Origin: an uncultured Rhodospirillaceae bacterium
Lineage (GTDB): Bacteria; Pseudomonadota; Alphaproteobacteria; UBA6615
Reading direction: 5' to 3'
Length of the DNA: 64,000 bases
NCBI GenBank assembly: GCA_964530225.1
Contig: CAZHBA010000104.1
Span: 15,178-79,177, forward strand
Shown here one piece after another: positions 1-64,000 of this stretch. Positions within the stretch are counted from its first letter, which is position 1, and each line of letters starts with the position of its first letter. The notes beneath the pieces are model-generated. The model saw only the letters and a list, made by a program, of their open reading frames with translations. It ran no database searches and was not told the DNA's origin. The translations under genes and the position numbers were made by a program.

Positions 1-1
1 C

Positions 2-436
2 TCGGTGGGGTGCTGCCGCTATCTCGAGGAAGCCTACCCCGAGCCGCCGCTGATGGGCCGCAATGCGGTTGAGAGGGCCATCGTTGCCGACATGGAATGG
101 CGCATGGAAATCGACGGCTTCATGGCGGCGGGCGAGGCCTTGCGCAATCATGCCAAACGCCTGGAAAATCGGGCGATGGTCGGCCCTGACAACTATGCGC
201 AAATTCCCGAGCTCGCCGAGCGCGGCCGTCAGCGGGTGGCGCGTTTCCTGGAGAGGCTCGACACCATCCTGGCAACACGCAAATTTGTCGCCGGCGAGGC
301 GTTTTCCATCGCCGACATCACCGCCTACTGCACCACCGACTTCGCCAAGTGGGCGAAAGTGGAAATGCCCGAAGATGCGCCTAACCTGCAGCGCTGGTTC
401 GCCGCCATCGATGAGCGTCCAAGCGCCACGGTATAG
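2..436 (+). CDS. Glutathione S-transferase, C-terminal domain; 5'-partial, continues upstream of the window
   Basis: Open frame from the window edge (first in-frame codon GTG at 5). Alpha-helical GST C-terminal-domain-like sequence (…FVAGEAFSIADITAYCTTDFAKWAKVEM…). The N-terminal thioredoxin-like half is missing because the ORF runs off the window. Confidence 0.55.
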   Translation, partial: SVGCCRYLEEAYPEPPLMGRNAVERAIVADMEWRMEIDGFMAAGEALRNHAKRLENRAMVGPDNYAQIPELAERGRQRVARFLERLDTILATRKFVAGEAFSIADITAYCTTDFAKWAKVEMPEDAPNLQRWFAAIDERPSATV

Positions 437-698
437 GAAGCGCTGTGCGAGGCCATTCCAATCCATACCGATCCCCTGAAACTAGTGGTATCCGAACCCA
501 TAAAGGGCGACGGCGGTACACAGGACACTGACCTATTGGATGGTCTGCAAAAAGTTTTGCCGGTCCACGGTGCCAGCACCTCCTAACGCCCGAGACCTGC
601 AACACGGCATACGGCTCTACCGCCTTGCATTGGGGTAGCGAACTCGGCAAACTTCCCCGGCGCTCGCTGACGAGCGCCTTAATTTTGAGGGAAGTTAC

Positions 699-1160
699 AT
701 GACTTATCTGACAAAACTATTAGCGGGCCTTGCCGTGGTTACGATTCTGGCGCTGAACGGAGTCGCTGCGACGGCGCACGTCGCTACGACGGCGCACAAC
801 CACAAAACAGCAACAATAACCAAGAAGGTACTCGGCCAGCACTTGAAGGTGTTCGTCGAGGGTAACGTCGCCGCCATCATGGCCAATTACGCCGCCGATG
901 CAGTGTTCATCACGCAGGCCGGCGTACTGCGCGGCCGCGATCAGATCCGCCCCATTTTCGAGGGACTAGTTGCCGAGTTTGGCAAGCCGGGTACATCGTT
1001 CGAGATGATCCAGCAGGTCATCGATGGCAACCTCGCCTACATCGTCTGGAAAGCCGAGACCGCCGATAACGTTTACGAAATTGGCACCGATACTTTCGTG
1101 GTACGCAACGGCAAAATCGTTCAGCAGACCCTCGCCGCTAAAATTACACCAAAGTTGTAA
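699..1160 (+). CDS. Secreted SnoaL/NTF2-like (DUF4440-like) protein
   Basis: 153-aa ORF with a GAGGGA RBS 8 nt upstream. N-terminal hydrophobic signal peptide (LLAGLAVVTILALNGVAA). The mature part has an NTF2/SnoaL-like pattern (…VAAIMANYAADAVFI…GNLAYIVWKAE…). Confidence 0.6.
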   Translation: MTYLTKLLAGLAVVTILALNGVAATAHVATTAHNHKTATITKKVLGQHLKVFVEGNVAAIMANYAADAVFITQAGVLRGRDQIRPIFEGLVAEFGKPGTSFEMIQQVIDGNLAYIVWKAETADNVYEIGTDTFVVRNGKIVQQTLAAKITPKL

Positions 1161-1242
1161 GCGCCAGCGCTTCACGAAACCCCAAGGTTTCACCCCGAAC
1201 AGGTAGGCAGACTACTGCCGTCTGTTCGCGGTAAAGTGCCCC

Positions 1243-1821
1243 ATGCCCGATGGCCTTAAAATTTGCGCCGTGTCCCGCGTCGAATTCGACACGACGATTG
1301 AGTGGGCTACAAACGAGGGATGGAACCCGGGCCTAGACGGTGATGGCCTCAAGACTTGGCAGGTCAGCATGGCCCAACTCGGCGAGCGGGTCATCGGTCT
1401 CGACGGGGTTATCGACCAACAGGCCAATTATTGGAAATTGGGTTTCAAGCTCGCCCACCGCAATGTGCGCTATAGTGGCGACGTCGCTTGCGAGCCACCG
1501 ACCGATACGAAATTACGCCGCATCAACGGGCGTTAACAGACGCAATCCTGGACTATGACGCAGCGTTCTTTCCGGTACCCCGGTAAACTTTTCTGCGCCA
1601 GTGGATTACGCCGCAGGAAACCCGGTCGGGCTTTGCCCTGGTCAACGATGGCGCTCTCACCGACTATGGCATTATTCGCCAGTGCGGCGACGGCCGTAAG
1701 ATCGGCCCGCTTTTCGCCGACAACGAAAACGATGTCGATTTGCTGTTTCGCGCCCTGGCCAGCACCAATGGCGATCCACCCAGCCTACCGTCGGCGCAAA
1801 CCTTTGGCATCACCACGTTAG
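1243..1821 (+). pseudogene. Decayed GNAT-YitH family N-acetyltransferase gene (internal deletion, frame change and in-frame stop)
   Basis: Frame 1 (1243-1536) encodes MPDGLKICAVSRVEFDTTIEWATNEGWNPGL…IGLDGVIDQQANYWKLGFKLAHRNVRYSG, which are the ends of a GNAT core with roughly 50 aa of the core missing. The C-terminal YitH-like domain (LDYDAAFFPVPR / FLRQWITPQETRSGFALVNDGALTDYGIIRQCGDGRKIGPLFADNENDVDLLFRAL…) continues in frame 3 from about 1548. It is interrupted by a TAA at 1584-1586. Confidence 0.6.
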
Positions 1822-1847
1822 AACTCGGCTGACCCGGACGGCGTCGT

Positions 1848-2228
1848 TCAACCTTCGATGGGCGTATCACCGCGCGGCGGCAGGGGCGGGCTGTAGAGCA
1901 CCAACAGTTTCAGCGGCGCCTCGCCGCTATTGACAATCAAGTGATCAACTCGGGGCGGAATTTCCACCACCGCACCGGGCCCACATGTCACCGGCGCGTC
2001 ATCACCAAAGGTTACCGCCATCTCACCCTCGAGCACGTAGCAGACCTGGCTCTCGACCTCGTGGCGGTGGTACTCGGCTCTGCCGCCCGGCTCGAGGGTG
2101 CCGTGCACCAGCTCGAAGGTCCCGCAGAAATCCTTGTCAACCAGACGCCGGTTGACGGTGCCACTATGGCCGGGCGGCCCGTAGCAGCCGAAGTCGACGA
2201 GGTTTCGGATTGATGCGGCTCTGGTCAT
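1848..2228 (-). CDS. Cupin domain protein
   Basis: C-terminal 127 aa of the 249-aa minus ORF, starting at ATG 2228 (MTRAASIRN…). Cupin motifs G(X)5HXH…E (RAEYHRHEVESQVCYVLEGE) and a second His (PPRVDH). The upstream 120 aa of the ORF are low-complexity and probably not translated. Confidence 0.6.
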   Translation of the reverse strand: MTRAASIRNLVDFGCYGPPGHSGTVNRRLVDKDFCGTFELVHGTLEPGGRAEYHRHEVESQVCYVLEGEMAVTFGDDAPVTCGPGAVVEIPPRVDHLIVNSGEAPLKLLVLYSPPLPPRGDTPIEG

Positions 2229-2387
2229 TGCCTTGAAATCCTTTCGCGGAACGTCGTCTACAGGGCGCAAATTTTTGTTCCGCTTCTGCCCCGCCGATTG
2301 ATCCAGGTCAAGACTTAGCGACCCCAGGTACGACAATGTTTCTGCTGAGGCTGACAATGTGTTTGCCGGAGTCTGTGGCCCCGACAA

Positions 2388-3017
2388 TTGAGGGCAGATG
2401 TGATTAATTTTACTGCCATTGCTGGGGCAGAGGTGGCACGTGAGCCGTTTCAGTTTTTTGCCGCGCCCGACGTGCTGAATGAAGCAGACCTGGCTGCGGT
2501 CAGAGCAGATTTTCCCGATATCCGTAAGCCCGGTATCTTTCCGCTCTCGGTGCTTGCCTACGGGCCGGCCTTCGCCCAGCTGGTCGAAGACATCCAAAGC
2601 CAGGAAATGGCAGACGTCATGGCGCGGAAATATGGCTCCGACCTTTCAGACAAACCGTTAATGATTACAGTGCGCGGCCAGGCGCGAAAAAGGGATGGCC
2701 GCATCCATACCGATACAGAGACCAAAATCGTCACCTGCCTGCTTTATCTCAACGACACTTGGGATGATGGCGATGGCCGTCTGCGCATGCTGCGGGACCC
2801 TAACGACCTCGATGATTTTGCCGCGGAGATTCCACCGCACGGCGGCACCCTGGCCTCGTTCCTGCGCTCCGAGAATTCCTGGCATGGACACGAGCCCTTT
2901 AAGGGCGAACGGCGCTACGTGATGTTCAATTGGATGGCCTCGGTCGCCGCCCTGAAGCGTGAACTCGGCCGCCACCGCTTCTCGGCAAGGGTCAAACAGT
3001 TCAATCCATTTACCTAG
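2388..3017 (+). CDS. 2OG-Fe(II) oxygenase superfamily protein (start uncertain: TTG 2388 or GTG 2400)
   Basis: HxD…H iron-binding triad (RIHTDTE … SWHGHEPF). Paralog of the next gene, sharing the HTD / (S/T)WHG pattern and overall length. Confidence 0.6.
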   Translation: MRADVINFTAIAGAEVAREPFQFFAAPDVLNEADLAAVRADFPDIRKPGIFPLSVLAYGPAFAQLVEDIQSQEMADVMARKYGSDLSDKPLMITVRGQARKRDGRIHTDTETKIVTCLLYLNDTWDDGDGRLRMLRDPNDLDDFAAEIPPHGGTLASFLRSENSWHGHEPFKGERRYVMFNWMASVAALKRELGRHRFSARVKQFNPFT

Positions 3018-3055
3018 GAGCCGGTTGCGTAAATGCGCACACGAAGGAGACAAAT

Positions 3056-3730
3056 ATGGGTCAGTCCTTAAAGGCCGCCCCGGTTAAGCCAACATCATCG
3101 GAGCCAGTGGCCAAGTCATTCTTATCCTGCCTGCAACGCGCGCAGCACGAGACATGGCCGTTCGACTATTGGCTCTTGGACAAACCACTCCCCGTTGGCA
3201 CCTGCGACGACATTGTCGCGCTTCCTTTCCCACCGCCGGAGGGGGCGCTGTTCAATGGCAAGCGCGAAACTAACAATGCCATGCGGGTTTATTTCACGCC
3301 CGAGAACCAGGAAAAGTTCCCGGTTTGCCGCCGCGTGGTCGAAGGCTTCCAAGATCAGGTCGTAAAAAAGACTATTGAAGAAGTCACCGGCACGGACCTC
3401 TCCGACGGCCACCTGAGAATCGAATACTGCCAGGACACAGAAGGGTTCTGGCTGGAGCCCCACACCGATATTTTCGTGAAGAAATTCACTATGCTGGTTT
3501 ACCTGACCGATGATGCCAACCTGACAAAAGCTGGCACTAACATCCTGGAAGGACCGCCGGAGCACAGATATGTCGGCTCGGCGCCTTACGCAAAAAACAA
3601 GGGTGTGATCTTCATCCCCGGCGAAAACACGTGGCACGGCGTCGGCCACCATCCGGTCGAAGGTACCCGCAGGTCGATCATCATCAACTATGTGACGCCG
3701 GATTGGCGAGATAAATGGGAACTGGCTTAA
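3056..3730 (+). CDS. 2OG-Fe(II) oxygenase superfamily protein (tandem paralog)
   Basis: 224-aa ORF with an AAGGAG RBS. HTD…H triad (EPHTDIFVKK … NTWHGVGHHP). Architecture matches the upstream gene. Confidence 0.6.
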   Translation: MGQSLKAAPVKPTSSEPVAKSFLSCLQRAQHETWPFDYWLLDKPLPVGTCDDIVALPFPPPEGALFNGKRETNNAMRVYFTPENQEKFPVCRRVVEGFQDQVVKKTIEEVTGTDLSDGHLRIEYCQDTEGFWLEPHTDIFVKKFTMLVYLTDDANLTKAGTNILEGPPEHRYVGSAPYAKNKGVIFIPGENTWHGVGHHPVEGTRRSIIINYVTPDWRDKWELA

Positions 3731-3785
3731 ATCGCTGCAGGCCGGGGAACGCGACCAACATAATTCAGCTCAAGAGTGAAATACC

Positions 3786-4991
3786 GTGCACACATTATCA
3801 CCGGGAAAAGATTATGACGTGACCATCGTCGGGGCCGGACCCGCTGGTTTGAGTTTTGCCCGATCACTGGCGACGACAGGATTGCAGATTGCGGTCGTTG
3901 AACAGTTGCCGCAGAATGTTCTTGCAGATCCGCCGGTAGACGGTCGCGAGATCGCGCTTACCCACCTGTCCGTTGAGATATTGAAGAAACTGGGCGCTTG
4001 GCCGCGCATCCCTGTCGATGCAGTTTCCAAAATCAGGGAAGCCAGGGTGGTGAACGGTAGGTCTTCTTATTTCCTGCACTTCGAGCCTGGCGGTAACCGC
4101 AAAGAAGCGCTGGGCTACATAGTACCGAACCATCTCATTCGGAAGGCCGTCTACGAGACGCTGGATGGTTTCACTAACGTGAGCCTTATGACCGCTGTCG
4201 AGGTACAGTCGGTCAGCACTGACCGCCACGGTGCCTCTGCACACCTATCGGATGGCCAAACACTACGAAGCGCATTGCTGGTCGCCGCCGATAGCCGGTT
4301 TTCCAAGACACGCCGAGATTTAGGGATCTCCGCAGACATGCACGATTTTGGTAGAACGGCAGTCGTGTGCCGGATGGCGCACGATAAACCACACACCGAT
4401 ATCGCATATGAGTGCTTCCACTATGCCCAAACATTGGCCGTGCTACCGCTTGTCGGGGACCTCTCGTCCATCGTGATCACACTATCTACGGATATGGCCG
4501 ATATTGTGATGAACATGGGCGAAGATGCCTTCAACAGCGACGTTGAACAACGTTTCGAAAGCCGTCTAGGTAGAATGAAATTGGTCGGTAGCCGCTATGC
4601 TTATCCTCTGGTGGCAGTGCATGCGAACAGATTTACCGCCCATCGATTTGCGCTAATCGGCGATGCTGCCGTAGGCATGCATCCGGTCACGGCACATGGA
4701 TTCAATCTCGGTCTGCGGGGACAGGACACCCTGGCTAACGAAATCGCCACAACTCTGAGCAGACATGGCGACATTGCCTCACCAACAGTGTTGCAGCGTT
4801 ACCATGCCAAACATCGGCGTGTGACCAGACCCCTATATCTCGCAACCAACAGCATCGTGCAGCTCTACACGCGCGATGATTTGCCGGCCCGGATCGTAAG
4901 GGGCGCGGTGCTGAGACTGGGCAATCGTATACGGCCAGTAAAACACGTAATCGTAGAGCAGCTGATGGAAACCAGGGCGCTACCGAATTGA
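3786..4991 (+). CDS. FAD-dependent monooxygenase, UbiH/UbiF/COQ6 family
   Basis: GTG start. N-terminal dinucleotide-binding fingerprint DVTIVGAGPAGLSFARSL. Internal GD motif FALIGDAAVGMHPVTAHGFNLGLRG, typical of ubiquinone-pathway-type flavin hydroxylases. 401 aa. Confidence 0.75.
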   Translation: MHTLSPGKDYDVTIVGAGPAGLSFARSLATTGLQIAVVEQLPQNVLADPPVDGREIALTHLSVEILKKLGAWPRIPVDAVSKIREARVVNGRSSYFLHFEPGGNRKEALGYIVPNHLIRKAVYETLDGFTNVSLMTAVEVQSVSTDRHGASAHLSDGQTLRSALLVAADSRFSKTRRDLGISADMHDFGRTAVVCRMAHDKPHTDIAYECFHYAQTLAVLPLVGDLSSIVITLSTDMADIVMNMGEDAFNSDVEQRFESRLGRMKLVGSRYAYPLVAVHANRFTAHRFALIGDAAVGMHPVTAHGFNLGLRGQDTLANEIATTLSRHGDIASPTVLQRYHAKHRRVTRPLYLATNSIVQLYTRDDLPARIVRGAVLRLGNRIRPVKHVIVEQLMETRALPN

Positions 4992-5099
4992 TCCAGGTCA
5001 AAATATTGCGAATCTAGGTGTCGCAATCTTTCTGCCTAAACTGACAGCATGTCCGCTGGAGACCGTGACGCGACTCTTTGGGCTTTGGCTGTTGGAACA

Positions 5100-5438
5100 A
5101 TGCGGAGGAAGCTAACATTGCCCAAGGTCACGTTCGTCACGGCTGACGGTGCGCGCAACGAGGTCGTAGCCAAGAACGGGGAGACCCTGCTCAAAGCAGC
5201 CCACCACGCAAAAGTGAATGTCGAGGGCGCATGTGACGGCTCGCTGGCGTGCTCGACCTGCCACGTGCTCGTCGACGACACCCATTTCGGCACCTTGCCC
5301 GAACTACGGGAGGACGAAGCCGACATGCTTGACCTCGCCTTCGGTCGCGGTCCAACCTCGCGGCTGGCCTGCCAGATCGTGATCACCGACAAACTCGACG
5401 GCATGGCCGCCGTCGTTCCGAAGCCGTTCGATATCTGA
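5100..5438 (+). CDS. 2Fe-2S ferredoxin, adrenodoxin/FdxB type
   Basis: Cys ligand pattern CDGSLACSTCH…(35 aa)…C (CxxxxxCxxC…C) and PKVTFV…NGETLL. ATG 5100 (MRRKLTLPKVTFV) preferred over the upstream ATG 5049, giving the usual ~112 aa. Confidence 0.75.
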   Translation: MRRKLTLPKVTFVTADGARNEVVAKNGETLLKAAHHAKVNVEGACDGSLACSTCHVLVDDTHFGTLPELREDEADMLDLAFGRGPTSRLACQIVITDKLDGMAAVVPKPFDI

Positions 5439-5477
5439 CTGCCGCATCGGAGAGCAGACAAGAGGGAGGAAAAGAAC

Positions 5478-6314
5478 ATGCCACATTGGACCGACTTCGG
5501 CGTCTGGCAGGCAGAAGATATCCATTGGGACCGCTTCGATTCGTCGCGCGTCGACCTCGACCTCGTCAAGTTGGTCAAGGCGGCGAGCCTGGTCGAGCAC
5601 AACGCGCCGGTCTACGCCAAATACATGTGCAACGTATTCCACGATGATCCGGGTTTTGCCAAACTGGCCAGGGACTGGGCGGACGAGGAGGTCAAACACG
5701 GCAAGACGCTGGCCCGTTATGCCAAGCTCGCAGATCCCGAATTCGACTTCGACACTGCCTTCAAACGCTATACCGACGGTTTTCAGGTGCCGGTCGAAGT
5801 AAGCGAATCGGTGCGCGGTTCGCTGACTGGTGAAATCCTGGCGCGTTGCGTCGTGGAGACCGGCACCAGTTCCCACTACACGGCGATCCGACGGGTAACC
5901 AACGAGCCGGTCCTCGAGGAGCTATGCCGCAACCTGGCGGCCGACGAATTGCGCCACTACAAGACCTTCTGGGAGTTCTCCAAACTGCTCCGCGAGAAGG
6001 AGGGCATCGGCCTCGTGAAGCGCGCCCAGGTTGTCATTAACCGGGTTGCCGAAGCCCAGGACGAGGAGCTCGCTTACGCCTTCCATACGGCCAACGAGAA
6101 GTCCGGCGGCTTCAATCACAAACGCTCCAACGAGGCCTATGCGGGGCACCTCTACAAGCTCTATCCGCCCTATCTGGTGGAGCGCTTCGTCGCCATGCTG
6201 TTGAACGTGATCGGCCTCAAGCCACACGGTTGGCTGAGCCAGCGAATCAGCCGGTTAGTGTACCGAAAAATGCAAAAGCGCGCGCGCCGTTTCGCCGCTG
6301 GACAACCAGCGTAG
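5478..6314 (+). CDS. Ferritin-like diiron-carboxylate protein (acyl-ACP-desaturase-like / diiron oxygenase-like)
   Basis: 278 aa with two E-x-x-H motifs ~95 aa apart (WADEEVKHGKT and AADELRHYKTF), as in diiron oxygenases and soluble desaturases. A ferredoxin gene is immediately upstream, and AGGGAGGAAAAG precedes the ATG. Confidence 0.55.
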   Translation: MPHWTDFGVWQAEDIHWDRFDSSRVDLDLVKLVKAASLVEHNAPVYAKYMCNVFHDDPGFAKLARDWADEEVKHGKTLARYAKLADPEFDFDTAFKRYTDGFQVPVEVSESVRGSLTGEILARCVVETGTSSHYTAIRRVTNEPVLEELCRNLAADELRHYKTFWEFSKLLREKEGIGLVKRAQVVINRVAEAQDEELAYAFHTANEKSGGFNHKRSNEAYAGHLYKLYPPYLVERFVAMLLNVIGLKPHGWLSQRISRLVYRKMQKRARRFAAGQPA

Positions 6315-6393
6315 CCGGTTCGGACGAGGTTACTTATAAGCCGGCTATCACCAACTATGTGACATCGGACTGGCGATCGATATTTGCACAAAA

Positions 6394-6429
6394 ATGGTGC
6401 CGCCTGTTGGACTCGAACCTACGATCCTG
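6394..6429 (-). repeat. Partial copy of the tRNA-Thr 3' end (T-arm + acceptor 3' strand); imperfect direct repeat of 9957-9992 and candidate att site
   Basis: ATGGTGCCGCCTGTTGGACTCGAACC is 26/26 identical to 9957-9982, extending to 34/36 with 2 mismatches. It lacks the 5' half of a tRNA, so it cannot fold into a cloverleaf. Confidence 0.7.
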
Positions 6430-6879
6430 TTCCTACCAAAAATCACATCCGGACATAGGCATGATGTAATCCGCCGAGTTCCGGCGACGATGGTGTGAAT
6501 GTAAAGATTTTCATTGCCACCAGCCACATGCTGTCGCCGTACTTCACGCTTTCCTGCTCGATCGCCACCCGATCCAACTTATCGGGTGACGCCATTGCAA
6601 TCCATTTGTTGGTCGATTCGACCAAAAGATCGAAAAAACCAAAAAAACAGTCACGTTCTGTGGCCAATCCTTCTGACATGTCAGTTCCCGCCCATTTTAT
6701 AATTCCCGTGAATTATTTTCTTAATGCAGCGGGTCGTTCGCGTTCAGTACCAACTTCGATTTTGATGTCAGGCGCAGCAGCGATGGTTTCTTGGATGTGG
6801 CACCAATTAACGACGCTCCGAGCAATACGTCGCATGTTTTCAGTAATCGCATCGCTTAACGGCCGCGTTACCAGCGGTA

Positions 6880-7680
6880 TTATCTACCAACAAAGTTGGG
6901 TCTTCGCTTTTCGATGAAGGCCTGTTGAGCCTCTTTCGCATCTTCCGTTCGGGAGATTGCCGCTGTCATATCCTGCTCGTAGCGGTAACCATCGCGCAGT
7001 GTCATGTCCTCGATAGCGTTGAGCGTTTGCTTAGCCAACTTTACGGCCAACGGGCTCTTGGACGCAATGCTCAACGCAAGCTCCATTGCGTTCGCCATCA
7101 ACCTGTCGGGTACGACGCAGTCCTCGATTATCCCCAGACGATACAACTCGCGGGCCGGCACACGGTAGCCCGTCAGCACCATCCGGCGGAGTAGCGAATG
7201 CGAGAACAGACGTTTTGCGTGGCTTGCACCGCCCATGAGGCCAACATCGATCTCCGGTAAACCCAAGCTTGCAGACTCCGAAGCAACAATGACGTCGCAC
7301 GAAGCCACTATTGCCAGTCCCGCGCCCAATGCGTGGCCGTTGACCGCGGCTACGACGGGCTTGGTACATTCGCGGATCGCGTGAAAGCATTCCCGGGTAC
7401 GCCGCGAGTGGGCGGGCAAATCGCCCGGACCCTTGATAACGTCTTTGCGACCCTTAAGATCGGCACCAGCGCAGAACACCTTGCCCGCGCCAGTCAACAC
7501 GACCGAGCGCATCGCCTCGGTCTCGGAGATCACGTCGAGTGTCCGCGTGAGTTCTTCTGATAATGTCCGACTGAGTGCATTCACCGGCGGGAAATTCATC
7601 TCCAGCAGTGCAATGCCCTCCTCGCTGACCGTCACGTTTAGTTGGGTCAAGTTCTTCAATTGGCACATGGACAGAGACAT
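6880..7680 (-). CDS. Enoyl-CoA hydratase/isomerase (crotonase) family protein
   Basis: 266 aa with the crotonase signature (VVLTGAGKVFCAGADLKG … ALGAGLAIVASCDVIVASE). Oxyanion-hole region conserved. Confidence 0.75.
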   Translation of the reverse strand: MSLSMCQLKNLTQLNVTVSEEGIALLEMNFPPVNALSRTLSEELTRTLDVISETEAMRSVVLTGAGKVFCAGADLKGRKDVIKGPGDLPAHSRRTRECFHAIRECTKPVVAAVNGHALGAGLAIVASCDVIVASESASLGLPEIDVGLMGGASHAKRLFSHSLLRRMVLTGYRVPARELYRLGIIEDCVVPDRLMANAMELALSIASKSPLAVKLAKQTLNAIEDMTLRDGYRYEQDMTAAISRTEDAKEAQQAFIEKRRPNFVGR

Positions 7681-7708
7681 CGATTCTACTCCTTAGTAAA
7701 AATACGAT

Positions 7709-8572
7709 TCATACAACGCCGCACTCACGCAGCTGCGCCACTTCGCTGTTCCCGGTGCCGAATTCGGCAAGCACTTCACCGGTATGCTGACTCAATTCGG
7801 GTAGAGGTCGACTGGCGTTACCGTCGCTTTCGCCAAATCGGAATGGGCTCACTACCAGGGGAACTGAGCCGGCGGCCAGAAACTCGTAATTGCGCACCAT
7901 CTCTCGTTGACGCACCTGTGGATCGTTGAGCGCTTTCGGTATCGTATTAATCGGACCGGCCGGAACACCCGCTTCGATCAAGCCTACCAAACACTCAGAA
8001 CGATTTCTGGTTAGTAAGGAGTGCTCAAGTATCGACTGAGGTACCTCCTGATTCCGTACGCGCGCTCCATTTGTACGAAATCGCTCGTCTGACGACAGAT
8101 AGGGCATCTCAGGCACCTTACACAAGCTTGCGAATTGCTGATCGTTGCCGACTATGAGGATAATATCGCCACCACGGCACGAGTATACTTTCTGTGGTTG
8201 AATGTTCGGGTGCGCGTTACCGGTGCGTCGTGGTGCTTTGCCGGTTAACAGCAAATTCATCGCCTGGTTGGAGAGTAAGCTGACGCCCACGTCGAACATC
8301 GCCATGTCAATATACTTGCCTTTGCCAGTGACTACTCGTGCGGCAAGAGCGGCGACAACGGCTGTGGTCGCGTATATACCAGTGACCAGATCGACAATGG
8401 GTATCCCCACCTTCATCGGACCAGCGCTAGGCTGGTCATCTCGTACGCCCGTCACACTCATGAGCCCGCACATCGCTTGAGTTAGGAAGTCGTAGGCGGG
8501 CTGCAGCGCTCGCGGGCCTACCAGGACACGACTGAGATCAAGAACCCTAATGTGCGAAAGTGGCCCTGCCAT
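7709..8572 (-). CDS. Family III (CaiB/BaiF) CoA-transferase, apparently carrying an in-frame internal deletion of ~100-130 aa (possible pseudogene)
   Basis: From ATG 8572 (MAGPLSHIRVLDLSRVLVGPRA) the family N-terminal motif RVLDLSRVLAGPYA runs directly into LQPAYDFLTQAMCGLMSVTG. That sequence (GYDxxxQAxGGLMSxTG) normally lies ~130 residues further in. The rest of the protein is family-like. The upstream in-frame extension to 8818 has no family resemblance. Confidence 0.5.
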   Translation of the reverse strand: MAGPLSHIRVLDLSRVLVGPRALQPAYDFLTQAMCGLMSVTGVRDDQPSAGPMKVGIPIVDLVTGIYATTAVVAALAARVVTGKGKYIDMAMFDVGVSLLSNQAMNLLLTGKAPRRTGNAHPNIQPQKVYSCRGGDIILIVGNDQQFASLCKVPEMPYLSSDERFRTNGARVRNQEVPQSILEHSLLTRNRSECLVGLIEAGVPAGPINTIPKALNDPQVRQREMVRNYEFLAAGSVPLVVSPFRFGESDGNASRPLPELSQHTGEVLAEFGTGNSEVAQLRECGVV

Positions 8573-8855
8573 TCCCAACGCTCCCTCGGGCTGGATACCA
8601 TCCAGCTTGTTTTTCTTTATCGTCCGGCAGTGGGTGAGAATATGTGCAGCAAACGGATTTGCTCCGTTAAGCGCACAGCAAATAATGTGGTCACACAGCA
8701 TCATGATTCTCACTGTCACATCGCCAAACAGCCTCCGTCGACCGACGGCACGGCGCCCGTCACATAACTCAACAGGTACGAGTACCGCAGAACGACCGAA
8801 CCCGCCGGCGTGAGCCAAACTGTAGCCCCGCTATTCGATCTCGAATCACAAACCT

Positions 8856-9776
8856 TCAGCTGCGCTCCACCAGATGCTGGCGTACAAACTTAGCATTGCG
8901 CTTAGCAGCTTGGGTCTTGAAATCGTCAGATGAATACAGCCCGATATGAGTTACCTTCTTCATCACCGAAAGTTCCTTGTTGACAGACGGTATTCGATTA
9001 AATGCTTCAACTTGCAGATCCCAAGGAGTGTGTTCGTCGCCTTCTACAATGAGCATTTGGGTCGGTGTGTTGAGGTTCCGTTTGAGATGGCTCATTACCG
9101 AATACTGCATCAGATTTTCGGCCGATTCGACCGTACTCATCCGATTGTAATTAGGAGCGTAAGACTCGCGCGCCGACGAGAAAAATTTCATCGACGGCTG
9201 GAATGGCCAGACACAAAGCTCTTTGTCGGGGTCTTCTACATTGTGCGGAATATGGCCTTCCGGCTCGCCCCGGGAACGGCGTTCCCGGTCTTCCATGATT
9301 GCCGCTTCCAGCTTCGCGAAGCGGCCCTTTCCGTAACCATGGACAAGCCGCATCGATTCATAGCCATCAATAACCGGTATCACCGACACCGCACAACGCA
9401 CGCGCGGGTCTATGCCTGCGAGAATGAGCGCGTGACCGCCCGCAAAAGATATGCCCCAAACGCCAAGACGCTCAGCGTCCACCTCCGGCAGGGTGGCTGC
9501 AAAGCTGAGTGCGTTGCGGTAGTCTTCGATCTGCATCCAAGGGTCAATATGCTGACGCTGAACGCCGTCACTATCTCCGAAGCCCCTATAATCGAAACGC
9601 AGCGTCGCACAACCCACGGCAGCCAACTCAGCCGCGTAGGTAGGCATCACGATCTCTTTGACGTAGCACCAGCCCCCCGCAACCACCAGAAGCGGGTGAG
9701 GCCCGTCGCCCTCTGGCATATTTAGAACACCAACTAACTTGATGCCCTTGCTCATAAATTCTACGTTCTTTTCCAT
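8856..9776 (-). CDS. Alpha/beta-hydrolase fold protein
   Basis: 306 aa with the nucleophile-elbow GxSxG context (LGVWGISFAGGHA), a downstream Asp/His, and [10 protein letters not shown] near the N-terminus. Confidence 0.65.
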   Translation of the reverse strand: MEKNVEFMSKGIKLVGVLNMPEGDGPHPLLVVAGGWCYVKEIVMPTYAAELAAVGCATLRFDYRGFGDSDGVQRQHIDPWMQIEDYRNALSFAATLPEVDAERLGVWGISFAGGHALILAGIDPRVRCAVSVIPVIDGYESMRLVHGYGKGRFAKLEAAIMEDRERRSRGEPEGHIPHNVEDPDKELCVWPFQPSMKFFSSARESYAPNYNRMSTVESAENLMQYSVMSHLKRNLNTPTQMLIVEGDEHTPWDLQVEAFNRIPSVNKELSVMKKVTHIGLYSSDDFKTQAAKRNAKFVRQHLVERS

Positions 9777-9957
9777 TGCAGTCTCCAGCCTGAGCGCGTT
9801 AGTGGCTCTATATTATCCTTCGACAATTAGGCATTCTGGATTTCGAGTCGCCAATAAATCACGGTTCAGAGATCATCGGTAAGCCCTTAAAAAGCCGTAC
9901 TTATGTTACCCCAAAAGAAAAAAGAGCCAGCAGGTTTTCGCTAACTCTTTGAAATTA

Positions 9958-10033
9958 TGGTGCCGCCTGTTGGACTCGAACCAACGACCCCCGCATTACG
10001 AATGCGATGCTCTACCAACTGAGCTAAGGCGGC
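9958..10033 (-). tRNA. tRNA-Thr (anticodon CGU)
   Basis: Reverse complement GCCGCCTTAGCTCAGTTGGTAGAGCATCGCATTCGTAATGCGGGGGTCGTTGGTTCGAGTCCAACAGGCGGCACCA folds as a cloverleaf. It has a 7-bp acceptor stem, D-arm GCTC/GAGC, anticodon loop TTCGTAA (anticodon CGT), T-loop TTCGAGT and a 3' CCA. Confidence 0.85.
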
Positions 10034-10100
10034 GCCTAGGCTAGTATGTTCGCCCACTTAGGACCGGACGCGCTGCCGGTCAAGCCTTTTACGTCACCCC

Positions 10101-11155
10101 TTAAGAGGCTTGCGCGAATTGGCCCGCTGCGGCGCCGGCGATTTTGCCGAACACTGCGCCCGAGGTCAGACCGGTGCCGCCGGGATAATTGAAATAGAAG
10201 ATGCCGCCAACCAGCTCCCCGGCCGCATAAAGGCCGGGGATCGGCCGTGAGCCCAGGTCGAGCACGTTAGCCGCGTGGTCGATGCGCAGGCCGCCGAAGG
10301 TGAAGGTGAGCCCACAGATCACCGCGTAGGCCTCAAACGGCGACCCGTCGATGGTATTGGCCCAGTTGGTCTTGTCGACTGCCAGGCCGGTGGTGCCCCG
10401 CCCGTCCTTGACGTTGGGATCGAACGGGACAGCGGTCTGCACCGCCGTGTTGTAGACCTTGATTTCGGCCAGCGCGGCGGCGGTGTCAACACCGTCGAGC
10501 TTAGCGATCAATTCCTCCAACGTGTCGGCGCTCACCTTGGTCACCCGGCGAATGCGGTACTCGTCGCGCAACAGGTGGCTTACCTTGGCGTCGAAAATTT
10601 TCCAGGCGAACTGTCCCGGTTGCTCGAGGATCACCTTTCCGTATTTAGCGTAGGTGTAGTTGCGAAAGTCGGCCCCCTCGTCGACGAAGCGCCGGCCGGT
10701 GGAGTTGACCATGATGCCCCAGGGATAGGAGTGCTTCTGGAAATTATCGCCGACCGTGAGGTCGCCGAACTCGGGCGCATTGCGGTCCCAACCAACGGCG
10801 TGGCGCCCGACCAGTTGCCGTAGGGCTGGGCGCCGATATCGAGCGCCATGCGGATGCCGTCGCCCATGTTGAAGCGCGAGCCGCGCACCTTGGCGAGGTC
10901 CCAGCCAGGACCAAGATAGCGCGTGCGCCACTCAGTGTTGGCTTCGAAACCGCTGCTAGCTAGCACCACCGCCTTGGCACCGATGGTGATGGTGCTATCC
11001 AGTTGGCGCACGTGGCCGCCGTGCACCCCGGCGGCGTCGTGGACCAGGGAAACCGCACGGCTGTCGTAGAGTATGTCGATACCGCACGTCCGCGCCGACG
11101 CGATCAGGGCGTCGACTACAGGACATAAGGACTTGAAGATGTTGAAACGATACAC
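10101..11155 (-). pseudogene. FAD-dependent oxidoreductase (TcuA / fumarate-reductase-flavoprotein-like) remnant, frameshifted and 5'-truncated
   Basis: Two overlapping minus ORFs (10631-11155 and 10101-10931) carry consecutive parts of one flavoprotein (…ASSGFEANTEWRTRYLGPGWD…QPYGNWSG | HAVGWDRNAPEFGDLTVGDNFQKHSYPWGIMVN…GLYAAGE). They are joined by a -1 frameshift near 10805-10815. The N-terminal FAD-binding GxGxxG region is missing. The ORF stops being protein-like exactly at the AT-rich boundary at ~11156. Confidence 0.6.
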
Positions 11156-11409
11156 CTATCTCAAGGCTGAAGATCTGGCTCTTAAACTGGGGTGATAATA
11201 ATATACACCACTATCATTACTGATGAGTTTTTAGCATTTAATTAAACACCCGCTAGAATAGCCTGTATGGACTCAGGAGACTCATATCTGATGGGTATGG
11301 TGTGGGTTATGGTGTGTCCTGTTTGAGCCTCAGTGACTCCGTATGGGTCTCTATGACCCCTTTAGCTATGGTATTAACAATCGCCATGAAATGTGTCAGA
11401 CTTTTTGTT

Positions 11410-11784
11410 ATGAAAAAACTGACCACCACACTCTGCCTGACTGTTGCCCTGCTATTTGGATGTACGGGGGTGTGTATGAGCGCCGATCCAGCAAAAGGTT
11501 TGCTTGATTTAAAGTCTAGTTTGGTTGCTTATTCTTGTGATGATTATAAGGGTCCCATACCCCAAAATGCCAATCCCAACAATCGGGGCCCCTATTATTT
11601 TGAAATTGATTTTGATCAAAAAAAGGTCAGTGAAAAATCCGTATTAGATGGTTATTGGAGCCATTGGTATCAAGCCGCTATTACCAACGAAAAAATCGTC
11701 TGGTCTAATCACCACAAATGTAAAATTGCTTTCGATAAAGAAAATGAAGAAATAGAAATTACGTTTCCCGATAAGGTCGACTAA
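11410..11784 (+). CDS. Hypothetical lipoprotein (orphan, in AT-rich insert)
   Basis: ATG 11410 gives MKKLTTTLCLTVALLFGCTG, a signal peptide with lipobox-like LFGC. 124 aa in a region of ~40% GC. No family recognised. Confidence 0.45.
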   Translation: MKKLTTTLCLTVALLFGCTGVCMSADPAKGLLDLKSSLVAYSCDDYKGPIPQNANPNNRGPYYFEIDFDQKKVSEKSVLDGYWSHWYQAAITNEKIVWSNHHKCKIAFDKENEEIEITFPDKVD

Positions 11785-12642
11785 GGAATTTGGTCAGGAT
11801 GCTACAAGGTTGAGCCTCGAAAAAACTCCAAATGATTTGGGTCCATCAACCTCAGTTAGTAAGGACGATTCTTTTAATGAAGCAAAGATGACGACCTCTG
11901 ATGAGATCATCATCATTGGGTCTCCATACATAAAATATAAATAGAGAAGCGTGATATATCATTATACGACTGTTTTTTTAGGACGATAGACCCACAGTTC
12001 TAGCTGAGTAACTCCAGAAGCTATTATTACATTATTTATGCAGGGTGTATTTCTTTGGGTGGTCTTCCTTTCTTGCTCCAATTTTGCGCCAATGAAACCC
12101 GGATGGGACCCATAATAATTTTGTAGGATTCACATAAGTTCTTATTAATGCTACAATATTTTTCAGGATTAAAAGCTTGAGATGTCTACCCCCGCATTAC
12201 GCGTGTATTTACCGTTGACATCCTCCAGCTAATCGTAGGTTCGCCAAAAGTTGTTGGCCAAAAAGCGGGCATTGTTGGTGCAACCAGCACCATCAGGCTC
12301 GGCGCAAAGGCGGGCTCCACCAGCAACAGGTCCGCGGCCATCACCGTCGTTCGTGGTGACTGAAATCGAGGCCGTTGACTTCGTCGCCGGCATCGATATC
12401 GATGGCGATACCAGCATCGTCTAAAACCAGTTTTGTCAGTTTTGTTTCAGGGTCGCGCACCATCTCCGCAACGGGCGAATAGGCTGACGGGAAAAATAGC
12501 CGGTTTTTGTCGTGCAGGGTTGATTCGGCCATGTGCGAACAACGCTGTTGTAGCGGCGCGCCGATGGCGAGCCTTTCGGTGCCGCTCATTCAATACCCAT
12601 ATAATTAATGTAAGGTTAAAATGGACCGGAATGGCCTAGAAT

Positions 12643-14064
12643 TTAGCCAGTTTGAACCGCTTCGCCCGCATCCGCCTCTGCAGCACCCTCGTTCGGCACA
12701 GCGGAGTTCGGTTCCGGCCCGGATTCGTTCACTGTTTCCGGTGAAACGGTGGGTGCAATGACCGCCCGGTGCACACGTGGCGGCTGCTTCCACGATAGCG
12801 TTGCGAAAGAACTGCAATGGCCGCATACCGCCGACCAATCGTCGGCCACAGTCCCACAACTGGCGCACACCCACGCCTTATCGGCCTCGGCATCAACGGC
12901 TCTATCGATCCAGCGCCGCGCTCCCACATCGTTCTGCGTTTCAGCTTCTTCCAATTGCGCCCACAAACGGAACACCCGGGCAGTCGGCGCTAGCGTTTCT
13001 AGCGTTTCCAGTTGTTGTTTGGCTTCGCCCCACAACTTCGCCACCACCGCGACTTCGGCAATGGCGAATTGGCTTTCCGGATGGTCTCGATTATCCTTGG
13101 TCAACTGGGCAATAGCGCGATAGCGGTCGAGCGGCACCGCGTCGCCAGCAATATCCAGATAGACGGCGGCCAACCCCGGATGGGGTGCGTCGCGCCAGGT
13201 CCGCTCCAACACCTTGCGCGCCCGACGCACACGGCCGTCGTCCGCCACCAAGCGCGCCAAGAGTTCGGCAGCGGGTGGCAGTGCAGGATCGAGGTCGTGG
13301 GCTCGGCGAACCTGTTCGAAGGCATCGGACAAGGCGCCACGATCTAGCGCAGCGCGGGCCCGCTCGGTCAGCAATGCGGCTTGCTGGTGGCGGCCTACTT
13401 CGGCAGGCAGCCGTTTGCGACGCTGTGCTTCTTCCACAAGTTTTTGCGCCGCCCGCCAGCGACCAGCCTTACTGTGCAACGACACTAACGTATCGAGCAG
13501 CCACGGCGCTGAGGGCTGCAACGGATAGGCGCGCTGCGCATATTCCAACGCGCGCTCGTCATCGTTGTCGCGTAAGGCCTGTAGGATAAGGCCGCGAAGC
13601 CCCAGAAACTCTGTCTCCGGGCGCCCCAGCATTTGCTCGAAACAGCGCCGCGCGGTCGCCTCGTCACCGTCGAGTTGCGCGGCTTGCGCTGACAGCAGCA
13701 GCGTCAGGGGTGGCGCCTTCAACAGCGAGTCGGCGCGGCGCGCCAGCTTACGGGCGGCCATCGCGTCGCCCGCCGCGACCGCCGCCAGACCGTCGGTCAG
13801 CGCGCGATACCCGCCTGCTTCGCGGCGATGACGGCGTGCGACCATATACTCGCGCGGCCACCACCGCAACCAGCGCCATACGGCGTACAACATCGCCACC
13901 GCCACCACGACAGCGAATACGATCAGTGCCAACATTCCAACCGTCGTCTCTAACCGCCAACCCTGCCAGTCAATTGCCACAACGCCCGGTCGGTCAGCTA
14001 ACCAGACCGCAAGCGCCACAACAAATGTGACCTCAACAAAAAAGATTAACGCCCGGCGCATCAT
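12643..14064 (-). CDS. hemY: HemY-like heme-biosynthesis-associated TPR membrane protein
   Basis: N-terminal HemY_N pattern (two TM helices, WPREYMVARRHRREAGG), TPR-like helical body and a C-terminal Cys-rich zinc-ribbon (CASCG…CGHC). ATGA overlap with the upstream hemX-like gene. Confidence 0.75.
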   Translation of the reverse strand: MMRRALIFFVEVTFVVALAVWLADRPGVVAIDWQGWRLETTVGMLALIVFAVVVAVAMLYAVWRWLRWWPREYMVARRHRREAGGYRALTDGLAAVAAGDAMAARKLARRADSLLKAPPLTLLLSAQAAQLDGDEATARRCFEQMLGRPETEFLGLRGLILQALRDNDDERALEYAQRAYPLQPSAPWLLDTLVSLHSKAGRWRAAQKLVEEAQRRKRLPAEVGRHQQAALLTERARAALDRGALSDAFEQVRRAHDLDPALPPAAELLARLVADDGRVRRARKVLERTWRDAPHPGLAAVYLDIAGDAVPLDRYRAIAQLTKDNRDHPESQFAIAEVAVVAKLWGEAKQQLETLETLAPTARVFRLWAQLEEAETQNDVGARRWIDRAVDAEADKAWVCASCGTVADDWSAVCGHCSSFATLSWKQPPRVHRAVIAPTVSPETVNESGPEPNSAVPNEGAAEADAGEAVQTG

Positions 14065-15344
14065 GAGCCGCCGCTGTCCGCTTGCAAGCGCGCAATCGCC
14101 AGCGCTTCAAGCTCACCGACCGCGACCTCAACATCACGCCGCGACTGCGCATCAACCAGCCAGGTTGCCGCAGTCGTCGCCGCCGCGCCGGTCAAACCAT
14201 CCAATTCGGCTACCGCACCGCCCAAATCGCCAACGTTTAGTTTTGCCTCAGCGCGGGCGACCTGCGCGCCTGGCGTATCACCCGGCACATCTGCACCGAT
14301 ACGTCGGATCGACACGGTGTTGCGTATGCGGTGCCAGGTTCGTTCTGTCCAACCCCTAGCTGCCTCGGTATCGGCGGTGGCGACGATATTGCGTGCAATA
14401 CCCGGAAACGACTGCAGCAACGCGTCGCGGGTTGGAGCGCCGGTTGTGGCGCGCACAGCCAGCCGGTCGAGGATCATGCTAACAGTGTCATCGCCCACGG
14501 ACAAAGCGCGCAGGCTTACCAGCACATTTTCGTAAGCGCTGCCGTTGTCCAACGCGCGTTGCAATCTGCCGACGGCCAGAGCCATGCCAATGGAACCCGC
14601 AATACTTCGGCCTGGGTCTGATCTGGTTTCGCCAAGCGTGGAAAGTTGTTCGCGCAAATTAGCAATTTCACTCTGCGCCGCCGCAACCGCGGCCTTTGTG
14701 GACTTTGCTTCACGTGCAGCCTTGGCTTGGATCCAATCAATCTCCGTTTCCGTTTCTTCAAAGCGGTCAATGATTCGACCGATATCTTCGTTGGGCCCAG
14801 CGAATTCCACTTGCTTCTTGGCAATCCGATCAAGCGCTGTGCGCAATTTCGCGAGATCGTCGGCGAATTGCTGCTGGAATTTTCCCGTATCGCCAGTTCT
14901 CGGCTCCGTTTCCAATAACGTCAGCCGTTCAGCAATTTCGGTGAAATCGACGCCTTGGCGATCACTGAGCACCGACCAGCCACCGGCAGCAATGGCGGCG
15001 ATTAAAGCGATGACGGCGATGAAAAATGCACCACGGTCGCTTTGCTTCCAAGCACTGACGCCGGTTTGTGGTTGTGACCGCGAATTTACCGGTGATTCGG
15101 TAGCGAGCTCTTGTTGCACTCCAACGGGCTCGTGGGTCCCTGTGATATCGGTGAGATCGACATTGTGAGTTTTGGCAGCGGCAAATATGTTGGCGACGCG
15201 GTTTGCCGGGATAGCGTTGCGTTGTTTCCACCCTTGTACAGTGCTCACCGGCACGCCGAGCTTATGGGCCATTGGCCGAATGCCGCCAAATGCTGCGATA
15301 ACCGCAGCACATTCTTGCAGATTAGTATCTATGTGATCGTTCAT
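14061..15344 (-). CDS. HemX-like / mitofilin-type membrane protein of the hemCDXY cluster
   Basis: N-terminal HTH-like segment (MAHKLGVPVSTVQGWKQRNAIPANR), a single TM helix (FFIAVIALIAAIAAGGW) and a coiled-coil rich periplasmic part. Sits between hemD and hemY. Confidence 0.6.
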   Translation of the reverse strand: MNDHIDTNLQECAAVIAAFGGIRPMAHKLGVPVSTVQGWKQRNAIPANRVANIFAAAKTHNVDLTDITGTHEPVGVQQELATESPVNSRSQPQTGVSAWKQSDRGAFFIAVIALIAAIAAGGWSVLSDRQGVDFTEIAERLTLLETEPRTGDTGKFQQQFADDLAKLRTALDRIAKKQVEFAGPNEDIGRIIDRFEETETEIDWIQAKAAREAKSTKAAVAAAQSEIANLREQLSTLGETRSDPGRSIAGSIGMALAVGRLQRALDNGSAYENVLVSLRALSVGDDTVSMILDRLAVRATTGAPTRDALLQSFPGIARNIVATADTEAARGWTERTWHRIRNTVSIRRIGADVPGDTPGAQVARAEAKLNVGDLGGAVAELDGLTGAAATTAATWLVDAQSRRDVEVAVGELEALAIARLQADSGGS

Positions 15345-15452
15345 CCGAATTTAAGCTCCGTTTATGCGTACGTATGTACGTGTACGCTCTAAATATCAGA
15401 ACAACTATAGCAGAGTTGTCGTAAAACGTAAGCGTTTACACACGTACATACA

Positions 15453-16181
15453 TTAAATGTTGCCAATTAATTCGGCGAATAAACAGTCTTGATTGGGAGC
15501 CTCGGCAATGCGGATTTCGGCGAAGGTCAACGCTCTCAGGGCCTCGGCAACCGTCACGCTAAGGCAACAGGCGACAATCTGCCGGCAGTTCAGTTCCAAA
15601 CCAGCCACGGCAACCAATTTTACGAAATAGGCTGCAGTGCGGGGCGAATAAAACAGCACCGAGTCAATAGTCCCTTCAACAAGCGCGCTATGCGCGGTCT
15701 CCGGCAGTGTATCGACCGTTTGCGCCCGATAGAGCTGGCAACGGCGGACGACATATTGAAAACTGGCCAACTCTGTACCCAAATCACCAGCGACGGTGCT
15801 ACCGGTGACATGCACTAGCGCGCCCGCTAACGGATCGAGCTCCGTACACACAATCGCCGCCAACGCCCCGACATCACCCCCTGCGCTTGTCACATCGGTA
15901 AAACCGCATTCGGCTGCCGTCCGGGCGCTAGCATCGCCGACGGTGTAGACTGGCACGTCACGCTCTTGCATTGCCCGCGACAACGCACGCACGCCATTAG
16001 CACTGGTTACCAAGATCGCCTGCACGGCCGCCAGGTCGACGGTCGCGCCGGGGACATAGCTGATGTTGATCAGCGGCGCGATAACCGCCTCGATACCTTG
16101 AACCGTGAGCAGCCGCGCCGACTCTTCGGCGTCAGCGCGCGGCCGGGTCAGCAACACACGCATGGAAACTCCGCCAGTCAC
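15453..16181 (-). CDS. hemD: Uroporphyrinogen-III synthase
   Basis: 242 aa with a HemD-like N-terminus (RVLLTRPRADAEESARLL). 4-nt start/stop overlap with hemC. Confidence 0.7.
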   Translation of the reverse strand: MTGGVSMRVLLTRPRADAEESARLLTVQGIEAVIAPLINISYVPGATVDLAAVQAILVTSANGVRALSRAMQERDVPVYTVGDASARTAAECGFTDVTSAGGDVGALAAIVCTELDPLAGALVHVTGSTVAGDLGTELASFQYVVRRCQLYRAQTVDTLPETAHSALVEGTIDSVLFYSPRTAAYFVKLVAVAGLELNCRQIVACCLSVTVAEALRALTFAEIRIAEAPNQDCLFAELIGNI

Positions 16182-17098
16182 ACCAGTTCTTCGAAAAATT
16201 TGGGACCGGCGCGCCGGCGTAACTCCTCGCCAACAACAGTACCGATAGCGACGGCATCGACACTGTCGCCCGTCTGGGAAAAACGCTCCAACCCGCTACC
16301 GTTAGGCCATACCAGCAATCCGTCAAGCGAGAGCTGGTTGCCATCGAGAGTAGCAAGACCGCCAATAGGCGTGCGGCAAGTGCCGTCGAGTGCCGCTAGC
16401 ATCGCCCGTTCAGCGGTGACGCATAGCGCCGTTGGCCCATCGTTGAGTGGTGCCAGCAGCAACGCGGTTTGAGCATCGTCGGCACAGCGTTCGATGGCGA
16501 CTACGCCCTGAGCAATGGCGGGCAGAAACTCAGCCGGTTCGAGCACCGCGCCGATGGCGTCGGCCCGGCCGAGCCGCTTGAGACCGGCGACGGCGAGCAA
16601 GGTCGCATCTACTTCGCCAGCTGCGAGCTTGTCAAGGCGGGTACCGACATTGCCGCGCATCAGGGTGATCGTCAGATCGGGCCGTACTGCCAGCAGCTGC
16701 GCGCTACGGCGCAACGAGGCGGTGCCCACCCGCGCACCGCCGGGCAATGCGCCAATCGACGCCGCACCCAACAATGTGTCGCGGGGATCTTCGCGCGGTA
16801 TAAAGCAATCGACGGCCAACCAGTCGGGCAACCAGGTCTCGACATCCTTCATAGAATGCACGGCGATATCGATGGCGCCGTCGAGCAAGGCCTGCTCGAT
16901 TTCCTTGGTAAACAGTCCCTTGCCGCCAAGATCCGCCAGTGGCCGGTCGGTAATCTGGTCGCCGGTGGTCTTTATGACGTGCAGTTCGGGCTTGGGATTA
17001 TTGGGATACGCGGCAACCAACATGTCGCGCACCTGGTTGGATTGGGCCAACGCCAGCGGGCTGCCACGGGTACCGATGCGAAGGGGTTGCGGTGTCAT
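16178..17098 (-). CDS. hemC: Hydroxymethylbilane synthase (porphobilinogen deaminase)
   Basis: LRIGTRGSPLALAQSNQV…IAVHSMKDV…GSCRTPIGG-type motifs, 306 aa. Confidence 0.85.
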   Translation of the reverse strand: MTPQPLRIGTRGSPLALAQSNQVRDMLVAAYPNNPKPELHVIKTTGDQITDRPLADLGGKGLFTKEIEQALLDGAIDIAVHSMKDVETWLPDWLAVDCFIPREDPRDTLLGAASIGALPGGARVGTASLRRSAQLLAVRPDLTITLMRGNVGTRLDKLAAGEVDATLLAVAGLKRLGRADAIGAVLEPAEFLPAIAQGVVAIERCADDAQTALLLAPLNDGPTALCVTAERAMLAALDGTCRTPIGGLATLDGNQLSLDGLLVWPNGSGLERFSQTGDSVDAVAIGTVVGEELRRRAGPKFFEELV

Positions 17099-17181
17099 GG
17101 TTTGGTCATAGCCCTAGACACGCCGGATGAAAAGAAGTGCTTTCGCTAGTCCAGCGGCTCCTAAGGCGCTATATGCCACCC

Positions 17182-18225
17182 ATGTACGTCCTTGGCATCG
17201 AAACAAGCTGCGACGAGACGGCGGCAGCGGTGGTTGCGGACGACCGCCGGATTTTGTCGAACGTTGTGCTCAGCCAGCTCGACGAGCACCGGCCCTATGG
17301 CGGCGTCGTGCCCGAGATTGCCGCACGGGCCCATCTCGACCATCTCGATGGAATTATCAGTCAGGCCATGGATGAGGCCGAGATCGGCTTCGACGCGCTG
17401 GATGGCATCGCAGCGACCGGTGGGCCGGGCCTGATCGGCGGCGTCATGGTCGGGGTGATGACAGCCAAGGCAATCGCCGCCGTGCACGGCCTACCCTTTC
17501 TAGCAATCAACCACTTGGAGGGCCATGCCTTAAGCGCGCGTCTTACCGACGCGCCGGGCTTTCCCTATCTGCTGCTGCTGGTATCGGGTGGCCACTGCCA
17601 GCTGCTGGCGGTCGAGGGTGTTGGCGATTATGTCCGGCTCGGCGGCACCATCGACGATGCCATTGGCGAAGCGTTCGACAAAACCGCCAAGCTGCTCGGC
17701 CTCGGTTATCCTGGCGGACCGGCGCTTGAAACCGCGGCAGTGTCCGGCGACCCCAACCGGTTCGCCCTGCCGCGACCCCTGGCACACCGGCCCGGTTGCG
17801 ACTTTTCCTTTTCCGGCCTCAAGACCGCGGTGCGCCATGCCGCCGCAAAACTTCCCGGCAAAACTCTTTCGCCCGGCGATGCCATCGACCTCGCCGCATC
17901 ATTCCAGGCCACCGTCGGTGATATTCTGGTCGACCGTTGTCGAAACGCTTTGGAAAGTTACGTTCAGGCTTATCCCGATGCCGCGCCTCTGCTGGTGGTC
18001 GCTGGTGGCGTCGCAGCGAACCAACATTTGCGCAACTGTCTCAGCGAACTTTGCGAACGCCGCCAAACCCGTCTGATCGTACCGCCACCCGAGCTGTGTA
18101 CCGACAACGCGGCAATGATCGCCTGGGCCGGCATCGAGCATCTGCACAACGGCACATCTGACGGCCTCGATTTCGCGCCACGGCCTCGCTGGCCACTCGA
18201 TGAAAGCAGGGGTGCCACCGCCTGA
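17182..18225 (+). CDS. tsaD: tRNA N6-adenosine threonylcarbamoyltransferase TsaD (Kae1/Gcp family)
   Basis: [18 protein letters not shown]…[15 protein letters not shown]…[14 protein letters not shown], with metal-binding His pair and family length. Divergent from hemC as in many alphaproteobacteria. Start could instead be ATG 17137 or 17173. Confidence 0.85.
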
Positions 18226-18294
18226 CAGTGGCTTGCACCGGCTAGGCCGGTATGGCCATAAAGGGGCCATCCGAACGGGAAGGGCATTCGAAAG

Positions 18295-18936
18295 ATGGCC
18301 GAGACATCCAAACCAAGCGCCAAGATCGAGCTGCACACACTGTTCTCCACACCGGTTGCCGTCGCTATCCTACCCGACACCGGGCCGCTTAATAGAGCGC
18401 TGCACGCGACGATCCTGACGCAGGAAAAATCGTACCCTTCGACCAAACATTCGAACCTGGGCGGCTGGCAACCGACGGGGGATATCGACGAGTGGGGCGG
18501 TGAGAAAATACGTAATATCCTCACCTTCACGCGTCAATTCGCCGACAAGCTGACAGTCAATCGGCAGGGTCAGCCGGCGCTGCAAAATTGGCTGATGAAC
18601 GCTTGGGCCAACGTCAGCCAGCTAGGCCACGGTAACGAGTTCCACACCCACCCCAGCCGCGTTTTGTCGGCCTGCTATTATGTAGGGGATGGCGGCATCA
18701 CCGACGATCTCTCGGTAGGCGGTCAATTCAAGATACAAGATCCGCGCGGTGTCGCACCAGCGATATTCCAGCCCAATCTGGCGCCCAACGTTCCCAACAA
18801 CGCCGCGTTTGGCGCCAGAGAAATAATCAGCCCAACCGCCGGCACCATACTGACGTTCCCCTCCTGGCTGTCCCATGCGGCGCGGCCCTACACCGGCGGC
18901 GACGTGCGCATCTCCGCCGCCATGAATTTGAGCTGA
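18295..18936 (+). CDS. Conserved hypothetical protein, TIGR02466-like (PhyH/2OG-oxygenase-like fold)
   Basis: 213 aa with …GGWQPTGDI…NAWANVSQLGHGNEFHTHP…FPSWLSHAA. This pattern belongs to a widely conserved proteobacterial family of unknown function. Confidence 0.5.
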   Translation: MAETSKPSAKIELHTLFSTPVAVAILPDTGPLNRALHATILTQEKSYPSTKHSNLGGWQPTGDIDEWGGEKIRNILTFTRQFADKLTVNRQGQPALQNWLMNAWANVSQLGHGNEFHTHPSRVLSACYYVGDGGITDDLSVGGQFKIQDPRGVAPAIFQPNLAPNVPNNAAFGAREIISPTAGTILTFPSWLSHAARPYTGGDVRISAAMNLS

Positions 18937-18943
18937 GAGCGCG

Positions 18944-19933
18944 ATGCAGCGTATCGGCATCATCGGCGCAGGCGCCTGGGGGACGGCTCTGGCGACAGTG
19001 GCTCGGCGAGCTGGCCGCAACGTAGTTATTTGCGCCCATGAGCCCGAAGTCGTCGAAACGATTAACACTAAGCACATGAATCCTAATTTTTTACCCGGCA
19101 TTGCCTTGGACCCCGGCATCCATGCGGTTGGTGATCTCGCTGAAACGGTGGGCGCCGACGCCGTGTTGCTGGCGACACCAGCGCAGTTCACCCGAGCCAC
19201 GGTCGAGGCCATCGCGCCGCACATGACCAAACTCGTGCCTCTGGTCATCTGCTCCAAAGGCATCGAACAGGCGACCGGCAAATTACTCAGCGAAGTGGTC
19301 TCCGAGACCGCGCCTATACTCACCACTGCGGTTCTGTCCGGTCCGACCTTCGCCGACGAGGTAGCGCGCGGCCTACCAACCGCGGTAACGCTGGCTTGCA
19401 AAAACCCAGATATGGCAAACGCGCTGGTCGAGGCGCTCGGCACCGCAACCTTCCGCCCCTATGCATCGGGCGACGTGGTGGGCGCGCAGATCGGCGGTGC
19501 GGTGAAAAACGTTATCGCCATCGCCTGCGGCATCGTCGACGGACGCGGGTTCGGGCAAAACGCCCGCGCCGCCATCATCGCGCGGGGGCTGGCGGAGATA
19601 ACGCGCTTCGCCGAAGCGCTCAGTGTCGATCCGCGCACGCTGATGGGTCTCTCGGGGCTGGGTGATCTGACACTCACTTGCACTTCGGTCGCGTCGCGTA
19701 ACTACAGCGTGGGCAAGGCGCTGGGCGAGGGCGCGACGCCCGATGACGTTATGGGCGATCGGCGCACGATCGCCGAGGGTGTGTTTACGGCACCCGCCGT
19801 GCTCACCCGCGCAACGGCGCTCGGTGTCGAATTGCCAATTTGCGCCGCGATTAAATCGATCCTGCACGATGAAGCCAACATCGACGCTACCGTCGCCGAC
19901 GTACTTGCGCGCCCCTTCCGGCCGGAAATCTAG
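18944..19933 (+). CDS. gpsA: NAD(P)H-dependent glycerol-3-phosphate dehydrogenase
   Basis: MQRIGIIGAGAWGTALA Rossmann N-terminus and GpsA-specific central and C-terminal motifs (…NPNFLPGI…GAVKNVIAIACGI…), 329 aa. Confidence 0.85.
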   Translation: MQRIGIIGAGAWGTALATVARRAGRNVVICAHEPEVVETINTKHMNPNFLPGIALDPGIHAVGDLAETVGADAVLLATPAQFTRATVEAIAPHMTKLVPLVICSKGIEQATGKLLSEVVSETAPILTTAVLSGPTFADEVARGLPTAVTLACKNPDMANALVEALGTATFRPYASGDVVGAQIGGAVKNVIAIACGIVDGRGFGQNARAAIIARGLAEITRFAEALSVDPRTLMGLSGLGDLTLTCTSVASRNYSVGKALGEGATPDDVMGDRRTIAEGVFTAPAVLTRATALGVELPICAAIKSILHDEANIDATVADVLARPFRPEI

Positions 19934-19969
19934 CCGCACCCCTGTTTACCACCCAGCAAATCTGAGCAC

Positions 19970-20362
19970 ATGGCAGCACCAAAAAACTCAGATGAAAAGC
20001 CCGAGATGCGCGGCAATTTTCGCGTTATTTGCCACATCGATGATATCGGCGAAGCCGGTAAGGGTATTGTCTTGACACGTATCAGTAGGGGTGATCCCAA
20101 CCGCACACTGGATCTATTCCTGGTAACCAACGGCGGTGACGTACACGGCTATTTCAACATTTGCCCGCATCAGGGCACGTCGCTTGACCTCAAACCCGAC
20201 GTATTCCTCGATATCGAGCGCAAATATATCCAGTGCACAACCCACAGTGCCAAATTCCAAAAGCATGATGGGCTTTGTGTCGGTGGCCCGTGCACCGGCT
20301 CGAAATTAATGAAGCTGCCGATCACGGTAGATGACGACGGTGCCGTATTATTGGGCAGTTGA
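19970..20362 (+). CDS. Rieske [2Fe-2S] domain protein
   Basis: CPHQG…(18 aa)…CTTHSAKF matches the CxH…CxxH Rieske ligand pattern. ~130 aa; start could be ATG 20006. Confidence 0.7.
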   Translation: MAAPKNSDEKPEMRGNFRVICHIDDIGEAGKGIVLTRISRGDPNRTLDLFLVTNGGDVHGYFNICPHQGTSLDLKPDVFLDIERKYIQCTTHSAKFQKHDGLCVGGPCTGSKLMKLPITVDDDGAVLLGS

Positions 20363-20425
20363 GCCACCACTCCAATTTCCCGATAATAGGCACCAAGAAG
20401 TGGAAAAAAAGGGAGAGCACACCCG

Positions 20426-22369
20426 ATGTTTCGCGAAAAATTTCCGGTGTCCGACGAATGGGCTAACCGCGCCTGGGCCGACGAAGCCAAATACCAGGAG
20501 ATATACCAGGACTCGATCAGCGACCCAGAAAGGTTCTGGGGCAAGCAAGGTAAGCGGCTCAACTGGATCAAGCCTTACACCAAGGTCAAGGACACCTCGT
20601 TCGACGCCGGCGATCTGCACGTCAAATGGTATTACGACGGCGTTTTGAACGCCTCGGCCAACTGCCTCGATCGGCATTTGGATACGCGCAGCGATCAGGT
20701 GGCGATCATCTGGGAAGGCGACGACCCAGCCGAGGACGACAAGCTCACCTACCGCGACCTGCACGAGCGCGTGTGCCGCCTCGCCAACGGGCTCAAATCG
20801 CTAGGCGTCAAGAAGGGCGACCGCGTTACTATCTATCTGCCGATGATTCCCGAAATCGCCGTCGCCATGCTGGCCTGCGCGCGCATCGGCGCTATCCACT
20901 CAGTAGTGTTCGGCGGTTTCTCGCCGGAATCGATCGCCGGACGCATTCACGACTGCGAATCGTCGATGGTCATTACCTCCGACGAGGGATTGCGCGGCGG
21001 CCGCACCATTCCGCTGAAAGACAATGTTGATCAGGCGATAGAGCGCCTGACCGTCGAACACATCGACAAGGTCGTGGTAGTGAACCGCACCGGCGCCGAC
21101 ATCAACTGGGTCGAGGGCCGCGACGTCTGGTACCACGAGCTTGTCGAAGTGCAATCGGCCGATTGCCCGCCCGAGCCAATGGACGCCGAGGACCCGCTGT
21201 TCATCCTTTACACTTCGGGCTCGACCGGAAAGCCGAAAGGCGTGCTGCATACGACCGGCGGCTACATGGTCTACGTTTCGATGACACACCAATACGTCTT
21301 CGACTATCACGACGGCGATATCTACTGGTGCACGGCGGACTGCGGTTGGGTCACCGGCCACAGCTATATCGTCTACGGGCCGCTGGCCAACGGTGCGACG
21401 ACGACCATCTTCGAAGGCCTACCCAACTACCCCGACGCCTCGCGCCACTGGCAGGTTTGCGACAAGCACGGCGTCAATATCTATTACACCGCACCAACGG
21501 CGATCCGCGCGCTGATGCGCGAAGGCGACGAGCCAGTGAAAAAAACCTCGCGCCGGTCAATCCGCCTGCTCGGCACGGTAGGCGAGCCGATCAACCCCGA
21601 GGCCTGGCACTGGTATCATCAGGTGGTTGGCGACGATCGCTGCCCCATCGTCGATACGTGGTGGCAGACCGAGACCGGCGGCATTCTACTAACGCCGCTA
21701 CCCGGCGCGACAATGTTGAAACCGGGCTCGGCGGCCAAGCCATTTTTCGGCATCCAGCCGCTTATCGTCGACAATGACGGCAACGTGCTGGAAGGAGCCT
21801 GTGAGGGCGTTTTGTGCATAGACGGCAGCTGGCCCGGCCAGATGCGCACGGTCTATGGCGACCATCAGCGCTTCGTCGATACCTATTTCAAAGCCTACCC
21901 CGGCCTGTTCTTTACCGGCGACGGCTGCCGCCGCGACGAGGACGGCTATTATTGGATTACCGGACGGGTCGACGACGTCATCAACGTGTCGGGTCACCGC
22001 ATGGGCACGGCGGAAGTCGAAAGCGCGCTGGTCGAGCATAGCGATGTGGCGGAAGCCGCCGTGGTTGGCTACCCGCACGACATCAAGGGGCAGGGCATCT
22101 ATGCCTATGTCACCTTGAGGGCGGGCGTCGACCAAAGCGATGCATTGCACAACGAGCTAATCAAGTTCGTACGCAAGGAAATCGGCCCCATTGCCACGCC
22201 GGATCTGCTGCAATGGGCACCGGCGTTGCCAAAGACGCGCTCGGGCAAGATCATGCGCCGCATTTTACGCAAGATCGCCGCCAACGAGCACGATCAGTTG
22301 GGCGACACCTCGACCCTGGCTGACCCAACCGTGGTCGACGATCTGGTGGACAACCGGCAGAACCGGTAA
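20426..22369 (+). CDS. acs: Acetyl-CoA synthetase (AMP-forming)
   Basis: 647 aa with AMP-binding motif [12 protein letters not shown], characteristic N-terminus (…[19 protein letters not shown]…) and C-terminal …[18 protein letters not shown]. Confidence 0.9.
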
Positions 22370-22390
22370 GAGATGTAAAAAAAACATAAA

Positions 22391-22425
22391 AGCGAACGGG
22401 GAATAACTCCGCCCGTTTTTGGAGT
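22391..22425 (+). terminator. Probable rho-independent terminator downstream of acs
   Basis: GC-rich imperfect hairpin (AACGGGG…CCGCCCGTT) immediately followed by TTTTT, 22 nt after the acs stop. Confidence 0.45.
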
Positions 22426-22803
22426 CACTCCGATGGCGAGGATTACTGCGCCGTCGGCGAAGCGGGCGAAGTCGGTGAGCGACACCTCGAGCGTCACACC
22501 GCGTGCACCCAGCGCCACGTTGTCAATGCCGGTTAGTTGGATGAAATAACCAGAGAGCTCGGGATTGACGATCAGCCACACAAGCATATCGAGGGCATCA
22601 CGCTTAGCGAAGCCATCGCCGGCGTCAAAGCGAACCGCACCGATCTGAACTCCTTCGCAGTGCTCGTAACGACCACATCCTCGTACGGCCACGCGTATGC
22701 TGCCCCGGAATAAGTCGAATTTTCTCCACGCTTAAAGCTCAGGATATGGCTCCCTATATTCTGTGTGGCGAGAAACCGCATAAACAGTAGCGGGTGCAAA
22801 TGG

Positions 22804-23055
22804 TCAAAAGTCGACGCAACGACCGTCGCGCTCCCAATCGCCGTAGCGTGTTGGCTCAGGCCCCTTTGGGCCGCCGATCTCTTTGGGTTGCTTTTTGTCT
22901 GTTGCCGCCAGCGTCGCGTAAGGTTTCGAAATTGCCGTAATTTTGGCGGATTTAGCTGTTGGGCTTGCCGATGATGTTTCAGGTGATGGCCGCGCGCGGT
23001 GTTCGGTAAACCTAGGTCGCGGTGACGAAGTCTTCTTAGGACCAGCTTTTTTCAT
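22804..23055 (-). CDS. DUF1674-family small protein (SDHAF4-like)
   Basis: 83 aa ending …GGPKGPEPTRYGDWERDGRCVDF, the conserved C-terminal signature of DUF1674 proteins. Lys/Pro-rich N-terminus. Confidence 0.7.
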   Translation of the reverse strand: MKKAGPKKTSSPRPRFTEHRARPSPETSSASPTAKSAKITAISKPYATLAATDKKQPKEIGGPKGPEPTRYGDWERDGRCVDF

Positions 23056-23325
23056 AGGCCTGATATGGCCAAGGTTGGCGCATTTGCCAAGAGCAATCTG
23101 ACGGCGGAAAGGACGGAGGCCAAAACCGCAAAATTGGCGAACAGGAACTCAAGGAGCCCCAAAATGTGGATAGTCTATCAACAGATATTTCCACATATTG
23201 TAGTCGACACAGCATATTGTGTGCTTGTCCTGGATTGCCACATGATCTAGGCTTTGATTGGAAAAGAGGTGGAATCTGATGTTTTTCCGAATTGGCGACC
23301 ATTCGTAGACAGAAGGTGGACGAAA

Positions 23326-23802
23326 ATGGCATGGACGGACGATCGTGTTGCGATGCTTCGAGAGCTTTGGACGAAGGGACTGAGCGCAAGCCAAATTGCG
23401 GTGCAGTTAGGCGGTGTCAGTCGTAACGCCGTTATCGGCAAGGCACACCGCCTCGGCCTAGAAAGCCGGCCGTCGCCAATTCGCGGCGGGGGCGGGGGGT
23501 CGCGTAGCCGCCGTAACCGGGCTATCAGTAGAGCGATCGAAGCTCGCGCCTTGCGCGGGACCATGGCCAACGAGGAATTAGGCAGCGATACAGAGGCACC
23601 GGAGAACGGTGAAAAGGTTATGGAGCGGCCCCTTGCGCCGCCCGCCCGGCCGATCAGCGACGTCAAGGATTGCCTGTGGCCGATAGGTGATCCCGGCGAA
23701 GACGAGTTCGGTTTCTGCGGTGAGGAGACCTCGCCCGGCCGCCCCTATTGCGCCACACACTGCGCGGTAGCATATATCCGCAAAGACCGGACAGCAGCCT
23801 GA
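23326..23802 (+). CDS. gcrA: Cell-cycle transcriptional regulator GcrA
   Basis: MAWTDDRVAMLRELWTKGLSASQIAVQLGGVSRNAVIGKAHRLGL N-terminal GcrA domain and conserved C-terminal region (…CLWPIGDPGE…FCG…PYCATHC…). ATG 23326 preferred over the upstream in-frame ATG 23254. Confidence 0.85.
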   Translation: MAWTDDRVAMLRELWTKGLSASQIAVQLGGVSRNAVIGKAHRLGLESRPSPIRGGGGGSRSRRNRAISRAIEARALRGTMANEELGSDTEAPENGEKVMERPLAPPARPISDVKDCLWPIGDPGEDEFGFCGEETSPGRPYCATHCAVAYIRKDRTAA

Positions 23803-23857
23803 CGTCACGCGGTAACTTCACTAGCAGCAGGCTAGAAGTGGCCCTATAACGGGGCCG

Positions 23858-25189
23858 ATGAACTTGGCTAAACCCAAAGGCGGACGGGCGCCCGACGCCC
23901 GTTCTACCGCCCTCGATTTACTGGCTACGGTGCTCGATCGCGCTGTGCCGCTCGATGCTGCGCTCGCCCAGTCTGCCGCATTGGCTAAACTGTCGCCGCG
24001 CGACCGCGCCTTTGCCCGGCACCTTGTAGCAACGGTGATGCGCCGGCGCGGCCAGATCGACGCGGCCATCGACGAAAAACTCTCGCGCCCGCTGGCAAAG
24101 CGCCAAATCCAGGTGCGCAACGCATTGCGCCTGGGGGTCGCGCAATTGGCCTTTCTCGAAACGCCGCCACACGCGGCCGTCGATGGCAGCGTCAATCTGG
24201 TGCGTCACAGCGGTCGCGCCGGCATGGCCGATCTGGTCAATGCGATCTTGCGGAGGATCGACCGCGACGGGGCCGACGCGCTGGCAACAACCAAAGAGGC
24301 CGCACGGCGCAACACACCCGATTGGTTGCGGGCTAGCTGGATCACCGCCTATGGCGACGATACCGCTGACGCCATCATGGCGGCCCACCGCGCCGAGCCG
24401 CCGTTGGACTTTACTCTCGCCCAAGAAGAGCAGGCCGAAGCGTGGGCACCGCGGCTAAACGCCGAAATTCTGCCAACCAGGTCCTTGCGCCGACGCGCCG
24501 GCGGCCTGGTGGGCGAACTGGACGGCTATGCAGAGGGTGCCTGGTGGGTCCAAGACGCCGCCGCCGCCCTGCCTGCCCGGCTAATTGGCGATCTTGCCGG
24601 GCGCTCGGCGATCGATTTATGCGCCGCCCCCGGTGGTAAGACAGCGCAACTCGCCACGGCGGGCGCAACGGTCACTGCTGTAGACATTTCAGCCGAGCGC
24701 TTGCGGCTGGTGACAGAAAATATGGAGCGCCTGGGCCTCACCGCAGAAACCGTGTGTGCCAATGCCACCGAATTCACGCCAGCGGCACCGACCGACGCTG
24801 TTTTGCTCGATGCGCCATGTTCGTCGACCGGCGCGATCCGCCGCCACCCCGACATCGCCTGGCTGAAAACACCAGACGACGTGGCAGCAACAGCCGCGCT
24901 GCAAGCACGCTTACTAAACGCAGCGGTTTCGATGCTGGTCCCCGGCGGAACCTTGGTCTACGCCGTGTGCTCGCTGCAGCCCGAAGAAGGGCCAGTGCAA
25001 ATCGACACCCTGTTGGCCGGCGTGGCGGATATCGTGCGGGTACCGGTGGCCAGCGACGAGTTACCCGGCCTCGATGGTCTATCACCCACGGCGATTACCC
25101 CGGACGGCGACGTGCGTACGTTGCCCTGCCACCTTGCCGCGGCAGGTGGCATGGATGGATTTTACATCGCCAGGCTGCAACGGCTGTGA
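23858..25189 (+). CDS. rsmB: 16S rRNA (cytosine967-C5)-methyltransferase RsmB/Sun family
   Basis: N-terminal NusB-like RNA-binding domain and C-terminal SAM MTase with …DLCAAPGGKT…LLDAPCSSTGAIRRHPDI…VYAVCSL… motifs. 443 aa. Confidence 0.8.
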   Translation: MNLAKPKGGRAPDARSTALDLLATVLDRAVPLDAALAQSAALAKLSPRDRAFARHLVATVMRRRGQIDAAIDEKLSRPLAKRQIQVRNALRLGVAQLAFLETPPHAAVDGSVNLVRHSGRAGMADLVNAILRRIDRDGADALATTKEAARRNTPDWLRASWITAYGDDTADAIMAAHRAEPPLDFTLAQEEQAEAWAPRLNAEILPTRSLRRRAGGLVGELDGYAEGAWWVQDAAAALPARLIGDLAGRSAIDLCAAPGGKTAQLATAGATVTAVDISAERLRLVTENMERLGLTAETVCANATEFTPAAPTDAVLLDAPCSSTGAIRRHPDIAWLKTPDDVAATAALQARLLNAAVSMLVPGGTLVYAVCSLQPEEGPVQIDTLLAGVADIVRVPVASDELPGLDGLSPTAITPDGDVRTLPCHLAAAGGMDGFYIARLQRL

Positions 25190-25243
25190 CGAGACTCCTC
25201 TCTGACCTTGCGGCGCAGAGTTTAAATCGGGTACCAAAGCTTC

Positions 25244-25936
25244 ATGGCTGATTTGCCGGTTCTACGCATCGCTCCATCGATTCTGGCCGCCGATTTTGCG
25301 AAGCTCGGCGAAGAAATTCGCGCTGTCGAGGCGGCCGGCGCGGACTGGATTCATATCGATGTGATGGACGGCCACTTCGTACCTAATCTCACCATTGGGC
25401 CAGCGGTAGTAAAGGCGCTAAGGCCGCACACCAGTCTGCCGTTCGACGTTCATCTGATGATCGCACCCGCCGATCCGCTGATCGAAGCGTTTGCCGACGC
25501 TGGCGCCGACACCATCTCGGTGCATCCCGAATCCGGACCTCACCTGCACCGCACCCTGCAAACCATCCGCAGCCTCGGCAAACGTGCCGGCGTGGTGCTG
25601 AATCCGGCAACGCCAGTCGACGAGATCGACCATGTTATGGATATGATCGACCTTATTCTGATGATGACCGTCAACCCCGGCTTCGGCGGCCAGAAGTTTC
25701 TCACCAGCCAGTTGGATAAGATCAAGACCTTACGCCAGAGCATCGATAAGCACGTTACCGGCGGCGGCGCTTCGATCGATCTGGAAGTGGATGGTGGGAT
25801 CGACACCAACACCATACCGCTGGCGGCAGGTGCCGGCGCAGATGTATTCGTCGCCGGCACGGCAACCTTTCGCGGCGGACCCAGCGCCTACGCCGATAAT
25901 ATAAGCGCCCTGCGCAGTGCCGCCGAGGTCAATTAA
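25244..25936 (+). CDS. rpe: Ribulose-phosphate 3-epimerase
   Basis: [17 protein letters not shown]…[14 protein letters not shown]…GGI, 230 aa. TAATG overlap with the next gene. Confidence 0.9.
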
Positions 25937-27597
25937 TGAGCGCGGCCCTGCTATACGACTGGCACTACAATGTCAGCAAGCTGCTCTACGCGACCCCAGT
26001 TTACCGTTACACCCTGTTAAGCCGGGTACCGCGCGATTTGATCCTGGTGCCGCCCGATGCCTGGCCGGGTAGTGCCGATGCTGGCGCAGCAATCGTCAGC
26101 GGCGAATTCAGTTTCTTCGGCGAAACCGTACGCGGCGACCTGCGGGCTTGGCGGCCGGGCGGCATGAGCGATGCCTGGTTGGCCGAACTACATGGCTTCG
26201 ACTGGCTGCGCGATCTTCGCACACTTGGCGGTGACGGCGCCCGGCGGCAGGCGCGCGAGTTGGTTGGCGATTGGCTGGTTCGACAATCGAACTGGCATGA
26301 GATCGCCTGGCGCCCCGATGTGCTGGGCAACCGCTTGTTTGCCTGGCTCGGCCAGCACGATTTCTTTTGCGCCTCCGCCGATGATGATTACCGCCGGGAT
26401 TATCTGGCGAGCCTGACGCGTCAAGCCAAACACCTATCGCGGGTGCTGCCGCGCGGCGCTCACGGCGCCAGACTCATCCTCGCCACAAAGGGCTTGATCA
26501 CCGCCGGTTTGTCGCTGCCCGGACACAATAACTGGATCAGCCAAGGGCTAAAATTGCTGGAACGCGCCTGCGCTCAGCAGATTCTCGCCGATGGCGGTCA
26601 CATTTCGCGCAGCCCAGCGGTGCAAACCCAAGTTCTACGTCATCTGGTTGATATCCGCAGCGCATTACTCGCCACGCAAAAGGAAGTGCCCGCTTTTTTA
26701 ATGGTGGCGATCGACCGCGCCGTACCGTTTTTACGCATGCTCCGCCACAACGATGGCGGACTTGCCTTGTTCAACGGCAGCAACGAGGGACGCGGCCGGT
26801 TGATCGATATGCTACTGGCGCAGGCCGACTCCCGTGGCCGCCCACTTACCTCGGCGCCCCATTCGGGGTTTGAACGTATCGTCGCCAACCGCACCATCAT
26901 TTTAATGGATACCGGCGGGCCGGCAGCTGGAGCGGCGGACACCGACACCCACGCCGGCACTCTGTCGATGGAAATTTCAATCGGGCGCGAACGGATAATC
27001 GTCAACTGCGGCACCCGTTCCGGTGCACGTGAGCCCTGGTCACAAGTTCAACGGTCGACCGCCGCCCACTCGACGATGATTGTCGACGATACCAATTCGT
27101 CCGCTTTACTGGCAGCCGGCAAGATTGGCCGGCGGCCCGGCGATGTTGCAGTCGACCGCAACGACGAGAACGGCAACGTCTGGATAACCACGAGCCACGA
27201 CGGCTACGGCCCCTTGTACGGCATCACCCATCAGAGACGGCTCTATGTGGATACCAGCGGCAACGATATTCGTGGCGAAGATTCGATGGTGCAGGAAAGC
27301 GAGGGCAAACACCCGTCGCGCGGCTATGCCCTGCGGTTCCATCTGCCCCCCAGCGTGCAAGCTTCGCTGGTGCAAAACGGCAGCGCGGTACTATTGCGGC
27401 CGCCGAGCGGCGTGGGCTGGCAGCTGAGGGCCGATGGCGGCACTGTTTCACTCGCTGAAAGCGTCTATTTAGGCGGCAATGACGAGATCAGACGCAGCGA
27501 ACAGGTCGTCGTTTCGGGCATCTTCGACCCGCCGGATGCTAACGGCACCATCGCCTGCGTTAAATGGGCGCTAAAAAAGGTGCCCAAGAAGGGTTAG
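25936..27597 (+). CDS. Heparinase II/III-like family protein
   Basis: 553 aa, alpha/alpha-toroid plus beta-sandwich type sequence. The position immediately downstream of rpe is conserved for this family in many alphaproteobacteria. Family assignment is from overall resemblance only. Confidence 0.5.
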   Translation: MSAALLYDWHYNVSKLLYATPVYRYTLLSRVPRDLILVPPDAWPGSADAGAAIVSGEFSFFGETVRGDLRAWRPGGMSDAWLAELHGFDWLRDLRTLGGDGARRQARELVGDWLVRQSNWHEIAWRPDVLGNRLFAWLGQHDFFCASADDDYRRDYLASLTRQAKHLSRVLPRGAHGARLILATKGLITAGLSLPGHNNWISQGLKLLERACAQQILADGGHISRSPAVQTQVLRHLVDIRSALLATQKEVPAFLMVAIDRAVPFLRMLRHNDGGLALFNGSNEGRGRLIDMLLAQADSRGRPLTSAPHSGFERIVANRTIILMDTGGPAAGAADTDTHAGTLSMEISIGRERIIVNCGTRSGAREPWSQVQRSTAAHSTMIVDDTNSSALLAAGKIGRRPGDVAVDRNDENGNVWITTSHDGYGPLYGITHQRRLYVDTSGNDIRGEDSMVQESEGKHPSRGYALRFHLPPSVQASLVQNGSAVLLRPPSGVGWQLRADGGTVSLAESVYLGGNDEIRRSEQVVVSGIFDPPDANGTIACVKWALKKVPKKG

Positions 27598-27696
27598 GGT
27601 GGTTTTCCCCCATTCGTTACCAGTCCTTAACTATAACCGGCTACGACACTCCCCAATCGCACACATCAAGATCGGGGAATAAAACGCGTGCTGGGA

Positions 27697-28971
27697 TTAC
27701 AGCTGCCAGCGCCGTAAGCCATCGGGCAGTGTCAGGCCACGCCACATGCCCTTGATGTCAGCGACGACCCCGTCGACCACCGCCAACCGAACCAGGTCGG
27801 CGGCATCGAATTTTCTGTATACATCATGTTGGACGGCACCGATTACCGCATCGTAGCCTTCGGCCCCGTCGAGCCCTGGCAGTAGCTCTAGGTCGTACAG
27901 GGACTTTGCTTCCGCAGCGTCGGCGTGGGGATCGTGAACGTCAACCCGGTGGCCCCGGTCACGCAGAGCACCAATGATATCGATAACCTTGGTGTTGCGC
28001 AGGTCGGGCACGTTTTCCTTAAAGGTTAAGCCGAGCACCAAAACGCGGCCGTTTTCCCGGCCCATTGCGGTATCTATATTGGCGGCAGCAAATGCGCCAA
28101 CACCGTCATTGATGCGCCGACCAGCGAGAATGATCTCAGGATCATGTCCGGCCTGCTTGGCAGCATAGGCCAAATAGTAGGGATCAACCCCGATACAGTG
28201 GCCGCCAACAAGGCCGGGCCGGAAGGATAGGAAATTCCACTTGGTGCTAGCGGCATCGAGAACGTTCTGTACGTCAATACCTAGCCGGCCGAGGATCATC
28301 GCGACTTCGTTGACGAAGGCGATGTTTATATCACGCTGGGCGTTTTCTATAACTTTTGCCGCTTCGGCGGTGCGAATATCGCGGGCCTGATGGATGTCAC
28401 CACCATTGATCGCGCCATAGATGCCCGCCAGTCGTTCGGCGACTTCCGGCGTCTGTCCGGCCACGACTTTCGTAATTTGCTCGACGGTATGTTCGCGGTC
28501 GCCGGGATTGATGCGCTCTGGCGAGTAGCCGAGAAAGAAGTCTTTGCCGCAGGTCAACCCTGACGCGGCCTCCAATGCCGGGCCGCAGATACCTTCCGTG
28601 ACACCCGGATAGACCGTGGATTCATATACGACGATGGCGCCTGGTTTAAGCACCCGGCCCACCGCATCAGTCGCTGCGAGAACCGCGGACAGATCGGGCC
28701 GGTTATCTGCTCCAACCGGCGTAGGAACGGTGATTATTAAGACGCCGCTGCCATCGATTTCGGCCGGGTCGTCGGTAAAACCAAGCGCGCTGGACGCCAA
28801 GGCATCAGACGATATTTCTGCCGTTCGATCGTACCCACCCTTTAGTTCGGTAATTCGTTCGCCGCTTATATCAAACCCAAGCACAGCGCTATGCTTCGCC
28901 AAGGCTATCGCCACCGGCAAACCGACATATCCAAGACCGACAACTACGATTGGCCCCTTGTCGTTCATCAT
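27697..28971 (-). CDS. UDP-N-acetyl-D-glucosamine/galactosamine (or mannosaminuronic) dehydrogenase, nucleotide-sugar dehydrogenase family (WbpA/TviB/VipA-like)
   Basis: N-terminal Rossmann VVVGLGYVGLPVAIALA, catalytic Cys region GGHCIGVDPYYL, C-terminal UDP-binding domain. 424 aa. Confidence 0.8.
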   Translation of the reverse strand: MMNDKGPIVVVGLGYVGLPVAIALAKHSAVLGFDISGERITELKGGYDRTAEISSDALASSALGFTDDPAEIDGSGVLIITVPTPVGADNRPDLSAVLAATDAVGRVLKPGAIVVYESTVYPGVTEGICGPALEAASGLTCGKDFFLGYSPERINPGDREHTVEQITKVVAGQTPEVAERLAGIYGAINGGDIHQARDIRTAEAAKVIENAQRDINIAFVNEVAMILGRLGIDVQNVLDAASTKWNFLSFRPGLVGGHCIGVDPYYLAYAAKQAGHDPEIILAGRRINDGVGAFAAANIDTAMGRENGRVLVLGLTFKENVPDLRNTKVIDIIGALRDRGHRVDVHDPHADAAEAKSLYDLELLPGLDGAEGYDAVIGAVQHDVYRKFDAADLVRLAVVDGVVADIKGMWRGLTLPDGLRRWQL

Positions 28972-29328
28972 TACCTCAACTCGTTTTCAGTACGGCTCTT
29001 AACCGAGGAAGGGTTGCAAGAAAACCACATATGCGCGTATACGCGATAAAATTTGGTGCCGCCATCGACGAGTCGCACGTAAACAGATATTTCACCTGTG
29101 GCAGGGCACATAGCGATCTTTGTAATTGTCAACTAATGCAAGACGACCGGACCCTATGAACCGTCTCGATCGACTGGAAGCCCTCAGTGTCAACATACCG
29201 TGCAAAGCCTATAAACAGGCCCGGCCATTGGCCATGCTATGGTCGAACGGCATGGACTCCAATCTTCCGCCGATGACGCGTGCGGCTACAAGTAAGAACG
29301 CCGGGCTGCGCTCTTCGGGTTATAGGTC

Positions 29329-31125
29329 ATGAACAAAGCCACTAAACCAGCCGCTTCCGCATCAGATCAGCCGGCGGCGACAGAGCAGTTGCGCGTCGTC
29401 ATCGTCGGTCATGGCAAGTCGACCCTGGTTGGGCGCTTGCTCCACGACACCAACATGCTACCCAAAGGTAAGCTCGAAGCTATCGAGGAGATTGAGTTTC
29501 GCCACGCCGAGCGCGAATACGTTTTAATCGACGCGCCGAGCCACCGTGAAATTATCCGTAATATGGTGACCGGCACTTCCAGCGCCGATGCAGTGCTGCT
29601 GCTAATCGATGCCAACCAGGGGACGCGTGGCCAATTGTCCCGCCATGGCTATCTGCTGCAGTTGCTCGGATTCCACCAGGTCGCAGTCATGGTCAACAAG
29701 ATGGACCTAATCGGTTATAGCGAAGCGCGTTTCCGGGAAATTGAGCGCGAATACAGCAGTCACCTCGAAGGCATCGGCGTTACGCCGACCTGCGTTATCC
29801 CAATTTCAGCGCGCAACGGCGACAATGTCGCAACGGCTTCGAAAAATTTAGGCTGGCAGAATGGGTCCACGGTCCTCGATGCGCTGGCCGAGTTTACCCC
29901 GCCGGAGAGCCACGAAGATGCACCGCTACGCTTGCCGCTTCAGGCCGTCGACAAATCCGACGACCGCTGGGTTTTTGTCGGCCGCATCAAAAGCGGTCGG
30001 CTCAGCGTCGGTGACGAACTGTTGTTTTCACCCAATAACCTCACCGCTAAAGTCGCTAGTATCGAAGTTCGGAGCACCAAAGAACCCGTCGCCCAGGCAA
30101 ATGCTGGCTTATCGGTTGGCTTCACTCTGGACGAACAAATATTCGTCGAGCGCGGTGAGATCGCTAGCCATGTCGAGAATCCGCCCATTGAAACCGATGT
30201 ATTTCACGTGCGGTTATATTGGCTGTCTGAGCACGCACTGGCAGCCGGCGATACGGTTACCCTCAAGATCGGTCCCACGTCGGTGCGTGCGACGATCGAT
30301 CAGATCGAACAAGTCATCAACGTCGATGCGCTAACCGACCGGACGGCCGACAAGGTGGTGCGTGACGAGATTGCCGACGTTGTCGTACGCACCGCGCACC
30401 TTGTCGCTATCGACCCCCATCAAACCTTACTGCGCACCAGCTGTGTCGTGTTCACCGACAAGCACAAAACCTTGGGTGGCGGCGTTGTCTCGATGGGCCA
30501 TTACCCAGACCAGCGGAAACTGGTCACGGTGCGCGCAACCAATGTCGTCGCCGAGGCCCATCGGGTAACGACGCCACAACGTATCGATCGTAATCGTCAC
30601 GAGCCTGGCGTTTTGTGGTTCACCGGGCTGTCCGGGTCTGGCAAATCAACCTTGGCGATGACGCTGGAACAACGCCTGTTCGACCAAGGTTATCAGGTCT
30701 ACGTACTCGACGGCGACAATGTGCGCGGCGGCCTCAACGCCAACCTTGGGTTTTCACCTGAAGACCGGGCCGAGAACATTCGCCGGGTCAGTGAGGTGGC
30801 GGCCCTGTTGACCGACGCCGGCGTCATCGTCATTACCGCCTTTATCTCGCCCTACCTCGCCGACCGCGAACGCGCGCGCGCTGTCGCAGGTGATAATTTC
30901 CACGAAATTTATATTGAGGCCGACCTGGAAACTTGTGAGGCGCGCGACCCCAAGGGTCTGTATAAACGCGCGCGCAACGGTGAAATCGGCGAATTCACAG
31001 GTATTTCTGCTCCCTACGAGACGCCCAGTCATCCCAACCTAGTGATCAACACGGCAATAAACGATATCAATACCTGTATCAATCAGCTGGAGGCCTATAT
31101 CACTAAAAATTTCCAGCGGGGTTAA
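29329..31125 (+). CDS. CysN-like (degenerate GTPase) / CysC adenylylsulfate-kinase fusion protein
   Basis: C-terminal APS kinase with P-loop GLSGSGKSTLA and …ITAFISPY…. N-terminal EF-Tu/CysN-like domain with NKMD and SAR motifs. Its P-loop is shortened (VGHGKST), switch I is deleted (~35 aa missing vs CysN) and DxxG is replaced by DAPSH. No cysD partner in the window. Confidence 0.7.
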   Translation: MNKATKPAASASDQPAATEQLRVVIVGHGKSTLVGRLLHDTNMLPKGKLEAIEEIEFRHAEREYVLIDAPSHREIIRNMVTGTSSADAVLLLIDANQGTRGQLSRHGYLLQLLGFHQVAVMVNKMDLIGYSEARFREIEREYSSHLEGIGVTPTCVIPISARNGDNVATASKNLGWQNGSTVLDALAEFTPPESHEDAPLRLPLQAVDKSDDRWVFVGRIKSGRLSVGDELLFSPNNLTAKVASIEVRSTKEPVAQANAGLSVGFTLDEQIFVERGEIASHVENPPIETDVFHVRLYWLSEHALAAGDTVTLKIGPTSVRATIDQIEQVINVDALTDRTADKVVRDEIADVVVRTAHLVAIDPHQTLLRTSCVVFTDKHKTLGGGVVSMGHYPDQRKLVTVRATNVVAEAHRVTTPQRIDRNRHEPGVLWFTGLSGSGKSTLAMTLEQRLFDQGYQVYVLDGDNVRGGLNANLGFSPEDRAENIRRVSEVAALLTDAGVIVITAFISPYLADRERARAVAGDNFHEIYIEADLETCEARDPKGLYKRARNGEIGEFTGISAPYETPSHPNLVINTAINDINTCINQLEAYITKNFQRG

Positions 31126-31128
31126 TCA

Positions 31129-31983
31129 TTGCCGGTTCTAGAAACCTTACGCCGTCTGCGCCACGGTCCGCTTTCGCGCTTCGATCGCATCTGGGTTTCG
31201 CTTGGCCGTCTGGCGCGGTTCGTAATTGCCGCCCTGCCGCGCTCGACAGTGAAACAGCGTATCGGTCCATTCGGACCCTTCCGGCTGGATGCGTACTTCG
31301 CCTTTAGTAATTTCTCCGCCTGGGGCCAGGGCCACAACAACGGCTTCCTGGCAACGGTCGAGGCTTGCCGCGGTAAAAATTGCATATTCGATATCGGCGG
31401 CCATATCGGGCTGGTCACCTTGCCGATGAGCCGAGTCGTTTCGCCGGCCGGCCGTGTCTTTAGCTTCGAACCTGGTAAAGCCAACCTCGAATTCCTGCGG
31501 TTTCACCTGGCACGCAACAACGCCACCAATGTCGAGGTCGTAGACACGCTGGTGGGGGATAGCGACGGCTGGATGGACTTCTTCGAACAAAGCGGCGCCG
31601 CCGGACAGAACTCAGTGGTGTTGAAGAAGAACCAAGAAGCCTATCAACGTGTCCGTCGGCGTCAGGTTACGCTAGACCGATTCTGTGCGGACAGCGAATT
31701 GCGGCCTGAAGTTATCAAGGTTGATGTCGAGGGAGCCGAACTAGCGGTTCTGCGCGGCGCACGCGAAACCCTCCGACGCAACCGCCCAACCCTTTTCCTC
31801 AGCGTCCATCCAACCGAACTTCGCTTGCTAGGCGAATCCGTCGACAGCCTGATGCACGAAATCGAAGATTTGGGGTATGTCTGTCTTGAGATTGGCGGGG
31901 AACCAGTCGCCGCATTTCGCCTGGCAGAGTATTTAATGTTACCGAAGGAACAAGCCAGTGGGCCTGCTAAACAGCGCGATTGA
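31129..31983 (+). CDS. FkbM-family SAM-dependent methyltransferase
   Basis: FDIGGHIGLVT (motif I) and IKVDVEGAELAVLRGA (FkbM hallmark). 284 aa. Confidence 0.7.
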   Translation: MPVLETLRRLRHGPLSRFDRIWVSLGRLARFVIAALPRSTVKQRIGPFGPFRLDAYFAFSNFSAWGQGHNNGFLATVEACRGKNCIFDIGGHIGLVTLPMSRVVSPAGRVFSFEPGKANLEFLRFHLARNNATNVEVVDTLVGDSDGWMDFFEQSGAAGQNSVVLKKNQEAYQRVRRRQVTLDRFCADSELRPEVIKVDVEGAELAVLRGARETLRRNRPTLFLSVHPTELRLLGESVDSLMHEIEDLGYVCLEIGGEPVAAFRLAEYLMLPKEQASGPAKQRD

Positions 31984-32908
31984 AACCCTGCGGGACCGGG
32001 GAGTAGCAGCCCTTTCCAAGGCTTGCTGGGGCGTGGCCCGCACTGCCGTCCTTAAGCTACTTGGCCGGCGCTTCGCGTTGTGCCGTGTCTATGACTACAA
32101 ACTCTGGGTCGACCTGGAGGACAGAGGTATTTCGCGTACTCTAATGTTGTTCGGCGAACGCGAACTGGAACACAAGATTATGCTCGAGCGTGTCGTGCAA
32201 CCTGGTATGAGAATTTTCGATATCGGCGCTAATATCGGCTACTACGCCGTCATGGAAAGCCAACTTACCGGCCCGTCGGGCCAAGTTGTAGCGATCGAAC
32301 CGTCGCCTGAGAACGTCGCGCTGTTGCGGCGCAACCTGGAGCAAAACGCGGTCGACAATGTGGTCGTGCGCGAGGGTGCGGTGTCCAACAGCACCGGCGA
32401 CCGTGAGCTCCATCTGTCCGCCCAAAGCAATCTCAACACCTTCCACGACGTGGGTAGCGGTGCCGTGCATTTGGCGGGAAAGACGGTCTCCGTTCAACTG
32501 AAAACAGTTCCTGCCCTGGCCGAAGAATTTGGCCAGCCGGACATTCTGCGTATGGATGTGGAGGGGCACGAAGTGGAGGTTATCGGCGGCCTGCTAGAGG
32601 CGGCGGAATCCGGAAAGACGCGGCCGATGATCATTTTCGAGACGCATTTGTCGCGCTATACAGACGATCACAGCTTCGAGCCCGTACTGCAGCGTCTGTT
32701 CGCGGCCGGGTACCGAGTCAGCCTCGCGGCTTCCTCATGGAAGCGGGGAACGACGCTGGTGCAGAGCTTCGGCTATCGCGGTGGGGAAACCGTGCGCAGC
32801 GACGGGGTGACGCGCACCTTGTTCGAGGATATCGCACCTGGTGATGCTGTGGACTTAATCTGCCACCGTGGCGGCCTGCGTACCGTGTTGCTGGTGCCAA
32901 CTCCTTAG
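31958..32908 (+). CDS. FkbM-family SAM-dependent methyltransferase (second copy)
   Basis: FDIGANIGYYAV and LRMDVEGHEVEVIGG. 316 aa; overlaps the upstream gene by 26 nt. Confidence 0.7.
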   Translation: MGLLNSAIETLRDRGVAALSKACWGVARTAVLKLLGRRFALCRVYDYKLWVDLEDRGISRTLMLFGERELEHKIMLERVVQPGMRIFDIGANIGYYAVMESQLTGPSGQVVAIEPSPENVALLRRNLEQNAVDNVVVREGAVSNSTGDRELHLSAQSNLNTFHDVGSGAVHLAGKTVSVQLKTVPALAEEFGQPDILRMDVEGHEVEVIGGLLEAAESGKTRPMIIFETHLSRYTDDHSFEPVLQRLFAAGYRVSLAASSWKRGTTLVQSFGYRGGETVRSDGVTRTLFEDIAPGDAVDLICHRGGLRTVLLVPTP

Positions 32909-32922
32909 AAGCGGTCATCCTG

Positions 32923-34020
32923 TTAGTGCGCCACCTCTTCGCAGATGGCAAGCCATGCACGCGCGATCTTCTGGGGTTCCAGTGCCTCGACTTGGCGGCG
33001 GGCCTGTGTACCGAATTTGCAGGCCAGCTCTTCGTCTGCCGCCAACTCCGACATAGCCTCAGCCAATGCCTGCGGATCCTCCGGTGGAACGGCGCGCGTT
33101 CCGGTACCGCCACGCACAGGGTCCAGCGCGCCGGTTATGGTGCCTGCCGTGGCAACCGTCGGACAGCCATGCCCCATCGCCTCTAAAAGGGCGTTGGGCA
33201 TGCCCTCAAAGCGCGACGGCAGCACAAACATCCGACAACGTTGATAGTAGAAGGCCGGGTCCACAAAACCTTCCAAACGCACCCGGTTGGCTAAACCTAG
33301 GCTATCCACCCGCCGTGTCAGAGCTTCACGTTCCGGCCCCTCGCCTAGGATCACGAGGCGCCAATCCTTGTGTCGCGGGGCGAACAGGGCAAACGCATCC
33401 AACAGTACATCGAATCCCTTCTGGCGATTCAGCCTCCCAACCGCCAGCACGAAGGGATTTTCAGCATCGGGTGCCCAGGGATCCAAGTGCGGCGGCAGCA
33501 AATTTGGAATATGTCGAAGCTTCGCTACCGGCACATAACTCTGCATGGCAACGACCGCGCCGGTAGAGTTGGCGGTCACGAGCGCGGCTTTGCGGTAGAG
33601 CATCCGGCGCAGCACGTCCCATATACGCCCAAGTGATTGCCGGGCCGGATCGTTGCGTTCGGAAATTATCACCGGCACGCCCAATCCGATGCAAGCGAGA
33701 ATGGTGAGAATGTTCGTGGTGCCGACGAAAGCGATCACAATATCCGGCTGGGTGCGACGCACCATGGAACGCAGGCCCGCGATCCGCCGGGCATTGCCCA
33801 ACAGAGCACTTAACGCATGGCGCGACGCCCCCCCCAGGCGGGCGGACAGACGTTCCACCCGCGGATCCAAAACAACGGCGTCCGGCCCATTATCGGCATA
33901 GGTAACCACACTGACCTGCTGGTCGAGATCGCAAAGCTCCGTTGCCAACAACGACAAAACACGCTGCGCACCGCCACCACCCAGACTCTCAATGACGAAT
34001 GTCAGATGCAAGTTCGCCAT
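32923..34020 (-). CDS. Glycosyltransferase family 4 (GT-B, 'group 1')
   Basis: N-terminal GGGAQR-type sugar-donor loop and C-terminal EGMPNALLEAMGHGCPTV (E-x7-E region). 365 aa. Confidence 0.75.
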   Translation of the reverse strand: MANLHLTFVIESLGGGGAQRVLSLLATELCDLDQQVSVVTYADNGPDAVVLDPRVERLSARLGGASRHALSALLGNARRIAGLRSMVRRTQPDIVIAFVGTTNILTILACIGLGVPVIISERNDPARQSLGRIWDVLRRMLYRKAALVTANSTGAVVAMQSYVPVAKLRHIPNLLPPHLDPWAPDAENPFVLAVGRLNRQKGFDVLLDAFALFAPRHKDWRLVILGEGPEREALTRRVDSLGLANRVRLEGFVDPAFYYQRCRMFVLPSRFEGMPNALLEAMGHGCPTVATAGTITGALDPVRGGTGTRAVPPEDPQALAEAMSELAADEELACKFGTQARRQVEALEPQKIARAWLAICEEVAH

Positions 34021-35161
34021 AGATATCGGCTAGGATTGCAGCGTGCCGGTGGGCATCGTAACGCTGGTGAGTGGCTGTCCTACCAGCTTCCGCAAGCTTC
34101 GTGCGGAGTTCCCGGTCACCGAGCAGCATCGACAACTGGTCGGCAAAATCACCGGCATCGTCCGGCCCAGCCAGAAGACCAGTTTTCCTGTGCGCGACGA
34201 TATCGTGATGGCCGCCATCATCGGCCGCGATAACCGCGGTGGACAGCAGCATCGCCTCAATTACCGTGCGGCCCAACCCTTCACCGACGCCCGGCGCCAC
34301 CAAAACATCGAAGCCGGCCATATAAGGCAGGATTGGAAAACACGGACCCGGCAGGTGCACCCGGCCTGCCAAATTTTCTCGCTGCAGTTCGGCTTGGCGC
34401 TCAATCGTCAAAAAGCCCCGCGTGTCACCAATCATTACGAAATGGCAATTGTTACCGGCTCTTTGCGTGTGCAATGCGGCAATTTTCAAAAACAGCTCGG
34501 GACGCTTCTGCGCCTCCATATTGCCAACAAAGCCGACAATCGCCGCGTCCGGCGGAATAGAGAGTTCTTGTACCAGGCGGTGGCGGTGCCCAGCCCTGAC
34601 GTCGTTCGACATCTCGGGCAGGTCGAATGGTTCATCAACCACGCGCGCCCGCGCCGCCATCGCCGCGGGCAAACCGCTGCGGCAAAATTCCGAAATCGTG
34701 AGTACACGGGCGGGAAACCAGCTGTACAATCCCAGCCGTCGCGACGGGTTTATTGTGCGCTGGTGCCAAACATGGGCGCAACCGGCGCGCCGGGCCGCCA
34801 GCGTCCAGGTCATATGCATGCGCGCATCATTGGTGTGAATAAAGCGCCAAGAGCGGTTCCGCAGCATCGGCGCCAAGCGAACGGACGCCCGCTGCATGAA
34901 GTACAATTCAATAGGCAGCGGGCCGCCGATAACAACATCATCTGGCGGAAGTGTTTCGAAAGGCGTGCCACGACTCTCGAGATGCGCCGCCAGCAGGCCA
35001 TCGGTCTGGTGCAACCCGACGACCGGTTGAATACCTAAGGCGGGCAGGGCGTCGATTAGCGTCAAGGCCGAGACATGACTACCGCCAAGGCTGTCACCGA
35101 CGAATGGGAACAAAACACTGCCTATGGTGGCTTCCGCCTCCGGCATGTAGCGACCGTTCAT
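33989..35161 (-). CDS. Glycosyltransferase family 4
   Basis: C-terminal …PGVGEGLGRTVIEAMLLSTAVIAADDGG… GT4 signature and N-terminal GGSHVSAL. 390 aa. ATGA overlap with the upstream gene. Confidence 0.75.
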   Translation of the reverse strand: MNGRYMPEAEATIGSVLFPFVGDSLGGSHVSALTLIDALPALGIQPVVGLHQTDGLLAAHLESRGTPFETLPPDDVVIGGPLPIELYFMQRASVRLAPMLRNRSWRFIHTNDARMHMTWTLAARRAGCAHVWHQRTINPSRRLGLYSWFPARVLTISEFCRSGLPAAMAARARVVDEPFDLPEMSNDVRAGHRHRLVQELSIPPDAAIVGFVGNMEAQKRPELFLKIAALHTQRAGNNCHFVMIGDTRGFLTIERQAELQRENLAGRVHLPGPCFPILPYMAGFDVLVAPGVGEGLGRTVIEAMLLSTAVIAADDGGHHDIVAHRKTGLLAGPDDAGDFADQLSMLLGDRELRTKLAEAGRTATHQRYDAHRHAAILADIYGELASDIRH

Positions 35162-36252
35162 GCCCGGGCCGCTTCCGCCGAACGGCTAGTGACGACGGCC
35201 TGTAATTGCTCGATAAACAATGGCGCTGCGTCAGAGCTTATCAGGTGGCAAGCGTATCGCGCCTGGCCCTCTGTGGCGATCTGTAGCCAGTTCGGATAGT
35301 CGGCCAAGATCGCATCCAGTCTCTCCTCGAAATCACTCAGGTCCCAGCGATGAGCGACGTATGTCTGGCCATCGACAAACAAATTTGGCCACGTCTCGAT
35401 GCCGGACATATCGGGCTTGAATAAAAGCCCGCCAGTGAGAAAAACTTCAAAGTCCTTGAGGGTGATTTCGCCCCACCCGAAGGGCGAGACGATAACCTTA
35501 CTACGGCGCAACTCAGCGAGGTAACGCCGACGTGACAGTTTGCCGGTCGGCATGCGCGCTGCCATTCGCTCTCTTATGAGCCATCGCTGCGCCGCCACCG
35601 AGGCACGGGAATAGGTGGTGCCAAAGCGGCAGGAAATAGGTTGTTGGCGGGAATCGGAAGGAGGCGTGAAGCGGGTTGGTGCGCGCAGCAAGGGCGCCAG
35701 CGGTAGGCGGTTATAAAGCGCCATACGGTAGGGCCCGAATGCGGAATAGTTGGCGAGCCCAGAGTGCCAGGAGATTCGTAATTTGCCCAGAAGCGCCGCC
35801 TTCGGTACCGGTCGCGACCAGGCCGGCTCGAAATCCACGATGCCCAGAGTGCGGTGATAGTAGTCGGCGAAGGCGCGGTAAGCGTATTGTGGCTTTAAAT
35901 ATGCGCTGCGATCGCGCATCAACTGGCCCTTGGCGTAGATGTCCACGATGGGTAGGAGCTTGCTAATGAGCCATCCTGCGGAATCGGAAGTGTCGCAAAA
36001 CACCGTAGTCGTCCGCTGCGACCATTCCGCAAAATCCGCCAAGATTTCCGCTTCTTGGGACGGCCACAGCGGCTCATGAAATTTGCGGTCGACCAACAGG
36101 CAATCGCAATCGGTAAGTGCGGGTGCGGCCGTATCGAACAGCCGAATGCAGATTCCCGCCTGCGCCAGCGCACGGCGGTGCACGATCAGAGGGAACAGGA
36201 AGGCCCGTCCGTTCGGTGTCGTGAAGCCTGGTGTTAGGATATGAAGCAGCAT
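35158..36252 (-). CDS. Glycosyltransferase-like protein (CgeB / Glyco_trans_1_2-like C-terminal domain)
   Basis: C-terminal …RRSKVIVSPFGWGEITLKDFEVFLTGGLLFKP… resembles the GT1-like domain found in CgeB/YkvP-type proteins. 364 aa. Confidence 0.5.
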   Translation of the reverse strand: MLLHILTPGFTTPNGRAFLFPLIVHRRALAQAGICIRLFDTAAPALTDCDCLLVDRKFHEPLWPSQEAEILADFAEWSQRTTTVFCDTSDSAGWLISKLLPIVDIYAKGQLMRDRSAYLKPQYAYRAFADYYHRTLGIVDFEPAWSRPVPKAALLGKLRISWHSGLANYSAFGPYRMALYNRLPLAPLLRAPTRFTPPSDSRQQPISCRFGTTYSRASVAAQRWLIRERMAARMPTGKLSRRRYLAELRRSKVIVSPFGWGEITLKDFEVFLTGGLLFKPDMSGIETWPNLFVDGQTYVAHRWDLSDFEERLDAILADYPNWLQIATEGQARYACHLISSDAAPLFIEQLQAVVTSRSAEAARA

Positions 36253-36271
36253 CTGCGTGAGATACCCTGGA

Positions 36272-36535
36272 TCAGGTCCATGCCTCGGCCATTAAGGTGC
36301 CGGAAGTTTCGACGCGTTCGTGAGCCTCGCGGTAATACTCCTCTGGCTGTTCATAGCGTTCGAACGCGAGAAAACCGGTCTCCCGGTCGCGATGCACGGC
36401 AATGGACTTATCTCTTGTGCGGGTATGAAACAATTCCATACGCGATGGGTCGGCGGCGCCAATAGAAACTAGGTTCCGGAAGGCGGGATTTTCAATTTTG
36501 GACATACGGAAGTTCATTCTTGACGTGCGCGGCAT
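36272..36535 (-). CDS. Small hypothetical protein (77-87 aa)
   Basis: ORF in the 350-bp gap between two coupled glycosyltransferase genes on the same strand. No recognisable motif. Confidence 0.3.
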   Translation of the reverse strand: MPRTSRMNFRMSKIENPAFRNLVSIGAADPSRMELFHTRTRDKSIAVHRDRETGFLAFERYEQPEEYYREAHERVETSGTLMAEAWT

Positions 36536-36602
36536 ACCGTCCCAAATACACTCGGGTGATCAGCATCCACAGCACCATTAGGGCTTATATACCAGTTGGT
36601 TC

Positions 36603-37805
36603 CTAACAATTTGGCGGCACGTCAGGGGGCATGAAATCGGCGGAAACGCCGTAGCCCTGAAGCAAAGATCGGTACAAGCGCGCATAGGCTTGCATACTCG
36701 CGTCCTGGCCGAATAGGCTTATCGCACGGTCGCGTCCAGCAGCGCCGAGACGGTGGCATAACTCCTTATCAATAATTAGTTTCTCCAAGGCTTCGGCAAG
36801 GTCTCGCGGTTGCTTAGGGGGAACGAGCAGACCTGTTCCCCTATCGACAACAGCCTCAATATTACCGCCTACCGCAGTCGCAACAACGGGTAGCGCGCGC
36901 TCCATATATTCCAAAAGCGCGTTGGAGAAACCTTCCTCATGGGAGCACAGAACGCCAATATCACAGCCATCCAGTACACGGCCCACATCCGCTGTTTCGC
37001 CAAGAAAGCGAGTCCGATCAGCGATACCCAAGACCTCCGCACACCGCTCTAGCACGATGCGGTAACCAATAGCGTCTGCGCCGAGGACGAGCACGTTCCA
37101 ATCACGGTCCACCGTCAGCAGAGCCAACGCCTCCAACAAATCGATATGGCCCTTGTAGGGAATTAGATTGGCCACAATTACTAGAGCAACACTGGAGGGC
37201 TCAATCAGAAGCTCAGTTCGAATTTGCGCCCGCCGCCCATCGGTGGGAAGCTCGCTAACCGTAACACCGTTGCGCAGCAGGATGAGCTTATCTCTAGGCA
37301 CCCCCTCATCGGAGAAAAGTTCCATGATAATCCGTTCGGAGTTTCCCGAGATTACTGTCATGCGTTGGTGCAGCCATCTTTCCAATCGCGCAAAGATCGG
37401 TGGTTTCAAGGCGTGATATGCGTTTTGGCTTCGTCGGCTCATAAGCTTTGTGCGAATGCCCAACAGCACGGCTATCGGCCCGGCCAGGCAATAGCTTTCC
37501 GGCAGATAAAAATGAACGATTGACGAACGCAGCCACAAAAGCCGCCAGATCAATTCGGGAACCAGCCCTGCCAACAAGAAGAATCGCCCGAAGCTGCTCC
37601 TATTAGCGGACAGGAACCGAGTAATGGCGGGCGTCACGACGGGAACACCGGTCTCACGCATAGAATCGATTAATACACCCCGGCCGGAAAGAACGAATAT
37701 CTCGACCGCAAGTCCTCTGGCACGCAGACCCGGTAAGGTCCGCAGTAGATGCATTTCTGTACCGCCCCTTTCAAGGCTGCCAATAAATATTACGATGCGA
37801 GACAT
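36603..37805 (-). CDS. Glycosyltransferase family 4
   Basis: GSLERGGTEMHLL N-terminus (WbuB/RfaG-like) and C-terminal …SHEEGFSNALLEYMERALPVVATAVGGN… signature. 400 aa. Confidence 0.75.
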   Translation of the reverse strand: MSRIVIFIGSLERGGTEMHLLRTLPGLRARGLAVEIFVLSGRGVLIDSMRETGVPVVTPAITRFLSANRSSFGRFFLLAGLVPELIWRLLWLRSSIVHFYLPESYCLAGPIAVLLGIRTKLMSRRSQNAYHALKPPIFARLERWLHQRMTVISGNSERIIMELFSDEGVPRDKLILLRNGVTVSELPTDGRRAQIRTELLIEPSSVALVIVANLIPYKGHIDLLEALALLTVDRDWNVLVLGADAIGYRIVLERCAEVLGIADRTRFLGETADVGRVLDGCDIGVLCSHEEGFSNALLEYMERALPVVATAVGGNIEAVVDRGTGLLVPPKQPRDLAEALEKLIIDKELCHRLGAAGRDRAISLFGQDASMQAYARLYRSLLQGYGVSADFMPPDVPPNC

Positions 37806-37921
37806 GTTGTCGTGTGCGGACCTCTTGAAAGTAATCGCAAGCTGTGCTCCAGCACCTTATCGCTGGATAGTATATCGAGATATCAAAACTCCGTCGGTGG
37901 CTACTAATTGACTGAACGTGC

Positions 37922-39421
37922 CTACGTCCTGGCACCGGTGTTGCCTAATGCAGCAGCCTCCACCCGATCCTCTGTCGCCAGCTGAAATCCCGCCCGAAGA
38001 AAACTGCTCCGGGATGCTTGGTTTTCCGGGTGGATGTCGGCCCACATCGCTTCCTCCCTCAGCAGGCGCCGCAAAGCGCGCAGCACCGCCGTACCCGTTC
38101 CTTGCCCCTGCTCGGAACCAGAGACGAGGATGGAAACCTCCCTAGGCGCCTCCCCTGACAGCGGGTCATTCCGGTCGACGCGCACCAGTCCAATGGGGAG
38201 TCCATTGGCCTCTATGATCTCACAAATGCCGAAGGGGTCGGCCAGGCGCGCTTCGCACCAGGCACGATGTGCTACGGGATCGGGCGCTGCCGGATTGCGG
38301 AAGAACCGCCGTATCCTCGGCTCTCTTTGCCAAGACAACAACGCCTCAGCATCCTCCACCCGGAAGCGCCGTAGTGTCACCGCTCTTCCTGCGCGGTCCT
38401 TTTCCGGCCGCGCTGCAAGAACAACTCTACGCGCGCCCAGCCCATCCACCAATGCGGCCCCCCGCCGCCACATGGAGTCACGCGCCGTCACATCTTCGAG
38501 CAACTCATCAAGAGCCTGCCGGGTGGCCTCAAAAATTTCTTCCGGCCCGTGCGAACGGGCATCGATTGGCAGAACACAGCCCTGCGCCGCCAGCCCCTCG
38601 ACCGTCCCACACTGGTTGTCGGCGACAACGGCGGCCAGCGATGGCAGGCCGAGACAGAGCTTTTCCTGTAGTGTAATCCCCCCGGGACCAACCGAACAAT
38701 CCGCGTCACCGAACAACTGGTCGATGTCCAGCATGTCGCGGTGACAGCGGATTCGGTCCGGTACCGAGACTGCAAGGTCCTCGACCGCTTGCCAGGATGC
38801 GGCTTGCCCGCCGAGCACCAATTCAATATTGCAATTCTCCGCCTCCCGAGATGCGAGAACCGCCCTCAAAAAGATCGGAGCAAGCCCACGGCCGTCGAGC
38901 CCCCCGGCTGTCACCAACATAGTTTTCGCGCGCGCACCGCGCCTTTCCCTGTTACGTAGCACCGCCGGGCGACGCTGGCGTATAGCTGCGCGCAGCGGCG
39001 CAAAGGTCGGGCCGAGCAAAAGCCGCGCGCTGGATGCCACAGCCTCTGAATAGGATTCCGGGCGCGCGTTGGGGGCTACATTGACGACAAGGCCACCAGC
39101 GAACTCGCAATCACCCAAATCGTCTAACACAACGGTAACGCGCGCGCCTTGCCCAATCGCCTGTATTTGGTCGCAGTCGGCAGCGTAGCTGTCGATGACG
39201 GCGACATCGCAACTGCCTTGCGCATCAGCAGACGATGGTGAAATTGGATACCGGCCTGGCGCCATCCAGCCTAACGCCTCCTGCCCCGCCTGCCCGGTCA
39301 CGAAAACCGGCCGCAGCCCGTCCTCCTCAAACGCTTCCGCCAGGGCAAGGCAGCGCGCAACATGGCCCAACCCGACACCCGGTCCCGCTTCGCAGAAAAG
39401 TCTCGCCTCGTCAGCGCTCAT
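37922..39421 (-). CDS. PseG-like UDP-2,4-diacetamido-2,4,6-trideoxy-beta-L-altropyranose hydrolase fused to a C-terminal GNAT N-acetyltransferase domain
   Basis: N-terminal ~330 aa MurG-like GT-B fold beginning …EAGPGVGLGHVARCLALAEAF (PseG glycine-rich start). C-terminal ~160 aa GNAT fold (…VRVDRND…EVSILVSGSEQGQGTGTAVLRAL…). 499 aa. Confidence 0.65.
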   Translation of the reverse strand: MSADEARLFCEAGPGVGLGHVARCLALAEAFEEDGLRPVFVTGQAGQEALGWMAPGRYPISPSSADAQGSCDVAVIDSYAADCDQIQAIGQGARVTVVLDDLGDCEFAGGLVVNVAPNARPESYSEAVASSARLLLGPTFAPLRAAIRQRRPAVLRNRERRGARAKTMLVTAGGLDGRGLAPIFLRAVLASREAENCNIELVLGGQAASWQAVEDLAVSVPDRIRCHRDMLDIDQLFGDADCSVGPGGITLQEKLCLGLPSLAAVVADNQCGTVEGLAAQGCVLPIDARSHGPEEIFEATRQALDELLEDVTARDSMWRRGAALVDGLGARRVVLAARPEKDRAGRAVTLRRFRVEDAEALLSWQREPRIRRFFRNPAAPDPVAHRAWCEARLADPFGICEIIEANGLPIGLVRVDRNDPLSGEAPREVSILVSGSEQGQGTGTAVLRALRRLLREEAMWADIHPENQASRSSFLRAGFQLATEDRVEAAALGNTGART

Positions 39422-39953
39422 CGTTTTGTAATAATCCCATGAATATACCGTCCACCCACACGCCGTCGCAGAAAAAATGCGAAGGACGGATCGCCTCCTC
39501 GGTAAAGCCGGCGCGCAGAAAAGCTTTCAGGGAGGCAAAGTTCGGCGCGTAGCAGCCAGCGGTCACTTTGGCGAGGCCGAGCGTGCCGAAACCATAGCGG
39601 CATATGGTGCAGATGGCCGAGGTGCCGATCCCAAGGTCTCGCAGGGTGCTATCGCCGACGAGGATGCCGATGTCGCCGCGGTTATGATGGGGATCGACCT
39701 GCAGCTTTATATTGCCGACATGGCGACCACCCTCCAGCAGGCGAATCGCAAACAGATGCTGGTTGGGCGACCGGTCGCAGGCGTCGACGAAGGATCGTAG
39801 ACCTTCGTGCGTCCAATCGGAAAACCTAGCCTCCAAATAACGCAACACCTCGGGGTCCTGCATCCAGTCAAAATAGGGGCCGTCGCAGATCTCGACCGTA
39901 GCCGGATCGAGCCAGATCTTGCCGTCAGATAACGCACTACGTGTCAATTGCAT
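39411..39953 (-). CDS. GNAT-family N-acetyltransferase (PseH/RimL-like)
   Basis: 180 aa with acetyl-CoA-binding motif A (…IGILVGDSTLRDLGIGTSAI…) and …HVGNIKLQ… beta-strands. Immediately upstream of the PseG-GNAT fusion. Confidence 0.65.
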   Translation of the reverse strand: MQLTRSALSDGKIWLDPATVEICDGPYFDWMQDPEVLRYLEARFSDWTHEGLRSFVDACDRSPNQHLFAIRLLEGGRHVGNIKLQVDPHHNRGDIGILVGDSTLRDLGIGTSAICTICRYGFGTLGLAKVTAGCYAPNFASLKAFLRAGFTEEAIRPSHFFCDGVWVDGIFMGLLQNDER

Positions 39954-40033
39954 GTCTCGGTTTCGTCGCGTCCAAAAACTTTCCAGAAGCGATCCACGGC
40001 TGCTCCGTGAACCGCGATATCGGCACTTCGGAT

Positions 40034-41917
40034 TTAGCCCGGCTCGGTCGCCGCAACCCTTGGGCTTTCCTTTATGAGATTACTAATCAGGGCGGTCAGC
40101 GACCAACGGTGTGCATCTCCAAACACTGGAGCAAGGGCCGTTTCACGTTGCGCTTGGCGGCTCGCCCAGTCCGCCAAGATGGCTTCCCTAGGGCGCGATA
40201 GCCAAGTGCGCAGAGCGGCAAAATGATCCGGATCGGTCTGATCAAAATAACTGGCGCACTCACGAAAAACAGGTACCAAGTCGGATCTGAGGCGCAAATT
40301 TGCGCAAGGGGGATCTAGATAAGCAAAGGGTCTACCGCTCCAGTAGACCCAGCTCAAGGTGCTCGTTGCTCCAAGCGTAACCACCGCGAAGTAATCGGAC
40401 AACAAGAACCGCATGTCCCAGCCCATGGTGTCAATCGTTACATTCGGCAAAGACCGGCAGGCCGTCATGGCGGGATCTTCGTCCAAATAAGCCGACTCAG
40501 GATAGGGCTTGAACACGACCGGGTGCGGTAGCGCTTGAAAAACGTCCCGACACAAGCGCACCTCCGTAAGAGAGGCTTGCCGATCGTCGCGATAGCCTGC
40601 ACCTGAAAATATTCCTCCTACTCGGGTATGGCATTGCGGATAAAGGATCGCCCGAGCGCTATGCAGCAAGCTTCGACGTTCACAGGTTCGGCGGAGGTTG
40701 CGAAACGCGCGCGGCAGTCCAGCATGGATTGCGTGGCCGTCGGGGCGGCGAAAAGGCGAAGCGTTAGACAGCTCGGTTCCACGCTGTGTCAGGCACAGCA
40801 AAACAGGCGTGGTTGCGTTTTCATAGTTTACCTCGTTCTGCGGCTTCTCAACCAGTTCGCGTGTGATGGCATGCTGCACACCAACCAGCGGAATTTCCCG
40901 CTCTTGCAAGGTGTCGGCCAGAGCCAAAAAGGCCGCATCCTTTGGGTAGTTCGTCGTTACCAGTACCGGCCGGCGACCCCATCCCGCCAATTGGGGGGAA
41001 TGCAATAACTCACGGGTTTCCCGGTATAATCGCAGCTGATCGTCTATCAGGCGTAAAAGTTCGGCGCGCAAAGGTGCTAGCGCGAAGGCCGGAACGATTT
41101 CACCCAAGGCCTCACCATATCTGCTCCACACCTTAGCCATGATCGGTTCCGACAGAAGTTCGGTTTCATCTCCAGCGGGAAAGTCTGTAAATCTTGGAAG
41201 TTTGAGGCTCCGAGCCTTGTAAAGACGGAAGGCCAGCGCAACACCGATATCGTTCCCCAACTCCGTCCCATTGATGTTGATGTAGTCACCTCTGAAAAGC
41301 CAGTCTGGCAGACGATCGCCGACAATCTCATACAGGCGGCGCGCAAAATGCCCCACTCCCCGAACCTGCAGACGTTTTAGAAGCGGCTCGGTCTGCGAGC
41401 GTAAAGTCATATGTTCCGGGAGCTGCACCGGAATTTTCATGTGGACGGCCTGCGGATTATCTGCCATCAGCATCATCCAGGGATAACCGATGAAGGCCGC
41501 TAATCGGTCCGCTTCCAACGCGACATCGAGGATTAAACGCGGCTCTTCCCCGTCGCAGTCCTGCAAGAAAGCCGCGCACAGTGCCCGCCTCTGGAAGATC
41601 CAGATGGTTTGCAACGCAATCCGGGCGAACGGCGCCATTGCGCGGTCCGCCTCCAGCATCGCCAAACATGCGGACAGCGTTTCACTTGTGGAGGCGCTAA
41701 ATTTTTCCAAGTCCTCCGGTGTGGCCTTACCTCTCGTATCTAAATAGGAAACGGCGGAATTATCGCTAGCAAGCAATGCGGGAGAGCGGGTAAGGACCGT
41801 CACGTCCTTTGGCAACCCCAGACCGTAGGCTTTCTCCAAGGCCGCTTTGCTTGAACAAAAGACAGCCCCTGTCTTGTCCGAGCATAACCTGGCGAAGGAA
41901 TCGGTCGCTGTGGTCAA
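40034..41917 (-). CDS. Large hypothetical protein with TagF / capsule-synthesis (KpsC/KpsS-like) GT-B-type C-terminal region
   Basis: 627 aa. The C-terminal region (…PHPVVFKPYPESAYL…NVTIDT…DMRFLLSDYFAVVTLGATSTLSWVYWSGRPFAYLDPP) resembles the KPHP / SS…F…P part of the CDP-glycerol glycerophosphotransferase and Capsule_synth families. Assignment is tentative. Confidence 0.4.
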   Translation of the reverse strand: MTTATDSFARLCSDKTGAVFCSSKAALEKAYGLGLPKDVTVLTRSPALLASDNSAVSYLDTRGKATPEDLEKFSASTSETLSACLAMLEADRAMAPFARIALQTIWIFQRRALCAAFLQDCDGEEPRLILDVALEADRLAAFIGYPWMMLMADNPQAVHMKIPVQLPEHMTLRSQTEPLLKRLQVRGVGHFARRLYEIVGDRLPDWLFRGDYININGTELGNDIGVALAFRLYKARSLKLPRFTDFPAGDETELLSEPIMAKVWSRYGEALGEIVPAFALAPLRAELLRLIDDQLRLYRETRELLHSPQLAGWGRRPVLVTTNYPKDAAFLALADTLQEREIPLVGVQHAITRELVEKPQNEVNYENATTPVLLCLTQRGTELSNASPFRRPDGHAIHAGLPRAFRNLRRTCERRSLLHSARAILYPQCHTRVGGIFSGAGYRDDRQASLTEVRLCRDVFQALPHPVVFKPYPESAYLDEDPAMTACRSLPNVTIDTMGWDMRFLLSDYFAVVTLGATSTLSWVYWSGRPFAYLDPPCANLRLRSDLVPVFRECASYFDQTDPDHFAALRTWLSRPREAILADWASRQAQRETALAPVFGDAHRWSLTALISNLIKESPRVAATEPG

Positions 41918-42028
41918 GTTCGTAATTCGAAAGTTTGCATTAAGCGGATCATGCGTCAGGCGGCCGATCGTCAGCCATTACAAACAAGTTGACACGCCGG
42001 CATACAGCTTCATCCTCGAGCGTCACGA

Positions 42029-43069
42029 TCAGACCCGCAACAGCGTCTTGTAGGGAAGTACGGTATGGCCCGCGACGGGCGATGCCGCGCTTGTGGTATT
42101 GCCCTTGGCAAGCGCTATCATATTCTCAAACAACGGGACTCCCGCGGCGACCGTCACCGCGGCACTGCCACTGGGCCGCGGATTAATCTCGAGAATACGA
42201 GGATGACCGGCTTGATCGTACATAATGTCGCAATCGTAGAGCCACGACAGGGAAAAGGCGCGGACCAGGTTGGTCCCCAGCTCCTGCAATTCGGGCTCAT
42301 CGACGAAGATATGGCCCTCGTTTGGCAACTGCGAATTTGCCCGCCGTCGTGGCACGACATGCACGGGCTCTCCCTGCCACGCCAGCATGTCGATGTCGAA
42401 TACCGGCTCTGATAGACGCTCCATCGCAATCAGCGGGAACGCGAACTCTGTTTGGCCGGCGCATAACTCCTTGAAGGCCATCTCGCTCAAATGAGTTTCG
42501 CGTCCATTGTATTCATCAGGCAATGAGGCCGTACCTTCCGTGTTGCCGATGACGAACACATCCCGTCCACCGCGGCCGGTCGCGGGCTTTACGACGCAGG
42601 CACCTGCCAACGCCATTACTTCACCAACCGCCGAGACTAAAGCCTGGAGATTCTCTACCTTGCGCCAGAGGGGTACAGGGATACCCTTCTCCGCCAAAAC
42701 CTCATAACAACGCGTCTTGTCGGAAAAAACGTCGAGGGTTGCGTGATCCACACACGCCAGCGTGCAGCCGGCATCGGCGATATCCTCGCGCCTGGCGCTG
42801 AGGCTCAACGCTTCTTCATCCGAACAAGGCACCAACAAATCTACCTTCGTCTGCCTCAGGATGGCCAGAACGGCGTCCGCGTAGCCCGGATCTTTGCCAT
42901 GAGGTATCGTCCAGAATCCATCCGCCAGATAGCGCGAGATATTTCCGTCGCCGGCATCAATCGCCAAAACTCGGGGCGCATGGTTTGGCGATGCCTTTAG
43001 CTGGGTTATGAGGAAGGGAATCATCTCCCCACCCGCCGACGTAAGCATGATCGTGAAGGCCACCGTCAA
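42029..43069 (-). CDS. ATP-grasp domain ligase
   Basis: CPSase-L-chain-like ATP-grasp pattern (…ACVVKPATGRGGRDVFVI…EFAFPLIAMERL…LEINPRPSGSAAV…). 346 aa. Confidence 0.65.
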   Translation of the reverse strand: MTVAFTIMLTSAGGEMIPFLITQLKASPNHAPRVLAIDAGDGNISRYLADGFWTIPHGKDPGYADAVLAILRQTKVDLLVPCSDEEALSLSARREDIADAGCTLACVDHATLDVFSDKTRCYEVLAEKGIPVPLWRKVENLQALVSAVGEVMALAGACVVKPATGRGGRDVFVIGNTEGTASLPDEYNGRETHLSEMAFKELCAGQTEFAFPLIAMERLSEPVFDIDMLAWQGEPVHVVPRRRANSQLPNEGHIFVDEPELQELGTNLVRAFSLSWLYDCDIMYDQAGHPRILEINPRPSGSAAVTVAAGVPLFENMIALAKGNTTSAASPVAGHTVLPYKTLLRV

Positions 43070-44058
43070 TCCTCAATGCTCGACGGCGTTATCGGCTCAT
43101 CGGCTTCAATGTCGACAAGCGCACGCCGTCCGAGAACCGCTTTATACTGATCTGCGGCTATTCCACGGCGATCCGGAAGAGGCCGCTTCACGGCCATGTT
43201 TTCGACGCTCAGTGGCGTTCCAGCAGGAATCGGCTCGTTCGCCACGACGCAACGCAGATAGCGCTCTCGCGCCTGACGCAAATCACCTGTCAGTGGTTTA
43301 CCTGCTACGCCCAATATCAGCTGCGTGCGGCGAATCGAATCGACCATTTGCGCAAACTGTTGCGGGCCCAGCGATATAGGGTGATCGAATCCGGCGCGCG
43401 ACGGGTCCAGTGTGAGGTGCTTTTCGATACACATCGCACCAGCAGCCACGGCCATCGACGCTACATCCGTACCCAGAGAATGGTCGGAAAATCCGCACGG
43501 CACGCCGAACCGTTCCGCCATCCAACCAATGGCCCGCAGGTTTATGCTGTCTTCCGGCACGGGATAGATCGAGGTGCATTGCAGCAGGATAGCGGGGGCC
43601 TGTCCGGCAACGGCTACCAAGGCCGCACCGATCTCGGTTCCATCGGACATGCCCGTGGACAAAATGATCGGGCGACCCGTCGCAGCGGCCTGCTGGATAA
43701 GCGCCGTATGGGTCAGCAGCCCAGAGCTTATCTTATGCGCTACGGGCTCCAACCGGTTGATCCATTCTAGCGTCTCAAAATCGCCAACCGTCGTAAAACA
43801 TGCTATGCCGCACGTGCGCGCATAGGCAAAGACTTCAGCAGTCTGTTCCTGGTTCAGACAGGCTTGCGAAAAGATGGCGTGGCTCTCTGTTCCACGCACA
43901 TAATTCTTGTCGGGATCGATCGTCTGCAGCTTCACTGCATCCGCGCCCGCCGCCATGGCGACATCGATCATACGCACGCAGGTCTCGACGCTACCTTCAT
44001 GGTTGATGCCGATTTCGGCGATAACGAACACCTCCCCAGCAGGCGGCGGAAAAATCAT
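43066..44058 (-). CDS. NeuB-family nonulosonic acid synthase (PseI-like pseudaminic acid synthase)
   Basis: VIAEIGINHEGS motif, …ILSTGMSD…, …LLQCTSIYP…, …GFSDHSLG… and a C-terminal SAF/antifreeze-like domain. 330 aa; ATGA overlap with the ATP-grasp gene. Confidence 0.8.
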   Translation of the reverse strand: MIFPPPAGEVFVIAEIGINHEGSVETCVRMIDVAMAAGADAVKLQTIDPDKNYVRGTESHAIFSQACLNQEQTAEVFAYARTCGIACFTTVGDFETLEWINRLEPVAHKISSGLLTHTALIQQAAATGRPIILSTGMSDGTEIGAALVAVAGQAPAILLQCTSIYPVPEDSINLRAIGWMAERFGVPCGFSDHSLGTDVASMAVAAGAMCIEKHLTLDPSRAGFDHPISLGPQQFAQMVDSIRRTQLILGVAGKPLTGDLRQARERYLRCVVANEPIPAGTPLSVENMAVKRPLPDRRGIAADQYKAVLGRRALVDIEADEPITPSSIED

Positions 44059-44094
44059 GTTGGGTTCCTTGGCAATGACAGCTTACCGGTAATG

Positions 44095-44823
44095 TCAGGC
44101 CAGTGAGGCCCGTACGAGCGAGAAAGCCTCGCCATGGCGAAAGCCATGCGTGGCACCGCGTAACTGCGCCAGGGAAAGCACATTTGCTTGGGAGCGCGGG
44201 TGCGGCGGCGCCCGTAATTCTTTTTCATAAACGCTCAGCGCAGCGACCTTGCGATCAATCTGTGCGTCGATATCGATTACGATGTTGAAGGGAGTGTCGC
44301 TGTCAGAATCGAACCCCCACTCGGTACTGGAGGGGACCTCGAAAGCAAGGATTGCAGCAACGCTCTGGCCCGGCAACGGACGAGCGGCCGTTCGAACTAC
44401 CCGTGCCGCGATCCGGTGATCGACATTGAGGTCGGCAAGACTATGCGTATAGATCAAATTATACTTTTTGGATCCAAGTGCGGTCTCAACAGATTGAACA
44501 ACATCAAGCAAAGGTACGCTGTCCATACGATTGTCCGGGAAGTTCAGGAAGTGCGGTGGCTGGGCCCCCAAAATTTCTGCCGCAACGATGGCGGCTTGCG
44601 ATCTCTCTTCTATATCCGAGGATTTGGTTGCACCGCGAGAAGACAAACCATCGGCCAGGAACAAAATATCGACAGTAGCGCCCGCGTCCGCGTGACGTGC
44701 TATCGTACCGCCGCACCCCAAGACCTCGTCGTCGGGATGGGCGGCCACGACTAGCACCGAGGCTGCATTCAGTAGCATGGCACTCTCCACGTTCGGGCAA
44801 TGACCAGCGGGGGCCGTCGCCAA
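44095..44823 (-). CDS. PIG-L/LmbE-family N-deacetylase
   Basis: VLVVAAHPDDEVLGCGGT zinc-binding signature and downstream HxxH (HSLADLNVDH). 242 aa. Confidence 0.75.
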   Translation of the reverse strand: MATAPAGHCPNVESAMLLNAASVLVVAAHPDDEVLGCGGTIARHADAGATVDILFLADGLSSRGATKSSDIEERSQAAIVAAEILGAQPPHFLNFPDNRMDSVPLLDVVQSVETALGSKKYNLIYTHSLADLNVDHRIAARVVRTAARPLPGQSVAAILAFEVPSSTEWGFDSDSDTPFNIVIDIDAQIDRKVAALSVYEKELRAPPHPRSQANVLSLAQLRGATHGFRHGEAFSLVRASLA

Positions 44824-44833
44824 ATAAACTTCA

Positions 44834-46912
44834 TTATGGCCGAACCTGGAATACCGGGCTGACCAGTTTGCAGTTTAGCCGTTCGCGCAGCGTTCCCGTC
44901 CGCATCGCATCTTTGAGTTCAGGAAGGACGCGCGCATAGGCCGCTTCGATCAGTGCAAGCGCCCCGGCGTCATGGGCATAGCTCATATTGTGACTAGCCG
45001 TCAGAAGTACGCCAAGGTTCATCATCTCTTTCAGGAAAAAAGTCTTGATCTCAGCGGCGCTGAAGCCGTCCTGCCCGGTAAACGAAACTAAGACCCAAGG
45101 ATCGATGCCGTTTAGCTGGATTACCTCTTGTAAATTGTTGTCGCGCACCAGGATATTCACACGATTACGCAGTTTAGCGCCTTGGCTCCACAGATGCTCA
45201 ATCACCGGCTCGTCGCGCATCTTTTTCAAAGTTGCCAACCCCGCCGCCAAAGACAAAGTCTCACCGCCAAACGTCGCCGAAAGAAACACCTCGCGCGCTT
45301 CGGCCATGACATCAGCACGCCCAGCGAGGCAGGACAAAGGATGCCCATTAGCCATGCCCTTGCCGAGGACCGTTAGATCCGGCTGGACGCCGTAATAGGT
45401 TTGCGCGCCGCCTAACGCGGTCCGAAATCCGGTGATCGTTTCGTCGAACACCAAAAGACACCCGTGCTTATCGGCTAGTTGGCGCAAATCAGTAAGGTAG
45501 CGATTTCCGGTGTCATAGTCCGGAACCACCGGCTCCAGCATGACGCACGCCACTTTGCCATCTAGCGTCTTTAGGATGTCCTCGATTTCGCAAAGATCGC
45601 CGGAGGCGACCATGTGGGTCAACTCATGGCTTTGCGGAGGAACGCCACGATTGCGCACCGTCGTTCCAATGTACCAGTCCTGCCAACCGTGATAGCCGGT
45701 GACCAGGACATGATCGCCGCCGGTAAAGGCGCGCGCCACGCGCACCGCCCCCGAGGTTGCGTCCGTGCCGTTTTTTCCAAACCTGACACTCTGCGCCGAG
45801 GGGACGAGCTCGGCGATAAGCTCGGCCAATTCGCACTCCAGTTCGCTAGCCAAACTCAGACTAACGCCAGCCTTCATCTGCTGACGCACCGCCGCGTCAA
45901 CATCCGAATCGCAATAGCCGAGGCTAACGGCAAGGAGCGACATCATCAGATCGACATATTCGTTCCCGTCGATGTCCCAGGCCCGGCACCCCATGCCATG
46001 CGACAGAAACAGCGGCGAACGCCCTTCCGGCAGCACCAGGCGTGACTTACTAAAAGTCTGGCTGGCCAGCGGCACTCTTTGGTCGACCTTGCCTATCGCC
46101 ATGTTCGAGCGATCATAGTTACGTTGTGTTTTAGCCCGAGCCTCCAAATCCTCCAGCAAGGCGGCTGGTATTGCATTTCGCGTCCGACCGATTTTATGCG
46201 TTACACCGGCATCGGACAGCCGGTCCTCTTGCGCGGCCACTTCGAGAAAACTCGGCACGTGGTCGGCTAGGAAACATTCAGCAAGCCGGTCGAGAAACTC
46301 GAGATCCTCTGGCGTATCCAGGGTCCAATGTCTGCCGGCGAGCCCCGGCAAGGGACATTCCAGCGTGCGAATTGAAAAGCGGCTTCGGTTCGCCCGTATC
46401 CACCGGGTCACATGTTCGCGGTGCGACGGCAGATCTGCCTCCGTATCTGCCTGGCGCAAAGTTTCGACCCAGAACGCCTCCACATCCAGCCCATCGGGCC
46501 ACGTCCAAGGAGACGTGTTACAGGCATAATCACAGCCCGCGTTAATCAACAACCAGGCGACCTGATCGATCACGGCCGGATCGAGAAAGGGACAGTCGGC
46601 GGTTAGACGGACAATGACATCGGCGTCCTGTGCCTCCGCCGCACCCAACATCCGATGAAGCACGTCGCTCTCCGAACCGCGATAGCAAGAAATCCCAGCC
46701 TGCTCGCACCAATCGGTGATTGCCCTATCACCATCCTGGATCGACGTCGCAACAACCACATCATCACACAGCCGAGATCTTCGCGCTGCCTGGACCACCC
46801 TTGCCAGCACAGGCTGGCCGCTGATCGGCCGAAGCGCTTTTCCCGGCAGCCGACTAGAGCCCATACGGGCCTGAATTACCGCAATCGTTCGATTTCTCGG
46901 CTGCTGGCTCAT
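44834..46912 (-). CDS. Bifunctional protein: N-terminal SpsF/NeuA-like cytidylyltransferase fused to a class-III (GSA-aminomutase-like) PLP aminotransferase
   Basis: N-terminus IAVIQARMGSSRLPGKAL…VVVATS…VIVRLTADCPF (CTP_transf_3). C-terminal half has an aminotransferase class-III pattern (…GTDATSGAVRVARAFTG…LVFDETITGFR…TVLGKGMANGHPLSCL…, Lys in GKGMA). ATG 46912 chosen: ATGA overlap with the upstream Gfo/Idh/MocA gene, while the ORF-track start 46924 is TTG. Confidence 0.65.
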   Translation of the reverse strand: MSQQPRNRTIAVIQARMGSSRLPGKALRPISGQPVLARVVQAARRSRLCDDVVVATSIQDGDRAITDWCEQAGISCYRGSESDVLHRMLGAAEAQDADVIVRLTADCPFLDPAVIDQVAWLLINAGCDYACNTSPWTWPDGLDVEAFWVETLRQADTEADLPSHREHVTRWIRANRSRFSIRTLECPLPGLAGRHWTLDTPEDLEFLDRLAECFLADHVPSFLEVAAQEDRLSDAGVTHKIGRTRNAIPAALLEDLEARAKTQRNYDRSNMAIGKVDQRVPLASQTFSKSRLVLPEGRSPLFLSHGMGCRAWDIDGNEYVDLMMSLLAVSLGYCDSDVDAAVRQQMKAGVSLSLASELECELAELIAELVPSAQSVRFGKNGTDATSGAVRVARAFTGGDHVLVTGYHGWQDWYIGTTVRNRGVPPQSHELTHMVASGDLCEIEDILKTLDGKVACVMLEPVVPDYDTGNRYLTDLRQLADKHGCLLVFDETITGFRTALGGAQTYYGVQPDLTVLGKGMANGHPLSCLAGRADVMAEAREVFLSATFGGETLSLAAGLATLKKMRDEPVIEHLWSQGAKLRNRVNILVRDNNLQEVIQLNGIDPWVLVSFTGQDGFSAAEIKTFFLKEMMNLGVLLTASHNMSYAHDAGALALIEAAYARVLPELKDAMRTGTLRERLNCKLVSPVFQVRP

Positions 46913-47895
46913 CCACTCACCCAAAACCCGCTCAGCGCACGCGCATCTGTAGCCTGGCGCAGCGCGTTGAGGGCTTCCCTGCCGTCACAGGGTGGATTAT
47001 CGCCACCCCGAACGGCGTCGACGAACTGCGTCAGCACGGCCTGGTATTCCTTGTTCGGTTCGAAGGCGTAGCGAGTCTCGGACTGCGGACTTCCAGTCGC
47101 ATCGAAACGCTGGAGATATCCTTGCCGTAGATCCGCAACGATAGCCCCAACCTCGCCAGACACCTCCAGGTATCGACGGCGAACGCGCGACCCAAAATCC
47201 AGATGCAGCGATGAAATACACCCGGCCGCATGCTGTAGAATAACTTCCGCCATGTCTTCTGTTTGAAGCTCCATCACGCCAGTCTTACGCAACACCGCGG
47301 ACACGGCCTCGGCGGGCCCAAGCAAATGGTTGGCAAGATCAATCTCGTGAATCACATCGAGAACCACACCTCCGCCGACGACGTCGTTGGCGTATCCTGT
47401 CCGGTAGTCGCGATCCGCACGCCAATCCGGGAGCCAAGATGCGCTGACAAAACGCGCCCAACGGGGTGGTCCGAGTGCTGCTATCTCGGCGGGCAGCGCC
47501 GCGACAATTTCGCGTTGGCGCAAATTGAAGACGCCGCCAACCTGTAAATGTTGTTTGGTGGCCTGATCCAGAAGGGCCCCCACCGCACCGGGGTCGTGGC
47601 CAATGGGTTTCTCGACCAAGGTCGGAACATCGGCCGACAGACTCAAAGCGAGATCGGCCTGATGCTGGCCGGTGGGTGAAGCCACCAGCGCGATGTCGGC
47701 ATTCTCCAACGCGTCCTGCGCCGTGTTAGCCAATGCCAAGCCCAGACCAGCGGCCTGCTCTCGCGCTACATCGCCCGGGTCATAGCCGACAACAGAAAGA
47801 TCCAGAGCATTAGCGTTTTTGGCATGACGCGACCCTATCGAACCCAAGCCGAGAATGGCGATGCGTTCGACCTTTCTCGGCGGAAACTCGCTCAC
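46909..47895 (-). CDS. Gfo/Idh/MocA-family NAD(P)-dependent oxidoreductase
   Basis: N-terminal Rossmann IAILGLGSIGSRHAKN and …LVEKPIG… motif. 328 aa. Confidence 0.7.
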   Translation of the reverse strand: MSEFPPRKVERIAILGLGSIGSRHAKNANALDLSVVGYDPGDVAREQAAGLGLALANTAQDALENADIALVASPTGQHQADLALSLSADVPTLVEKPIGHDPGAVGALLDQATKQHLQVGGVFNLRQREIVAALPAEIAALGPPRWARFVSASWLPDWRADRDYRTGYANDVVGGGVVLDVIHEIDLANHLLGPAEAVSAVLRKTGVMELQTEDMAEVILQHAAGCISSLHLDFGSRVRRRYLEVSGEVGAIVADLRQGYLQRFDATGSPQSETRYAFEPNKEYQAVLTQFVDAVRGGDNPPCDGREALNALRQATDARALSGFWVSG

Positions 47896-49133
47896 GCGGC
47901 CGTCTCACCAAGTACTTGGACGAGGGCGGCGATCACCCGCTCGATGTCCTCGGCCTGCATGTCCACGAATATCGGCAGCGACAGGACGCGGCAGAAATAG
48001 CTATCGCCACCAGGCAAGTCGGACAGGCCATATCGCTCAACATAATAAGGTTGCCGGTGGACTGGAATATAATGGACCTGGGTGCCAATCCCAGCGTCCC
48101 GCAATGCCGTCATGATCTGTCCCCGTATGGGCGCGAACTCCGGCGTCAGCAGGATCGGATAAAGATGGTAAGAGGGACGGCAGTCGTCGCTCCAACTTAT
48201 CGGCTGAGCGTAAGATTCCAGCGCGCCCATATGCGCGTCATAGGAAGCAGCAAGTGCTCTTCGCTGCTCGATAAATTGGTCCAACCGAGCTAGCTGGCTC
48301 GTGCCCAGCGCACATTGCAGGTCGGTCAGGCGATAGTTGAAACCGATCTCCGACATTTGATAGGCGCCAGCATAGCCTGCACCCAGCCCCAGACCAGCGA
48401 GAAAATCGGGCGCCGACGCACCTTCCTCCCGAACCAAACCATGGTTTCGCAGCCGACGAATGCGTTTCGCAAGGAAACTATCGCGGAGCGCGACCGCCCC
48501 GCCCTCGCCTGTGGCGATCGACTTGACGGGATGAAAAGAAAAACACGCCGCGAGGCTTTCCGTACAGGCTCCGACGGTGACCCAGTCTGACAGCTCAGCG
48601 GCGTAATACTCCGCACCCAACGCGTGGCAGGCGTCTTCGACGATCGTCATTTCAGCCGCACGCGCCACCGGCGCCACGGTGGTCAAATCGACGGTTTGCC
48701 CGTTGAGGTGCACCGGCAGAACCACCGTCGGCCGCAAACCTGGGAAGCGTCGAGGGAGCGTCTCGATACAGGCGGCGAGGTCTTGCTCGCGCATCAGACC
48801 CGTTTTGGGGTCCACATCGCAGAATGCTACCTCGGCGCCGGTCATGCGAACGGCGTTCGCCGTCGCCACAAAGGTCATGGCCGGCACGATCGCCACAGTT
48901 TCTGGACCCAGACCCGCCGCCATAGTGGCCAGATGGAGCGCTGCGGTCCCCGAACCGCAGACGATTATTTCGGCGCCCCCCAACCGCTCGGAAAGCGCCG
49001 CCTCGAAAGCCTCGACCCTAGGGCCTTGGGTCAACCAGTCGGATCGCAGGCAATCTGTAACCGCAGCGATGTCCTCTTCGCTAATCTGTTGGCGGCCGTA
49101 TGAAAGAAACGGTGGTTTTCCGGAGTCCGACAT
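47892..49133 (-). CDS. pseC: DegT/DnrJ/EryC1-family PLP aminotransferase (PseC-like UDP-4-amino-4,6-dideoxy-N-acetyl-beta-L-altrosamine transaminase)
   Basis: …SGTAALHLA…, …FSFHPVKSIATGEGGAVAL… (PLP Lys in HPVKS) and …DWLTQGPRV…. 413 aa, immediately downstream of pseB. Confidence 0.8.
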   Translation of the reverse strand: MSDSGKPPFLSYGRQQISEEDIAAVTDCLRSDWLTQGPRVEAFEAALSERLGGAEIIVCGSGTAALHLATMAAGLGPETVAIVPAMTFVATANAVRMTGAEVAFCDVDPKTGLMREQDLAACIETLPRRFPGLRPTVVLPVHLNGQTVDLTTVAPVARAAEMTIVEDACHALGAEYYAAELSDWVTVGACTESLAACFSFHPVKSIATGEGGAVALRDSFLAKRIRRLRNHGLVREEGASAPDFLAGLGLGAGYAGAYQMSEIGFNYRLTDLQCALGTSQLARLDQFIEQRRALAASYDAHMGALESYAQPISWSDDCRPSYHLYPILLTPEFAPIRGQIMTALRDAGIGTQVHYIPVHRQPYYVERYGLSDLPGGDSYFCRVLSLPIFVDMQAEDIERVIAALVQVLGETAA

Positions 49134-49191
49134 TAATTCGTTAGCCAGCTATTCGGCGCCGATGGGCAGGCGTGCGCAAACTGCGCTGCTG

Positions 49192-50193
49192 TTAGCCAAT
49201 CTCTGACAGTAGTTCGGAGATTTCTTGTTCGTTCAGAAACTGGCTATTGCGGTCACTCGAATAGGTAAAATCCTCCCCAACGGGTGTTGCGTCCGGCAGA
49301 GGATCGCGCGTACGTGACCAGAATACGAAGGAGGGTTCGATGATGTAGCGGTCGTCAAGCTCGACCGTGTTGCGCGCATCATCGCGCGTGATCATGATTT
49401 CGTGCAGCTTCTCGCCGGGGCGAATTCCCACCACGCGCTGCTCCAGATCGGGCGCGATGGCGCGGGCAAGGTCGGGAATATGCACGCTCGGGATTTTTGG
49501 CACGAAAATTTCGCCGCCTCGCATCATGTCAAGAGAGGCCAGTACGAACTGCACACTCTGGTCGAGCGTAATCAAAAAGCGCGTCATGTTCGGATCGGTG
49601 ATCGGCAGATGGTCGTTGCCGTCCTTGACGAGCTTGCAGAAGAAAGGAACGACGCTACCCCGCGAATTTACGACATTACCATAACGCACCACGGAAAACC
49701 GTGTACCGTCGGTTCCGGCGACATTGTTGGCGGCAATAAAGATTTTGTCCGACGCGAGCTTACTTGCGCCATACAGGTTCACCGGGTTTGCGGCCTTATC
49801 CGTCGACAACGCTACGACCTTCTTCACCCCCGCCCTAATCGCGGCCTGCGCCACATTTTCGGCCCCGATCACATTGGTCTGGATACATTCAAAGGGGTTG
49901 TATTCCGCCAGCGGCACATGCTTTAGCGCGGCAGCATGGATGACATAGTCAATCCCGTGCATCGCGGTCACCAGCCGCTCGCGGTCGCGCACATCGCCAA
50001 TGAAAAGCCGGACCTTGCTTCGTGCCGCTGGATTGAGGCCGAGCTCCAACTCATGGTGCTTGTGTTCGTCGCGGCTGAAAACGACCACTCTGGCCGGGTT
50101 GTGCGTTGCCAGTACCTTTTTCAGAAAATTACTCCCGAAAGAGCCCGTGCCACCGGTGATGAGGACAGACGAATTCTGCAAATTCATCGCCAA
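49192..50193 (-). CDS. pseB: UDP-N-acetylglucosamine 4,6-dehydratase (inverting), PseB/FlaA1 family
   Basis: VLITGGTGSFG, …VRDRERL…IHAAALKHVPLAEYNPFECIQTNVIGAENV…ALSTDKAANPVNLYGASKLASDKIF…TRFSVVRYGNVVNSRGSVVPFF…, near-identical in motif order to Campylobacter/Helicobacter PseB. 333 aa. Confidence 0.85.
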   Translation of the reverse strand: MAMNLQNSSVLITGGTGSFGSNFLKKVLATHNPARVVVFSRDEHKHHELELGLNPAARSKVRLFIGDVRDRERLVTAMHGIDYVIHAAALKHVPLAEYNPFECIQTNVIGAENVAQAAIRAGVKKVVALSTDKAANPVNLYGASKLASDKIFIAANNVAGTDGTRFSVVRYGNVVNSRGSVVPFFCKLVKDGNDHLPITDPNMTRFLITLDQSVQFVLASLDMMRGGEIFVPKIPSVHIPDLARAIAPDLEQRVVGIRPGEKLHEIMITRDDARNTVELDDRYIIEPSFVFWSRTRDPLPDATPVGEDFTYSSDRNSQFLNEQEISELLSEIG

Positions 50194-50746
50194 AAGAACC
50201 CTCTAAAATTCTAGAAAACAGCGTCAGGTCGAAGGTGGAAGCCTTCGCCATCGCCTATTCCGGGCCAAGTAATCTTGGGCCGGGGTGTATCTTAGATAGA
50301 AATTGAAAGACCTGGAGGCGAGACACATCCCCCGTTCGTAAAGCTACCGCACTCCCGCTCCTCTGAACCGAGGGGGAGTGCTTCCGCCGAAAAGGATTGG
50401 TACCACGGGCAAAATCGCACGGCAACTGTGTAGGTGCCACCATGACATATCATAGGTCGTATTTTGAAAGGTGGTCGCACGATTCACCGCTAACGGCGAT
50501 ACACGACGAAACGGATATTCGAGCGCCCTCGCAGCAACGTCCGTCTCTCCCTTGTCAACGGAAAGTCGTTCACGCATGTGTTGCTTGGAATGTTAAAATA
50601 GGAATCCGAGACTATCGCTGTTCGCTTCGTAGAGAGTACCACCGACAGCGCCTTGTTCGCGACCGTCCTGTCATGCTTACCTAAGGCCCACCTTCACGCG
50701 CCACACCCCAAGTAAATGCGGCCAATATCAGCGCCACCAAATCGAG

Positions 50747-51658
50747 TCAGCCCAACGCACAATCAACTAGCCTGTTGTAAACGCCATCCATTTTTTGCTT
50801 TAGGGATGGATCGGCCTTCCCCCAATCAAGCGTGCGATCTTTTTTCGGCTCCCGAATATCGCCCAGAAGGGAATCGGTTTTGGGCCCGAAATTCATACCA
50901 AAAAAATCGCAAATTTTACCGAGATCTGATTTAGCGTCCTGAACAAAGCGATCATAGTCAATTATCAAGTTGAATGTGGCCGCGTCTACCTTGTCATATT
51001 GATGAATGTAAGCAAGGCAGCAACGGTCGATAGGCGTCATAGTTTTCCAGTCGGATTCATATTTCGGCTCCAACCAGAAAGGAAAGTTGAATTTCCTGTC
51101 AGACTTTAGGGGCCATTTTAGCGAGGGGCCAGTGAGCGTGCTGTCGTCAAACCAGCCTTTTATCAAGATCGAGGCCACAACGCTCTCGGGCTGTCGAACA
51201 GTTGCCAGCATTTTCATTTGCGGATAATAGCCGGATAGAGTTCCTGCAAGATGAGTCATTTCAGGAATCTTGAAGGCAATTCGTGACTGTAACGAAGCCT
51301 CCACCAAGTCCCGATGTTTATGAGGTGTACGTTGACGTGCTTCGACGTCCGAAGGCTCTTTCATCGTCAAAATGTGAGTCAAATCCGCTTTATTGAGATT
51401 GAGATTTCTCCCTGCGAGGGCGGGAAGCAAGCAGTCCTCGTACAACGCCGCTTCGAACAGCAATTGCCATTGTTCGCGGGGAAGATCTTCGATCAGGGGA
51501 AGCAATACGTAACACAAAGGGGGTTCGATAAAGATTTCCGTACCGGCGAATGAACCCACAAGCCGGGCCATCATGGTCGTCCCGGTTCTCATCGCACCTG
51601 TCAAAAAAATGGCCTGCGACACCGCTGTGCTCGCTTCGGGAAGAAGGCGAAGTGTCAT
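50747..51658 (-). CDS. Sulfotransferase-family protein
   Basis: 5'-PSB-like PAPS-binding loop IFLTGAMRTGTTMM near the N-terminus. Later …RQPESVVASI… region (3'-PB-like). 303 aa; lower GC than the flanks. Confidence 0.6.
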   Translation of the reverse strand: MTLRLLPEASTAVSQAIFLTGAMRTGTTMMARLVGSFAGTEIFIEPPLCYVLLPLIEDLPREQWQLLFEAALYEDCLLPALAGRNLNLNKADLTHILTMKEPSDVEARQRTPHKHRDLVEASLQSRIAFKIPEMTHLAGTLSGYYPQMKMLATVRQPESVVASILIKGWFDDSTLTGPSLKWPLKSDRKFNFPFWLEPKYESDWKTMTPIDRCCLAYIHQYDKVDAATFNLIIDYDRFVQDAKSDLGKICDFFGMNFGPKTDSLLGDIREPKKDRTLDWGKADPSLKQKMDGVYNRLVDCALG

Positions 51659-51688
51659 GAAATCCGGTGTTCTTCGGTATGGCTAATT

Positions 51689-52876
51689 TCAAACATCACT
51701 GAGTGGCGTATCCTGGAAAAATTTTTGACGTGGCAAATCCCACATCTTGGATTGGGAAAGAATGTCTGTAAACCGCCGGCCGGAATCACCGTCACCAAAT
51801 TCGATGGCGGCGTCGACGCGGTCAGGCAGGGACTGGATGGCCACAAGAATTTCTTCCTTTTTTGCCTCTACGTGAGCAATTGAAGGGCAGAAACTACGAT
51901 TTCTCTGTCGGGTTCCTATGTTGATGCTGGGTACACCAAACACCGGAGCTTCGCGGACACCAGAACTGGAATTTCCAATAATGAAGCGTGCATTTTTCAT
52001 CAGGGTGAGAAAATATTTGAAACGGATAGAGGGATAAAGAACGACATTATCTTTTGCCGCAAATCGCTCGAGTGTTTCAACGAGGGTTTCTGCACCGATA
52101 TCATTGTTAGGCCGTATGGCAATAACATTGCCGCCATGTTCGTCTAGTGCCGATAGGACCTCCTCGAACTGCTGCCCAATATTTCCGGTCTCGGTCGTAA
52201 CCGGATGGAACAACAGAATAGAATAATTCGTGAAGGACAAATCGTAGTGTTGTTGAACCTCCGAAAGCGAGGGCAGGTTTTCACTTTTCATCAGATCGAC
52301 TTCGGGAGAACCAATCACGAAAATGGTTTGTTCTGCTTCACCCAGCTGCAAAATTCTCGTCCGGGAATCCCGATTGGCTACAAAATGAATGTGGGAAAAT
52401 TTGGTCACCGCATGTCGAATTGACTCGTCGATGGTTCCGGAGACTTCGCCACCTTCGATATGCGCCACCCGCGTATTATTCATAGCGCCGGCAATAGCTC
52501 CCGCCAGGGTTTCGACCCGGTCTCCATGAACTACAAGCATGTCCGGTTTCCGCTCATTCAGGTAATGGCTCATGGGGACAATGGTGTTGGCCAGAACGAC
52601 ATCCATTTTTGACGACGTCGATGATTCCTGATTGAAAATCGGGAAGACCACCTTGTGCCCCGATTTATGAATTTCATTTATAGTATAACCGTGGCTCTCC
52701 AGCATGTGCATACCGGTGGCGATAATCTCGATTTCAAAGCTTTCAGTCGCCTCAAGGCTCTCAATCAAGGTTTGCATCTTGCCGTAGTCGGCACGGGTTC
52801 CCGTAAGGAACGCCACTCTCTTTACACGGTCTGGCTGCTCACTAGTCACTGACACAATTCCAGGATAATTGTTCAT
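51689..52876 (-). CDS. neuC: UDP-N-acetylglucosamine 2-epimerase (hydrolysing), NeuC/LegG family (start uncertain: ATG 52942/52876 or GTG 52816)
   Basis: …VAFLTGTRADYGKM…, …VHGDRVETLAGAIAGAMNNTRVAHIEGGEVSG… and …HPVTTE…, the hallmark NeuC (epimerase_2, hydrolysing) motifs. Confidence 0.75.
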   Translation of the reverse strand: MNNYPGIVSVTSEQPDRVKRVAFLTGTRADYGKMQTLIESLEATESFEIEIIATGMHMLESHGYTINEIHKSGHKVVFPIFNQESSTSSKMDVVLANTIVPMSHYLNERKPDMLVVHGDRVETLAGAIAGAMNNTRVAHIEGGEVSGTIDESIRHAVTKFSHIHFVANRDSRTRILQLGEAEQTIFVIGSPEVDLMKSENLPSLSEVQQHYDLSFTNYSILLFHPVTTETGNIGQQFEEVLSALDEHGGNVIAIRPNNDIGAETLVETLERFAAKDNVVLYPSIRFKYFLTLMKNARFIIGNSSSGVREAPVFGVPSINIGTRQRNRSFCPSIAHVEAKKEEILVAIQSLPDRVDAAIEFGDGDSGRRFTDILSQSKMWDLPRQKFFQDTPLSDV

Positions 52877-53891
52877 GTTCTTCAAGATCGCGCGTGGCGG
52901 TCTTTCCCACAACGGCCTCGTATTCATTTGCCAGAATTTCACCTGTCCCTGGACGCTTTACCCAGACGTTTTCACGCGTGAATTTATCGCCTTTGGTAAT
53001 TGCCCTTGTTGCGACGACACAGGCATAAGCGAACGCAATCGTCGGAGCTTCGTCTTCGAGAATATCCTTGGAGCCACCCCGCGCTTCAAATATCGCCCGG
53101 CTCCCCTTGACCAGGTCTGCAAGCTCAGGAGGCGACATTGAAATCGAAATGTCGGGGCCCGGCCATGACTTGTCTGAAGTGAAATGACGCTCAACAGCAA
53201 CGGCCCCCAAAGCCACGGCGGCCAGCGCAGCATAATTATCCAGAGTATGATCGCTTAACCCAATCATTTCAGTTTGAAACCGGTTCTTCATATCCTGCAT
53301 GGCGCCCAGCCTGACAGCCGAATAGGGCGTTGGATAAATGGACGTACAATGCAAAAGTAGAAGCGGTATATCGGCGGCGCGGATTATATCCACCGAGCGT
53401 TCAATGGAAGCGAGGTCGTTCATGCCGGTACTGAGAATAACCGGCCTTCCGAATGACGCTATATGTTCGACAAGGGGATAGTTATTGCATTCTCCAGAAC
53501 CGATCTTATACGCCCCGACATTCATTCCCCTGAGTTCATCGGCAGCCGCGCGGGAAAATGGCGTAGACAAATAGACCATACCCTTTTCTTCGGTATATCG
53601 CTTGAGCAAAATATCTTCGTCCAGGGTTAATGCGCAGCGCCCCATGATGTCCCAGATGCTTTCCTTGGCATTGCCTGGAATGACCTCGTTGGGGATCATT
53701 TCATCTTCAATAACATGGCGTTGAAATTTGACGCATTCACAGCCTGTAGCCGCCGCGTCATCGATCATCTGGTGAGCTTTCTCTATCGAACCCTCGTGAT
53801 TGATGCCGATCTCGGCAATGATCAACGGCAGCTGATTCGACCCAACCTCACGGTCGCCGAGAAAAAAGGGTTTATCTGTATTTACAGTCAT
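52842..53891 (-). CDS. neuB: NeuB-family N-acylneuraminate/legionaminate synthase
   Basis: From ATG 53891 (MTVNTDKPFFLGDREVGSNQLPLIIAEIGINHEGS). …VILSTGMND…, …LLHCTSIYPTP…, …GLSDHTLDN… and a C-terminal SAF domain. ATGA overlap with neuA upstream. Confidence 0.8.
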   Translation of the reverse strand: MTVNTDKPFFLGDREVGSNQLPLIIAEIGINHEGSIEKAHQMIDDAAATGCECVKFQRHVIEDEMIPNEVIPGNAKESIWDIMGRCALTLDEDILLKRYTEEKGMVYLSTPFSRAAADELRGMNVGAYKIGSGECNNYPLVEHIASFGRPVILSTGMNDLASIERSVDIIRAADIPLLLLHCTSIYPTPYSAVRLGAMQDMKNRFQTEMIGLSDHTLDNYAALAAVALGAVAVERHFTSDKSWPGPDISISMSPPELADLVKGSRAIFEARGGSKDILEDEAPTIAFAYACVVATRAITKGDKFTRENVWVKRPGTGEILANEYEAVVGKTATRDLEEHEQLSWNCVSD

Positions 53892-54628
53892 GGGTTCTTG
53901 TCCAGAAACGGAAGTTTTACGTATCCCCCGATCAGCAAGAATTCTCCCAGAGGAAATTCTAGCGGGCCATCGGCATCGAATCCCCAAATGGTGTCAACTA
54001 GAATTGGCAGGGACGGGTTTGCAAATACGAAGTCCTGTTCGAGGCAAGGTAGGGCGCGCAATACGATTACGTTTCCAAAAAGAAAGTGCTTTTGCTTTTT
54101 CTGTTTATTGTAGTTTTCGCGGATCAACTCCGGTTCCGAAAAACGCACATACCCTTCTTCTATCACCCGTTGGTTCATTGCGTGGAGTTGATGCGGGCAA
54201 TCGGTCACAGTCTGCGACGACCCCGCCTGAGAGTCTTTCTTCAAGACCGCAATGCAGTCGGTTATATGCTGCGGCAGTATGAACGGCGACGTCGGCTGAA
54301 GAAAGGCGATGTATTCCGGGATCACCCCCTCGCGGTCCTGTACCGTTTCCAGAAAATCGCGAAACACATCCATGACAGGGGTCATGTCACCGCCCAAGGC
54401 GTCCGGACGACCAATTGTTTCGATTTGCAGTTTCTCGCAATTTTCTCTGATTTCCCTGGAGTCGGTGCTACAAATTATTCGTGTGACGTCAGAACATGCC
54501 TTCGCTGCCAGTACACAGTAATCCATCAACGGCCGGCCAGCGAAAGGATGGATGTTTTTCAACGGGATGCTCTTGGAGCCGCCACGGGCGGGGACAAACC
54601 CCCAACACTCGCCTTTTTTGACATTCAT
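53888..54628 (-). CDS. neuA: N-acylneuraminate cytidylyltransferase (CMP-nonulosonic acid synthetase)
   Basis: GFVPARGGSKSIPLKN… and …IAFLQPTSPF… (CTP_transf_3). 246 aa. Confidence 0.75.
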   Translation of the reverse strand: MNVKKGECWGFVPARGGSKSIPLKNIHPFAGRPLMDYCVLAAKACSDVTRIICSTDSREIRENCEKLQIETIGRPDALGGDMTPVMDVFRDFLETVQDREGVIPEYIAFLQPTSPFILPQHITDCIAVLKKDSQAGSSQTVTDCPHQLHAMNQRVIEEGYVRFSEPELIRENYNKQKKQKHFLFGNVIVLRALPCLEQDFVFANPSLPILVDTIWGFDADGPLEFPLGEFLLIGGYVKLPFLDKNP

Positions 54629-54668
54629 AAGATCGCGCCCGCTTTAACTGAAAAAATTCGTCTGAGCA

Positions 54669-56033
54669 TCATGGTCTTGCTTCCTGAACAAGATGCTCAA
54701 TCCGGTCACAATAGGTACCGGTTGCTGAACTGGTAATACTGGAAACGTATTTTTCGAAAATCGCTCGTCTTTGCAACCCAACTTCATCAGGCACGACAGG
54801 GTTCCTCAAACAATCAAGATAAAGATTTTTCAGCGCGACCCTGTCTTCCGCGATATCGAAAAGATCAAACTCATCCTCCAGCATAATATTGCCTTTATAT
54901 GCCGGCGCCCTCATCTCTTTCGTAAACGGGATAATGACGCGTTTGTTCGCAATGGCGGCCTCAAGGAGCACGGTTGAGCCATAGCCACAAACAACTGTGG
55001 ACTGAAGAATAAGTCTTTGTGAATCGGCATCGGGTTCGATCGTCAAGTTTGGCAACTCGTCAAGATCAAAATTGGCTAAGGTCAGGGTCTCGACAATTCT
55101 AGTTTTCCAAGACCCTCCCCATTTTGGCTTAATAACAAACCGCACCTCCGGATTTTCAGAAGCCAGCTCGGCAACGACCACGTGACACATGTCGAATGTC
55201 TCAAAAAAGCCGATCTCCCTTGATGCGGGAAACGGTTGGGGACCACCAAAAAGAAGACCAAGCCCAACACCGGGAGCGAAAGAAAAAAACGTCACCAGGG
55301 GCGGGACTTCCCGATCAACGATGTGGTTTTCGATTGAGTCGATGTAGTCATCCATCCTCATGCAACCGAGGGCCTCGACATTTGCGGGAGCTACGTATCC
55401 GGATGCGCAGAATGCCCGCTGAACCAATGGATTATGGACAATGAGGTGCGTCCCGTGAAATTTGCCAAGCGAGGAGGACCAATCCACAAATCTCTTCTGC
55501 AATGCACTGCTAACGACCAAGTTTTCCTTATGCAATGTCACCGCCGGTGTGCCAATCTCATGAGAAATTGCGGCCCAATCGTAATCCTGCGGATAATCAA
55601 CGCAGGCATTAACAACGCAATCAACACGTAACGCCTTAAACAGATTCGGCAGGAAATTTCGGAGGAAATTTCGGTACTGCTTCTGGCCATGTTCAAAGCG
55701 TTCGTCTTCATAAGGACGAAATACCGTCCTGCGTTCGACACCCCTTGGATAGAACTGACTGTACATAATACCCAGCCATTTGAATCTAAGGGCCAGGACC
55801 CTGAATCTGCCAGTACTAGACAGCAGTTCCAGGTCTTGTCTGAAGCGGTCGCTAGTCAGAGCTAGAATTGTTATCTGTGGGTCGCCAGGAGACTTAATCT
55901 CTTCAATAATTCGGCGGAAAAGCAAAACCACTGGCCAGGAAACGCCAAGGCGTACCAACACACGGAATAGCAGCTTCAGCGGCAAACGGAAAAAACCAAC
56001 GTCGGTCGCTAAAGAAATCAGTCGGTCTCGCAT
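54669..56033 (-). CDS. Membrane-anchored TagF/Capsule_synth-like GT-B protein (paralog A); candidate nonulosonic-acid/polymer transferase
   Basis: N-terminal TM helix (VLVRLGVSWPVVLLF). C-terminal …RFVIKPKWGG… / …LILQSTVVCGYGSTVLLEAAIANKRVIIP… resembles the KPHP…TDYSS motifs of the TagF/KpsS-type fold. Shares ILAL(T/S)…DLE(L/A)L, GCMRMD and RA(I/V)FEKYV blocks with the 56848-58197 gene. Confidence 0.45.
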   Translation of the reverse strand: MRDRLISLATDVGFFRLPLKLLFRVLVRLGVSWPVVLLFRRIIEEIKSPGDPQITILALTSDRFRQDLELLSSTGRFRVLALRFKWLGIMYSQFYPRGVERRTVFRPYEDERFEHGQKQYRNFLRNFLPNLFKALRVDCVVNACVDYPQDYDWAAISHEIGTPAVTLHKENLVVSSALQKRFVDWSSSLGKFHGTHLIVHNPLVQRAFCASGYVAPANVEALGCMRMDDYIDSIENHIVDREVPPLVTFFSFAPGVGLGLLFGGPQPFPASREIGFFETFDMCHVVVAELASENPEVRFVIKPKWGGSWKTRIVETLTLANFDLDELPNLTIEPDADSQRLILQSTVVCGYGSTVLLEAAIANKRVIIPFTKEMRAPAYKGNIMLEDEFDLFDIAEDRVALKNLYLDCLRNPVVPDEVGLQRRAIFEKYVSSITSSATGTYCDRIEHLVQEARP

Positions 56034-56061
56034 AACGTCCAGTTTTGTAGATCACTCAAGA

Positions 56062-56796
56062 TTAGTGGCCCCGCTCGACAATATCTGACAGTTTCCACAA
56101 CCCTAGACACTTTCCTTTGTGCCGTTCGTGGCTATTGTCCAGCTCTTCATCGATAATTTTTAGCGGCTCCGGGAAATTGAATGGTGGCAAAGTCATGTTC
56201 AATGGCCGCCACATGCCCGTAACAATGTCTTCATTCTTCTCGATCGGTGGGAATGTTGTTGCCAGCAAATAGGTGGAATCACTGCAGACAAAATTTTTAA
56301 TTGCCGCCTTGATGTCCCTGTTCGACAAATGAACCAGTGCATCCCTACACAGCAGGAGGTCTCCGGTTGGCGGCACTGTTTGGCAGAAGTCCATTACCAG
56401 AAATTCTCGATTATTGTTCCCGAACTTCTCGCGATTAGCTTCAATCAGGGGCTCAACAATATCGCATCCAATATAGCGACAATCCTGGATATCAATATCC
56501 TGCATCCAGAAAAAGTCGCCACAGGGCACATCGAGAAGGGTTTTAATATCGAGCTCTGCCAAGATTGCAGGCAAAGTTTCCCGTATAGCTCTTGGCCCAT
56601 TCAGACCAGACCCAGCACCAGAGCGTGAATGCGTGTTGCTCCATCGATTGGTGTGAAAATACTCCGAGAAAATTACCTGACGATCCATTGACGCCAGGCG
56701 ACGCCTTCTGAGCTTCCTCAGAAGGCGAGCCTTCAACATTGCAAGCCGGGAAATTGGTGGAAACGCCCAAACTAATTTCTGTCGGATAGTTGTCAT
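56062..56796 (-). CDS. Class I SAM-dependent methyltransferase
   Basis: Motif I LLDVPCGDFFWM and downstream acidic motif II (…YIGCDIVE…). 244 aa. Confidence 0.6.
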   Translation of the reverse strand: MTTIRQKLVWAFPPISRLAMLKARLLRKLRRRRLASMDRQVIFSEYFHTNRWSNTHSRSGAGSGLNGPRAIRETLPAILAELDIKTLLDVPCGDFFWMQDIDIQDCRYIGCDIVEPLIEANREKFGNNNREFLVMDFCQTVPPTGDLLLCRDALVHLSNRDIKAAIKNFVCSDSTYLLATTFPPIEKNEDIVTGMWRPLNMTLPPFNFPEPLKIIDEELDNSHERHKGKCLGLWKLSDIVERGH

Positions 56797-56847
56797 GCCG
56801 GTTCAATTCGGTTTTTCCATGGATTGGGCATCAACAAGCCCGTGAAC

Positions 56848-58197
56848 CTAAACGGAAACAGCCTCCACTCTGGCACCCTGCATTAAATCGATTGTTTGCT
56901 GCCTTTCTCGGGACAGCTTGCGGAAAAAGTCGACATAACGCCGTACGGCGTTGCCGTCCAAGGCAGTAACGTATTTTTCAAACACGGCACGCCGACCCGG
57001 CATCAACTCGTTATCCACCAACGGATTTTCCATACGCAGCGACAGCAATCTTTCGAGCGCCTGTCCGTCCTTGGCGACGTCAAAATACTGGTGGGCGTCG
57101 CGGAAGCGGACGGTCCCGCGGATCGATTGCTGGTCGAACACCGTGAAAACCGGCACGATAACCGGTTTCCCAGCGACACCGGCTTCCAGCAGCGTCGTCG
57201 TGTTCATGCCAAGAATGACATCACTGACCCGGATCGCTTCATGCGCGTCGAGCTGGGCGTTGAACTCCACATTCCCAACCTGCTCCAAATTCAGTCCGGA
57301 TCCGACCAGCGCCTTTTCGACTACGGCCCGCTCATAATTAAGCTGCTTTAGCTTGGGTTTAATGATGAGCCGGTAATTCGGATTGCGAGCGAAAAACCTG
57401 ATGAGTGAGCAGTAGAGTTCTTGAAAATAGGCGTCCGTCTCTTCGGGGCTGGCAACATGTTGAGCGGTCGTGAAGAAGGTCGCGGTCCCTCCATTCGGGG
57501 TTTGGTTAAATGCGCCGGCTTCGATTTCGCGCAAAAAACTATCCATCCGCATACACCCCATCGCCCATGTCTGATCATCGCGCGAATACCCCTCCGCAAC
57601 GCAAAAATCCCGTGCCGAGGTGGTGTGAACCAGGAAGTGGTCGCCCTGAAAACGGCCTAACCTTTCGAAGAAAATCCGCATTTGGCTCTTAATTTTATTC
57701 GATGAAGTTAACAAGCCCTCGCGGAAAATCGTACAATAGGGCACGTTCAGGGCCATCGTAGCGCGGCCTAAATCAATATCCGCCGGCGTGCGGATGTGAA
57801 ACGAGATCACGCTATCGCAGGGCCGTAATCGGAAATAACTTTGCAGCACCCGTCCGTAGAACTTTATTAGCCTCTGTTTGGCTTTCTCGAAGCGGCTACC
57901 GGGAGCGGGGTTCATCACGTCACGATTACGGAACCGGGATCCGTAGAAGGCAAGAACCAACGCGGTTTGCCACCAGACCGGAAACAGATAAACCTCTACC
58001 TCGCCACTGTCGGCAAGCGCCTCAAGATCGCCACGGAATCCAAAATGCGACAAGGCGAGAATCCGCAAAGGCTCCGGCGAACGCATGGGAACGGAACTGG
58101 GCTTACGTACAGTACGCCAAGCAAGAAAGCGCGCCCAAACCAGCGCGGGTAACAAAGTCACGGCGAGACGCAAGACAAATCGAAGAATTAATGTCAT
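56848..58197 (-). CDS. Membrane-anchored TagF/Capsule_synth-like GT-B protein (paralog B)
   Basis: ATG 58197 (MTLILRFVLRLAVTLLPALVW) gives an ATGA overlap with the upstream cytidylyltransferase stop. The longer ORF-track start 58341 would overlap that gene by 148 nt. Paralog of 54669-56033. Confidence 0.45.
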   Translation of the reverse strand: MTLILRFVLRLAVTLLPALVWARFLAWRTVRKPSSVPMRSPEPLRILALSHFGFRGDLEALADSGEVEVYLFPVWWQTALVLAFYGSRFRNRDVMNPAPGSRFEKAKQRLIKFYGRVLQSYFRLRPCDSVISFHIRTPADIDLGRATMALNVPYCTIFREGLLTSSNKIKSQMRIFFERLGRFQGDHFLVHTTSARDFCVAEGYSRDDQTWAMGCMRMDSFLREIEAGAFNQTPNGGTATFFTTAQHVASPEETDAYFQELYCSLIRFFARNPNYRLIIKPKLKQLNYERAVVEKALVGSGLNLEQVGNVEFNAQLDAHEAIRVSDVILGMNTTTLLEAGVAGKPVIVPVFTVFDQQSIRGTVRFRDAHQYFDVAKDGQALERLLSLRMENPLVDNELMPGRRAVFEKYVTALDGNAVRRYVDFFRKLSRERQQTIDLMQGARVEAVSV

Positions 58198-58916
58198 CGC
58201 GACGGGCCAGTTGATGTTTCTTGCGATAGAAAGAATTCGGCCAACAACAGATCGAACGCCGTATCGATATTGGCCTGCACGCCTTCCAGAATTACGGCCC
58301 CGGCCCGGTTCCCCAGAAGCGATCTCTGCTCGGCCAGGCATTCCCGAGTGAAAACATATGCTACGCCGTTACGATGATAGATCGGCACGAGCTGCTGACG
58401 GGCGATAATGGTTGCACCGTCAGGATCGTAGTAGCCGAGACCCGATTCCGAGACCACAAGCTGCTTGAGAGGGTGCGCTTTTGAATCCGTTTCAGAAACG
58501 GTCCAGACGGCGTCGAGCTCTTCCTCGACGAGCTTTCGTACGGCGGACGTTACGTCCTCGGCCTGCCGCAAGGGCGAGGTCGGCTGCAACATGACGACAA
58601 TGTCGTATCGTTTACCGTCAAGTTGCTCCATGCTTTGCAGGGCGTGCATAAGCACGTCGACGTCGCCGATCCGGTCGCCGGAAAGGAATTCTGGCCGGCG
58701 GAAGGGCGCGGCAATGCCGGCCGCCTCAGCGACCCGAGCAATCTCCTCGTGATCGGTGGAAACCACCGCGCAATCAACCCAGGAGAGCTCGCGTAGTACG
58801 TCGCCCACCCGGGCGACCAGCGGCTTGCCACCAATCTCCCGGAGATTTTTCAAGGGAATACCCTTGCTTCCGCCACGCGCCGGAACAACCACAAGACAAG
58901 TTTTGCCGGCAAACAT
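58194..58916 (-). CDS. Acylneuraminate cytidylyltransferase-family protein (PseF-like CMP-pseudaminic acid synthetase candidate)
   Basis: LVVVPARGGSKGIPLKNL…VVSTD…VMLQPTSPLR. 240 aa. This is the second free-standing CTP_transf_3 gene in the locus. Confidence 0.7.
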   Translation of the reverse strand: MFAGKTCLVVVPARGGSKGIPLKNLREIGGKPLVARVGDVLRELSWVDCAVVSTDHEEIARVAEAAGIAAPFRRPEFLSGDRIGDVDVLMHALQSMEQLDGKRYDIVVMLQPTSPLRQAEDVTSAVRKLVEEELDAVWTVSETDSKAHPLKQLVVSESGLGYYDPDGATIIARQQLVPIYHRNGVAYVFTRECLAEQRSLLGNRAGAVILEGVQANIDTAFDLLLAEFFLSQETSTGPSR

Positions 58917-58922
58917 TTCTCG

Positions 58923-60776
58923 TCAGTTTCCGGTCGTGCCGCTTAATGGTGAGGCCTTCCAGATTTCCGTGGACTCGGCGTTCACAAAAGCCTTCACCGC
59001 GCCGTCCTCGATATGGATCACAACATCGGCGATGTTTGCTAAAGCAGGCCTGTGCGTGATCGACACCACTGTAACTTGTGGCGTCAAAGAACGTACGGTC
59101 TGAGCGATTTCCTGCTCTGTTCGGCTGTCTAGAGCGCTGGTGGCTTCATCAAGAATAAGCAGTTGCGGCCGACGCACCAAGGCGCGGGCGATACAGATAC
59201 GCTGACGTTCTCCGCCGGAAAGAGTTACACCGCGTTCACCTACCTGGGCGTCCATCCCGCGGCTAAGCCTAGATATAAAATCTTCGGCTCCGGCGCGATA
59301 AGCAGCATCAGCGATTTCGTCATCCAAATAAATGTCATCGCCCATGGTTATGTTATCGCGGATAGTTCCATTGAACAGAAACACGTCTTGCGGAACATAG
59401 CCGATGGATCGGCGCCACGCGTGCAGCTTGAGCTCCTCGAGCGGCGTATCGTCGATCAGGATTTGGCCTTCCTGCGGCTGAACTAAACCGACTAGCAGAT
59501 CGGCAAGCGTCGTTTTGCCAGCACCAGAACCTCCCAGCAGACACACGAACTCGCCAGCGCAAATCCGCAGGTCCATATTCTTGATGATAGGAGCGGTTGG
59601 CGCCTCGGCCTCGGATGACTGAAAATATAGATCGCCAGCCTCTCCTCCGTCTGTGGAATAGGCGAAGCCAACACCCTCGAACCGAATATCACGATTGAAT
59701 TCGACACCAGAGATATCGCCCATATCTCGCTCCTCATTGGCGCAGACATAGTCGAGCAAACCCCTTACATGGCGGTACGGCATTTCCGTCTGGGAAACCG
59801 ACTGCCACTGCTTCTGAAAGCGCCCAACAGTCTCGAGCGACCGCAGAAACACAAATGCAATGGCTAGCAGAGCCTCAATCGAGGTGGGTTTAAACGTGGA
59901 AAAAACATAAATCACACCAATCAGTGCAACCGTTCGTATGACTTCCTGTGACGAACCAAGGGCCTTCTTAAGCAGCAATAACTTGATCATAACCTGGCGG
60001 AGCACCCGAATATCTTTGTGCAATATCGGCTGCAAGTGCGCCGCCATACCCATGGCCTTCAACGGTTTCATGCCCATCAAGCTGTCGATTAGACGCGTCG
60101 AAAAACTCGACATCAACATGGTCAAACGACGGCTGTTGCGCTGGGTGCTGCCAATAAAGCGGGCCAACAGAAGCAACATTAAAGCGCCGACCGCGATGGC
60201 GCCGAGGGTAACTTCCCAGGAAATGATTAGTGCCGAAATCAGATAGGCAATGGCCTGTAGGGTCGTTGCGACAATGTCGGCAAACTGCGAATAAAGCTGG
60301 CCATAACTTTGTGAGGCATTAGTAATCGCGTTGGAGAGTCGGCCAGTTGGCTGCCGCGTAAACACTTCCCAGCGTGCTTGGAGCAGGCCAGAAATTAAGT
60401 CGCGTCTTATTTCCTCGACCGCTTGCGATTGCGCCACGCTAACCTGAATCTGAGCGACCAAAGTGGCGCCCACTTTGAGAACGATCACAACCAGGATGAA
60501 TCCCAGAAGAGCCTCGAGCGTGAACGGTATCCCATACCTTTCGAAGGCGCTGACAAAGCCTTGAATGACCGGATGGGGTTCTGCCGCCATATCCGCACCC
60601 TCGAGAAACACCCCGATAGCCGGAAGCAACGCGAGGACTCCAATTCCATCCAGAATAGCGGAGATCAATAGAAAGGCGACCGATAGCGACATCTGCACCG
60701 GCCGCGTTCGAGCAACGCCAAATAATAGCGAGACACGGCCCGCCGTCGATATATTCTTGGAGCGTTTAACCGTCAT
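58923..60776 (-). CDS. ABC exporter, fused transmembrane + ATPase domains (MsbA/PglK-like lipid-linked-glycan or lipid flippase family)
   Basis: Six-helix N-terminal TMD. C-terminal NBD with Walker A LLGGSGAGKTT, signature LSGGERQR and Walker B LLILDEATSALD. 617 aa. Confidence 0.8.
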   Translation of the reverse strand: MTVKRSKNISTAGRVSLLFGVARTRPVQMSLSVAFLLISAILDGIGVLALLPAIGVFLEGADMAAEPHPVIQGFVSAFERYGIPFTLEALLGFILVVIVLKVGATLVAQIQVSVAQSQAVEEIRRDLISGLLQARWEVFTRQPTGRLSNAITNASQSYGQLYSQFADIVATTLQAIAYLISALIISWEVTLGAIAVGALMLLLLARFIGSTQRNSRRLTMLMSSFSTRLIDSLMGMKPLKAMGMAAHLQPILHKDIRVLRQVMIKLLLLKKALGSSQEVIRTVALIGVIYVFSTFKPTSIEALLAIAFVFLRSLETVGRFQKQWQSVSQTEMPYRHVRGLLDYVCANEERDMGDISGVEFNRDIRFEGVGFAYSTDGGEAGDLYFQSSEAEAPTAPIIKNMDLRICAGEFVCLLGGSGAGKTTLADLLVGLVQPQEGQILIDDTPLEELKLHAWRRSIGYVPQDVFLFNGTIRDNITMGDDIYLDDEIADAAYRAGAEDFISRLSRGMDAQVGERGVTLSGGERQRICIARALVRRPQLLILDEATSALDSRTEQEIAQTVRSLTPQVTVVSITHRPALANIADVVIHIEDGAVKAFVNAESTEIWKASPLSGTTGN

Positions 60777-60873
60777 GGTCGCCCTCGCGTTTGAGGCAAC
60801 CCACCAAGAAGGATCCCGCGCACTAGCGCAGAACTAGTGGCAATGGGCGAACGTACCGTTTTTTTAAGGTTGT

Positions 60874-61362
60874 TCATACGACTCTAATGTGACTGAGCGG
60901 TGTCGTGACCTTGACTTGACGACCCATCAGGTGAAGCAAGACCTCGGCACGCCGATGTCCAGGTAGGCGAATAATTACACCGAACTGCTGATCCAGCGGG
61001 CCATCGGCCAGAACGACTTTATCCCCGGCCCGCAGTGAGGGATCTTCTGGCTGAAGCATGATCAGCCCGTCCGCATTTTCACGGCTCATGATTTCCTCGA
61101 CAACACCGGCAGGCACAGCGCTTGGTTTGGGTCCAAACTGCACGAGATTGGCGACGCCAAAAGTACCGTTCACCGACCGCCAGCGCGCCGTTTCAAGATC
61201 CAGTTCCACAAAGAGGTAACGCGGAAATAGCGGGATACGGCGAACGTTCGCTCGGACACCAGCAATATAAGGGCAGTAGCTGCGAAAACCCTGCCGCTGC
61301 AGGTTGATTTCGGCCACCCGCTCTGAGCTTGGCTTCGTCCGGACGACAAACCAGCAGCTCAC
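60874..61362 (-). CDS. NusG-paralog transcription antiterminator (RfaH/UpxY/LoaP-like)
   Basis: GTG 61362 (GGAGA RBS 7 nt upstream) gives (M)SCWFVVRTKPSSERVAEINLQRQGF…, the NGN-domain start typical of NusG paralogs. C-terminal KOW-like segment (…GDKVVLADGPLDQQFGVII…). The 500 nt upstream within the same long ORF are low-complexity Gly/Arg/Cys-rich and not protein-like. GTGA overlap with the regulator gene upstream. Confidence 0.65.
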   Translation of the reverse strand: MSCWFVVRTKPSSERVAEINLQRQGFRSYCPYIAGVRANVRRIPLFPRYLFVELDLETARWRSVNGTFGVANLVQFGPKPSAVPAGVVEEIMSRENADGLIMLQPEDPSLRAGDKVVLADGPLDQQFGVIIRLPGHRRAEVLLHLMGRQVKVTTPLSHIRVV

Positions 61363-62030
61363 TTTAGGTCTCCACGATTTACCAGCCCAGCCCGAGAAAT
61401 CTTCAACAGCCCAGCAGCAAATACATTTTGCTTGCCGAGCCTCTCTGACCACAGGTCGTAACTCTTCTGGGGGGACCGCATATCGCTGATGATAACCGCC
61501 TCCACCGAGTCCAAGTCCACGAGATCGGCAACCACTGGCAGACCCGCAACCCGACCCCCGGCCGCCGAAGCATCTACAATGCCGGTAATTTCCAAGGTGC
61601 TGTCCAGTGCGGTCAGGGCCATAATCTCGGCCAAATCTCCGGCTCCAACCAAGGCAAGCCGTTTTTTTTGATGCTGCTCCGCTAACGCGCAAACTTCCTT
61701 GGCCTGTTCTCGCGCGAGCCGAAAAAATTCCAGCGATGTGGAAAGATACTCCCCCGTCAGCCTTGCTTTTTCCGTAAACCCTATTGGCGTTAAGTAATAG
61801 GCATACCGATTGGCAGGCACTTGCTGGACCTTTACCCAACCTTTCTTGATGCATCTTTTCAGATAAGCGTTGGCGAGGCCCAATGCGATTCCAAGCTCTT
61901 TTGCCAGACTGCGTTGGGAAAGAGTGCTGCTTTCTTCAATCGCGGACAGCATCCCGAGCGTAATCGTTACCTCGTTGGAGGTCTGTTCATCGGCTGTATC
62001 TAGCTCCAGCTTTCTCTTGTTATCGTTCAT
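61359..62030 (-). CDS. Winged-helix transcriptional regulator with C-terminal Rossmann-like domain
   Basis: N-terminal wHTH (…LSQRSLAKELGIALGLANAYLKRCIKKGWV…) and C-terminal …RLALVGAGDLAEIMALTAL…ITGIVD… domain. 223 aa. The start codon lies inside a GTTCA-N5-TGAAC palindrome. Confidence 0.55.
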   Translation of the reverse strand: MNDNKRKLELDTADEQTSNEVTITLGMLSAIEESSTLSQRSLAKELGIALGLANAYLKRCIKKGWVKVQQVPANRYAYYLTPIGFTEKARLTGEYLSTSLEFFRLAREQAKEVCALAEQHQKKRLALVGAGDLAEIMALTALDSTLEITGIVDASAAGGRVAGLPVVADLVDLDSVEAVIISDMRSPQKSYDLWSERLGKQNVFAAGLLKISRAGLVNRGDLK

Positions 62031-62061
62031 ACTATGAACATAGAGTGTTCACGCCATGAAC
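62025..62061. promoter_or_regulatory. Two tandem inverted repeats GTTCA-N5-TGAAC (62025-62039 and 62047-62061) in the divergent promoter region; candidate operator
   Basis: Perfect 5-5-5 palindromes GTTCATACTATGAAC and GTTCACGCCATGAAC spaced 22 bp centre to centre. The first contains the ATG of the minus-strand regulator. They lie between the divergently transcribed regulator/NusG operon and the 62326 gene. Confidence 0.5.
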
Positions 62062-62325
62062 GTCAAGCGTTGTGCCGTTGTGCGGACAGTCATAATCACC
62101 GCTGCCTTAACACTGTCTTAACTAAGATGTCAGCGAATCATGGTAAGGACCCGCAATGATCATGACTGCCCCAGTTTCATTCTTGGCGCATCGCGCCATG
62201 TTGATTGGTCTGGTAACAAGAGGCAGAGTGGCCCGGGGGATTTCACGCCGAGTAATTTCTATGCTTGAGGTTGACAGAAGCGGCGCGTTAACAAAACACC
62301 CCCTTTACGCACATAAGATAAATCC

Positions 62326-63411
62326 ATGACGAGTGTAAAAATCATCGGAGCCGGGTCGATTGGCAACCACCTGGCGCATGCCGCGCGTAGCAAAAGCTGG
62401 GACGTGACACTTTGTGATATCAACCCCGAGGCCCTGGAACGCACCAAAACATCGATTTATCCGTCACGTTATGACAGTTGGGATAATTCTATCCACCTAA
62501 CCACAATTGATGATGCACCACGCGGAGAATTTGACTGGATTTTCATCGGCACGCCACCGGACGTTCACATGACCCTTGCTCTAGACGCTCTGGAAGAGCA
62601 TCCGCGCGGAATTTTGATCGAAAAGCCACTTGCAACCCCGAACCTCGCCAATTGCCAGGATGTGATCGACAAGGCCACAGAACTCGGCGTCAGAGCATTT
62701 GTTGGCTACGACCACGTCGTTTCCAGTAGCGCCCAAAGGTTCTGCGAACATGCGCGCAATCTGAAGGGCGTCAAAACGCTCGACGTTTCTTTCCGGGAGC
62801 ACTGGCAAGGTATCTTTAACGCCCACCCTTGGCTGTCGGGCCCTTCGGATACTTATCTCGGATTCTGGAAACGCGGCGGTGGCGCTTGCGGAGAGCACTC
62901 GCATGCGCTCAACTTATGGCAGCATTTCGGCCATGTTCTGGGCGCGGGCCGGATTAATGTTGTCTCAGCTATGATGGATTACGTTGAGCGCGACGGGGCA
63001 AGCTATGATCAGCTTGCCTTGATAAACCTTGGGACTGAAACAGGCTTGATCGGACGCGTGGTCCAGGATGTGGTGACACATCCTCCGTTAAAGTGGGCCC
63101 GCCTACAAGGTGACGAGGCAGCGGTCGAATGGCAATGTATCCCCTCGCCTTATCAGGATATCGTGCGAACTAACGGCATCACACCCGACGAGGAAGTGTT
63201 CGCGAAAACACGGCCGCAGGACTTCATACAGGAACTTGACCATCTCGAGCATGTAGTAACCACAGGCGACCTATCGCCGATCGATCTGGAGCGCGGCCTG
63301 GATTCTATGCTGGTAATAGCCGCAGCGCATATTTCCGCCCAGCAGGGTTGTGCCGTTGAGATCAACTATGAAGTGGGATATTCCAGCGAGGCGTTACGGC
63401 CCACCCCGTAA
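62326..63411 (+). CDS. Gfo/Idh/MocA-family NAD-dependent oxidoreductase (sugar-nucleotide dehydrogenase-like)
   Basis: VKIIGAGSIGNHLAHAA Rossmann start and …ILIEKPLA… motif. 361 aa. Confidence 0.65.
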   Translation: MTSVKIIGAGSIGNHLAHAARSKSWDVTLCDINPEALERTKTSIYPSRYDSWDNSIHLTTIDDAPRGEFDWIFIGTPPDVHMTLALDALEEHPRGILIEKPLATPNLANCQDVIDKATELGVRAFVGYDHVVSSSAQRFCEHARNLKGVKTLDVSFREHWQGIFNAHPWLSGPSDTYLGFWKRGGGACGEHSHALNLWQHFGHVLGAGRINVVSAMMDYVERDGASYDQLALINLGTETGLIGRVVQDVVTHPPLKWARLQGDEAAVEWQCIPSPYQDIVRTNGITPDEEVFAKTRPQDFIQELDHLEHVVTTGDLSPIDLERGLDSMLVIAAAHISAQQGCAVEINYEVGYSSEALRPTP

Positions 63412-63430
63412 CGGTGAATCGGAGATTGAA

Positions 63431-64000
63431 ATGATAGCAGACGCGTTGCCATACGACTTCGGCGGCCTTGTCGTATTCGACCTCGCCAACAATCACCAGG
63501 GCGACGTCGATCATGGCTGCAATATTATCCGGACCATGGGCGATCTAGCGCGCAAGCATGGCGTGCGGGCGGCCATGAAGTTTCAATTCCGCCAACTGGA
63601 TAGCTTCATCCACAAGGCCCACCTAAGTGGTAGCGAGAACAAGCACGTCTCACGTTTCCTGTCGACACGGCTGGACCGGGCCGCCGTGCAAAGTCTTTTC
63701 GACGAAGTGAAAACAGCTGGCTTAATATCCATGTGCACGCCCTTCGACGAGGCTTCGGTCGACGTCATCCAGGAAATGGGCTTCGACATTCTAAAGATCG
63801 CCAGCTGTTCCGCGACTGACTGGCCGCTCCTGGAGAAGGCGACCAACTCCGGCCTCCCTATCGTGTGCTCCACCGGTGGCCTGGACCTGTCCCAGATCGA
63901 CGATCTCTATAGCTTCTTTACCCACCGTGGTGTTGACTTTGGCTTGATGCATTGCGTGTCTATCTATCCCACACCTCCAAACATGCTGGAATTAAACCAG
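63431..64000 (+). CDS. Third NeuB-family (sialic-acid-synthase-like) protein, 3'-partial at window edge
   Basis: Open frame from ATG 63431 (GGAG RBS 7 nt upstream) to the end of the window without a stop, so it is absent from the ORF track. …VVFDLANNHQGD… (variant of the EIGINHNG block), …LPIVCSTGG…, …GLMHCVSIYPTP… match NeuB-family block order. Confidence 0.6.
   Translation, partial: MIADALPYDFGGLVVFDLANNHQGDVDHGCNIIRTMGDLARKHGVRAAMKFQFRQLDSFIHKAHLSGSENKHVSRFLSTRLDRAAVQSLFDEVKTAGLISMCTPFDEASVDVIQEMGFDILKIASCSATDWPLLEKATNSGLPIVCSTGGLDLSQIDDLYSFFTHRGVDFGLMHCVSIYPTPPNMLELNQ

Follow-up and report, generated by a model that had tools for sequence, protein, structure and literature searches.

Sequence analysis supports the presence of three sialic-acid-like sugar pathways, each covering synthesis and CMP activation, different from one another and intact, in a single surface-polysaccharide gene cluster of an uncultured alphaproteobacterium. 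The cluster begins near 26 kb of the window (the whole 64,000-nt stretch of DNA that was analysed), and the final 26 kb of the window belong to it. The locus appears to have accumulated three independent lines for CMP-activated 3-deoxy-2-ulosonic acids, in each of which a PEP-condensing NeuB-family synthase would be matched by a CTP_transf_3 cytidylyltransferase belonging to that line alone: a Pse-type set (module A), a Neu5Ac set (module B) and a fusion cassette (module C). We regard this three-module explanation, taken as a whole, as moderately probable.

Table 1. Features of the locus in the window (L numbers, loci compared with the window)
Coordinates	Strand	Feature	Evidence
37922..39421	-	PseG-like UDP-sugar hydrolase with C-terminal GNAT acetyltransferase fusion (PseH-like role)	TIGR03590 PseG 146.7 bits, slightly below cutoff 153.55; Acetyltransf_3 residues 348-480
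39411..39953	-	Second GNAT acetyltransferase	Acetyltransf_3 E 2.4e-15; weak PseH match, 23.5 bits
42029..43069	-	ATP-grasp ligase	ATPgrasp_Ter E 2.4e-19, PylC-like_N; 4-nt overlap with NeuB#1 stop
43066..44058	-	NeuB#1, divergent pseudaminic-acid-type synthase, 330 aa, NeuB + SAF	PF03102 E 8e-65; SAF 8e-15
44095..44823	-	PIG-L/LmbE-type de-N-acetylase	PF02585 E 8.4e-25; adjoins NeuB#1 orthologue in L013, L024
44834..46924	-	CTP_transf_3 cytidylyltransferase (residues 14-184)/class-III aminotransferase (residues 304-645) fusion	Pfam; PF02348 1.6e-29
46909..47895	-	Gfo/Idh/MocA oxidoreductase, 328 aa	Pfam; accompanies fusion gene in L024, L048 too
47892..49133	-	PseC aminotransferase	TIGR03588 429.4, above cutoff 423.5
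49192..50193	-	PseB inverting UDP-GlcNAc 4,6-dehydratase	TIGR03589 491.9, above cutoff 407.75
50747..51658	-	Sulfotransferase	Sulfotransfer_3 E 4.1e-11; adjoins NeuC in L024 too, 45% identity
51689..52942	-	NeuC-type hydrolysing UDP-GlcNAc 2-epimerase	TIGR03568 407.2, above cutoff 235.9
52842..53891	-	NeuB#2, Neu5Ac-synthase-type, 349 aa, NeuB + SAF	PF03102 E 2.4e-72; SAF 2.9e-12
53888..54628	-	NeuA-like cytidylyltransferase	PF02348 4.2e-20; nearest solved, CMP-Neu5Ac synthetases 9FTB, 6IFD, 1EYR
54669..56033	-	Membrane-anchored GT-B protein (UNK454), candidate sialyltransferase	29% identity to UNK449, E 2e-51; weak BFO_1060 glycosyltransferase match
56062..56739	-	SAM-dependent methyltransferase	Methyltransf_25; gene call from L001
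56848..58197	-	GT-B fold protein (UNK449), candidate transferase for module C sugar acid	AlphaFold pLDDT 90.2
58194..58916	-	Cytidylyltransferase, NeuB#3 partner	PF02348 7.4e-23
58923..60776	-	Half-size ABC exporter, transmembrane domain + ATPase	ABC_membrane, ABC_tran; HepA/MsbA-like
60874..61362	-	NusG/RfaH-family antiterminator paralogue	NusG E 1.9e-16; RfaH TIGR01955 103.8, below cutoff; gene call from L001
61359..62030	-	Winged-helix regulator, first gene of minus-strand operon	HTH_24 E 2.5e-9
62326..63411	+	Gfo/Idh/MocA oxidoreductase, 361 aa	Pfam; most constant NeuB#3 partner
63431..64000	+	NeuB#3, first 190 codons of 516-aa fusion, NeuB-type synthase + D-lyxose/D-mannose-isomerase-like cupin	PF03102 E 4.1e-27 over just 190 aa

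Three distinct synthases and their cytidylyltransferases

The original prediction had placed NeuB-family genes and CTP_transf_3 domains at three positions each, and Pfam PF03102 and PF02348 match all of them. For the cytidylyltransferase–aminotransferase fusion, the start given at 46912 is the internal ATG of a TTG-started ORF that spans 44834–46924. None of the three synthases matches the KdsA/DAHP-synthase family by sequence; those enzymes are distant TIM-barrel fold neighbours only. Every paralogue in the window has Ser at the N184 position, and the N-terminal AR.GS..(I/L)P.K motif is kept in all three CTP_transf_3 domains. That the genes serve three separately activated sugar-acid donors, as had been proposed, is supported: every synthase comes with a cytidylyltransferase and a group of partner genes that belong to it.

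The synthases might instead be redundant or partly decayed copies, so that the cell makes just one or two sugar acids. In keeping with this, Glu134, one of the catalytic residues (PMC8208679), is absent from NeuB#1 and NeuB#3, and several genes (NeuB#1, NeuB#2, the three cytidylyltransferases and PseG) score below NCBIfam equivalog cutoffs; PseB, PseC and NeuC score above them. However, all three synthases have an undamaged frame and a complete set of domains, none being truncated or decayed, and each has conserved partner genes of its own. Their mutual identity is just 24–34% and substrate-contacting positions vary among them, and for these reasons they are not redundant copies. Moreover, orthologues of 41–85% identity retain the deviating residues, which marks these as subfamily traits and not as decay. 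We therefore consider redundancy or decay very improbable.

A pseudaminic-acid-type set with additional tailoring genes

Module A (37.9–50.2 kb) would convert UDP-GlcNAc into a 2,4-diamino-2,4,6-trideoxy-hexose by the action of PseB, PseC, GNAT and PseG. NeuB#1 would then condense this sugar with PEP, and the fused cytidylyltransferase domain would activate the product. The amino groups may be re-tailored by the Gfo enzyme and the class-III aminotransferase, which would oxidise and then transaminate, together with the PIG-L deacetylase and the ATP-grasp ligase, the last of which may N-acylate the sugar acid. The closest solved relative of NeuB#1 is C. jejuni PseI 8H2C (147 bits versus 133 for NeuB), and the protein lies under both TIGR cutoffs, PseI and NeuB. 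Its substitutions E134 to L and F112 to G are shared with its orthologue in L013 (41% identity). Compared against the PDB, the fusion protein matches 6OEW, deposited as 'Cytidylyltransferase', with 111.9 bits; its N-terminal domain is KdsB/SpsF-like and is no PseF equivalog, and the nearest relatives of its aminotransferase domain are GSA-aminomutase and C-6' aminotransferases. The gene order Gfo, CTP-aminotransferase, PIG-L and NeuB is seen again in L024, L013 and L048, and pairing of NeuB#1 with the fused CTP_transf_3 domain is supported.

Module A resembles the PseB/C/H/G/I/F pathway of Campylobacter and Helicobacter in having PseB and PseC that pass equivalog cutoffs, PseG, GNAT acetyltransferases, a PseI-like synthase and a CTP_transf_3 domain. 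It differs in that the synthase and cytidylyltransferase are not equivalogs, the latter shares a polypeptide with a class-III aminotransferase, genes for Gfo, PIG-L and ATP-grasp proteins lie in between, and Leu occupies the Glu134 position of the synthase.

A NeuC–NeuB–NeuA block of low GC content

Module B (50.7–56.7 kb) would lead from UDP-GlcNAc to CMP-Neu5Ac via NeuC, NeuB and NeuA; further genes of the module encode a sulfotransferase, a methyltransferase and a putative GT-B transferase. NeuB#2 and N. meningitidis NeuB (PDB 1XUU; 404.7 bits, E 3e-120) share 55% identity, and their active sites agree at 17 of the 18 positions checked, including R314, the exception being N184 (Ser). The NeuB#2 and NeuA-like genes overlap by 4 nt. 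UNK454 and UNK449 are paralogous GT-B proteins, each encoded directly 3' of a cytidylyltransferase gene. Module B was probably acquired horizontally, considering that its GC content is 0.49 versus 0.55–0.61 in the flanks, that L006 and L009, the nearest relatives, lack it, and that the order UNK454, NeuA, NeuB, NeuC, sulfotransferase is found again in L024.

The same three enzymes make up the N. meningitidis SiaA/SiaB/SiaC (NeuC/NeuA/NeuB) pathway, and NeuB#2 keeps the metal, PEP and ManNAc contacts of SiaC. In contrast to that pathway, the NeuA-like enzyme is a short protein with no more than a distant relationship to 1EYR (48.5 bits), a sulfotransferase and a methyltransferase are added, and NeuB#2 lies slightly under the curated equivalog cutoff.

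A synthase–isomerase fusion and its conserved cassette

The frame that opens at 63431 was correctly described as still open at the window end, and the gene is whole, as near-identical contigs continue past position 64000. One of these (L001; 2 mismatches in 11,675 nt) extends the frame to at least 460 codons, over which P0001 is 100% identical, and in the other (L089; ∼98% identical) a stop codon follows after 516 codons. The block VFDLANNHQGD noted earlier is present. The protein does have a NeuB-type part but is not a plain NeuB; rather, it is a predicted bifunctional NeuB/sugar-isomerase enzyme.

Over its N-terminal 340 residues, NeuB#3 resembles PDB 3G8R (E 1e-88, 44% identity), a Chromobacterium violaceum 'probable spore coat polysaccharide biosynthesis protein E', which is the closest solved relative of the synthase part. 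Unlike NeuB#3, 3G8R is a stand-alone protein of 350 aa without an isomerase domain; the deposited name is only 'probable', and a literature search found no paper on its function. A C-terminal SAF domain, to be checked in all three synthases, is found in NeuB#1 and NeuB#2, whereas Pfam reports none in NeuB#3; the corresponding region aligns to the C-terminal domain of 3G8R, with Met replacing Arg314. NeuB#3 keeps the metal-binding His and the PEP-binding Lys and Ser residues, and R314 to Met, D247 to Asn, E134 to Ser and E25 to Asp (N. meningitidis NeuB numbering) are fixed in its family.

The C-terminal 170 residues match the fold of D-lyxose isomerases 7NZP and 7NZO (E ∼2e-9, target TM 0.65–0.68), and the isomerase-family motif residues H437, H440, H442, K445, E447 and H481 are invariant in the fusion family. 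Like the D-lyxose/D-mannose isomerases (Thermofilum 7NZO–7NZQ, B. subtilis YdaE 2Y0O, E. coli O157 3KMH), this domain has a His/His/Glu/His metal site, the Lys and a C-terminal E-x-S...D..F.D segment. Those proteins, however, are free catabolic enzymes of ∼20% identity, whereas the domain described here is fused to a synthase.

The third synthase/cytidylyltransferase pair is not the one that position might suggest: the partner of NeuB#3 is encoded in the divergent operon (58194–58916). The best solved relative of this enzyme is V. cholerae CMP-Neu5Ac synthetase 6IFD (95.8 bits; KdsB at most 42). Across 80 loci from many phyla, the Gfo gene lies directly 5' of the fusion gene in 77, homologues of the cytidylyltransferase (51–69% identical) share the cassette with a NeuB#3 homologue in 65, and a HAD phosphatase of the HAD-IA/HAD_2 type directly follows the synthase in 59. 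The HAD gene is seen only in relatives whose fusion proteins are 78–85% identical; the window ends before its expected position. Of the loci, 38 encode a SAM methyltransferase, and 29 and 17 encode TagF-like GT-B proteins. A UNK449 homologue adjoins the cytidylyltransferase in L006 and L009, and Foldseek matches UNK449 to the GT-B folds of UDP-GlcNAc 2-epimerases, OtsA and TagF, with E values of 4e-10 or poorer. Gfo oxidoreductase, NeuB–isomerase, HAD phosphatase and cytidylyltransferase form a conserved cassette, for which a literature search found no describing paper. Cultured strains that carry it include Niveispirillum irakense DSM 11586 (L025) and Thalassospira sp. HF15 (L030).

Possible products of modules B and C

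The analysis establishes domain content, synthase/cytidylyltransferase pairings and conservation; what the enzymes accept and release, and what the Gfo enzyme does, is an inference. In module C, the isomerase domain would convert a ketose to a manno/lyxo-configured aldose (most simply fructose to mannose), and the NeuB domain would condense the aldose with PEP to a non-aminated ulosonic acid, most simply Kdn. The phosphatase would remove a phosphate either before the isomerisation or after the condensation. Cytidylyltransferase 58194–58916 would then make a CMP donor, to be used by the neighbouring GT-B protein, with export by the ABC exporter. In NeuB#3 the Arg314 of the meningococcal synthase is missing, and a non-aminated product is predicted. 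According to PMC8157484, Kdn/Neu-type acids are often found in environmental prokaryotes. The four-step plan of isomerase, PEP-condensing synthase, phosphatase and cytidylyltransferase is also that of the Kdo pathway (KdsD/KdsA/KdsC/KdsB), but in module C the synthase is NeuB-type and not KdsA-type, the isomerase is a cupin and not a SIS domain, and the cytidylyltransferase is nearer to CMP-Neu5Ac synthetases than to KdsB. The B. thetaiotaomicron Kdn pathway consists of Kdn-9-P synthase, HAD phosphatase and CMP-Kdn synthetase, its vertebrate equivalent being NANS/NANP/CMAS. By pathway logic alone, module C is likened to these routes in combining a NeuB-family synthase, a HAD phosphatase and a cytidylyltransferase without amino-sugar enzymes; it differs in its fused isomerase domain and almost obligatory Gfo oxidoreductase.

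Module C could follow that phosphorylated route outright, the cupin converting Fru-6-P to Man-6-P, NeuB forming Kdn-9-P and the HAD enzyme dephosphorylating it before CMP-Kdn is made. D-lyxose isomerases use sugars that carry no phosphate, but phosphorylated intermediates are what a HAD phosphatase would suggest. Both its position directly after the synthase and its class, to which human Neu5Ac-9-P phosphatase belongs, point this way, as do weak mannose-6-phosphate isomerase matches of the cupin (7ZVM E 1.5e-5; PF01050). Nevertheless, by fold and by motifs the cupin is closest to isomerases of unphosphorylated sugars, and the Gfo enzyme is unexplained here as well, so that we think this route rather unlikely. 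Since a Kdn route needs no oxidoreductase, the near-constant Gfo gene indicates that the substrate or product is probably not simply mannose or Kdn. An undescribed ulosonic acid, for instance a C8 acid built on D-xylulose/D-lyxose, a heptulose-derived C10 acid or a derivative that Gfo and the methyltransferase have oxidised, epimerised or O-methylated, is a somewhat stronger, still doubtful candidate; the frequent methyltransferase and lyxose as the name-giving substrate of the isomerase family also favour it. Against it, the Magnetospirillum compounds are doubly N-acetylated, and no aminotransferase gene is part of the cassette.

A comparable question concerns module B, whose product could be legionaminic acid (LegG/LegI/LegF) and not Neu5Ac. 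Hydrolysing epimerases of the NeuC type take part in the Leg pathway as well, and the TIGR03569 score of NeuB#2 (362.9) is below the NeuB cutoff of 399.65. Legionaminic acid could be made if a diNAcBac-type precursor is encoded beyond 64 kb; in relatives (L006), the cassette is followed by genes for PglF-like, DegT and hexapeptide-acetyltransferase proteins, in a region beyond the reach of the window. However, the agreement of NeuB#2 with the meningococcal enzyme argues for Neu5Ac, no LegB/LegC/LegH set adjoins module B here or in L024, and the sole dehydratase/aminotransferase pair of the window passes the PseB and PseC cutoffs, those of the inverting pathway. We judge a legionaminic product unlikely and retain Neu5Ac.

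Several NeuB and NeuA paralogues per genome, each for a different nonulosonic acid, reportedly occur in Campylobacter jejuni (NeuB1, LegI, PseI) and Leptospira. The present case is alike in its multiple paralogues but differs in that all three synthases lie within 21 kb of a single polysaccharide locus, and in that the third is a fusion from an uncharacterised subfamily and not a Neu, Leg or Pse synthase. The NeuB#3 family comprises 313 clusters at 50% identity (E ≤ 1e-30); among the 150 matches listed of these 313, most are ∼500 aa long and align end to end. A genome scan confirmed at least 556 NeuB#3-type stretches among species-representative genomes. The NeuB–isomerase fusion is widespread but unstudied, and the fusion cassette is the new element of this locus.

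Three NeuB-family synthases and three cytidylyltransferase domains

The original prediction placed three NeuB-family genes and three CTP_transf_3 domains in one locus, and profile searches recovered all six. The PF03102 matches have E-values of 8e-65 for the synthase of module A (NeuB1), 2.4e-72 for that of module B (NeuB2) and, over its 190 visible codons, 4.1e-27 for that of module C (NeuB3); in bits this corresponds to 219.1, 243.7 and 95.7 (130.5 for NeuB3 with 460 aa), where the gathering cutoff is 22.1. The VFDLANNHQGD block described for NeuB3 is present in the sequence. PF02348 scores are 103.7, 72.9 and 81.9 bits (cutoff 22.6) for the domains of the module A fusion protein, module B and module C, and all three carry an N-terminal AR.GS..(I/L)P.K motif.

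Pairwise alignment showed that the synthases are 24–34% identical to each other and the cytidylyltransferase domains 27–33% (partial alignments), indicating that both sets are old paralogues from different subfamilies and not recent copies; a recent duplication of the synthases was rejected on their low pairwise identity. Membership of the KdsA/DAHP-synthase family, which had been raised as a possible refutation, was likewise rejected: none of the synthases matched DAHP_synth_1 or KDO8PS in Pfam or NCBIfam, and such enzymes are only remote TIM-barrel fold neighbours (10–16% identity).

Residues are numbered by what we take to be the Neisseria meningitidis NeuB sequence, which aligns to NeuB2 at 55% identity. 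On this assumed reference, the metal ligands His215 and His236 and the PEP-contacting residues Lys53, Gln55, Lys129, Ser132, Ser154 and Ser213 are kept in all three paralogues. Pfam found the C-terminal SAF domain in NeuB1 and NeuB2, both of which also have Arg314, the residue that in this family reaches into the active site of the partner subunit. NeuB3 gave no Pfam SAF match; the corresponding stretch can be aligned with the 3G8R C-terminal domain, with an invariant Met (Met330) at the Arg314 position. All three fall below the cutoff of TIGR03569 (N-acetylneuraminate synthase, 399.65), NeuB2 scoring 362.9, NeuB1 256.3 and NeuB3 115.2. Each synthase has its own cytidylyltransferase, that of NeuB3 being the module C enzyme, and this supports three separately activated donors. 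We infer the identities of all three products; the assignment is most secure for module B and least secure for module C, with module A in between.

Features of the polysaccharide locus and their coordinates in the window
Feature	Coordinates (strand)	Module	Remarks
Heparinase II/III-like protein	25936-27597(+)		
UDP-glucose/GDP-mannose-type dehydrogenase	27697-28971(-)		
CysN/APS-kinase fusion	29329-31125(+)		
Two tandem FkbM-type methyltransferases	31129-32908(+)		
Three GT4 glycosyltransferases	32923-37805		
364-aa protein	35158-36252(-)		weak Glyco_trans_1_2
627-aa protein	40034-41917(-)		
NeuB1	43066-44058(-)	A	
Cytidylyltransferase/class-III aminotransferase fusion	44834-46924	A	696 aa; CTP_transf_3 at residues 14-184, aminotransferase in the remainder (Pfam)
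Gfo328	46909-47895(-)	A	
pseB leader	50194-50746		550 nt, gene-free
Module B block	50747-56739	B	sulfotransferase, NeuC, NeuB, NeuA, GT-B protein, methyltransferase
Sulfotransferase	50747-51658(-)	B	adjoins NeuC
NeuC, NeuB2 and NeuA genes	51689-54628	B	contiguous or overlapping
NeuB2	52842-53891(-)	B	
NeuA-like cytidylyltransferase	53888-54628	B	overlaps synthase start by 4 nt
454-aa GT-B protein	54669-56033(-)	B	
449-aa GT-B protein	56848-58197(-)	C	
Cytidylyltransferase	58194-58916(-)	C	
NusG/RfaH paralogue	60874-61362		162 aa
Winged-helix regulator	61359-62030(-)		223 aa
Gfo361	62326-63411(+)	C	
NeuB3 fusion	from 63431(+)	C	ATG start; 516 codons

The third synthase is fused to an isomerase-type cupin

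Extension past the end of the window showed that the NeuB3 frame is intact and reaches its stop codon on a ~98% identical contig (L089), 516 codons from the ATG at 63431. Contigs from other assemblies, reached through the adjacent Gfo protein, include L001 (2 mismatches to the window in 11,675 bases) and L002 (none). L001 adds 811 nt beyond the window, extending the frame to 460 codons or more, and a database protein (P0001) is 100% identical to NeuB3 across those 460 residues. Since these sequences continue the frame and L089 shows its stop, the gene is intact.

The full protein comprises a TIM barrel, a region resembling the 3G8R C-terminal domain (E 1e-88) and a 170-residue cupin (Cupin_2, E 2.3e-9). 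In a Foldseek search with the cupin part of its AlphaFold model (pLDDT 79), the matches were the D-lyxose isomerases 7NZP and 7NZO (E ~2e-9, target TM 0.65–0.68, rmsd 2.6–3.7), and also 3KMH. Motifs of the isomerase family (N..YC.K..V..P.Q..P.H.H, K.ETF, PG....P...H.F and EE.S...D..F.D) were seen in phmmer alignments, and the His/His/Glu/His metal ligands H440, H442, E447 and H481 and a Lys are invariant among 14 members of the fusion family. PF07385 (D-lyxose/D-mannose isomerase) is precomputed for the listed full-length members, while the 460-aa fragment scores 16.5 against a cutoff of 20.8. Fold, metal site and flanking motifs together place the cupin in the D-lyxose/D-mannose isomerase family. 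We conclude that the third unit is a bifunctional synthase–isomerase of a conserved, uncharacterised cassette, which is the main correction to the original prediction. Source annotations are generic, such as 'N-acetylneuraminate synthase family protein', 'cupin domain-containing protein' or 'sialic acid synthase SpsE/D-lyxose ketol-isomerase'.

The fusion gene belongs to a widespread cassette

A scan of species-representative genomes gave at least 556 confirmed stretches with the fusion gene, and cassette counts were taken from the best 80 of these by searching their ORFs with the window's proteins. Among these 80, the fusions run end to end in almost every case and come from Alphaproteobacteria, Nitrospirales, Desulfuromonadales/Geobacteraceae, Verrucomicrobiota, Planctomycetota, Chloroflexota, Gemmatimonadales, Cyanobacteria and others; among cultured bacteria, the gene is carried by, for example, Niveispirillum irakense DSM 11586 and Thalassospira sp. 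HF15. An exhaustive HMMER search returned 313 clusters at 50% identity (E<=1e-30); among the 150 that were listed, the majority are ~500 aa long and align over residues 30–525.

In 77 of the best 80 loci the fusion gene is immediately preceded by a gene for a Gfo361 homologue, and in 59 it is followed directly by a HAD phosphatase gene, a position before which the window ends. Because a cytidylyltransferase 51–69% identical to the module C enzyme shares the cassette in 65 of the 80, we assign that enzyme to NeuB3. In the window's lineage and its closest relatives (L006, L009), it has moved into a divergent operon with the order HTH, NusG paralogue, ABC exporter, cytidylyltransferase, GT-B protein. 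When the ORFs around the fusion gene at the best 80 loci were clustered without bias, further recurrent neighbours emerged: a SAM methyltransferase (38 loci) and TagF-like GT-B proteins (29 and 17 loci). Literature searches by way of NeuB/cupin, HAD, lyxose isomerase and CMP-Kdn clusters found nothing on a NeuB–isomerase fusion; the cassette is the part of the locus that lies outside described pathways.

At about 15–21 of the 80 loci, mostly in Nitrospirales (L037, L042, L056 and others), the cassette is preceded by genes for an alpha-oxoamine-synthase-like PLP enzyme, an SDR and an 800-aa protein with an ELM1-type domain, 5–7 kb upstream of the fusion gene. This arrangement may mean that the acceptor there is lipid-linked or differs in some other way.

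Module A encodes a pseudaminic-type set

Two module A enzymes pass their NCBIfam equivalog cutoffs, PseB (491.9 against 407.75) and PseC (429.4 against 423.5). PseG (146.7 against 153.55), PseH (23.5 against 93.1) and, with the PseF model, the fused cytidylyltransferase domain (40.1 against 205.7) fall below theirs, as does NeuB1 with the pseudaminic acid synthase model TIGR03586 (228.2 against 340.25), yet the right general families are still present: a PseG–GNAT fusion, a second GNAT and a CTP_transf_3 domain, the last SpsF/KdsB-like (PDB 6OEW, 111.9 bits). The best solved relative of NeuB1 is Campylobacter jejuni PseI (8H2C, 147 bits), with NeuB close behind at 133.

NeuB1 has Leu at Glu134 and Gly at Phe112. 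We rejected decay as the cause, since both substitutions recur in a 41%-identical Micavibrio orthologue (L013, 16502-17575) and are therefore subfamily traits; the two genes each adjoin one for a PIG-L deacetylase. The pair may represent a synthase subfamily of their own that acts on another aldose. The gene order Gfo328, cytidylyltransferase/aminotransferase, PIG-L, NeuB is found whole in L024 and in part in L048, L013 and L073; a megablast of 43066-50193 against plasmids gave no match.

Module A would make a pseudaminic-type diamino acid with re-worked amino groups. Gfo328 and the fused aminotransferase could oxidise and then transaminate the sugar acid, PIG-L could remove an N-acetyl group, and the ATP-grasp enzyme could acylate amino groups at the expense of ATP. 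As a precedent, a nonulosonate cluster of Ca. Kuenenia includes a deacetylase that has been tied to a free-amine product (preprint 10.64898/2026.04.20.719630).

Module B is a Neu5Ac-type block of probable foreign origin

NeuB2 matches N. meningitidis NeuB (1XUU) with 404.7 bits and 55% identity, and is identical to the assumed reference at 17 of 18 checked positions, including Arg314; the position of N184 is Ser in all three paralogues. NeuC passes the equivalog model for hydrolysing UDP-GlcNAc 2-epimerases, TIGR03568 (407.2 against 235.9). That the block makes legionaminic acid instead of a Neu5Ac-type product is, in our judgement, unlikely.

The GC content of the block is 0.49 overall and 0.48–0.51 across it (GC3 0.51–0.59), against 0.55–0.61 on either flank. 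It is absent from L006 and L009, and in L024 the GT-B protein, NeuA, NeuB, NeuC and sulfotransferase recur in the same order at 45–63% identity. Taken together, this composition and distribution suggest a mobile CMP-Neu5Ac module, flanked by the pseB leader on one side and the transferase gene of module C on the other, and the block is probably a horizontally acquired insertion.

The sulfotransferase gene adjoins NeuC in the unrelated L024 as well (20040-20948, 45% identity), and the CysN/APS-kinase fusion of the same polysaccharide locus would supply PAPS. A sulfated sialic acid or sialoglycan is a possibility on these gene contents; we know of no report of either in bacteria.

Transferases, export and regulation

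Pfam has no family for the 449-aa, 454-aa or 627-aa proteins. The first two are paralogues (29% identity, E 2e-51), each encoded directly downstream of a cytidylyltransferase gene, and both match the BFO_1060 glycosyltransferase model (NCBIfam) weakly. The 449-aa protein is modelled with a GT-B fold (pLDDT 90.2), for which the fold search returned generic GT-B proteins and no specific sialyltransferase family. The GT-B proteins, the ABC exporter and the NusG/RfaH paralogue point to a glycan that is exported or located at the surface; the 64-kb window has no flagellar genes. No Pfam or NCBIfam family matches the 627-aa and 364-aa proteins significantly, and they are possible additional transferases or polymerases. 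The first 26 kb of the window hold haem, tRNA-modification and rRNA-methylation genes, and the polysaccharide locus seems to begin near 26 kb.

The pseB leader carries GCGGTAGC at 50343-50350(-), similar to the ops element recognised by RfaH. As an ops-like element it was rejected, as 5 copies in the window against 2.5 expected are not above chance. Promoter and terminator scans of two leaders were uninformative. A 326-aa mechanical ORF at 60874-61854(-) is misleading, the NusG domain being its last 160 residues only; gene calls on identical contigs show the NusG paralogue overlapping the winged-helix regulator by 4 nt in another frame.

What the fusion cassette may make

Compared with N. meningitidis NeuB, NeuB3 has Glu25, Glu134, Asp247 and Arg314 replaced by Asp, Ser, Asn and Met, respectively, and these changes are fixed across the fusion family. 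Arg314 is listed as the conserved catalytic residue of the SAF domain (PMC8208679), and structures of the R314A and R314K mutants have been deposited (4IPI, 4IPJ). Its absence disfavours ManNAc as the substrate of NeuB3. The cassette has no dehydratase, aminotransferase or acetyltransferase, and its cytidylyltransferase matches CMP-Neu5Ac synthetase (6IFD) with 95.8 bits against at most 42 for KdsB. A route in which mannose or mannose-6-phosphate is condensed with PEP to Kdn or Kdn-9-P is suggested by four features: the fused isomerase, the missing Arg314, a cassette that lacks amino-sugar genes, and the neighbouring HAD gene. On the simplest reading, the isomerase domain would convert fructose to mannose, the synthase would condense mannose with PEP to give Kdn, and the phosphatase would act either on a ketose phosphate before the first step or on a 9-phosphate product after the second.

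An acid other than Kdn, or one that is modified further, must be taken seriously as an alternative, because a simple Kdn pathway offers no step for the near-obligatory Gfo oxidoreductase. Among solved structures, Gfo361 gave only marginal glucose-fructose oxidoreductase matches, which do not narrow its substrate, and the HAD protein had no match. A broader reading, which we put forward tentatively and think less likely than not, is that the cassette is a widespread undescribed pathway leading directly from a central ketose to a CMP-ulosonic acid; it would be either the missing route to Kdn in bacteria or a route to a new acid (C8, C10, oxidised or O-methylated). In this organism the product would be joined in one exported glycan with the tailored pseudaminic-type acid and a sialic acid that may be sulfated.

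Stacking of synthases is itself already of a known kind, since organisms with three nonulosonate synthases, such as C. jejuni and Leptospira, are known. A second NeuB-family gene lies within 10 kb in 7 of the best 80 fusion-gene loci, and one of the 80, L024, has three synthases and three cytidylyltransferases as in the window. Our locus illustrates the stacking of such modules, probably by horizontal transfer, and the three-module set appears again in the unrelated alphaproteobacterial L024. Sialic-acid-like sugars affect how phages, predators and immune systems recognise bacterial surfaces. According to surveys, Kdn/Neu-type acids are frequent among environmental prokaryotes (PMC8157484); for Magnetospirillum, CMP-ulosonic acids that lack an assignment have been reported (preprint 10.64898/2026.04.20.719630). 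Hundreds of species carry the fusion cassette, under generic annotations only. With four or five genes, it is a compact candidate pathway for turning a common sugar into a CMP-activated acid, and may be of use in chemo-enzymatic synthesis.

Follow-up and report, generated by a model that had tools for sequence, protein, structure and literature searches.

A pseudaminic acid-type operon with a cytidylyltransferase-aminotransferase fusion and added tailoring enzymes in an uncultured marine bacterium

RESULTS AND DISCUSSION

Five minus-strand genes of an uncultured marine bacterium form the middle of a single operon that runs from 49192 down to 37922 of the window, i.e., of the whole 64,000-nucleotide stretch of DNA analyzed. 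This is a genuine operon for a nonulosonic acid of the pseudaminic acid (Pse) type, to which tailoring enzymes have been added. It contains an oxidoreductase, a cytidylyltransferase and an aminotransferase (here called the trio) that together constitute an ancient, widespread and conserved unit. Read as a whole, the five genes suggest, with a confidence that stops just short of even, that the operon serves to synthesize and tailor a nonulosonic acid of the Pse type, activated with CMP and destined for a surface polysaccharide.

Operon organization and core genes

The operon comprises, in this order, PseB, PseC, the five-gene block, a 627-aa protein, a GNAT and a PseG::GNAT protein (Table 1). 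The first-pass annotation had counted four genes in the block and placed them between pseC and the PseI-like synthase. The block holds five, and the synthase is one of them, lying between the PIG-L and ATP-grasp genes, so that the proposed placement is also wrong. The genes had further been described as ATGA coupled. Their tight coupling was confirmed, but a literal ATGA overlap is found at a single junction, that of the Gfo/Idh/MocA and fusion genes. At the other junctions, the overlap is GTGA (PseC and Gfo) or TTGA (NeuB and ATP-grasp), a gap of 10 to 55 nt follows the fusion gene, and 36 nt containing AAGGAA separate PIG-L from NeuB. All the domains named in that annotation were recovered with strong scores in a Pfam profile search.

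Table 1 Features of the operon, with coordinates given in the window
Feature	Coordinates	Strand	Basis or remark
Five-gene block: Gfo/Idh/MocA, fusion, PIG-L, NeuB/PseI-like synthase, ATP-grasp (in this order)	42029-47895	-	
PseB, UDP-GlcNAc 4,6-dehydratase (inverting)	49192-50193	-	First gene of the operon; TIGR03589, Polysacc_synt_2
PseC, DegT-type UDP-4-amino-4,6-dideoxy-AltNAc transaminase	47892-49133	-	TIGR03588
Gfo/Idh/MocA NAD(P) oxidoreductase	46909-47895	-	PF01408, PF02894, PF22725; GTG start overlapping PseC stop (GTGA)
Fusion of SpsF/FlmC-type cytidylyltransferase and class-III aminotransferase (GSAM-like, PRK06209-like)	44834-46912	-	Profiles, gene calls
Cytidylyltransferase domain, predicted CMP-nonulosonate synthetase	46259-46885	-	About residues 14-222 of the 696-aa ORF
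Class-III aminotransferase domain	44846-46129	-	About residues 266-693; Aminotran_3
Codon of PLP-binding lysine K522	45359-45361	-	Motif LGK, residues 520-522; aligns with the GSAM LGK lysine
PIG-L/LmbE-family de-N-acetylase	44095-44823	-	PF02585 8.4e-25; public call starts at M16, coordinate 44778
NeuB-family nonulosonate synthase (PseI-like) with SAF domain	43066-44058	-	Pfam profiles
ATP-grasp carboxylate-amine ligase (PRK12767/ATPgrasp_Ter/PylC-like type)	42029-43069	-	TTGA overlap with NeuB stop
627-aa protein, conserved ATP-grasp partner	40034-41917	-	Homologue co-occurrence
GNAT N-acyltransferase, PseH/FlmH-like	39411-39953	-	Acetyltransf_3 2.4e-15
PseG (UDP-sugar hydrolase) fused to second PseH-like GNAT	37922-39421	-	TIGR03590; C-terminal GNAT

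The link to nonulosonic acids drawn earlier is upheld by PseB and PseC, both above the cutoffs of their equivalog models (491.9 bits on TIGR03589, cutoff 407.75, and 429.4 bits on TIGR03588, cutoff 423.5), and by the NeuB-family synthase in the module. PseB also matches Polysacc_synt_2 (2.5e-102). The synthase carries NeuB (8e-65) and SAF (8e-15) domains and scores below the cutoffs of both TIGR03569 (256.3 bits, cutoff 399.65) and the PseI model TIGR03586 (228.2 bits, cutoff 340.25). The PseG domain, aligned to positions 7 to 276 of the 280 of TIGR03590, falls slightly under the cutoff (146.7 bits against 153.55). Identity to Caulobacter FlmH is 25% for the GNAT fused to it (3.4e-15) and 28% for the separate GNAT (E value, 1e-10). 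A PseG::GNAT-type chimera is also known from A. caviae, namely, FlmD (PMC7874193).

These genes are of the UDP-linked Pse type and not of the GDP-linked Campylobacter Ptm-type legionaminic acid (Leg) route that had been suggested. The LegB and LegC models score 66.6 bits (cutoff 475) on the PseB gene and 196.9 bits (cutoff 420) on the PseC gene, respectively, and the profile search revealed no PtmE-like gene in 37922-50193. A NeuC-like gene at 51689-52942 is part of a neighboring neuCBA-like set, outside the Pse operon. Membership in an spsF/spsG-like pathway had been taken to speak against a nonulosonic acid link; it does not, since SpsF and SpsG are themselves members of a legionaminic acid pathway (PMC7439481).

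Cytidylyltransferase-aminotransferase fusion

The longest open reading frame of the fusion (44834-46924) encodes 696 aa, but the true start is probably M5 at 46912, where the ATG overlaps the Gfo stop in ATGA, in agreement with a 692-aa public gene call. The N-terminal domain matches CTP_transf_3 (1.6e-29, residues 14 to 184) and the cytidylyltransferase PDB 6oew (2.7e-31), and its translation contains the motifs ARMGSSRLPGK and TADCP. It is 41% identical over 199 aa (E value, 2e-37) to Caulobacter FlmC, for which the sequence in the supplement of PMC7591256 was used. This homology to a genetically defined member spans the catalytic domain and assigns it to the SpsF/FlmC type, whereas the PseF model TIGR03584 gives 40 bits against a cutoff of 205.7, outside the NeuA/PseF type. 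One cluster member is annotated at its source as COG1861 / K07257.

From these comparisons, the role of PseF is probably filled by the SpsF/FlmC-type domain of the fusion. Caulobacter FlmC is the equivalent of a CMP-Pse synthetase and belongs to a set of six enzymes that is enough to pseudaminylate flagellin in E. coli (PMC7591256), and B. subtilis lacking spsF still forms Leg but is unable to transfer it (PMC7439481). Two more cytidylyltransferases are encoded in the window (53888-54628 and 58194-58916), and the fusion domain therefore need not be the sole CMP-Pse synthetase here. It is even conceivable, though very improbable, that the PseF-like gene at 58194-58916 fills this role instead of the fusion and that the trio builds another CMP- or CDP-activated amino compound. 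That gene scores 125 bits on the PseF model compared with the 40 bits of the fusion domain, the window has three CTP_transf_3 domains for only two NeuB-family synthases, and a PRK06209-type aminotransferase occurs together with a glucose-1-phosphate cytidylyltransferase, an SDR and a PIG-L protein in a Shinella plasmid locus. However, most related loci have no cytidylyltransferase besides the SpsF-type domain, a second one, of the NeuA type, occurring in only about 9 of 75. In addition, the Caulobacter reconstitution manages with the homologous FlmC (PMC7591256), and the fusion gene is translationally coupled within the Pse operon.

The first-pass annotation had made its aminotransferase assignment depend on a PLP lysine and an aminotransferase fold in the C-terminal half, and both are present. 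Residues 304 to 645 match Aminotran_3 (PF00202, 4.6e-43; 147.9 bits, cutoff 30.5), the Schiff-base lysine of GSAM has its counterpart in K522, and DExxTGFR is preserved (FDETITGFR from residue 493). Profile and lysine together place the domain among the class-III (fold type I) PLP aminotransferases. The best PDB match is GSAM 5hdm (174 bits), and the PRK06209 model NF004856 gives 339.9 bits, below its cutoff of 486. Identity as HemL, the glutamate-1-semialdehyde 2,1-aminomutase, was rejected: TIGR00713 gives 228.7 bits against a cutoff of 527.3, and the domain is joined to a cytidylyltransferase in a sugar operon instead of forming a stand-alone enzyme of about 430 aa in a heme context. The fusion architecture had been considered uncommon, but thousands of homologues exist.

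Oxidoreductase and distribution of the trio

The translated Gfo/Idh/MocA protein contains the motifs GxGxxG, EKP and GGGxxxDxxxH. It is weakly similar to iolG and UDP-GlcNAc 3-dehydrogenase in NCBIfam-type models, and the related structures in the PDB are those of inositol and sugar dehydrogenases. Among 74 species genomes, 68 combine the cytidylyltransferase and the aminotransferase with a Gfo or aldo/keto (AKR) oxidoreductase, in Pse clusters from Alphaproteobacteria to Firmicutes; the core genes are NeuB in 63, PseB in 60, PseC in 61 and PseG in 54. The oxidoreductase lies directly upstream of the cytidylyltransferase in 53 of the 74 loci, a position at which Gfo (31 loci) and AKR (22 loci) alternate, is found elsewhere within 9 kb in 15 and is absent in 6. 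One haloarchaeal plasmid bears the trio as well, as do the flagellin glycosylation islands of Aeromonas group I (PMC7874193) and the O-antigen locus of L. pneumophila Sg6/12 (PMC3694923), and Moritella has an SpsF::AKR fusion (PMC7371886). Public genomes contain the trio very often, and it is a lead worth following rather than a rare find. A literature search retrieved no paper assigning the reaction of the oxidoreductase or of the aminotransferase in any Pse cluster.

Proposed pathway

By homology, PseB, PseC, PseG::GNAT and the NeuB-like synthase would constitute the standard route from UDP-GlcNAc to Pse, and the SpsF/FlmC-type domain of the fusion would attach CMP to the nonulosonate. The best reading of the Gfo and aminotransferase sequences would be oxidation of a hydroxyl followed by transamination on an activated intermediate. 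The Gfo/Idh/MocA protein may oxidize a secondary hydroxyl of the nonulosonate, free or CMP-linked, with C8, beside the terminal methyl, as the chemically most attractive site and C4 as the alternative; the fused class-III aminotransferase would then turn the ketone into an amine. The PIG-L protein may strip one N-acetyl, most plausibly the GlcNAc-derived one that becomes N5, and the ATP-grasp protein, the spare PseH-like GNAT or both could then acylate a free amine anew, using a carboxylic acid or an amino acid.

AKRs usually reduce carbonyls, and therefore a role in epimerization or reduction fits as well as oxidation. The oxidoreductase and the class-III PLP enzyme might form an epimerization system, inverting the configuration at C4 or C8 through oxidation and reduction or that at the amine-bearing C5 or C7 through PLP chemistry. 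The product would then be a Pse stereoisomer rather than a triamino sugar. We regard this as improbable. It gains from the interchange of AKRs, as typical reductases, with Gfo at one position, and from the class-III fold matches in the PDB, which include isoleucine 2-epimerase and a GenB-type 6'-epimerase/aminotransferase. Moreover, Moritella has an SpsF::AKR fusion followed by a dehydrogenase, with no aminotransferase reported there (PMC7371886), and Acinetobacter aci/ela-type modules were proposed to epimerize CMP-Leg via dehydrogenases (PMC5595891). On the other hand, hydroxyl inversion needs no PLP enzyme, amine inversion requires a free amine although PIG-L occurs in just 11 of the 74 loci, and structural chemistry ties the trio to no known isomer.

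PIG-L, ATP-grasp and 627-aa proteins

The PIG-L protein scores 88.2 bits on PF02585 (cutoff 28.2), which places it among the PIG-L/LmbE zinc de-N-acetylases; it has the metal-binding motif AHPDDE (in VVAAHPDDE of the translation), matches TT1542 in the PDB (1e-12) and reaches 64.7 bits on a BshB1-like model, far below the cutoff. In the loci that have it, PIG-L mostly adjoins NeuB. The ATP-grasp protein matches ATPgrasp_Ter (2.4e-19), PylC-like_N and ATP-grasp_3 in Pfam. Its AF2 model (pLDDT 92.4) has as best Foldseek matches 2pn1, the L-amino-acid ligase RizA, PurT/PurK and biotin carboxylases, with a probability of 1.00 to 2pn1, RizA and PurT, and the fold in this comparison does not reveal the substrate. 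The residues K118, E294 and N296, which stand for the conserved nucleotide/Mg positions, are invariant in 33 homologues. Fold and residues together assign the protein to the ATP-grasp carboxylate-amine ligases. The 627-aa protein has no Pfam or NCBIfam match; each of its six homologues is encoded on a contig that also carries ATP-grasp, and it is 29% identical to a 628-aa protein in locus L086. PIG-L, ATP-grasp and the 627-aa protein are an add-on that is rarer than the trio.

The proposal that a deacetylase and an ATP-grasp ligase would swap an N-acyl group gains support from the conserved adjacency of these genes in other clusters. Every ATP-grasp orthologue has NeuB and PIG-L as neighbors, with NeuB/ATP-grasp/PIG-L strings in locus L089 and on the contig of P0123. 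Some are beside enzymes making small carboxylic acids: some adjoin a 2-hydroxyacid dehydrogenase and others an IPMS-like synthase and a PhyH-family protein.

These acid-making neighbors also speak for the view that the aminotransferase and the oxidoreductase leave the nonulosonate skeleton alone and make or modify an N-acyl substituent or its precursor, for instance an amino or hydroxy acid, to be attached by a GNAT or ATP-grasp. The known diversity of Pse and Leg lies mostly in N-acyl groups (acetimidoyl, glyceroyl and hydroxybutyryl) (PMC5378307), and the glycan of A. hydrophila AH-1, a strain compared by its glycan alone, has an odd nominal mass of 403 Da, which exceeds that of Pse5Ac7Ac by 87 Da and would accommodate one additional C3H5NO2 unit (PMC4691044). 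Nevertheless, this view is quite unlikely: in 59 of the 74 loci the aminotransferase is joined to the CMP-synthetase domain or encoded next to it, and an ATP-grasp match occurs in only 2 of the 74, so that most have no separate free-acid ligase.

Returning to oxidation and transamination of the nonulosonate, a more specific form, which we consider unlikely, is that the trio turns Pse into an undescribed class of nonulosonic acid with a third amino group, e.g., 8-amino-8-deoxy-Pse, and that PIG-L and ATP-grasp, perhaps with the 627-aa partner, swap the GlcNAc-derived N5-acetyl here for an amino- or hydroxy-acyl group. Against oxidation and transamination of the nonulosonate as a whole, the literature search retrieved no natural triamino nonulosonic acid, and Caulobacter forms functional CMP-Pse without the oxidoreductase and without the aminotransferase (PMC7591256).

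Significance

Flagella, capsules, LPS and S-layers all carry nonulosonic acids as decoration, and these sugars influence motility, the adsorption of phages and recognition by the immune system. Most of what is known of their chemical diversity comes from structures, and the enzymes responsible for tailoring have for the most part yet to be identified (PMC5378307). The PIG-L and ATP-grasp pair is a concrete candidate solution to one specific puzzle, the exchange of the N5-acetyl that derives from GlcNAc. The trio is found in at least hundreds of species genomes, including Aeromonas, Legionella, Magnetospirillum-type bacteria and Firmicutes, with haloarchaea represented by the one plasmid locus. 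Solving its reaction would re-annotate thousands of "glutamate-1-semialdehyde aminomutase/SpsF" genes and might reveal a new sugar; were the triamino reading true, a large share of the "Pse" clusters of environmental bacteria and of some archaea would make an uncharacterized sugar. As the window offers no more than one unremarkable example of the trio, it is the family that holds the value and not the locus.

Comparison with known systems

Oxidation-transamination pairs that convert a hydroxyl into an amine with a Gfo/Idh/MocA enzyme and an aminotransferase are WbpB/WbpE-WlbA/WlbC for UDP-GlcNAc3NAcA and KdnB/KdnA for Kdo8N. The two-step logic and the oxidoreductase superfamily are the same here, and the PDB matches of the Gfo protein include 3q2i, labeled "dehydrogenase", which we take to be a WlbA-type enzyme. 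However, the known pairs use sugar aminotransferases of the DegT/AAT fold, whereas the partner here is a GSAM-like class-III enzyme (Aminotran_3) that presumably acts on a nine-carbon ulosonic acid. Membership in the WbpB/WbpE-type pairs was thus rejected, and the relation is a functional analogy only.

The canonical pathway to CMP-Pse5Ac7Ac of Campylobacter jejuni and Helicobacter pylori (PseB, PseC, PseH, PseG, PseI and PseF) shares with this operon PseB, PseC, a NeuB-family synthase and PseH-like GNATs, together with a PseG domain that here narrowly misses its cutoff, and all of these are in one operon here. It differs in its cytidylyltransferase, which is NeuA/PseF-type there and SpsF/FlmC-type and fused to a class-III aminotransferase here, the synthase here stays under the PseI cutoff (228 against 340 bits), and the Gfo, PIG-L, ATP-grasp, second GNAT and 627-aa proteins are extra. 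Of the SpsF/FlmC-type cytidylyltransferases, FlmC of Caulobacter crescentus and SpsF of Bacillus subtilis adjoin a PseG/SpsG-type gene, and genetics put both at the step of CMP activation or transfer (PMC7591256, PMC7439481), SpsF being described only as a putative cytidylyltransferase (PMC7439481). FlmC is a stand-alone protein of 238 aa, whereas here the domain continues into a C-terminal PLP enzyme of roughly 430 aa and is partnered by an oxidoreductase.

The sfmABCDE flagellin-modification operon of Shewanella oneidensis offers a precedent: it likewise encodes an ATP-grasp carboxylate-amine ligase within a locus for Pse-related modification and is needed for a glycan based on mono-N-acetyl Pse with an extra N-free moiety (PMC3765264). 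Its ligase SfmE (412 aa) is, however, of the ATP-grasp_4 subfamily, unlike the ligase described here, and no PIG-L is reported in the sfm locus. The polar-flagellin islands of Aeromonas group I have the same content and order with split genes, pseB-pseC-AKR-pseF-class III aminotransferase-pseG-(pseH)-pseI, and some subgroups include deacetylase genes (PMC7874193). They differ from the present operon in having an AKR in place of Gfo, unfused genes and a flagellin rather than a polysaccharide context, without ATP-grasp.

Gene organization of the operon and its surroundings

Every long ORF between 32.9 and 61.9 kb of the window lies on the minus strand. The first-pass annotation had placed four ATGA-coupled genes between 42029 and 47895, where ORFs and Pfam matches give five. 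Its list of domains was correct, since all of the genes have strong Pfam scores in the profile search. The PseI-like synthase, which it had located beyond this interval, lies inside it, between the PIG-L and ATP-grasp genes. The junctions are indeed tight, but a literal ATGA overlap occurs only between the Gfo/Idh/MocA oxidoreductase and the cytidylyltransferase::class III aminotransferase fusion. PseC and the oxidoreductase overlap by GTGA, and the NeuB-family synthase and the ATP-grasp protein by TTGA. A spacer of 10 to 55 nt separates the fusion from PIG-L, and one of 36 nt, containing AAGGAA, separates PIG-L from NeuB. The ATGA overlap sets the start of the fusion at M5 (46912), in agreement with the public gene call of 692 aa.

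Features of the window in and around the pseudaminic acid (Pse) operon
Feature	Position	Strand	Remarks
RfaH/NusG-like regulator	60874-61854	-	Head of polysaccharide region
ABC exporter	58923-60776		Beside third cytidylyltransferase
Third CTP_transf_3 cytidylyltransferase	58194-58916	-	PseF-like, 125 bits (cutoff 205.7)
GT-like paralogue	56848-58341	-	497 aa
GT-like paralogue	54669-56033	-	454 aa
Second nonulosonate set, neuC/neuB/neuA-like	51689-54628	-	Adjoins Pse operon; CTP_transf_3 gene at 53888-54628
Sulfotransferase	50747-51658		
PseB	49192-50193	-	Upstream of the five; above NCBI equivalog cutoff
PseC	47892-49133	-	Upstream of the five; above NCBI equivalog cutoff
Gfo/Idh/MocA oxidoreductase	46909-47895	-	Pfam; 1st of five in transcription order
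Fusion, CTP_transf_3::Aminotran_3	44834-46912/46924	-	Pfam; 2nd of five; 692/696 aa
PIG-L de-N-acetylase	44095-44823	-	Pfam; 3rd of five
NeuB-family synthase with SAF domain	43066-44058	-	Pfam; 4th of five
ATP-grasp protein	42029-43069	-	Pfam; 5th of five
627-aa protein	40034-41917	-	Downstream of the five; no Pfam or NCBIfam family match
PseH/FlmH-like GNAT	39411-39953	-	Downstream of the five
PseG::second PseH-like GNAT	37922-39421	-	Downstream of the five
GT4 glycosyltransferases	32.9-37.8 kb	-	
CysN/NodQ-like GTPase::intact APS kinase	29329-31125	+	

Judged from the encoded sequences, the operon specifies a route of the UDP-linked pseudaminic acid type; its PseG part scores 146.7 bits against a model cutoff of 153.55. 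The GDP-linked, Ptm-type legionaminic acid route that had been suggested does not hold, as the LegB and LegC models fall far below cutoff on the operon genes, and a profile search of the operon for a PtmE-like gene returned none. The feature is real, but it is neither a rare architecture nor a Ptm-type route, and its novelty lies in being a variation on an already known pathway.

The operon is embedded in a large surface-polysaccharide region. In the adjoining nonulosonate set, the NeuC-type hydrolyzing UDP-GlcNAc 2-epimerase scores above cutoff (407 bits) and the NeuB-like synthase slightly below the NeuB cutoff (363 bits); a NeuA/PseF-like cytidylyltransferase lies next to them. The GC content of this set is about 50%, versus 57 to 60% in the Pse operon, which suggests that the block was separately acquired. 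Together with the fusion domain and the third gene of this type, the region encodes three cytidylyltransferase domains versus two NeuB-family synthases. The two GT-like paralogues share 28% identity, and their only matches are weak ones to the models for the BFO_1060 glycosyltransferase and for a "surface carbohydrate biosynthesis protein"; both are candidates for nonulosonate transferases. The antiterminator domain of the RfaH/NusG-like regulator spans residues ∼167 to 322, after an N-terminal extension of ∼165 aa that has no match. The sulfotransferase suggests that the glycan is sulfated. The GTPase fused to APS kinase has G1 and G3 motifs VGHGKST and DAPSH, where GxxxxGKS and DxPGH are usual, so that it may be degenerate. 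DNA of the window was also found in marine metagenome contigs from JGI and in an NCBI MAG contig of 96 kb, and cluster members carry TARA mesopelagic names.

Deacetylase, ATP-grasp protein, and 627-aa partner

The PIG-L protein carries an AHPDDE motif, is distantly similar to BshB/TT1542, and in related loci is usually encoded next to NeuB. For the ATP-grasp protein, 171 homologues could be detected, all of them uncharacterized, and all of the orthologue contexts examined are clusters of the same kind. Its AlphaFold2 model is confident (pLDDT 92.4), and the fold search retrieved generic carboxylate-amine ligases only (2pn1, RizA, PurT, and PurK), which gives no substrate call. The related locus L089 encodes Gfo, the fusion, PseG::GNAT, a radical-SAM protein, NeuB, ATP-grasp, and PIG-L, the last three joined by 4-nt overlaps; the contigs of two ATP-grasp homologues (P0123 and P0229) have a similar layout. 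L086, a Rhodospirillaceae MAG whose fusion is 59% identical to that of the window, encodes PseB, PseC, Gfo, the fusion, PIG-L, NeuB, an IPMS-like synthase, a member of the PhyH family, the ATP-grasp protein, and a 628-aa protein homologous to the 627-aa one. Some ATP-grasp orthologues adjoin a 2-hydroxyacid dehydrogenase resembling glyoxylate/hydroxypyruvate reductase. Such acid-making neighbors would be a source of small carboxylic acids.

The N5-acetyl group of Pse comes from UDP-GlcNAc and cannot be varied through an alternative acyl-CoA, so its removal by a deacetylase and re-acylation by a ligase or the spare GNAT would be a coherent route to its exchange. We infer that PIG-L would strip the N5-acetyl group and that the ATP-grasp ligase or the spare GNAT would re-acylate the amine. 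The sfm operon of S. oneidensis, which includes an ATP-grasp gene and whose glycan base is a mono-N-acetyl Pse with an extra nitrogen-free moiety, is a precedent for ATP-grasp in Pse modification (PMC3765264).

For the 627-aa protein, only six word-sharing homologues were found among 5.8 billion clusters, all six on contigs with an ATP-grasp orthologue. The protein shares 29% identity with the 628-aa protein of L086, its AlphaFold2 model is unusable (pLDDT 38.5), and an hhalign comparison with the two GT-like paralogues was negative.

Distribution of the fusion and its conserved neighborhood

The fusion had been described as uncommon, which thousands of homologues across phyla refute. A word-indexed search matched 7431 proteins at E ≤ 1e-10, of which the top 120 are, with few exceptions, full-length, and have ∼50% identity and the same three Pfam matches. 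Contigs from one genome per species hold at least 595 relatives (595 of the 600 pattern matches listed). Hosts include Alpha-, Beta-, and Gammaproteobacteria and Deltaproteobacteria-type lineages, as well as Acidobacteriota, Nitrospirota, Bacteroidota, Chloroflexota, and Firmicutes (Bacillus, Paenibacillus, and Anoxybacteroides). Organisms in culture with the trio include A. hydrophila group IA strains, Paramagnetospirillum marisnigri SP-1 (L005), Terasakiella sp. PR1 (L035), Stenotrophobium rhamnosiphilum (L055), Janthinobacterium sp. CG3 (L082), and Anoxybacteroides voinovskiense (L069). A Halorussus plasmid carries a split form (Gfo, an SpsF-like "glycosyltransferase family protein," and a class III aminotransferase) near NeuB, DegT, and SDR genes. 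Besides this haloarchaeal trio, the plasmid search gave as context a PRK06209 locus of Shinella, and it yielded no characterized member. The Shinella locus (L087, Shinella sp. H4-D48 plasmid p1, NZ_CP093338.1) encodes a stand-alone PRK06209-type "GSA aminomutase" beside an SDR, a DUF4910 protein, a methyltransferase, a glucose-1-phosphate cytidylyltransferase, and a PIG-L deacetylase; it is not a nonulosonate locus, yet it follows the same logic of aminotransferase, oxidoreductase, cytidylyltransferase, and deacetylase.

Neighborhoods were compared by tblastn of the window proteins against 80 retained loci and by clustering of all neighboring ORFs. The recurring order is PseB, PseC, oxidoreductase, cytidylyltransferase (fused or not) and aminotransferase, PseG (with or without GNAT), optional PIG-L, and NeuB. 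Among 74 evaluable loci, the cytidylyltransferase is fused or adjacent to the aminotransferase in 59. The gene directly upstream encodes Gfo/Idh/MocA in 31 and an aldo/keto reductase (AKR) in 22; either one lies elsewhere within 9 kb in 15, and neither was detected in 6. PIG-L is present in 11 loci and ATP-grasp in 2. These counts define the trio of oxidoreductase, SpsF-type cytidylyltransferase, and class III aminotransferase as the conserved unit, with PIG-L and ATP-grasp as add-ons. An AKR in the place of Gfo, exemplified by L057 (3436-4341), which represents 34 to 35 related loci, has as best NCBIfam match the Caulobacter "bifunctional regulator KidO" (171 bits; cutoff 244), which hints that KidO derives from the AKR lineage of Pse clusters.

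The trio appears, with no function given, in the Aeromonas group I flagellin glycosylation islands (pseB-pseC-AKR-pseF-class III aminotransferase-pseG-[pseH]-pseI) (PMC7874193) and in the L. pneumophila Sg6/Sg12 O-antigen locus (PMC3694923). Moritella has an SpsF::AKR fusion followed by a dehydrogenase, likewise with no function given (PMC7371886). Sinorhizobium rkpN/O/P was discarded as an instance, RkpN being PseF-type and RkpO being PseG (PMC7591256).

Domains of the fusion

Against the PseF model the N-terminal domain reaches only 40 bits. Its identity to Caulobacter FlmC, however, is 41% (E = 2e-37), the FlmC sequence having been translated from a synthetic operon supplied with PMC7591256 as a supplement; FlmC itself has no homology to PseF (PMC7591256). 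A B. subtilis spsF mutant makes legionaminic acid but loses its transfer (PMC7439481), and a second, NeuA-type cytidylyltransferase was found in only ∼9 of 75 related loci. On these grounds the domain is assigned by homology as a putative CMP-nonulosonate synthetase, with the caveat, specific to this window, that two further CTP_transf_3 genes are present.

The aminotransferase fold expected in the C-terminal half was confirmed by a full class III profile and a Schiff-base lysine, K522 (LGK), which aligns with the lysine of glutamate-1-semialdehyde aminomutase (GSAM/HemL); a DExxTGFR motif is also there. HemL identity was rejected, given a score of 228.7 bits versus an equivalog cutoff of 527.3 and a gene fused within a sugar operon. 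The PRK06209 model gives 339.9 bits, below its cutoff of 486. After GSAMs, the nearest solved relatives are FumI, PctV, D-phenylglycine aminotransferase, and GenB-type C-6' aminotransferases, which are transaminases that form amines from the ketone or aldehyde groups of larger molecules. Some racemases and epimerases are also among the structural matches, and the trio as an epimerization system is a live alternative to amination, as is its action on a side chain.

Proposed chemistry of the trio

An NAD(P) oxidoreductase almost always accompanies the cytidylyltransferase and aminotransferase, and the CMP-synthetase domain is fused to an aminotransferase in the window and to an AKR in Moritella. 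Both observations suggest that the nonulosonate undergoes successive carbonyl reactions at or close to the step in which it is activated. The C3 hydroxyl of the hexose ends up at the position of the ring oxygen, and neither C1 nor C5 is free until condensation, so that C4 and C8 of the nine-carbon acid bear the sole usable hydroxyls. Were C8 oxidized, the 8-keto intermediate would be a methyl ketone, and methyl ketones are the classic substrate type of class III amine transaminases. For these reasons we favor amination, in which the oxidoreductase would oxidize the C4 or C8 hydroxyl and the aminotransferase would then convert the ketone to an extra amino group.

Against amination, carbonyl reduction is usually the AKR direction, Caulobacter requires neither oxidoreductase nor aminotransferase (PMC7591256), and a literature search found no triamino nonulosonate. 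Nor did the literature yield an assigned reaction for any of the three Pse-cluster enzymes (class III aminotransferase, Gfo, and AKR). At 403 Da, the flagellin glycan of A. hydrophila AH-1 (PMC4691044) has an odd nominal mass and hence an odd nitrogen count, a weak circumstantial sign. The 373-Da A. caviae glycan was dismissed as a sign of a third nitrogen, the literature giving plain Pse5Ac7Ac (PMC9290775), and Acinetobacter aciA-E was set aside as a model, with identities given only for AciB and AciE, both SDRs (PMC5595891).

The product of the aminotransferase/oxidoreductase pair is a genuine and directly testable question that concerns the whole family rather than the window locus. The favored order, oxidation and then transamination, would parallel the logic of WbpB/WbpE and KdnB/KdnA.

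Follow-up and report, generated by a model that had tools for sequence, protein, structure and literature searches.

Two open reading frames of a 64,000-nucleotide stretch of DNA (the window), here termed A and B, form an anciently duplicated pair within a large unnamed family of probable GT-B glycosyltransferases. Both are candidate CMP-nonulosonate glycosyltransferases, and probably act as such. Members of the family are found almost always beside genes for the synthesis of sialic-acid-like sugars, so A and B probably attach sugars of this type to a cell-surface glycan. The original prediction had listed the two proteins as candidate nonulosonic acid (NulO) transferases, and this is still the best reading, given their family's HMM similarity to the BFO_1060 transferases and its linkage to NeuB and CMP-NulO synthetase genes.

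Both predicted reading frames are present on the minus strand (Table 1). BLASTP aligns them as full-length paralogues with 28% identity and 46% positives (E 8e-54), a likeness far above chance that confirms the suspected paralogy. The shared sequence blocks pointed out earlier (ITILAL/LRILAL, LGCMRMD/MGCMRMD and RRAIFEKYV/RRAVFEKYV) likewise hold and correspond to conserved columns across the family. The longest reading frame of B extends to 58341 (497 aa). Position 58197 is the plausible start, since the ATG there and the TGA that ends the cytidylyltransferase gene upstream overlap as ATGA, and since NCBI, too, gives the product 449 aa on a contig bearing the identical gene A. The gene between A and B encodes a class-I SAM-dependent methyltransferase, as predicted, an assignment which passes the Methyltransf_25 cut-off of 27 bits only barely.

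Table 1 Features of the NulO locus in the window.
Feature	Position	Strand	Length	Remarks
Weak GT-like protein	35158-36252		364 aa	
PseG-like protein	37922-39421			
Protein C	40034-41917	-	627 aa	Orphan in Pse-type part of locus
Second NeuB/PseI-type nonulosonate synthase	43066-44058	-		TIGR03569 256 bits; TIGR03586 PseI 228 bits
PseC	47892-49133			Equivalog, above cut-off
PseB	49192-50193			Equivalog, above cut-off
NeuC-type hydrolysing UDP-GlcNAc 2-epimerase	51689-52942	-		TIGR03568 407 bits, exceeding cut-off of 235.9
NeuB-type nonulosonate synthase 1	52842-53987	-		Pfam NeuB E 2e-72; TIGR03569 362.9 bits
CMP-nonulosonate synthetase 2	53888-54628	-	246 aa	Directly downstream of A; CTP_transf_3 E 4e-20; PseF model E 4.5e-22
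Paralogue A	54669-56033	-	454 aa	Predicted GT-B fold, A-type clade of unnamed family; candidate CMP-nonulosonate glycosyltransferase
Class-I SAM-dependent methyltransferase	56062-56796	-	244 aa	Pfam Methyltransf_25 E 4.2e-6, 27.8 bits; Methyltransf_12 and _11 weaker
Paralogue B	56848-58197	-	449 aa	B-type clade, same family as A
CMP-nonulosonate synthetase 1	58194-58916	-	240 aa	Directly upstream of B; CTP_transf_3 E 7e-23
Fused TMD-NBD ABC exporter	58923-60776	-	617 aa	ABC_membrane and ABC_tran; heads operon

The locus produces two different NulOs. A and B each directly adjoin one CMP-NulO synthetase gene, and B overlaps its own. Synthetase 1 matches the PseF model TIGR03584 with E 2.8e-36 and 125 bits, under the cut-off of that model. 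The true start of the first NeuB gene is probably internal, the NCBI call being 349 aa. The ABC exporter scores 288 bits for the HepA family, 240 for MsbA and 187 for PglK, all under their cut-offs, and likely exports or flips the product. The tandem pair stands behind this dedicated exporter and an RfaH-like antiterminator. Among the ORFs scanned from 32.9 to 63.4 kb, none belonged to the known sialyl- or NulO-transferase families (GT38/42/52/80, Capsule_synth/GT118, Maf).

At 50% identity the family of A and B falls into about 2,700 clusters, none of which has a name; 721 of them are reached at E <= 1e-30. Its hosts include Alpha- and Gammaproteobacteria, Pseudobdellovibrionaceae, Armatimonadota and Parcubacteria. 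By sequence, A and B match no Pfam family and no solved structure or PDB chain. We searched 38 family members against NCBIfam profiles and considered recurring matches at E <= 0.01. BFO_1060_trans (NF046086) was matched by 36 of the 38 (best E 5e-21) and TIGR04396, in the C-terminal half, by 30 (best E 6e-17), while TarF and TarB were matched by two members each and FabT by a single stray one. The family is thus distantly homologous to BFO_1060 and TIGR04396, which appear from these profiles to be its only significant sequence relatives. TIGR04396, annotated as "surface carbohydrate biosynthesis protein", has no assigned activity and so adds relatedness, not function; the literature searched did not mention it.

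Of the families with significant similarity, BFO_1060 alone has been studied functionally. In Tannerella forsythia, the O-glycan loses its terminal Pse or Leg derivative on deletion of the family members Tanf_01245 or TFUB4_00887, respectively; these transferases are predicted to be GT-B/TagB-like proteins with no predicted TM region, and their genes adjoin CMP-NulO biosynthesis genes, with an intervening methyltransferase gene in strain UB4 (PMC5420450). They are also similar in size to A and B (442-445 versus 449-454 aa). In contrast to the Tannerella enzymes, A and B are hydrophobic at the N-terminus, their genes form a conserved tandem pair, and they carry K-P-K in the C-domain region where the former have HP and D/E-D/E-G motifs. 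Only the C-terminal ~110-190 residues align: A scores 25.3 bits on NF046086 (residues 280-391) and B 34.0 bits (E 1.7e-8, residues 288-476 of the 497-aa ORF), far under the curated cut-off of 200 bits. We therefore rejected membership of A and B in BFO_1060, although the families are related, and likewise in TIGR04396 (13.4 bits for A and 17.7 for B against a cut-off of 125). At the sequence level, two points would count against NulO transfer: the low BFO_1060 scores, confined to the C-terminal halves, and the absence of the HP and D/E-D/E-G motifs, which were the argument for CMP-sugar use in Tannerella.

To assess the genomic context of the family, we surveyed 15 independent loci besides the window. 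A NeuB homologue lay near the family gene in 13 of them and a CTP_transf_3 CMP-nonulosonate synthetase in 14, mostly within 10 kb; at least one of the two was present in all 15. The link of the family to NeuB and CMP-NulO synthetase genes is thus near-obligate, and the family tracks NeuB genes across phyla. In the window and in loci L001 and L002 the synthetase gene runs into the family gene at its end; in L006 the family gene starts 3 nt beyond the synthetase gene. Loci with two family genes (L001, L006, L012 and L013) hold two to three NeuB genes. The tandem arrangement of a B-type and an A-type gene recurs in two other metagenome-assembled genomes, and B falls into one group with the upstream member of the pair in both L001 and L006. 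L001 further shares with the window the gene order A, synthetase, NeuB, NeuC, sulfotransferase. Methyltransferases again adjoin family genes in L002, L004 and L018, and a homologous ABC gene lies near them in L001, L006, L013, L014 and L018. In L018 a compact operon encodes a NusG-like protein, the family protein, NeuB, NeuC, a methyltransferase, a CMP synthetase and an ABC exporter.

The original prediction had called for a structure model, with a fold other than GT-B speaking against it. The AlphaFold (AF2) model of A (pLDDT 92.4, pTM 0.89) shows two alpha/beta domains of Rossmann-like type and a C-terminal helix that crosses back, and it resembles GT-B enzymes, and A is accordingly modeled as a GT-B protein, so this objection falls away. 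GT4 enzymes (WlaC 17.9, PimA 17.7, BshA 16.9) are as good a match to the model as any, while GT-B sialyltransferases (GT38, GT52 and GT80) match far more weakly than TarL, GT4 enzymes or epimerases. HP and [DE][DE]G sialyltransferase motifs are found nowhere in A or B, setting them apart from the GT38 polysialyltransferase, GT52 and GT80 enzymes. Moreover, Bacillus subtilis SpsB, a TagB-domain protein encoded beside CMP-Leg genes, is dispensable for Leg transfer (PMC7439481), which is a direct precedent against inferring NulO transfer in this way. Fold, motifs and precedent favour the idea that A and B act in this surface-glycan pathway as glycosyltransferases with an ordinary UDP-, GDP- or dTDP-sugar donor, the NulO being added by protein C, the weak GT-like protein or an enzyme encoded outside the window. 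We regard this as unlikely, because the genes are linked specifically to those for NeuB and the CMP-synthetase (the latter overlapped or abutted in four loci) and not to sugar clusters generally, because the number of family genes follows that of NeuB genes, and because the recurring sequence similarity is to BFO_1060, TIGR04396, TarF and TarB, with no match to the GT4 families (Glycos_transf_1, Glyco_trans_4) at E <= 0.01.

TagF, TarL, TarF and TagB (PF04464) and the TagF-like domain of Bcs3 are peripheral membrane enzymes using a cytidine-nucleotide-linked donor. The K-P-x of A and B presumably occupies the place of the K-x-H-P of TagF-type enzymes. Together with the scattered weak TarF and TarB matches and one weak PF04464 match among the 38 relatives (E 0.0058), this agrees with TagF/TarL-like phosphotransferases, whose CDP-activated donor would supply the glycan with an alditol-phosphate or a different phospho-linked unit. 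Neither A nor B gives a Pfam PF04464 match at E <= 1, and the label "TagF-like" does not hold as a statement of membership. The residue conserved after the second C-domain strand appears to be Lys, where TagF has His. Glycerol- or ribitol-phosphate, originally given equal standing, is unlikely since the locus lacks a CDP-alditol synthesis gene: no TagD, TarI, TarJ or IspD-type gene occurs among the ORFs scanned from 32.9 to 63.4 kb, the sole sizeable intergenic gap (50194-50746) contains no credible ORF, and each of its three cytidylyltransferase domains is a CTP_transf_3 domain, the type found in CMP-Kdo/NulO synthesis. As the family also accompanies NeuB across phyla and not teichoic acid genes, we consider phosphotransferase activity quite improbable. 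It is very improbable that A and B are non-transferase GT-B enzymes modifying nucleotide sugars in NulO biosynthesis, as 2-epimerase/hydrolase relatives of NeuC, LegG and PseG: such enzymes head the Foldseek list for A (E about 1e-9, with the NeuC structures 5zlr and 5xvs among the matches), but TM-scores are just 0.40-0.50 at 10-13% identity, no family member matches Pfam Epimerase_2 (PF02350) at E <= 0.01, a bona fide NeuC and a PseG are already encoded in the locus, a hydrophobic N-terminus is unexpected in such soluble enzymes, and the place right after a CMP-synthetase gene suggests a post-activation step.

Capsule-type enzymes were considered as well. KpsS1 (GT118) is a retaining Pse5Ac7Ac transferase of Acinetobacter baumannii, and KpsS1, KpsS/KpsC (GT107), WbbB (GT99) and KrkA (GT140) transfer Pse or Kdo from CMP donors in ABC-transporter-dependent capsule or O-antigen synthesis (PMC12887879). 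PF05159 (Capsule_synth) was matched by neither A nor B nor any of the 38 relatives, leaving the label "KpsS-like" unsupported, and no structural similarity to KpsC or WbbB was found. Maf flagellin nonulosonic acid transferases were rejected too, as there was no Maf/DUF115 Pfam match and no flagellar gene among the annotated ORFs of the window.

Returning to NulO transfer, the conserved set of the family is K-P-K, S-T and E, with K302 conserved in 98% and K304 in 99% of 180 relatives, and its near-invariant polar residues are all kept by both A and B. In the alignment, K304 appears as the conserved residue following the second C-domain strand; as to the pair of catalytic or pyrophosphate-binding histidines of TagF-like enzymes, H168 of A is not conserved (Phe in B) and H284 is conserved in 91% (Tyr in B). 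From these data we infer donor, residue roles, acceptor and division of labour as follows. The donors are probably CMP-activated nonulosonic acids of the Neu/Leg and Pse types, products of the same operon. Judging by how GT-B enzymes work and by which residues are conserved, CMP would be bound in the C-terminal Rossmann domain, with K302-P-K304 and S353-T354 contacting the phosphate and E358 the ribose; K304 may stand where sialyltransferases and TagF-type enzymes have the His of their HP motif. The NulO carboxylate could be bound by R226, which is part of the invariant G-x-x-R-M-D hinge motif, and by R422, and an N-domain acid (E170, D150 or D67) could activate the acceptor hydroxyl. A and B might add one NulO each, or form two linkages, on a lipid-linked glycan made by the GT4 enzymes of the locus. 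Methylation and sulfation of this glycan would follow, and the ABC transporter encoded at the operon head would export it. It is conceivable, if unlikely, that the B-type and A-type pair constitutes a two-enzyme polymerase making a chain or repeat of two different NulOs, methylated and sulfated, and founds a new CAZy family with Lys replacing the HP-motif His of CMP-sugar-dependent GT-B enzymes.

The N-terminal TM helix proposed earlier is borne out as a hydrophobic peak (Kyte-Doolittle 19-residue mean 1.93 in A and 2.01 in B), but not as a typical helix: the segment carries two Arg and one Pro in each protein, and the peak lies below 1.6 in most family members. AlphaFold confidence for A is low at residues 1-20 and reaches 79 by 21-30. 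These features suit a canonical TM helix less well than they do an anchor of peripheral or amphipathic type, and "membrane-anchored" overstates the case. The Arg-bearing segment may keep A and B at the cytoplasmic face of the inner membrane.

To our knowledge, few Pse/Leg-type transferases are known, namely Maf and FlmG (flagellins), KpsS1/GT118 and the two Tannerella enzymes. A Leg transferase for protein glycosylation was still called unidentified in 2018 (PMC6137143). What is new here is a concrete and widespread candidate family, without Pfam model, name or solved structure, together with a high-confidence fold model, a short list of candidate catalytic residues and, in L018, a compact operon suited to heterologous testing. 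If the assignment is true, NulO-bearing glycans could be annotated in many environmental genomes, and new enzymes would become available for making Pse and Leg glycosides chemoenzymatically; if not, A and B are one more GT-B enzyme type within a polysaccharide cluster.

Protein C had been grouped with A and B for a C-terminal KP...S(T/S) pattern, which is literally present in all three (KPKW...GST in A, KPKL...NTT in B, KPYP...ATST in C). A kinship could not be substantiated: BLASTP gave no similarity to A or B (E > 1), and profile-profile comparison with hhalign gave E 0.018 (probability 2.6%) and E 0.0055 (probability 6.6%). Protein C has no Pfam, NCBIfam or PDB match, its AF2 model is unusable (pLDDT 38.5), and only 6 clusters were found among 5.8 billion proteins. 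It occurs in the same Pse-type neighbourhood on two other contigs.

Pfam returned nothing relevant for the paralogues A and B or for the 627-aa protein C, A being without any Pfam domain, and a word-indexed search with A gave only 38 relatives, none of them named. By exhaustive profile search, 2,695 clusters (50% identity) were recovered at E <= 1e-3 and 721 at E <= 1e-30. The family containing A and B is large yet unannotated. Profile searches of PDB sequences with the full family, its C-domain only or the C family produced noise only (E about 1). Scanning all 38 aligned family members against NCBIfam and Pfam, we found BFO_1060_trans matched by 36/38 (best E 5e-21) and TIGR04396 by 30/38 (best 6e-17) in NCBIfam, with TarF and TarB each matched by two; Pfam matches were weak only, namely DUF354 (7 members), Glyphos_transf (1) and LpxB (1). 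As judged from these profiles, the family shows a specific relationship to BFO_1060_trans and TIGR04396.

The BFO_1060 family comprises Tanf_01245 and TFUB4_00887 of Tannerella forsythia, whose deletion leaves the S-layer O-glycan without its terminal Pse or Leg derivative (PMC5420450). A and B fall outside this family: they reach 25 and 34 bits, respectively, against a cut-off of 200, in the C-terminal half only, and they lack the HP and D/E-D/E-G motifs of these enzymes. Although membership fails by score and by motifs, the BFO_1060 enzymes are the closest functional relatives of A and B, which we rate as candidate GT-B ulosonic-acid transferases with the HP motif replaced by K-P-K.

A and B are paralogous over their whole length (28% identity, BLASTP E 8e-54), and the blocks that had been singled out as common to both, ILAL, GCMRMD and RRA[IV]FEKYV, rank with the best-conserved columns family-wide. 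Across 180 relatives, the polar positions that hardly vary are, numbered as in A, D67, D150, E170, G223, R226, D228, K302, K304, N329, S353, T354, E358 and R422. All of them are kept in both A and B, so both proteins are probably active. According to the predicted secondary structure of A, K302-P-K304 follows the second C-domain strand, while S353-T354 and E358 lie where the fourth strand gives way to a loop and the start of a helix. GT-B enzymes usually bind phosphate and ribose there, a role that S353-T354/E358 would be expected to take in the model of A. A contig of assembly GCA_035092285.1 carries gene A in identical form.

For B, the start at 58197 is preferable to that of the longest ORF at 58341. 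The former creates an ATGA overlap with the stop codon of the cytidylyltransferase gene before it and agrees with the 449-aa NCBI product; the latter, which adds a weak match to the A N-terminus, was rejected because it would run 148 nt into the cytidylyltransferase gene. The predicted N-terminal transmembrane helix held up only in part. Hydropathy does peak at 1.9-2.0, but each segment contains two Arg and one Pro, the peak stays below 1.6 in most relatives and hydrophobicity is poorly conserved family-wide; a clear transmembrane helix was rejected on these grounds. Residues 1 to ~20 of A have low confidence in the AlphaFold2 model. We read the N-terminus of A and B as a peripheral or amphipathic membrane anchor.

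The AlphaFold2 model of A is otherwise confident (pLDDT 92.4, pTM 0.89, 38-sequence alignment), and Foldseek agrees with it, but all matches are remote (TM-score <=0.50, identity 10-13%). A non-GT-B fold, which the original prediction had named as evidence against itself, was therefore not found for A. KpsC or WbbB-type chains were absent from the best 60 Foldseek matches of the A model, and the label "KpsS-like" (GT107, GT118) is unsupported for A and B.

A related-locus search with A alone as query found none. Using a 12-sequence sub-alignment of the family as query against species-representative genomes, carriers were found among Rhodospirillaceae, Gammaproteobacteria, Pseudobdellovibrionaceae, Armatimonadota and Parcubacteria assemblies. 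Among 15 independent family-bearing loci outside the window, a NeuB homologue is present in 13 and a CTP_transf_3 synthetase in 14, mostly within 10 kb, and all 15 carry at least one of the two. The exceptions are a 4.6-kb contig, a locus with PseB, PseC, NeuC and a synthetase but NeuB not in range, and a locus with its synthetase 7 kb off. In the window and in two of these loci (L001, L002), the end of a synthetase gene lies within the family gene, which in a third (L006) starts 3 nt past that end. Where two family genes occur, two or three NeuB genes are present. L001 and L006 carry two family copies side by side; in a neighbour-joining tree (no bootstrap), B clusters with the upstream copies and A with the downstream ones, so the A/B duplication predates the lineages of the window, L001 and L006. 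L001 matches the window in gene order (synthetase, B-type, A-type, synthetase, NeuB, NeuC, sulfotransferase), and locus L018 has a minimal set (NusG-like, family gene, NeuB, NeuC, methyltransferase, synthetase, ABC exporter).

In the window, A and B are part of a long minus-strand operon, listed below in transcription order. By its gene content, this operon is therefore a locus for two different nonulosonic acids (NulOs), a Neu/Leg-type and a Pse-type sugar. Three cytidylyltransferase domains of the CTP_transf_3 family are encoded in it, and no member of a known sialyl/NulO-transferase family was found among the ORFs scanned in the glycan locus.

Genes of the minus-strand operon in transcription order, followed by other genes of the window
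Feature	Coordinates	Strand	Position
RfaH/NusG-like protein	60874-61854	-	first in operon
Fused ABC exporter	58923-60776	-	second in operon
CMP-nonulosonate synthetase 1 (PseF-like)	58194-58916	-	directly before B
Paralogue B	56848-58197	-	after synthetase 1
Small class-I methyltransferase	56062-56796	-	between B and A
Paralogue A	54669-56033	-	after methyltransferase
CMP-nonulosonate synthetase 2	53888-54628	-	after A
NeuB1, then NeuC (longest-ORF coordinates)	52842-53987, 51689-52942	-	after synthetase 2
Sulfotransferase (PF13469)	50747-51658	-	directly after NeuC
PseB, PseC, then oxidoreductase		-	after sulfotransferase
Cytidylyltransferase-aminotransferase fusion	44834-46924	-	after oxidoreductase
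PIG-L deacetylase, second NeuB/PseI, ATP-grasp enzyme (in this order)		-	after fusion
Protein C, 627 aa	40034-41917	-	after ATP-grasp enzyme
Stand-alone GNAT	39411-39953		after C
PseG-GNAT fusion	37922-39421	-	after stand-alone GNAT
GT4 glycosyltransferases, several		-	last in operon
CysN/CysC (PAPS synthesis) fusion	29329-31125	+	20 kb from sulfotransferase
GcrA cell-cycle regulator	23254-23802	+	
Heparinase II/III-like, TviB-like UDP-GlcNAc 6-dehydrogenase, two FkbM-family methyltransferases	25936-27597, 27697-28971, 31129-32908	+, -, +	flank glycan locus

That A and B are NulO transferases, as originally proposed, is the best-supported reading, and kinship to BFO_1060 together with the linkage to NeuB and synthetase genes makes it reasonably probable. 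We consider them rather likely to be CMP-NulO-dependent glycosyltransferases of GT-B type, from a new and uncharacterised family that is distantly akin to the Tannerella enzymes. They would work at the cytoplasmic face of the membrane on a lipid-linked glycan, which the ABC transporter would then export. Judged from adjacency only, the partner of B may be the PseF-like synthetase 1, and those of A synthetase 2 along with NeuB and NeuC. The family, whose function we infer, offers widespread and testable candidates for a poorly populated enzyme class. SpsB of Bacillus subtilis, a TagB-domain protein encoded beside CMP-Leg genes, is dispensable for Leg transfer (PMC7439481) and thus calls for caution with this reading.

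By itself, the structure of A does not tell a CMP/CDP-dependent transferase from an NDP-sugar transferase or an epimerase-like enzyme. It is conceivable, if unlikely, that A and B are ordinary NDP-sugar glycosyltransferases of the same pathway. TagF-like phosphotransferases are more doubtful: the likeness to TagF stands at the level of the fold and not beyond it, and this alternative is disfavoured because no CDP-alditol genes are present in the scanned locus. Least probable are epimerase- or hydrolase-like biosynthetic enzymes, hinted at solely by the structural ranking.

Protein C had been linked to A and B, a kinship that our comparisons do not show. Its family is an extremely rare orphan with 6 clusters among 5.8 billion proteins; a second homologue search with the alignment as query returned the same six proteins and nothing further. 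C has no match in Pfam, NCBIfam or PDB, NCBIfam was empty for all six homologues at E <= 10, and its AlphaFold model (6-sequence alignment) is unusable at pLDDT 38.5. Alignment of the A/B family (38 and 180 sequences) with the C family by hhalign/hmmsearch was not significant (E 0.018, 0.0055; probabilities 2.6%, 6.6%). The register of the alignments is consistent (VVFKPYPES with FVIKPKWGG, PNVTID with PNLTIE, VVTLGATSTL with VVCGYGSTVL), and a relationship of C to the A/B family is possible. In the window and on two other contigs, C invariably belongs to a NulO locus of Pse type, where its neighbours encode PIG-L, NeuB, ATP-grasp, asparagine-synthase-like, PhyH, formyltransferase and PseG-GNAT proteins.

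The cytidylyltransferase-aminotransferase fusion (696 aa; CTP_transf_3 at residues 14-184, class-III aminotransferase at 304-645) holds the third cytidylyltransferase domain of the locus and also occurs near a C homologue on a JGI contig. The PseG-like UDP-sugar hydrolase, with its C-terminally fused GNAT acetyltransferase, scores 146.7 bits for TIGR03590, slightly below the cut-off of 153.55. A sulfotransferase following NeuC is common to the window, L001 and L006, and the glycan is probably sulfated. The RfaH/NusG-like domain covers only residues 167-322 of its 326-aa ORF; either translation begins at an internal site or the protein carries an N-terminal extension of ~160 aa. No ops element GGCGGTAG lies near this gene, three chance-level sites being found elsewhere only; a NusG-like gene also heads the compact L018 operon. 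Counted from their longest-ORF starts, NeuB1 and NeuC each run ~100 nt into the gene before; NeuB1 is 349 aa in the NCBI call, so the real starts of both are probably internal. Between sulfotransferase and PseB, the otherwise tightly packed operon has a 554-nt gap (50194-50746) that contains no credible ORF, including the small TagD-like gene sought there, and could hold an internal promoter or regulatory RNA. The GcrA gene identifies the organism as alphaproteobacterial. Housekeeping genes (hemC, hemD, tsaD, gpsA, acs, rsmB, rpe) occupy 12-26 kb of the window.

A 517-aa NeuB-cupin fusion is encoded in L001 (4333-5886), L006 (4197-5750) and four further family-bearing loci (L009, L011, L012, L013), lying upstream of the synthetase and B-type gene together with a methyltransferase and a DHDPS-family protein. 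The window lacks this gene set, whose product may be another ulosonic acid.
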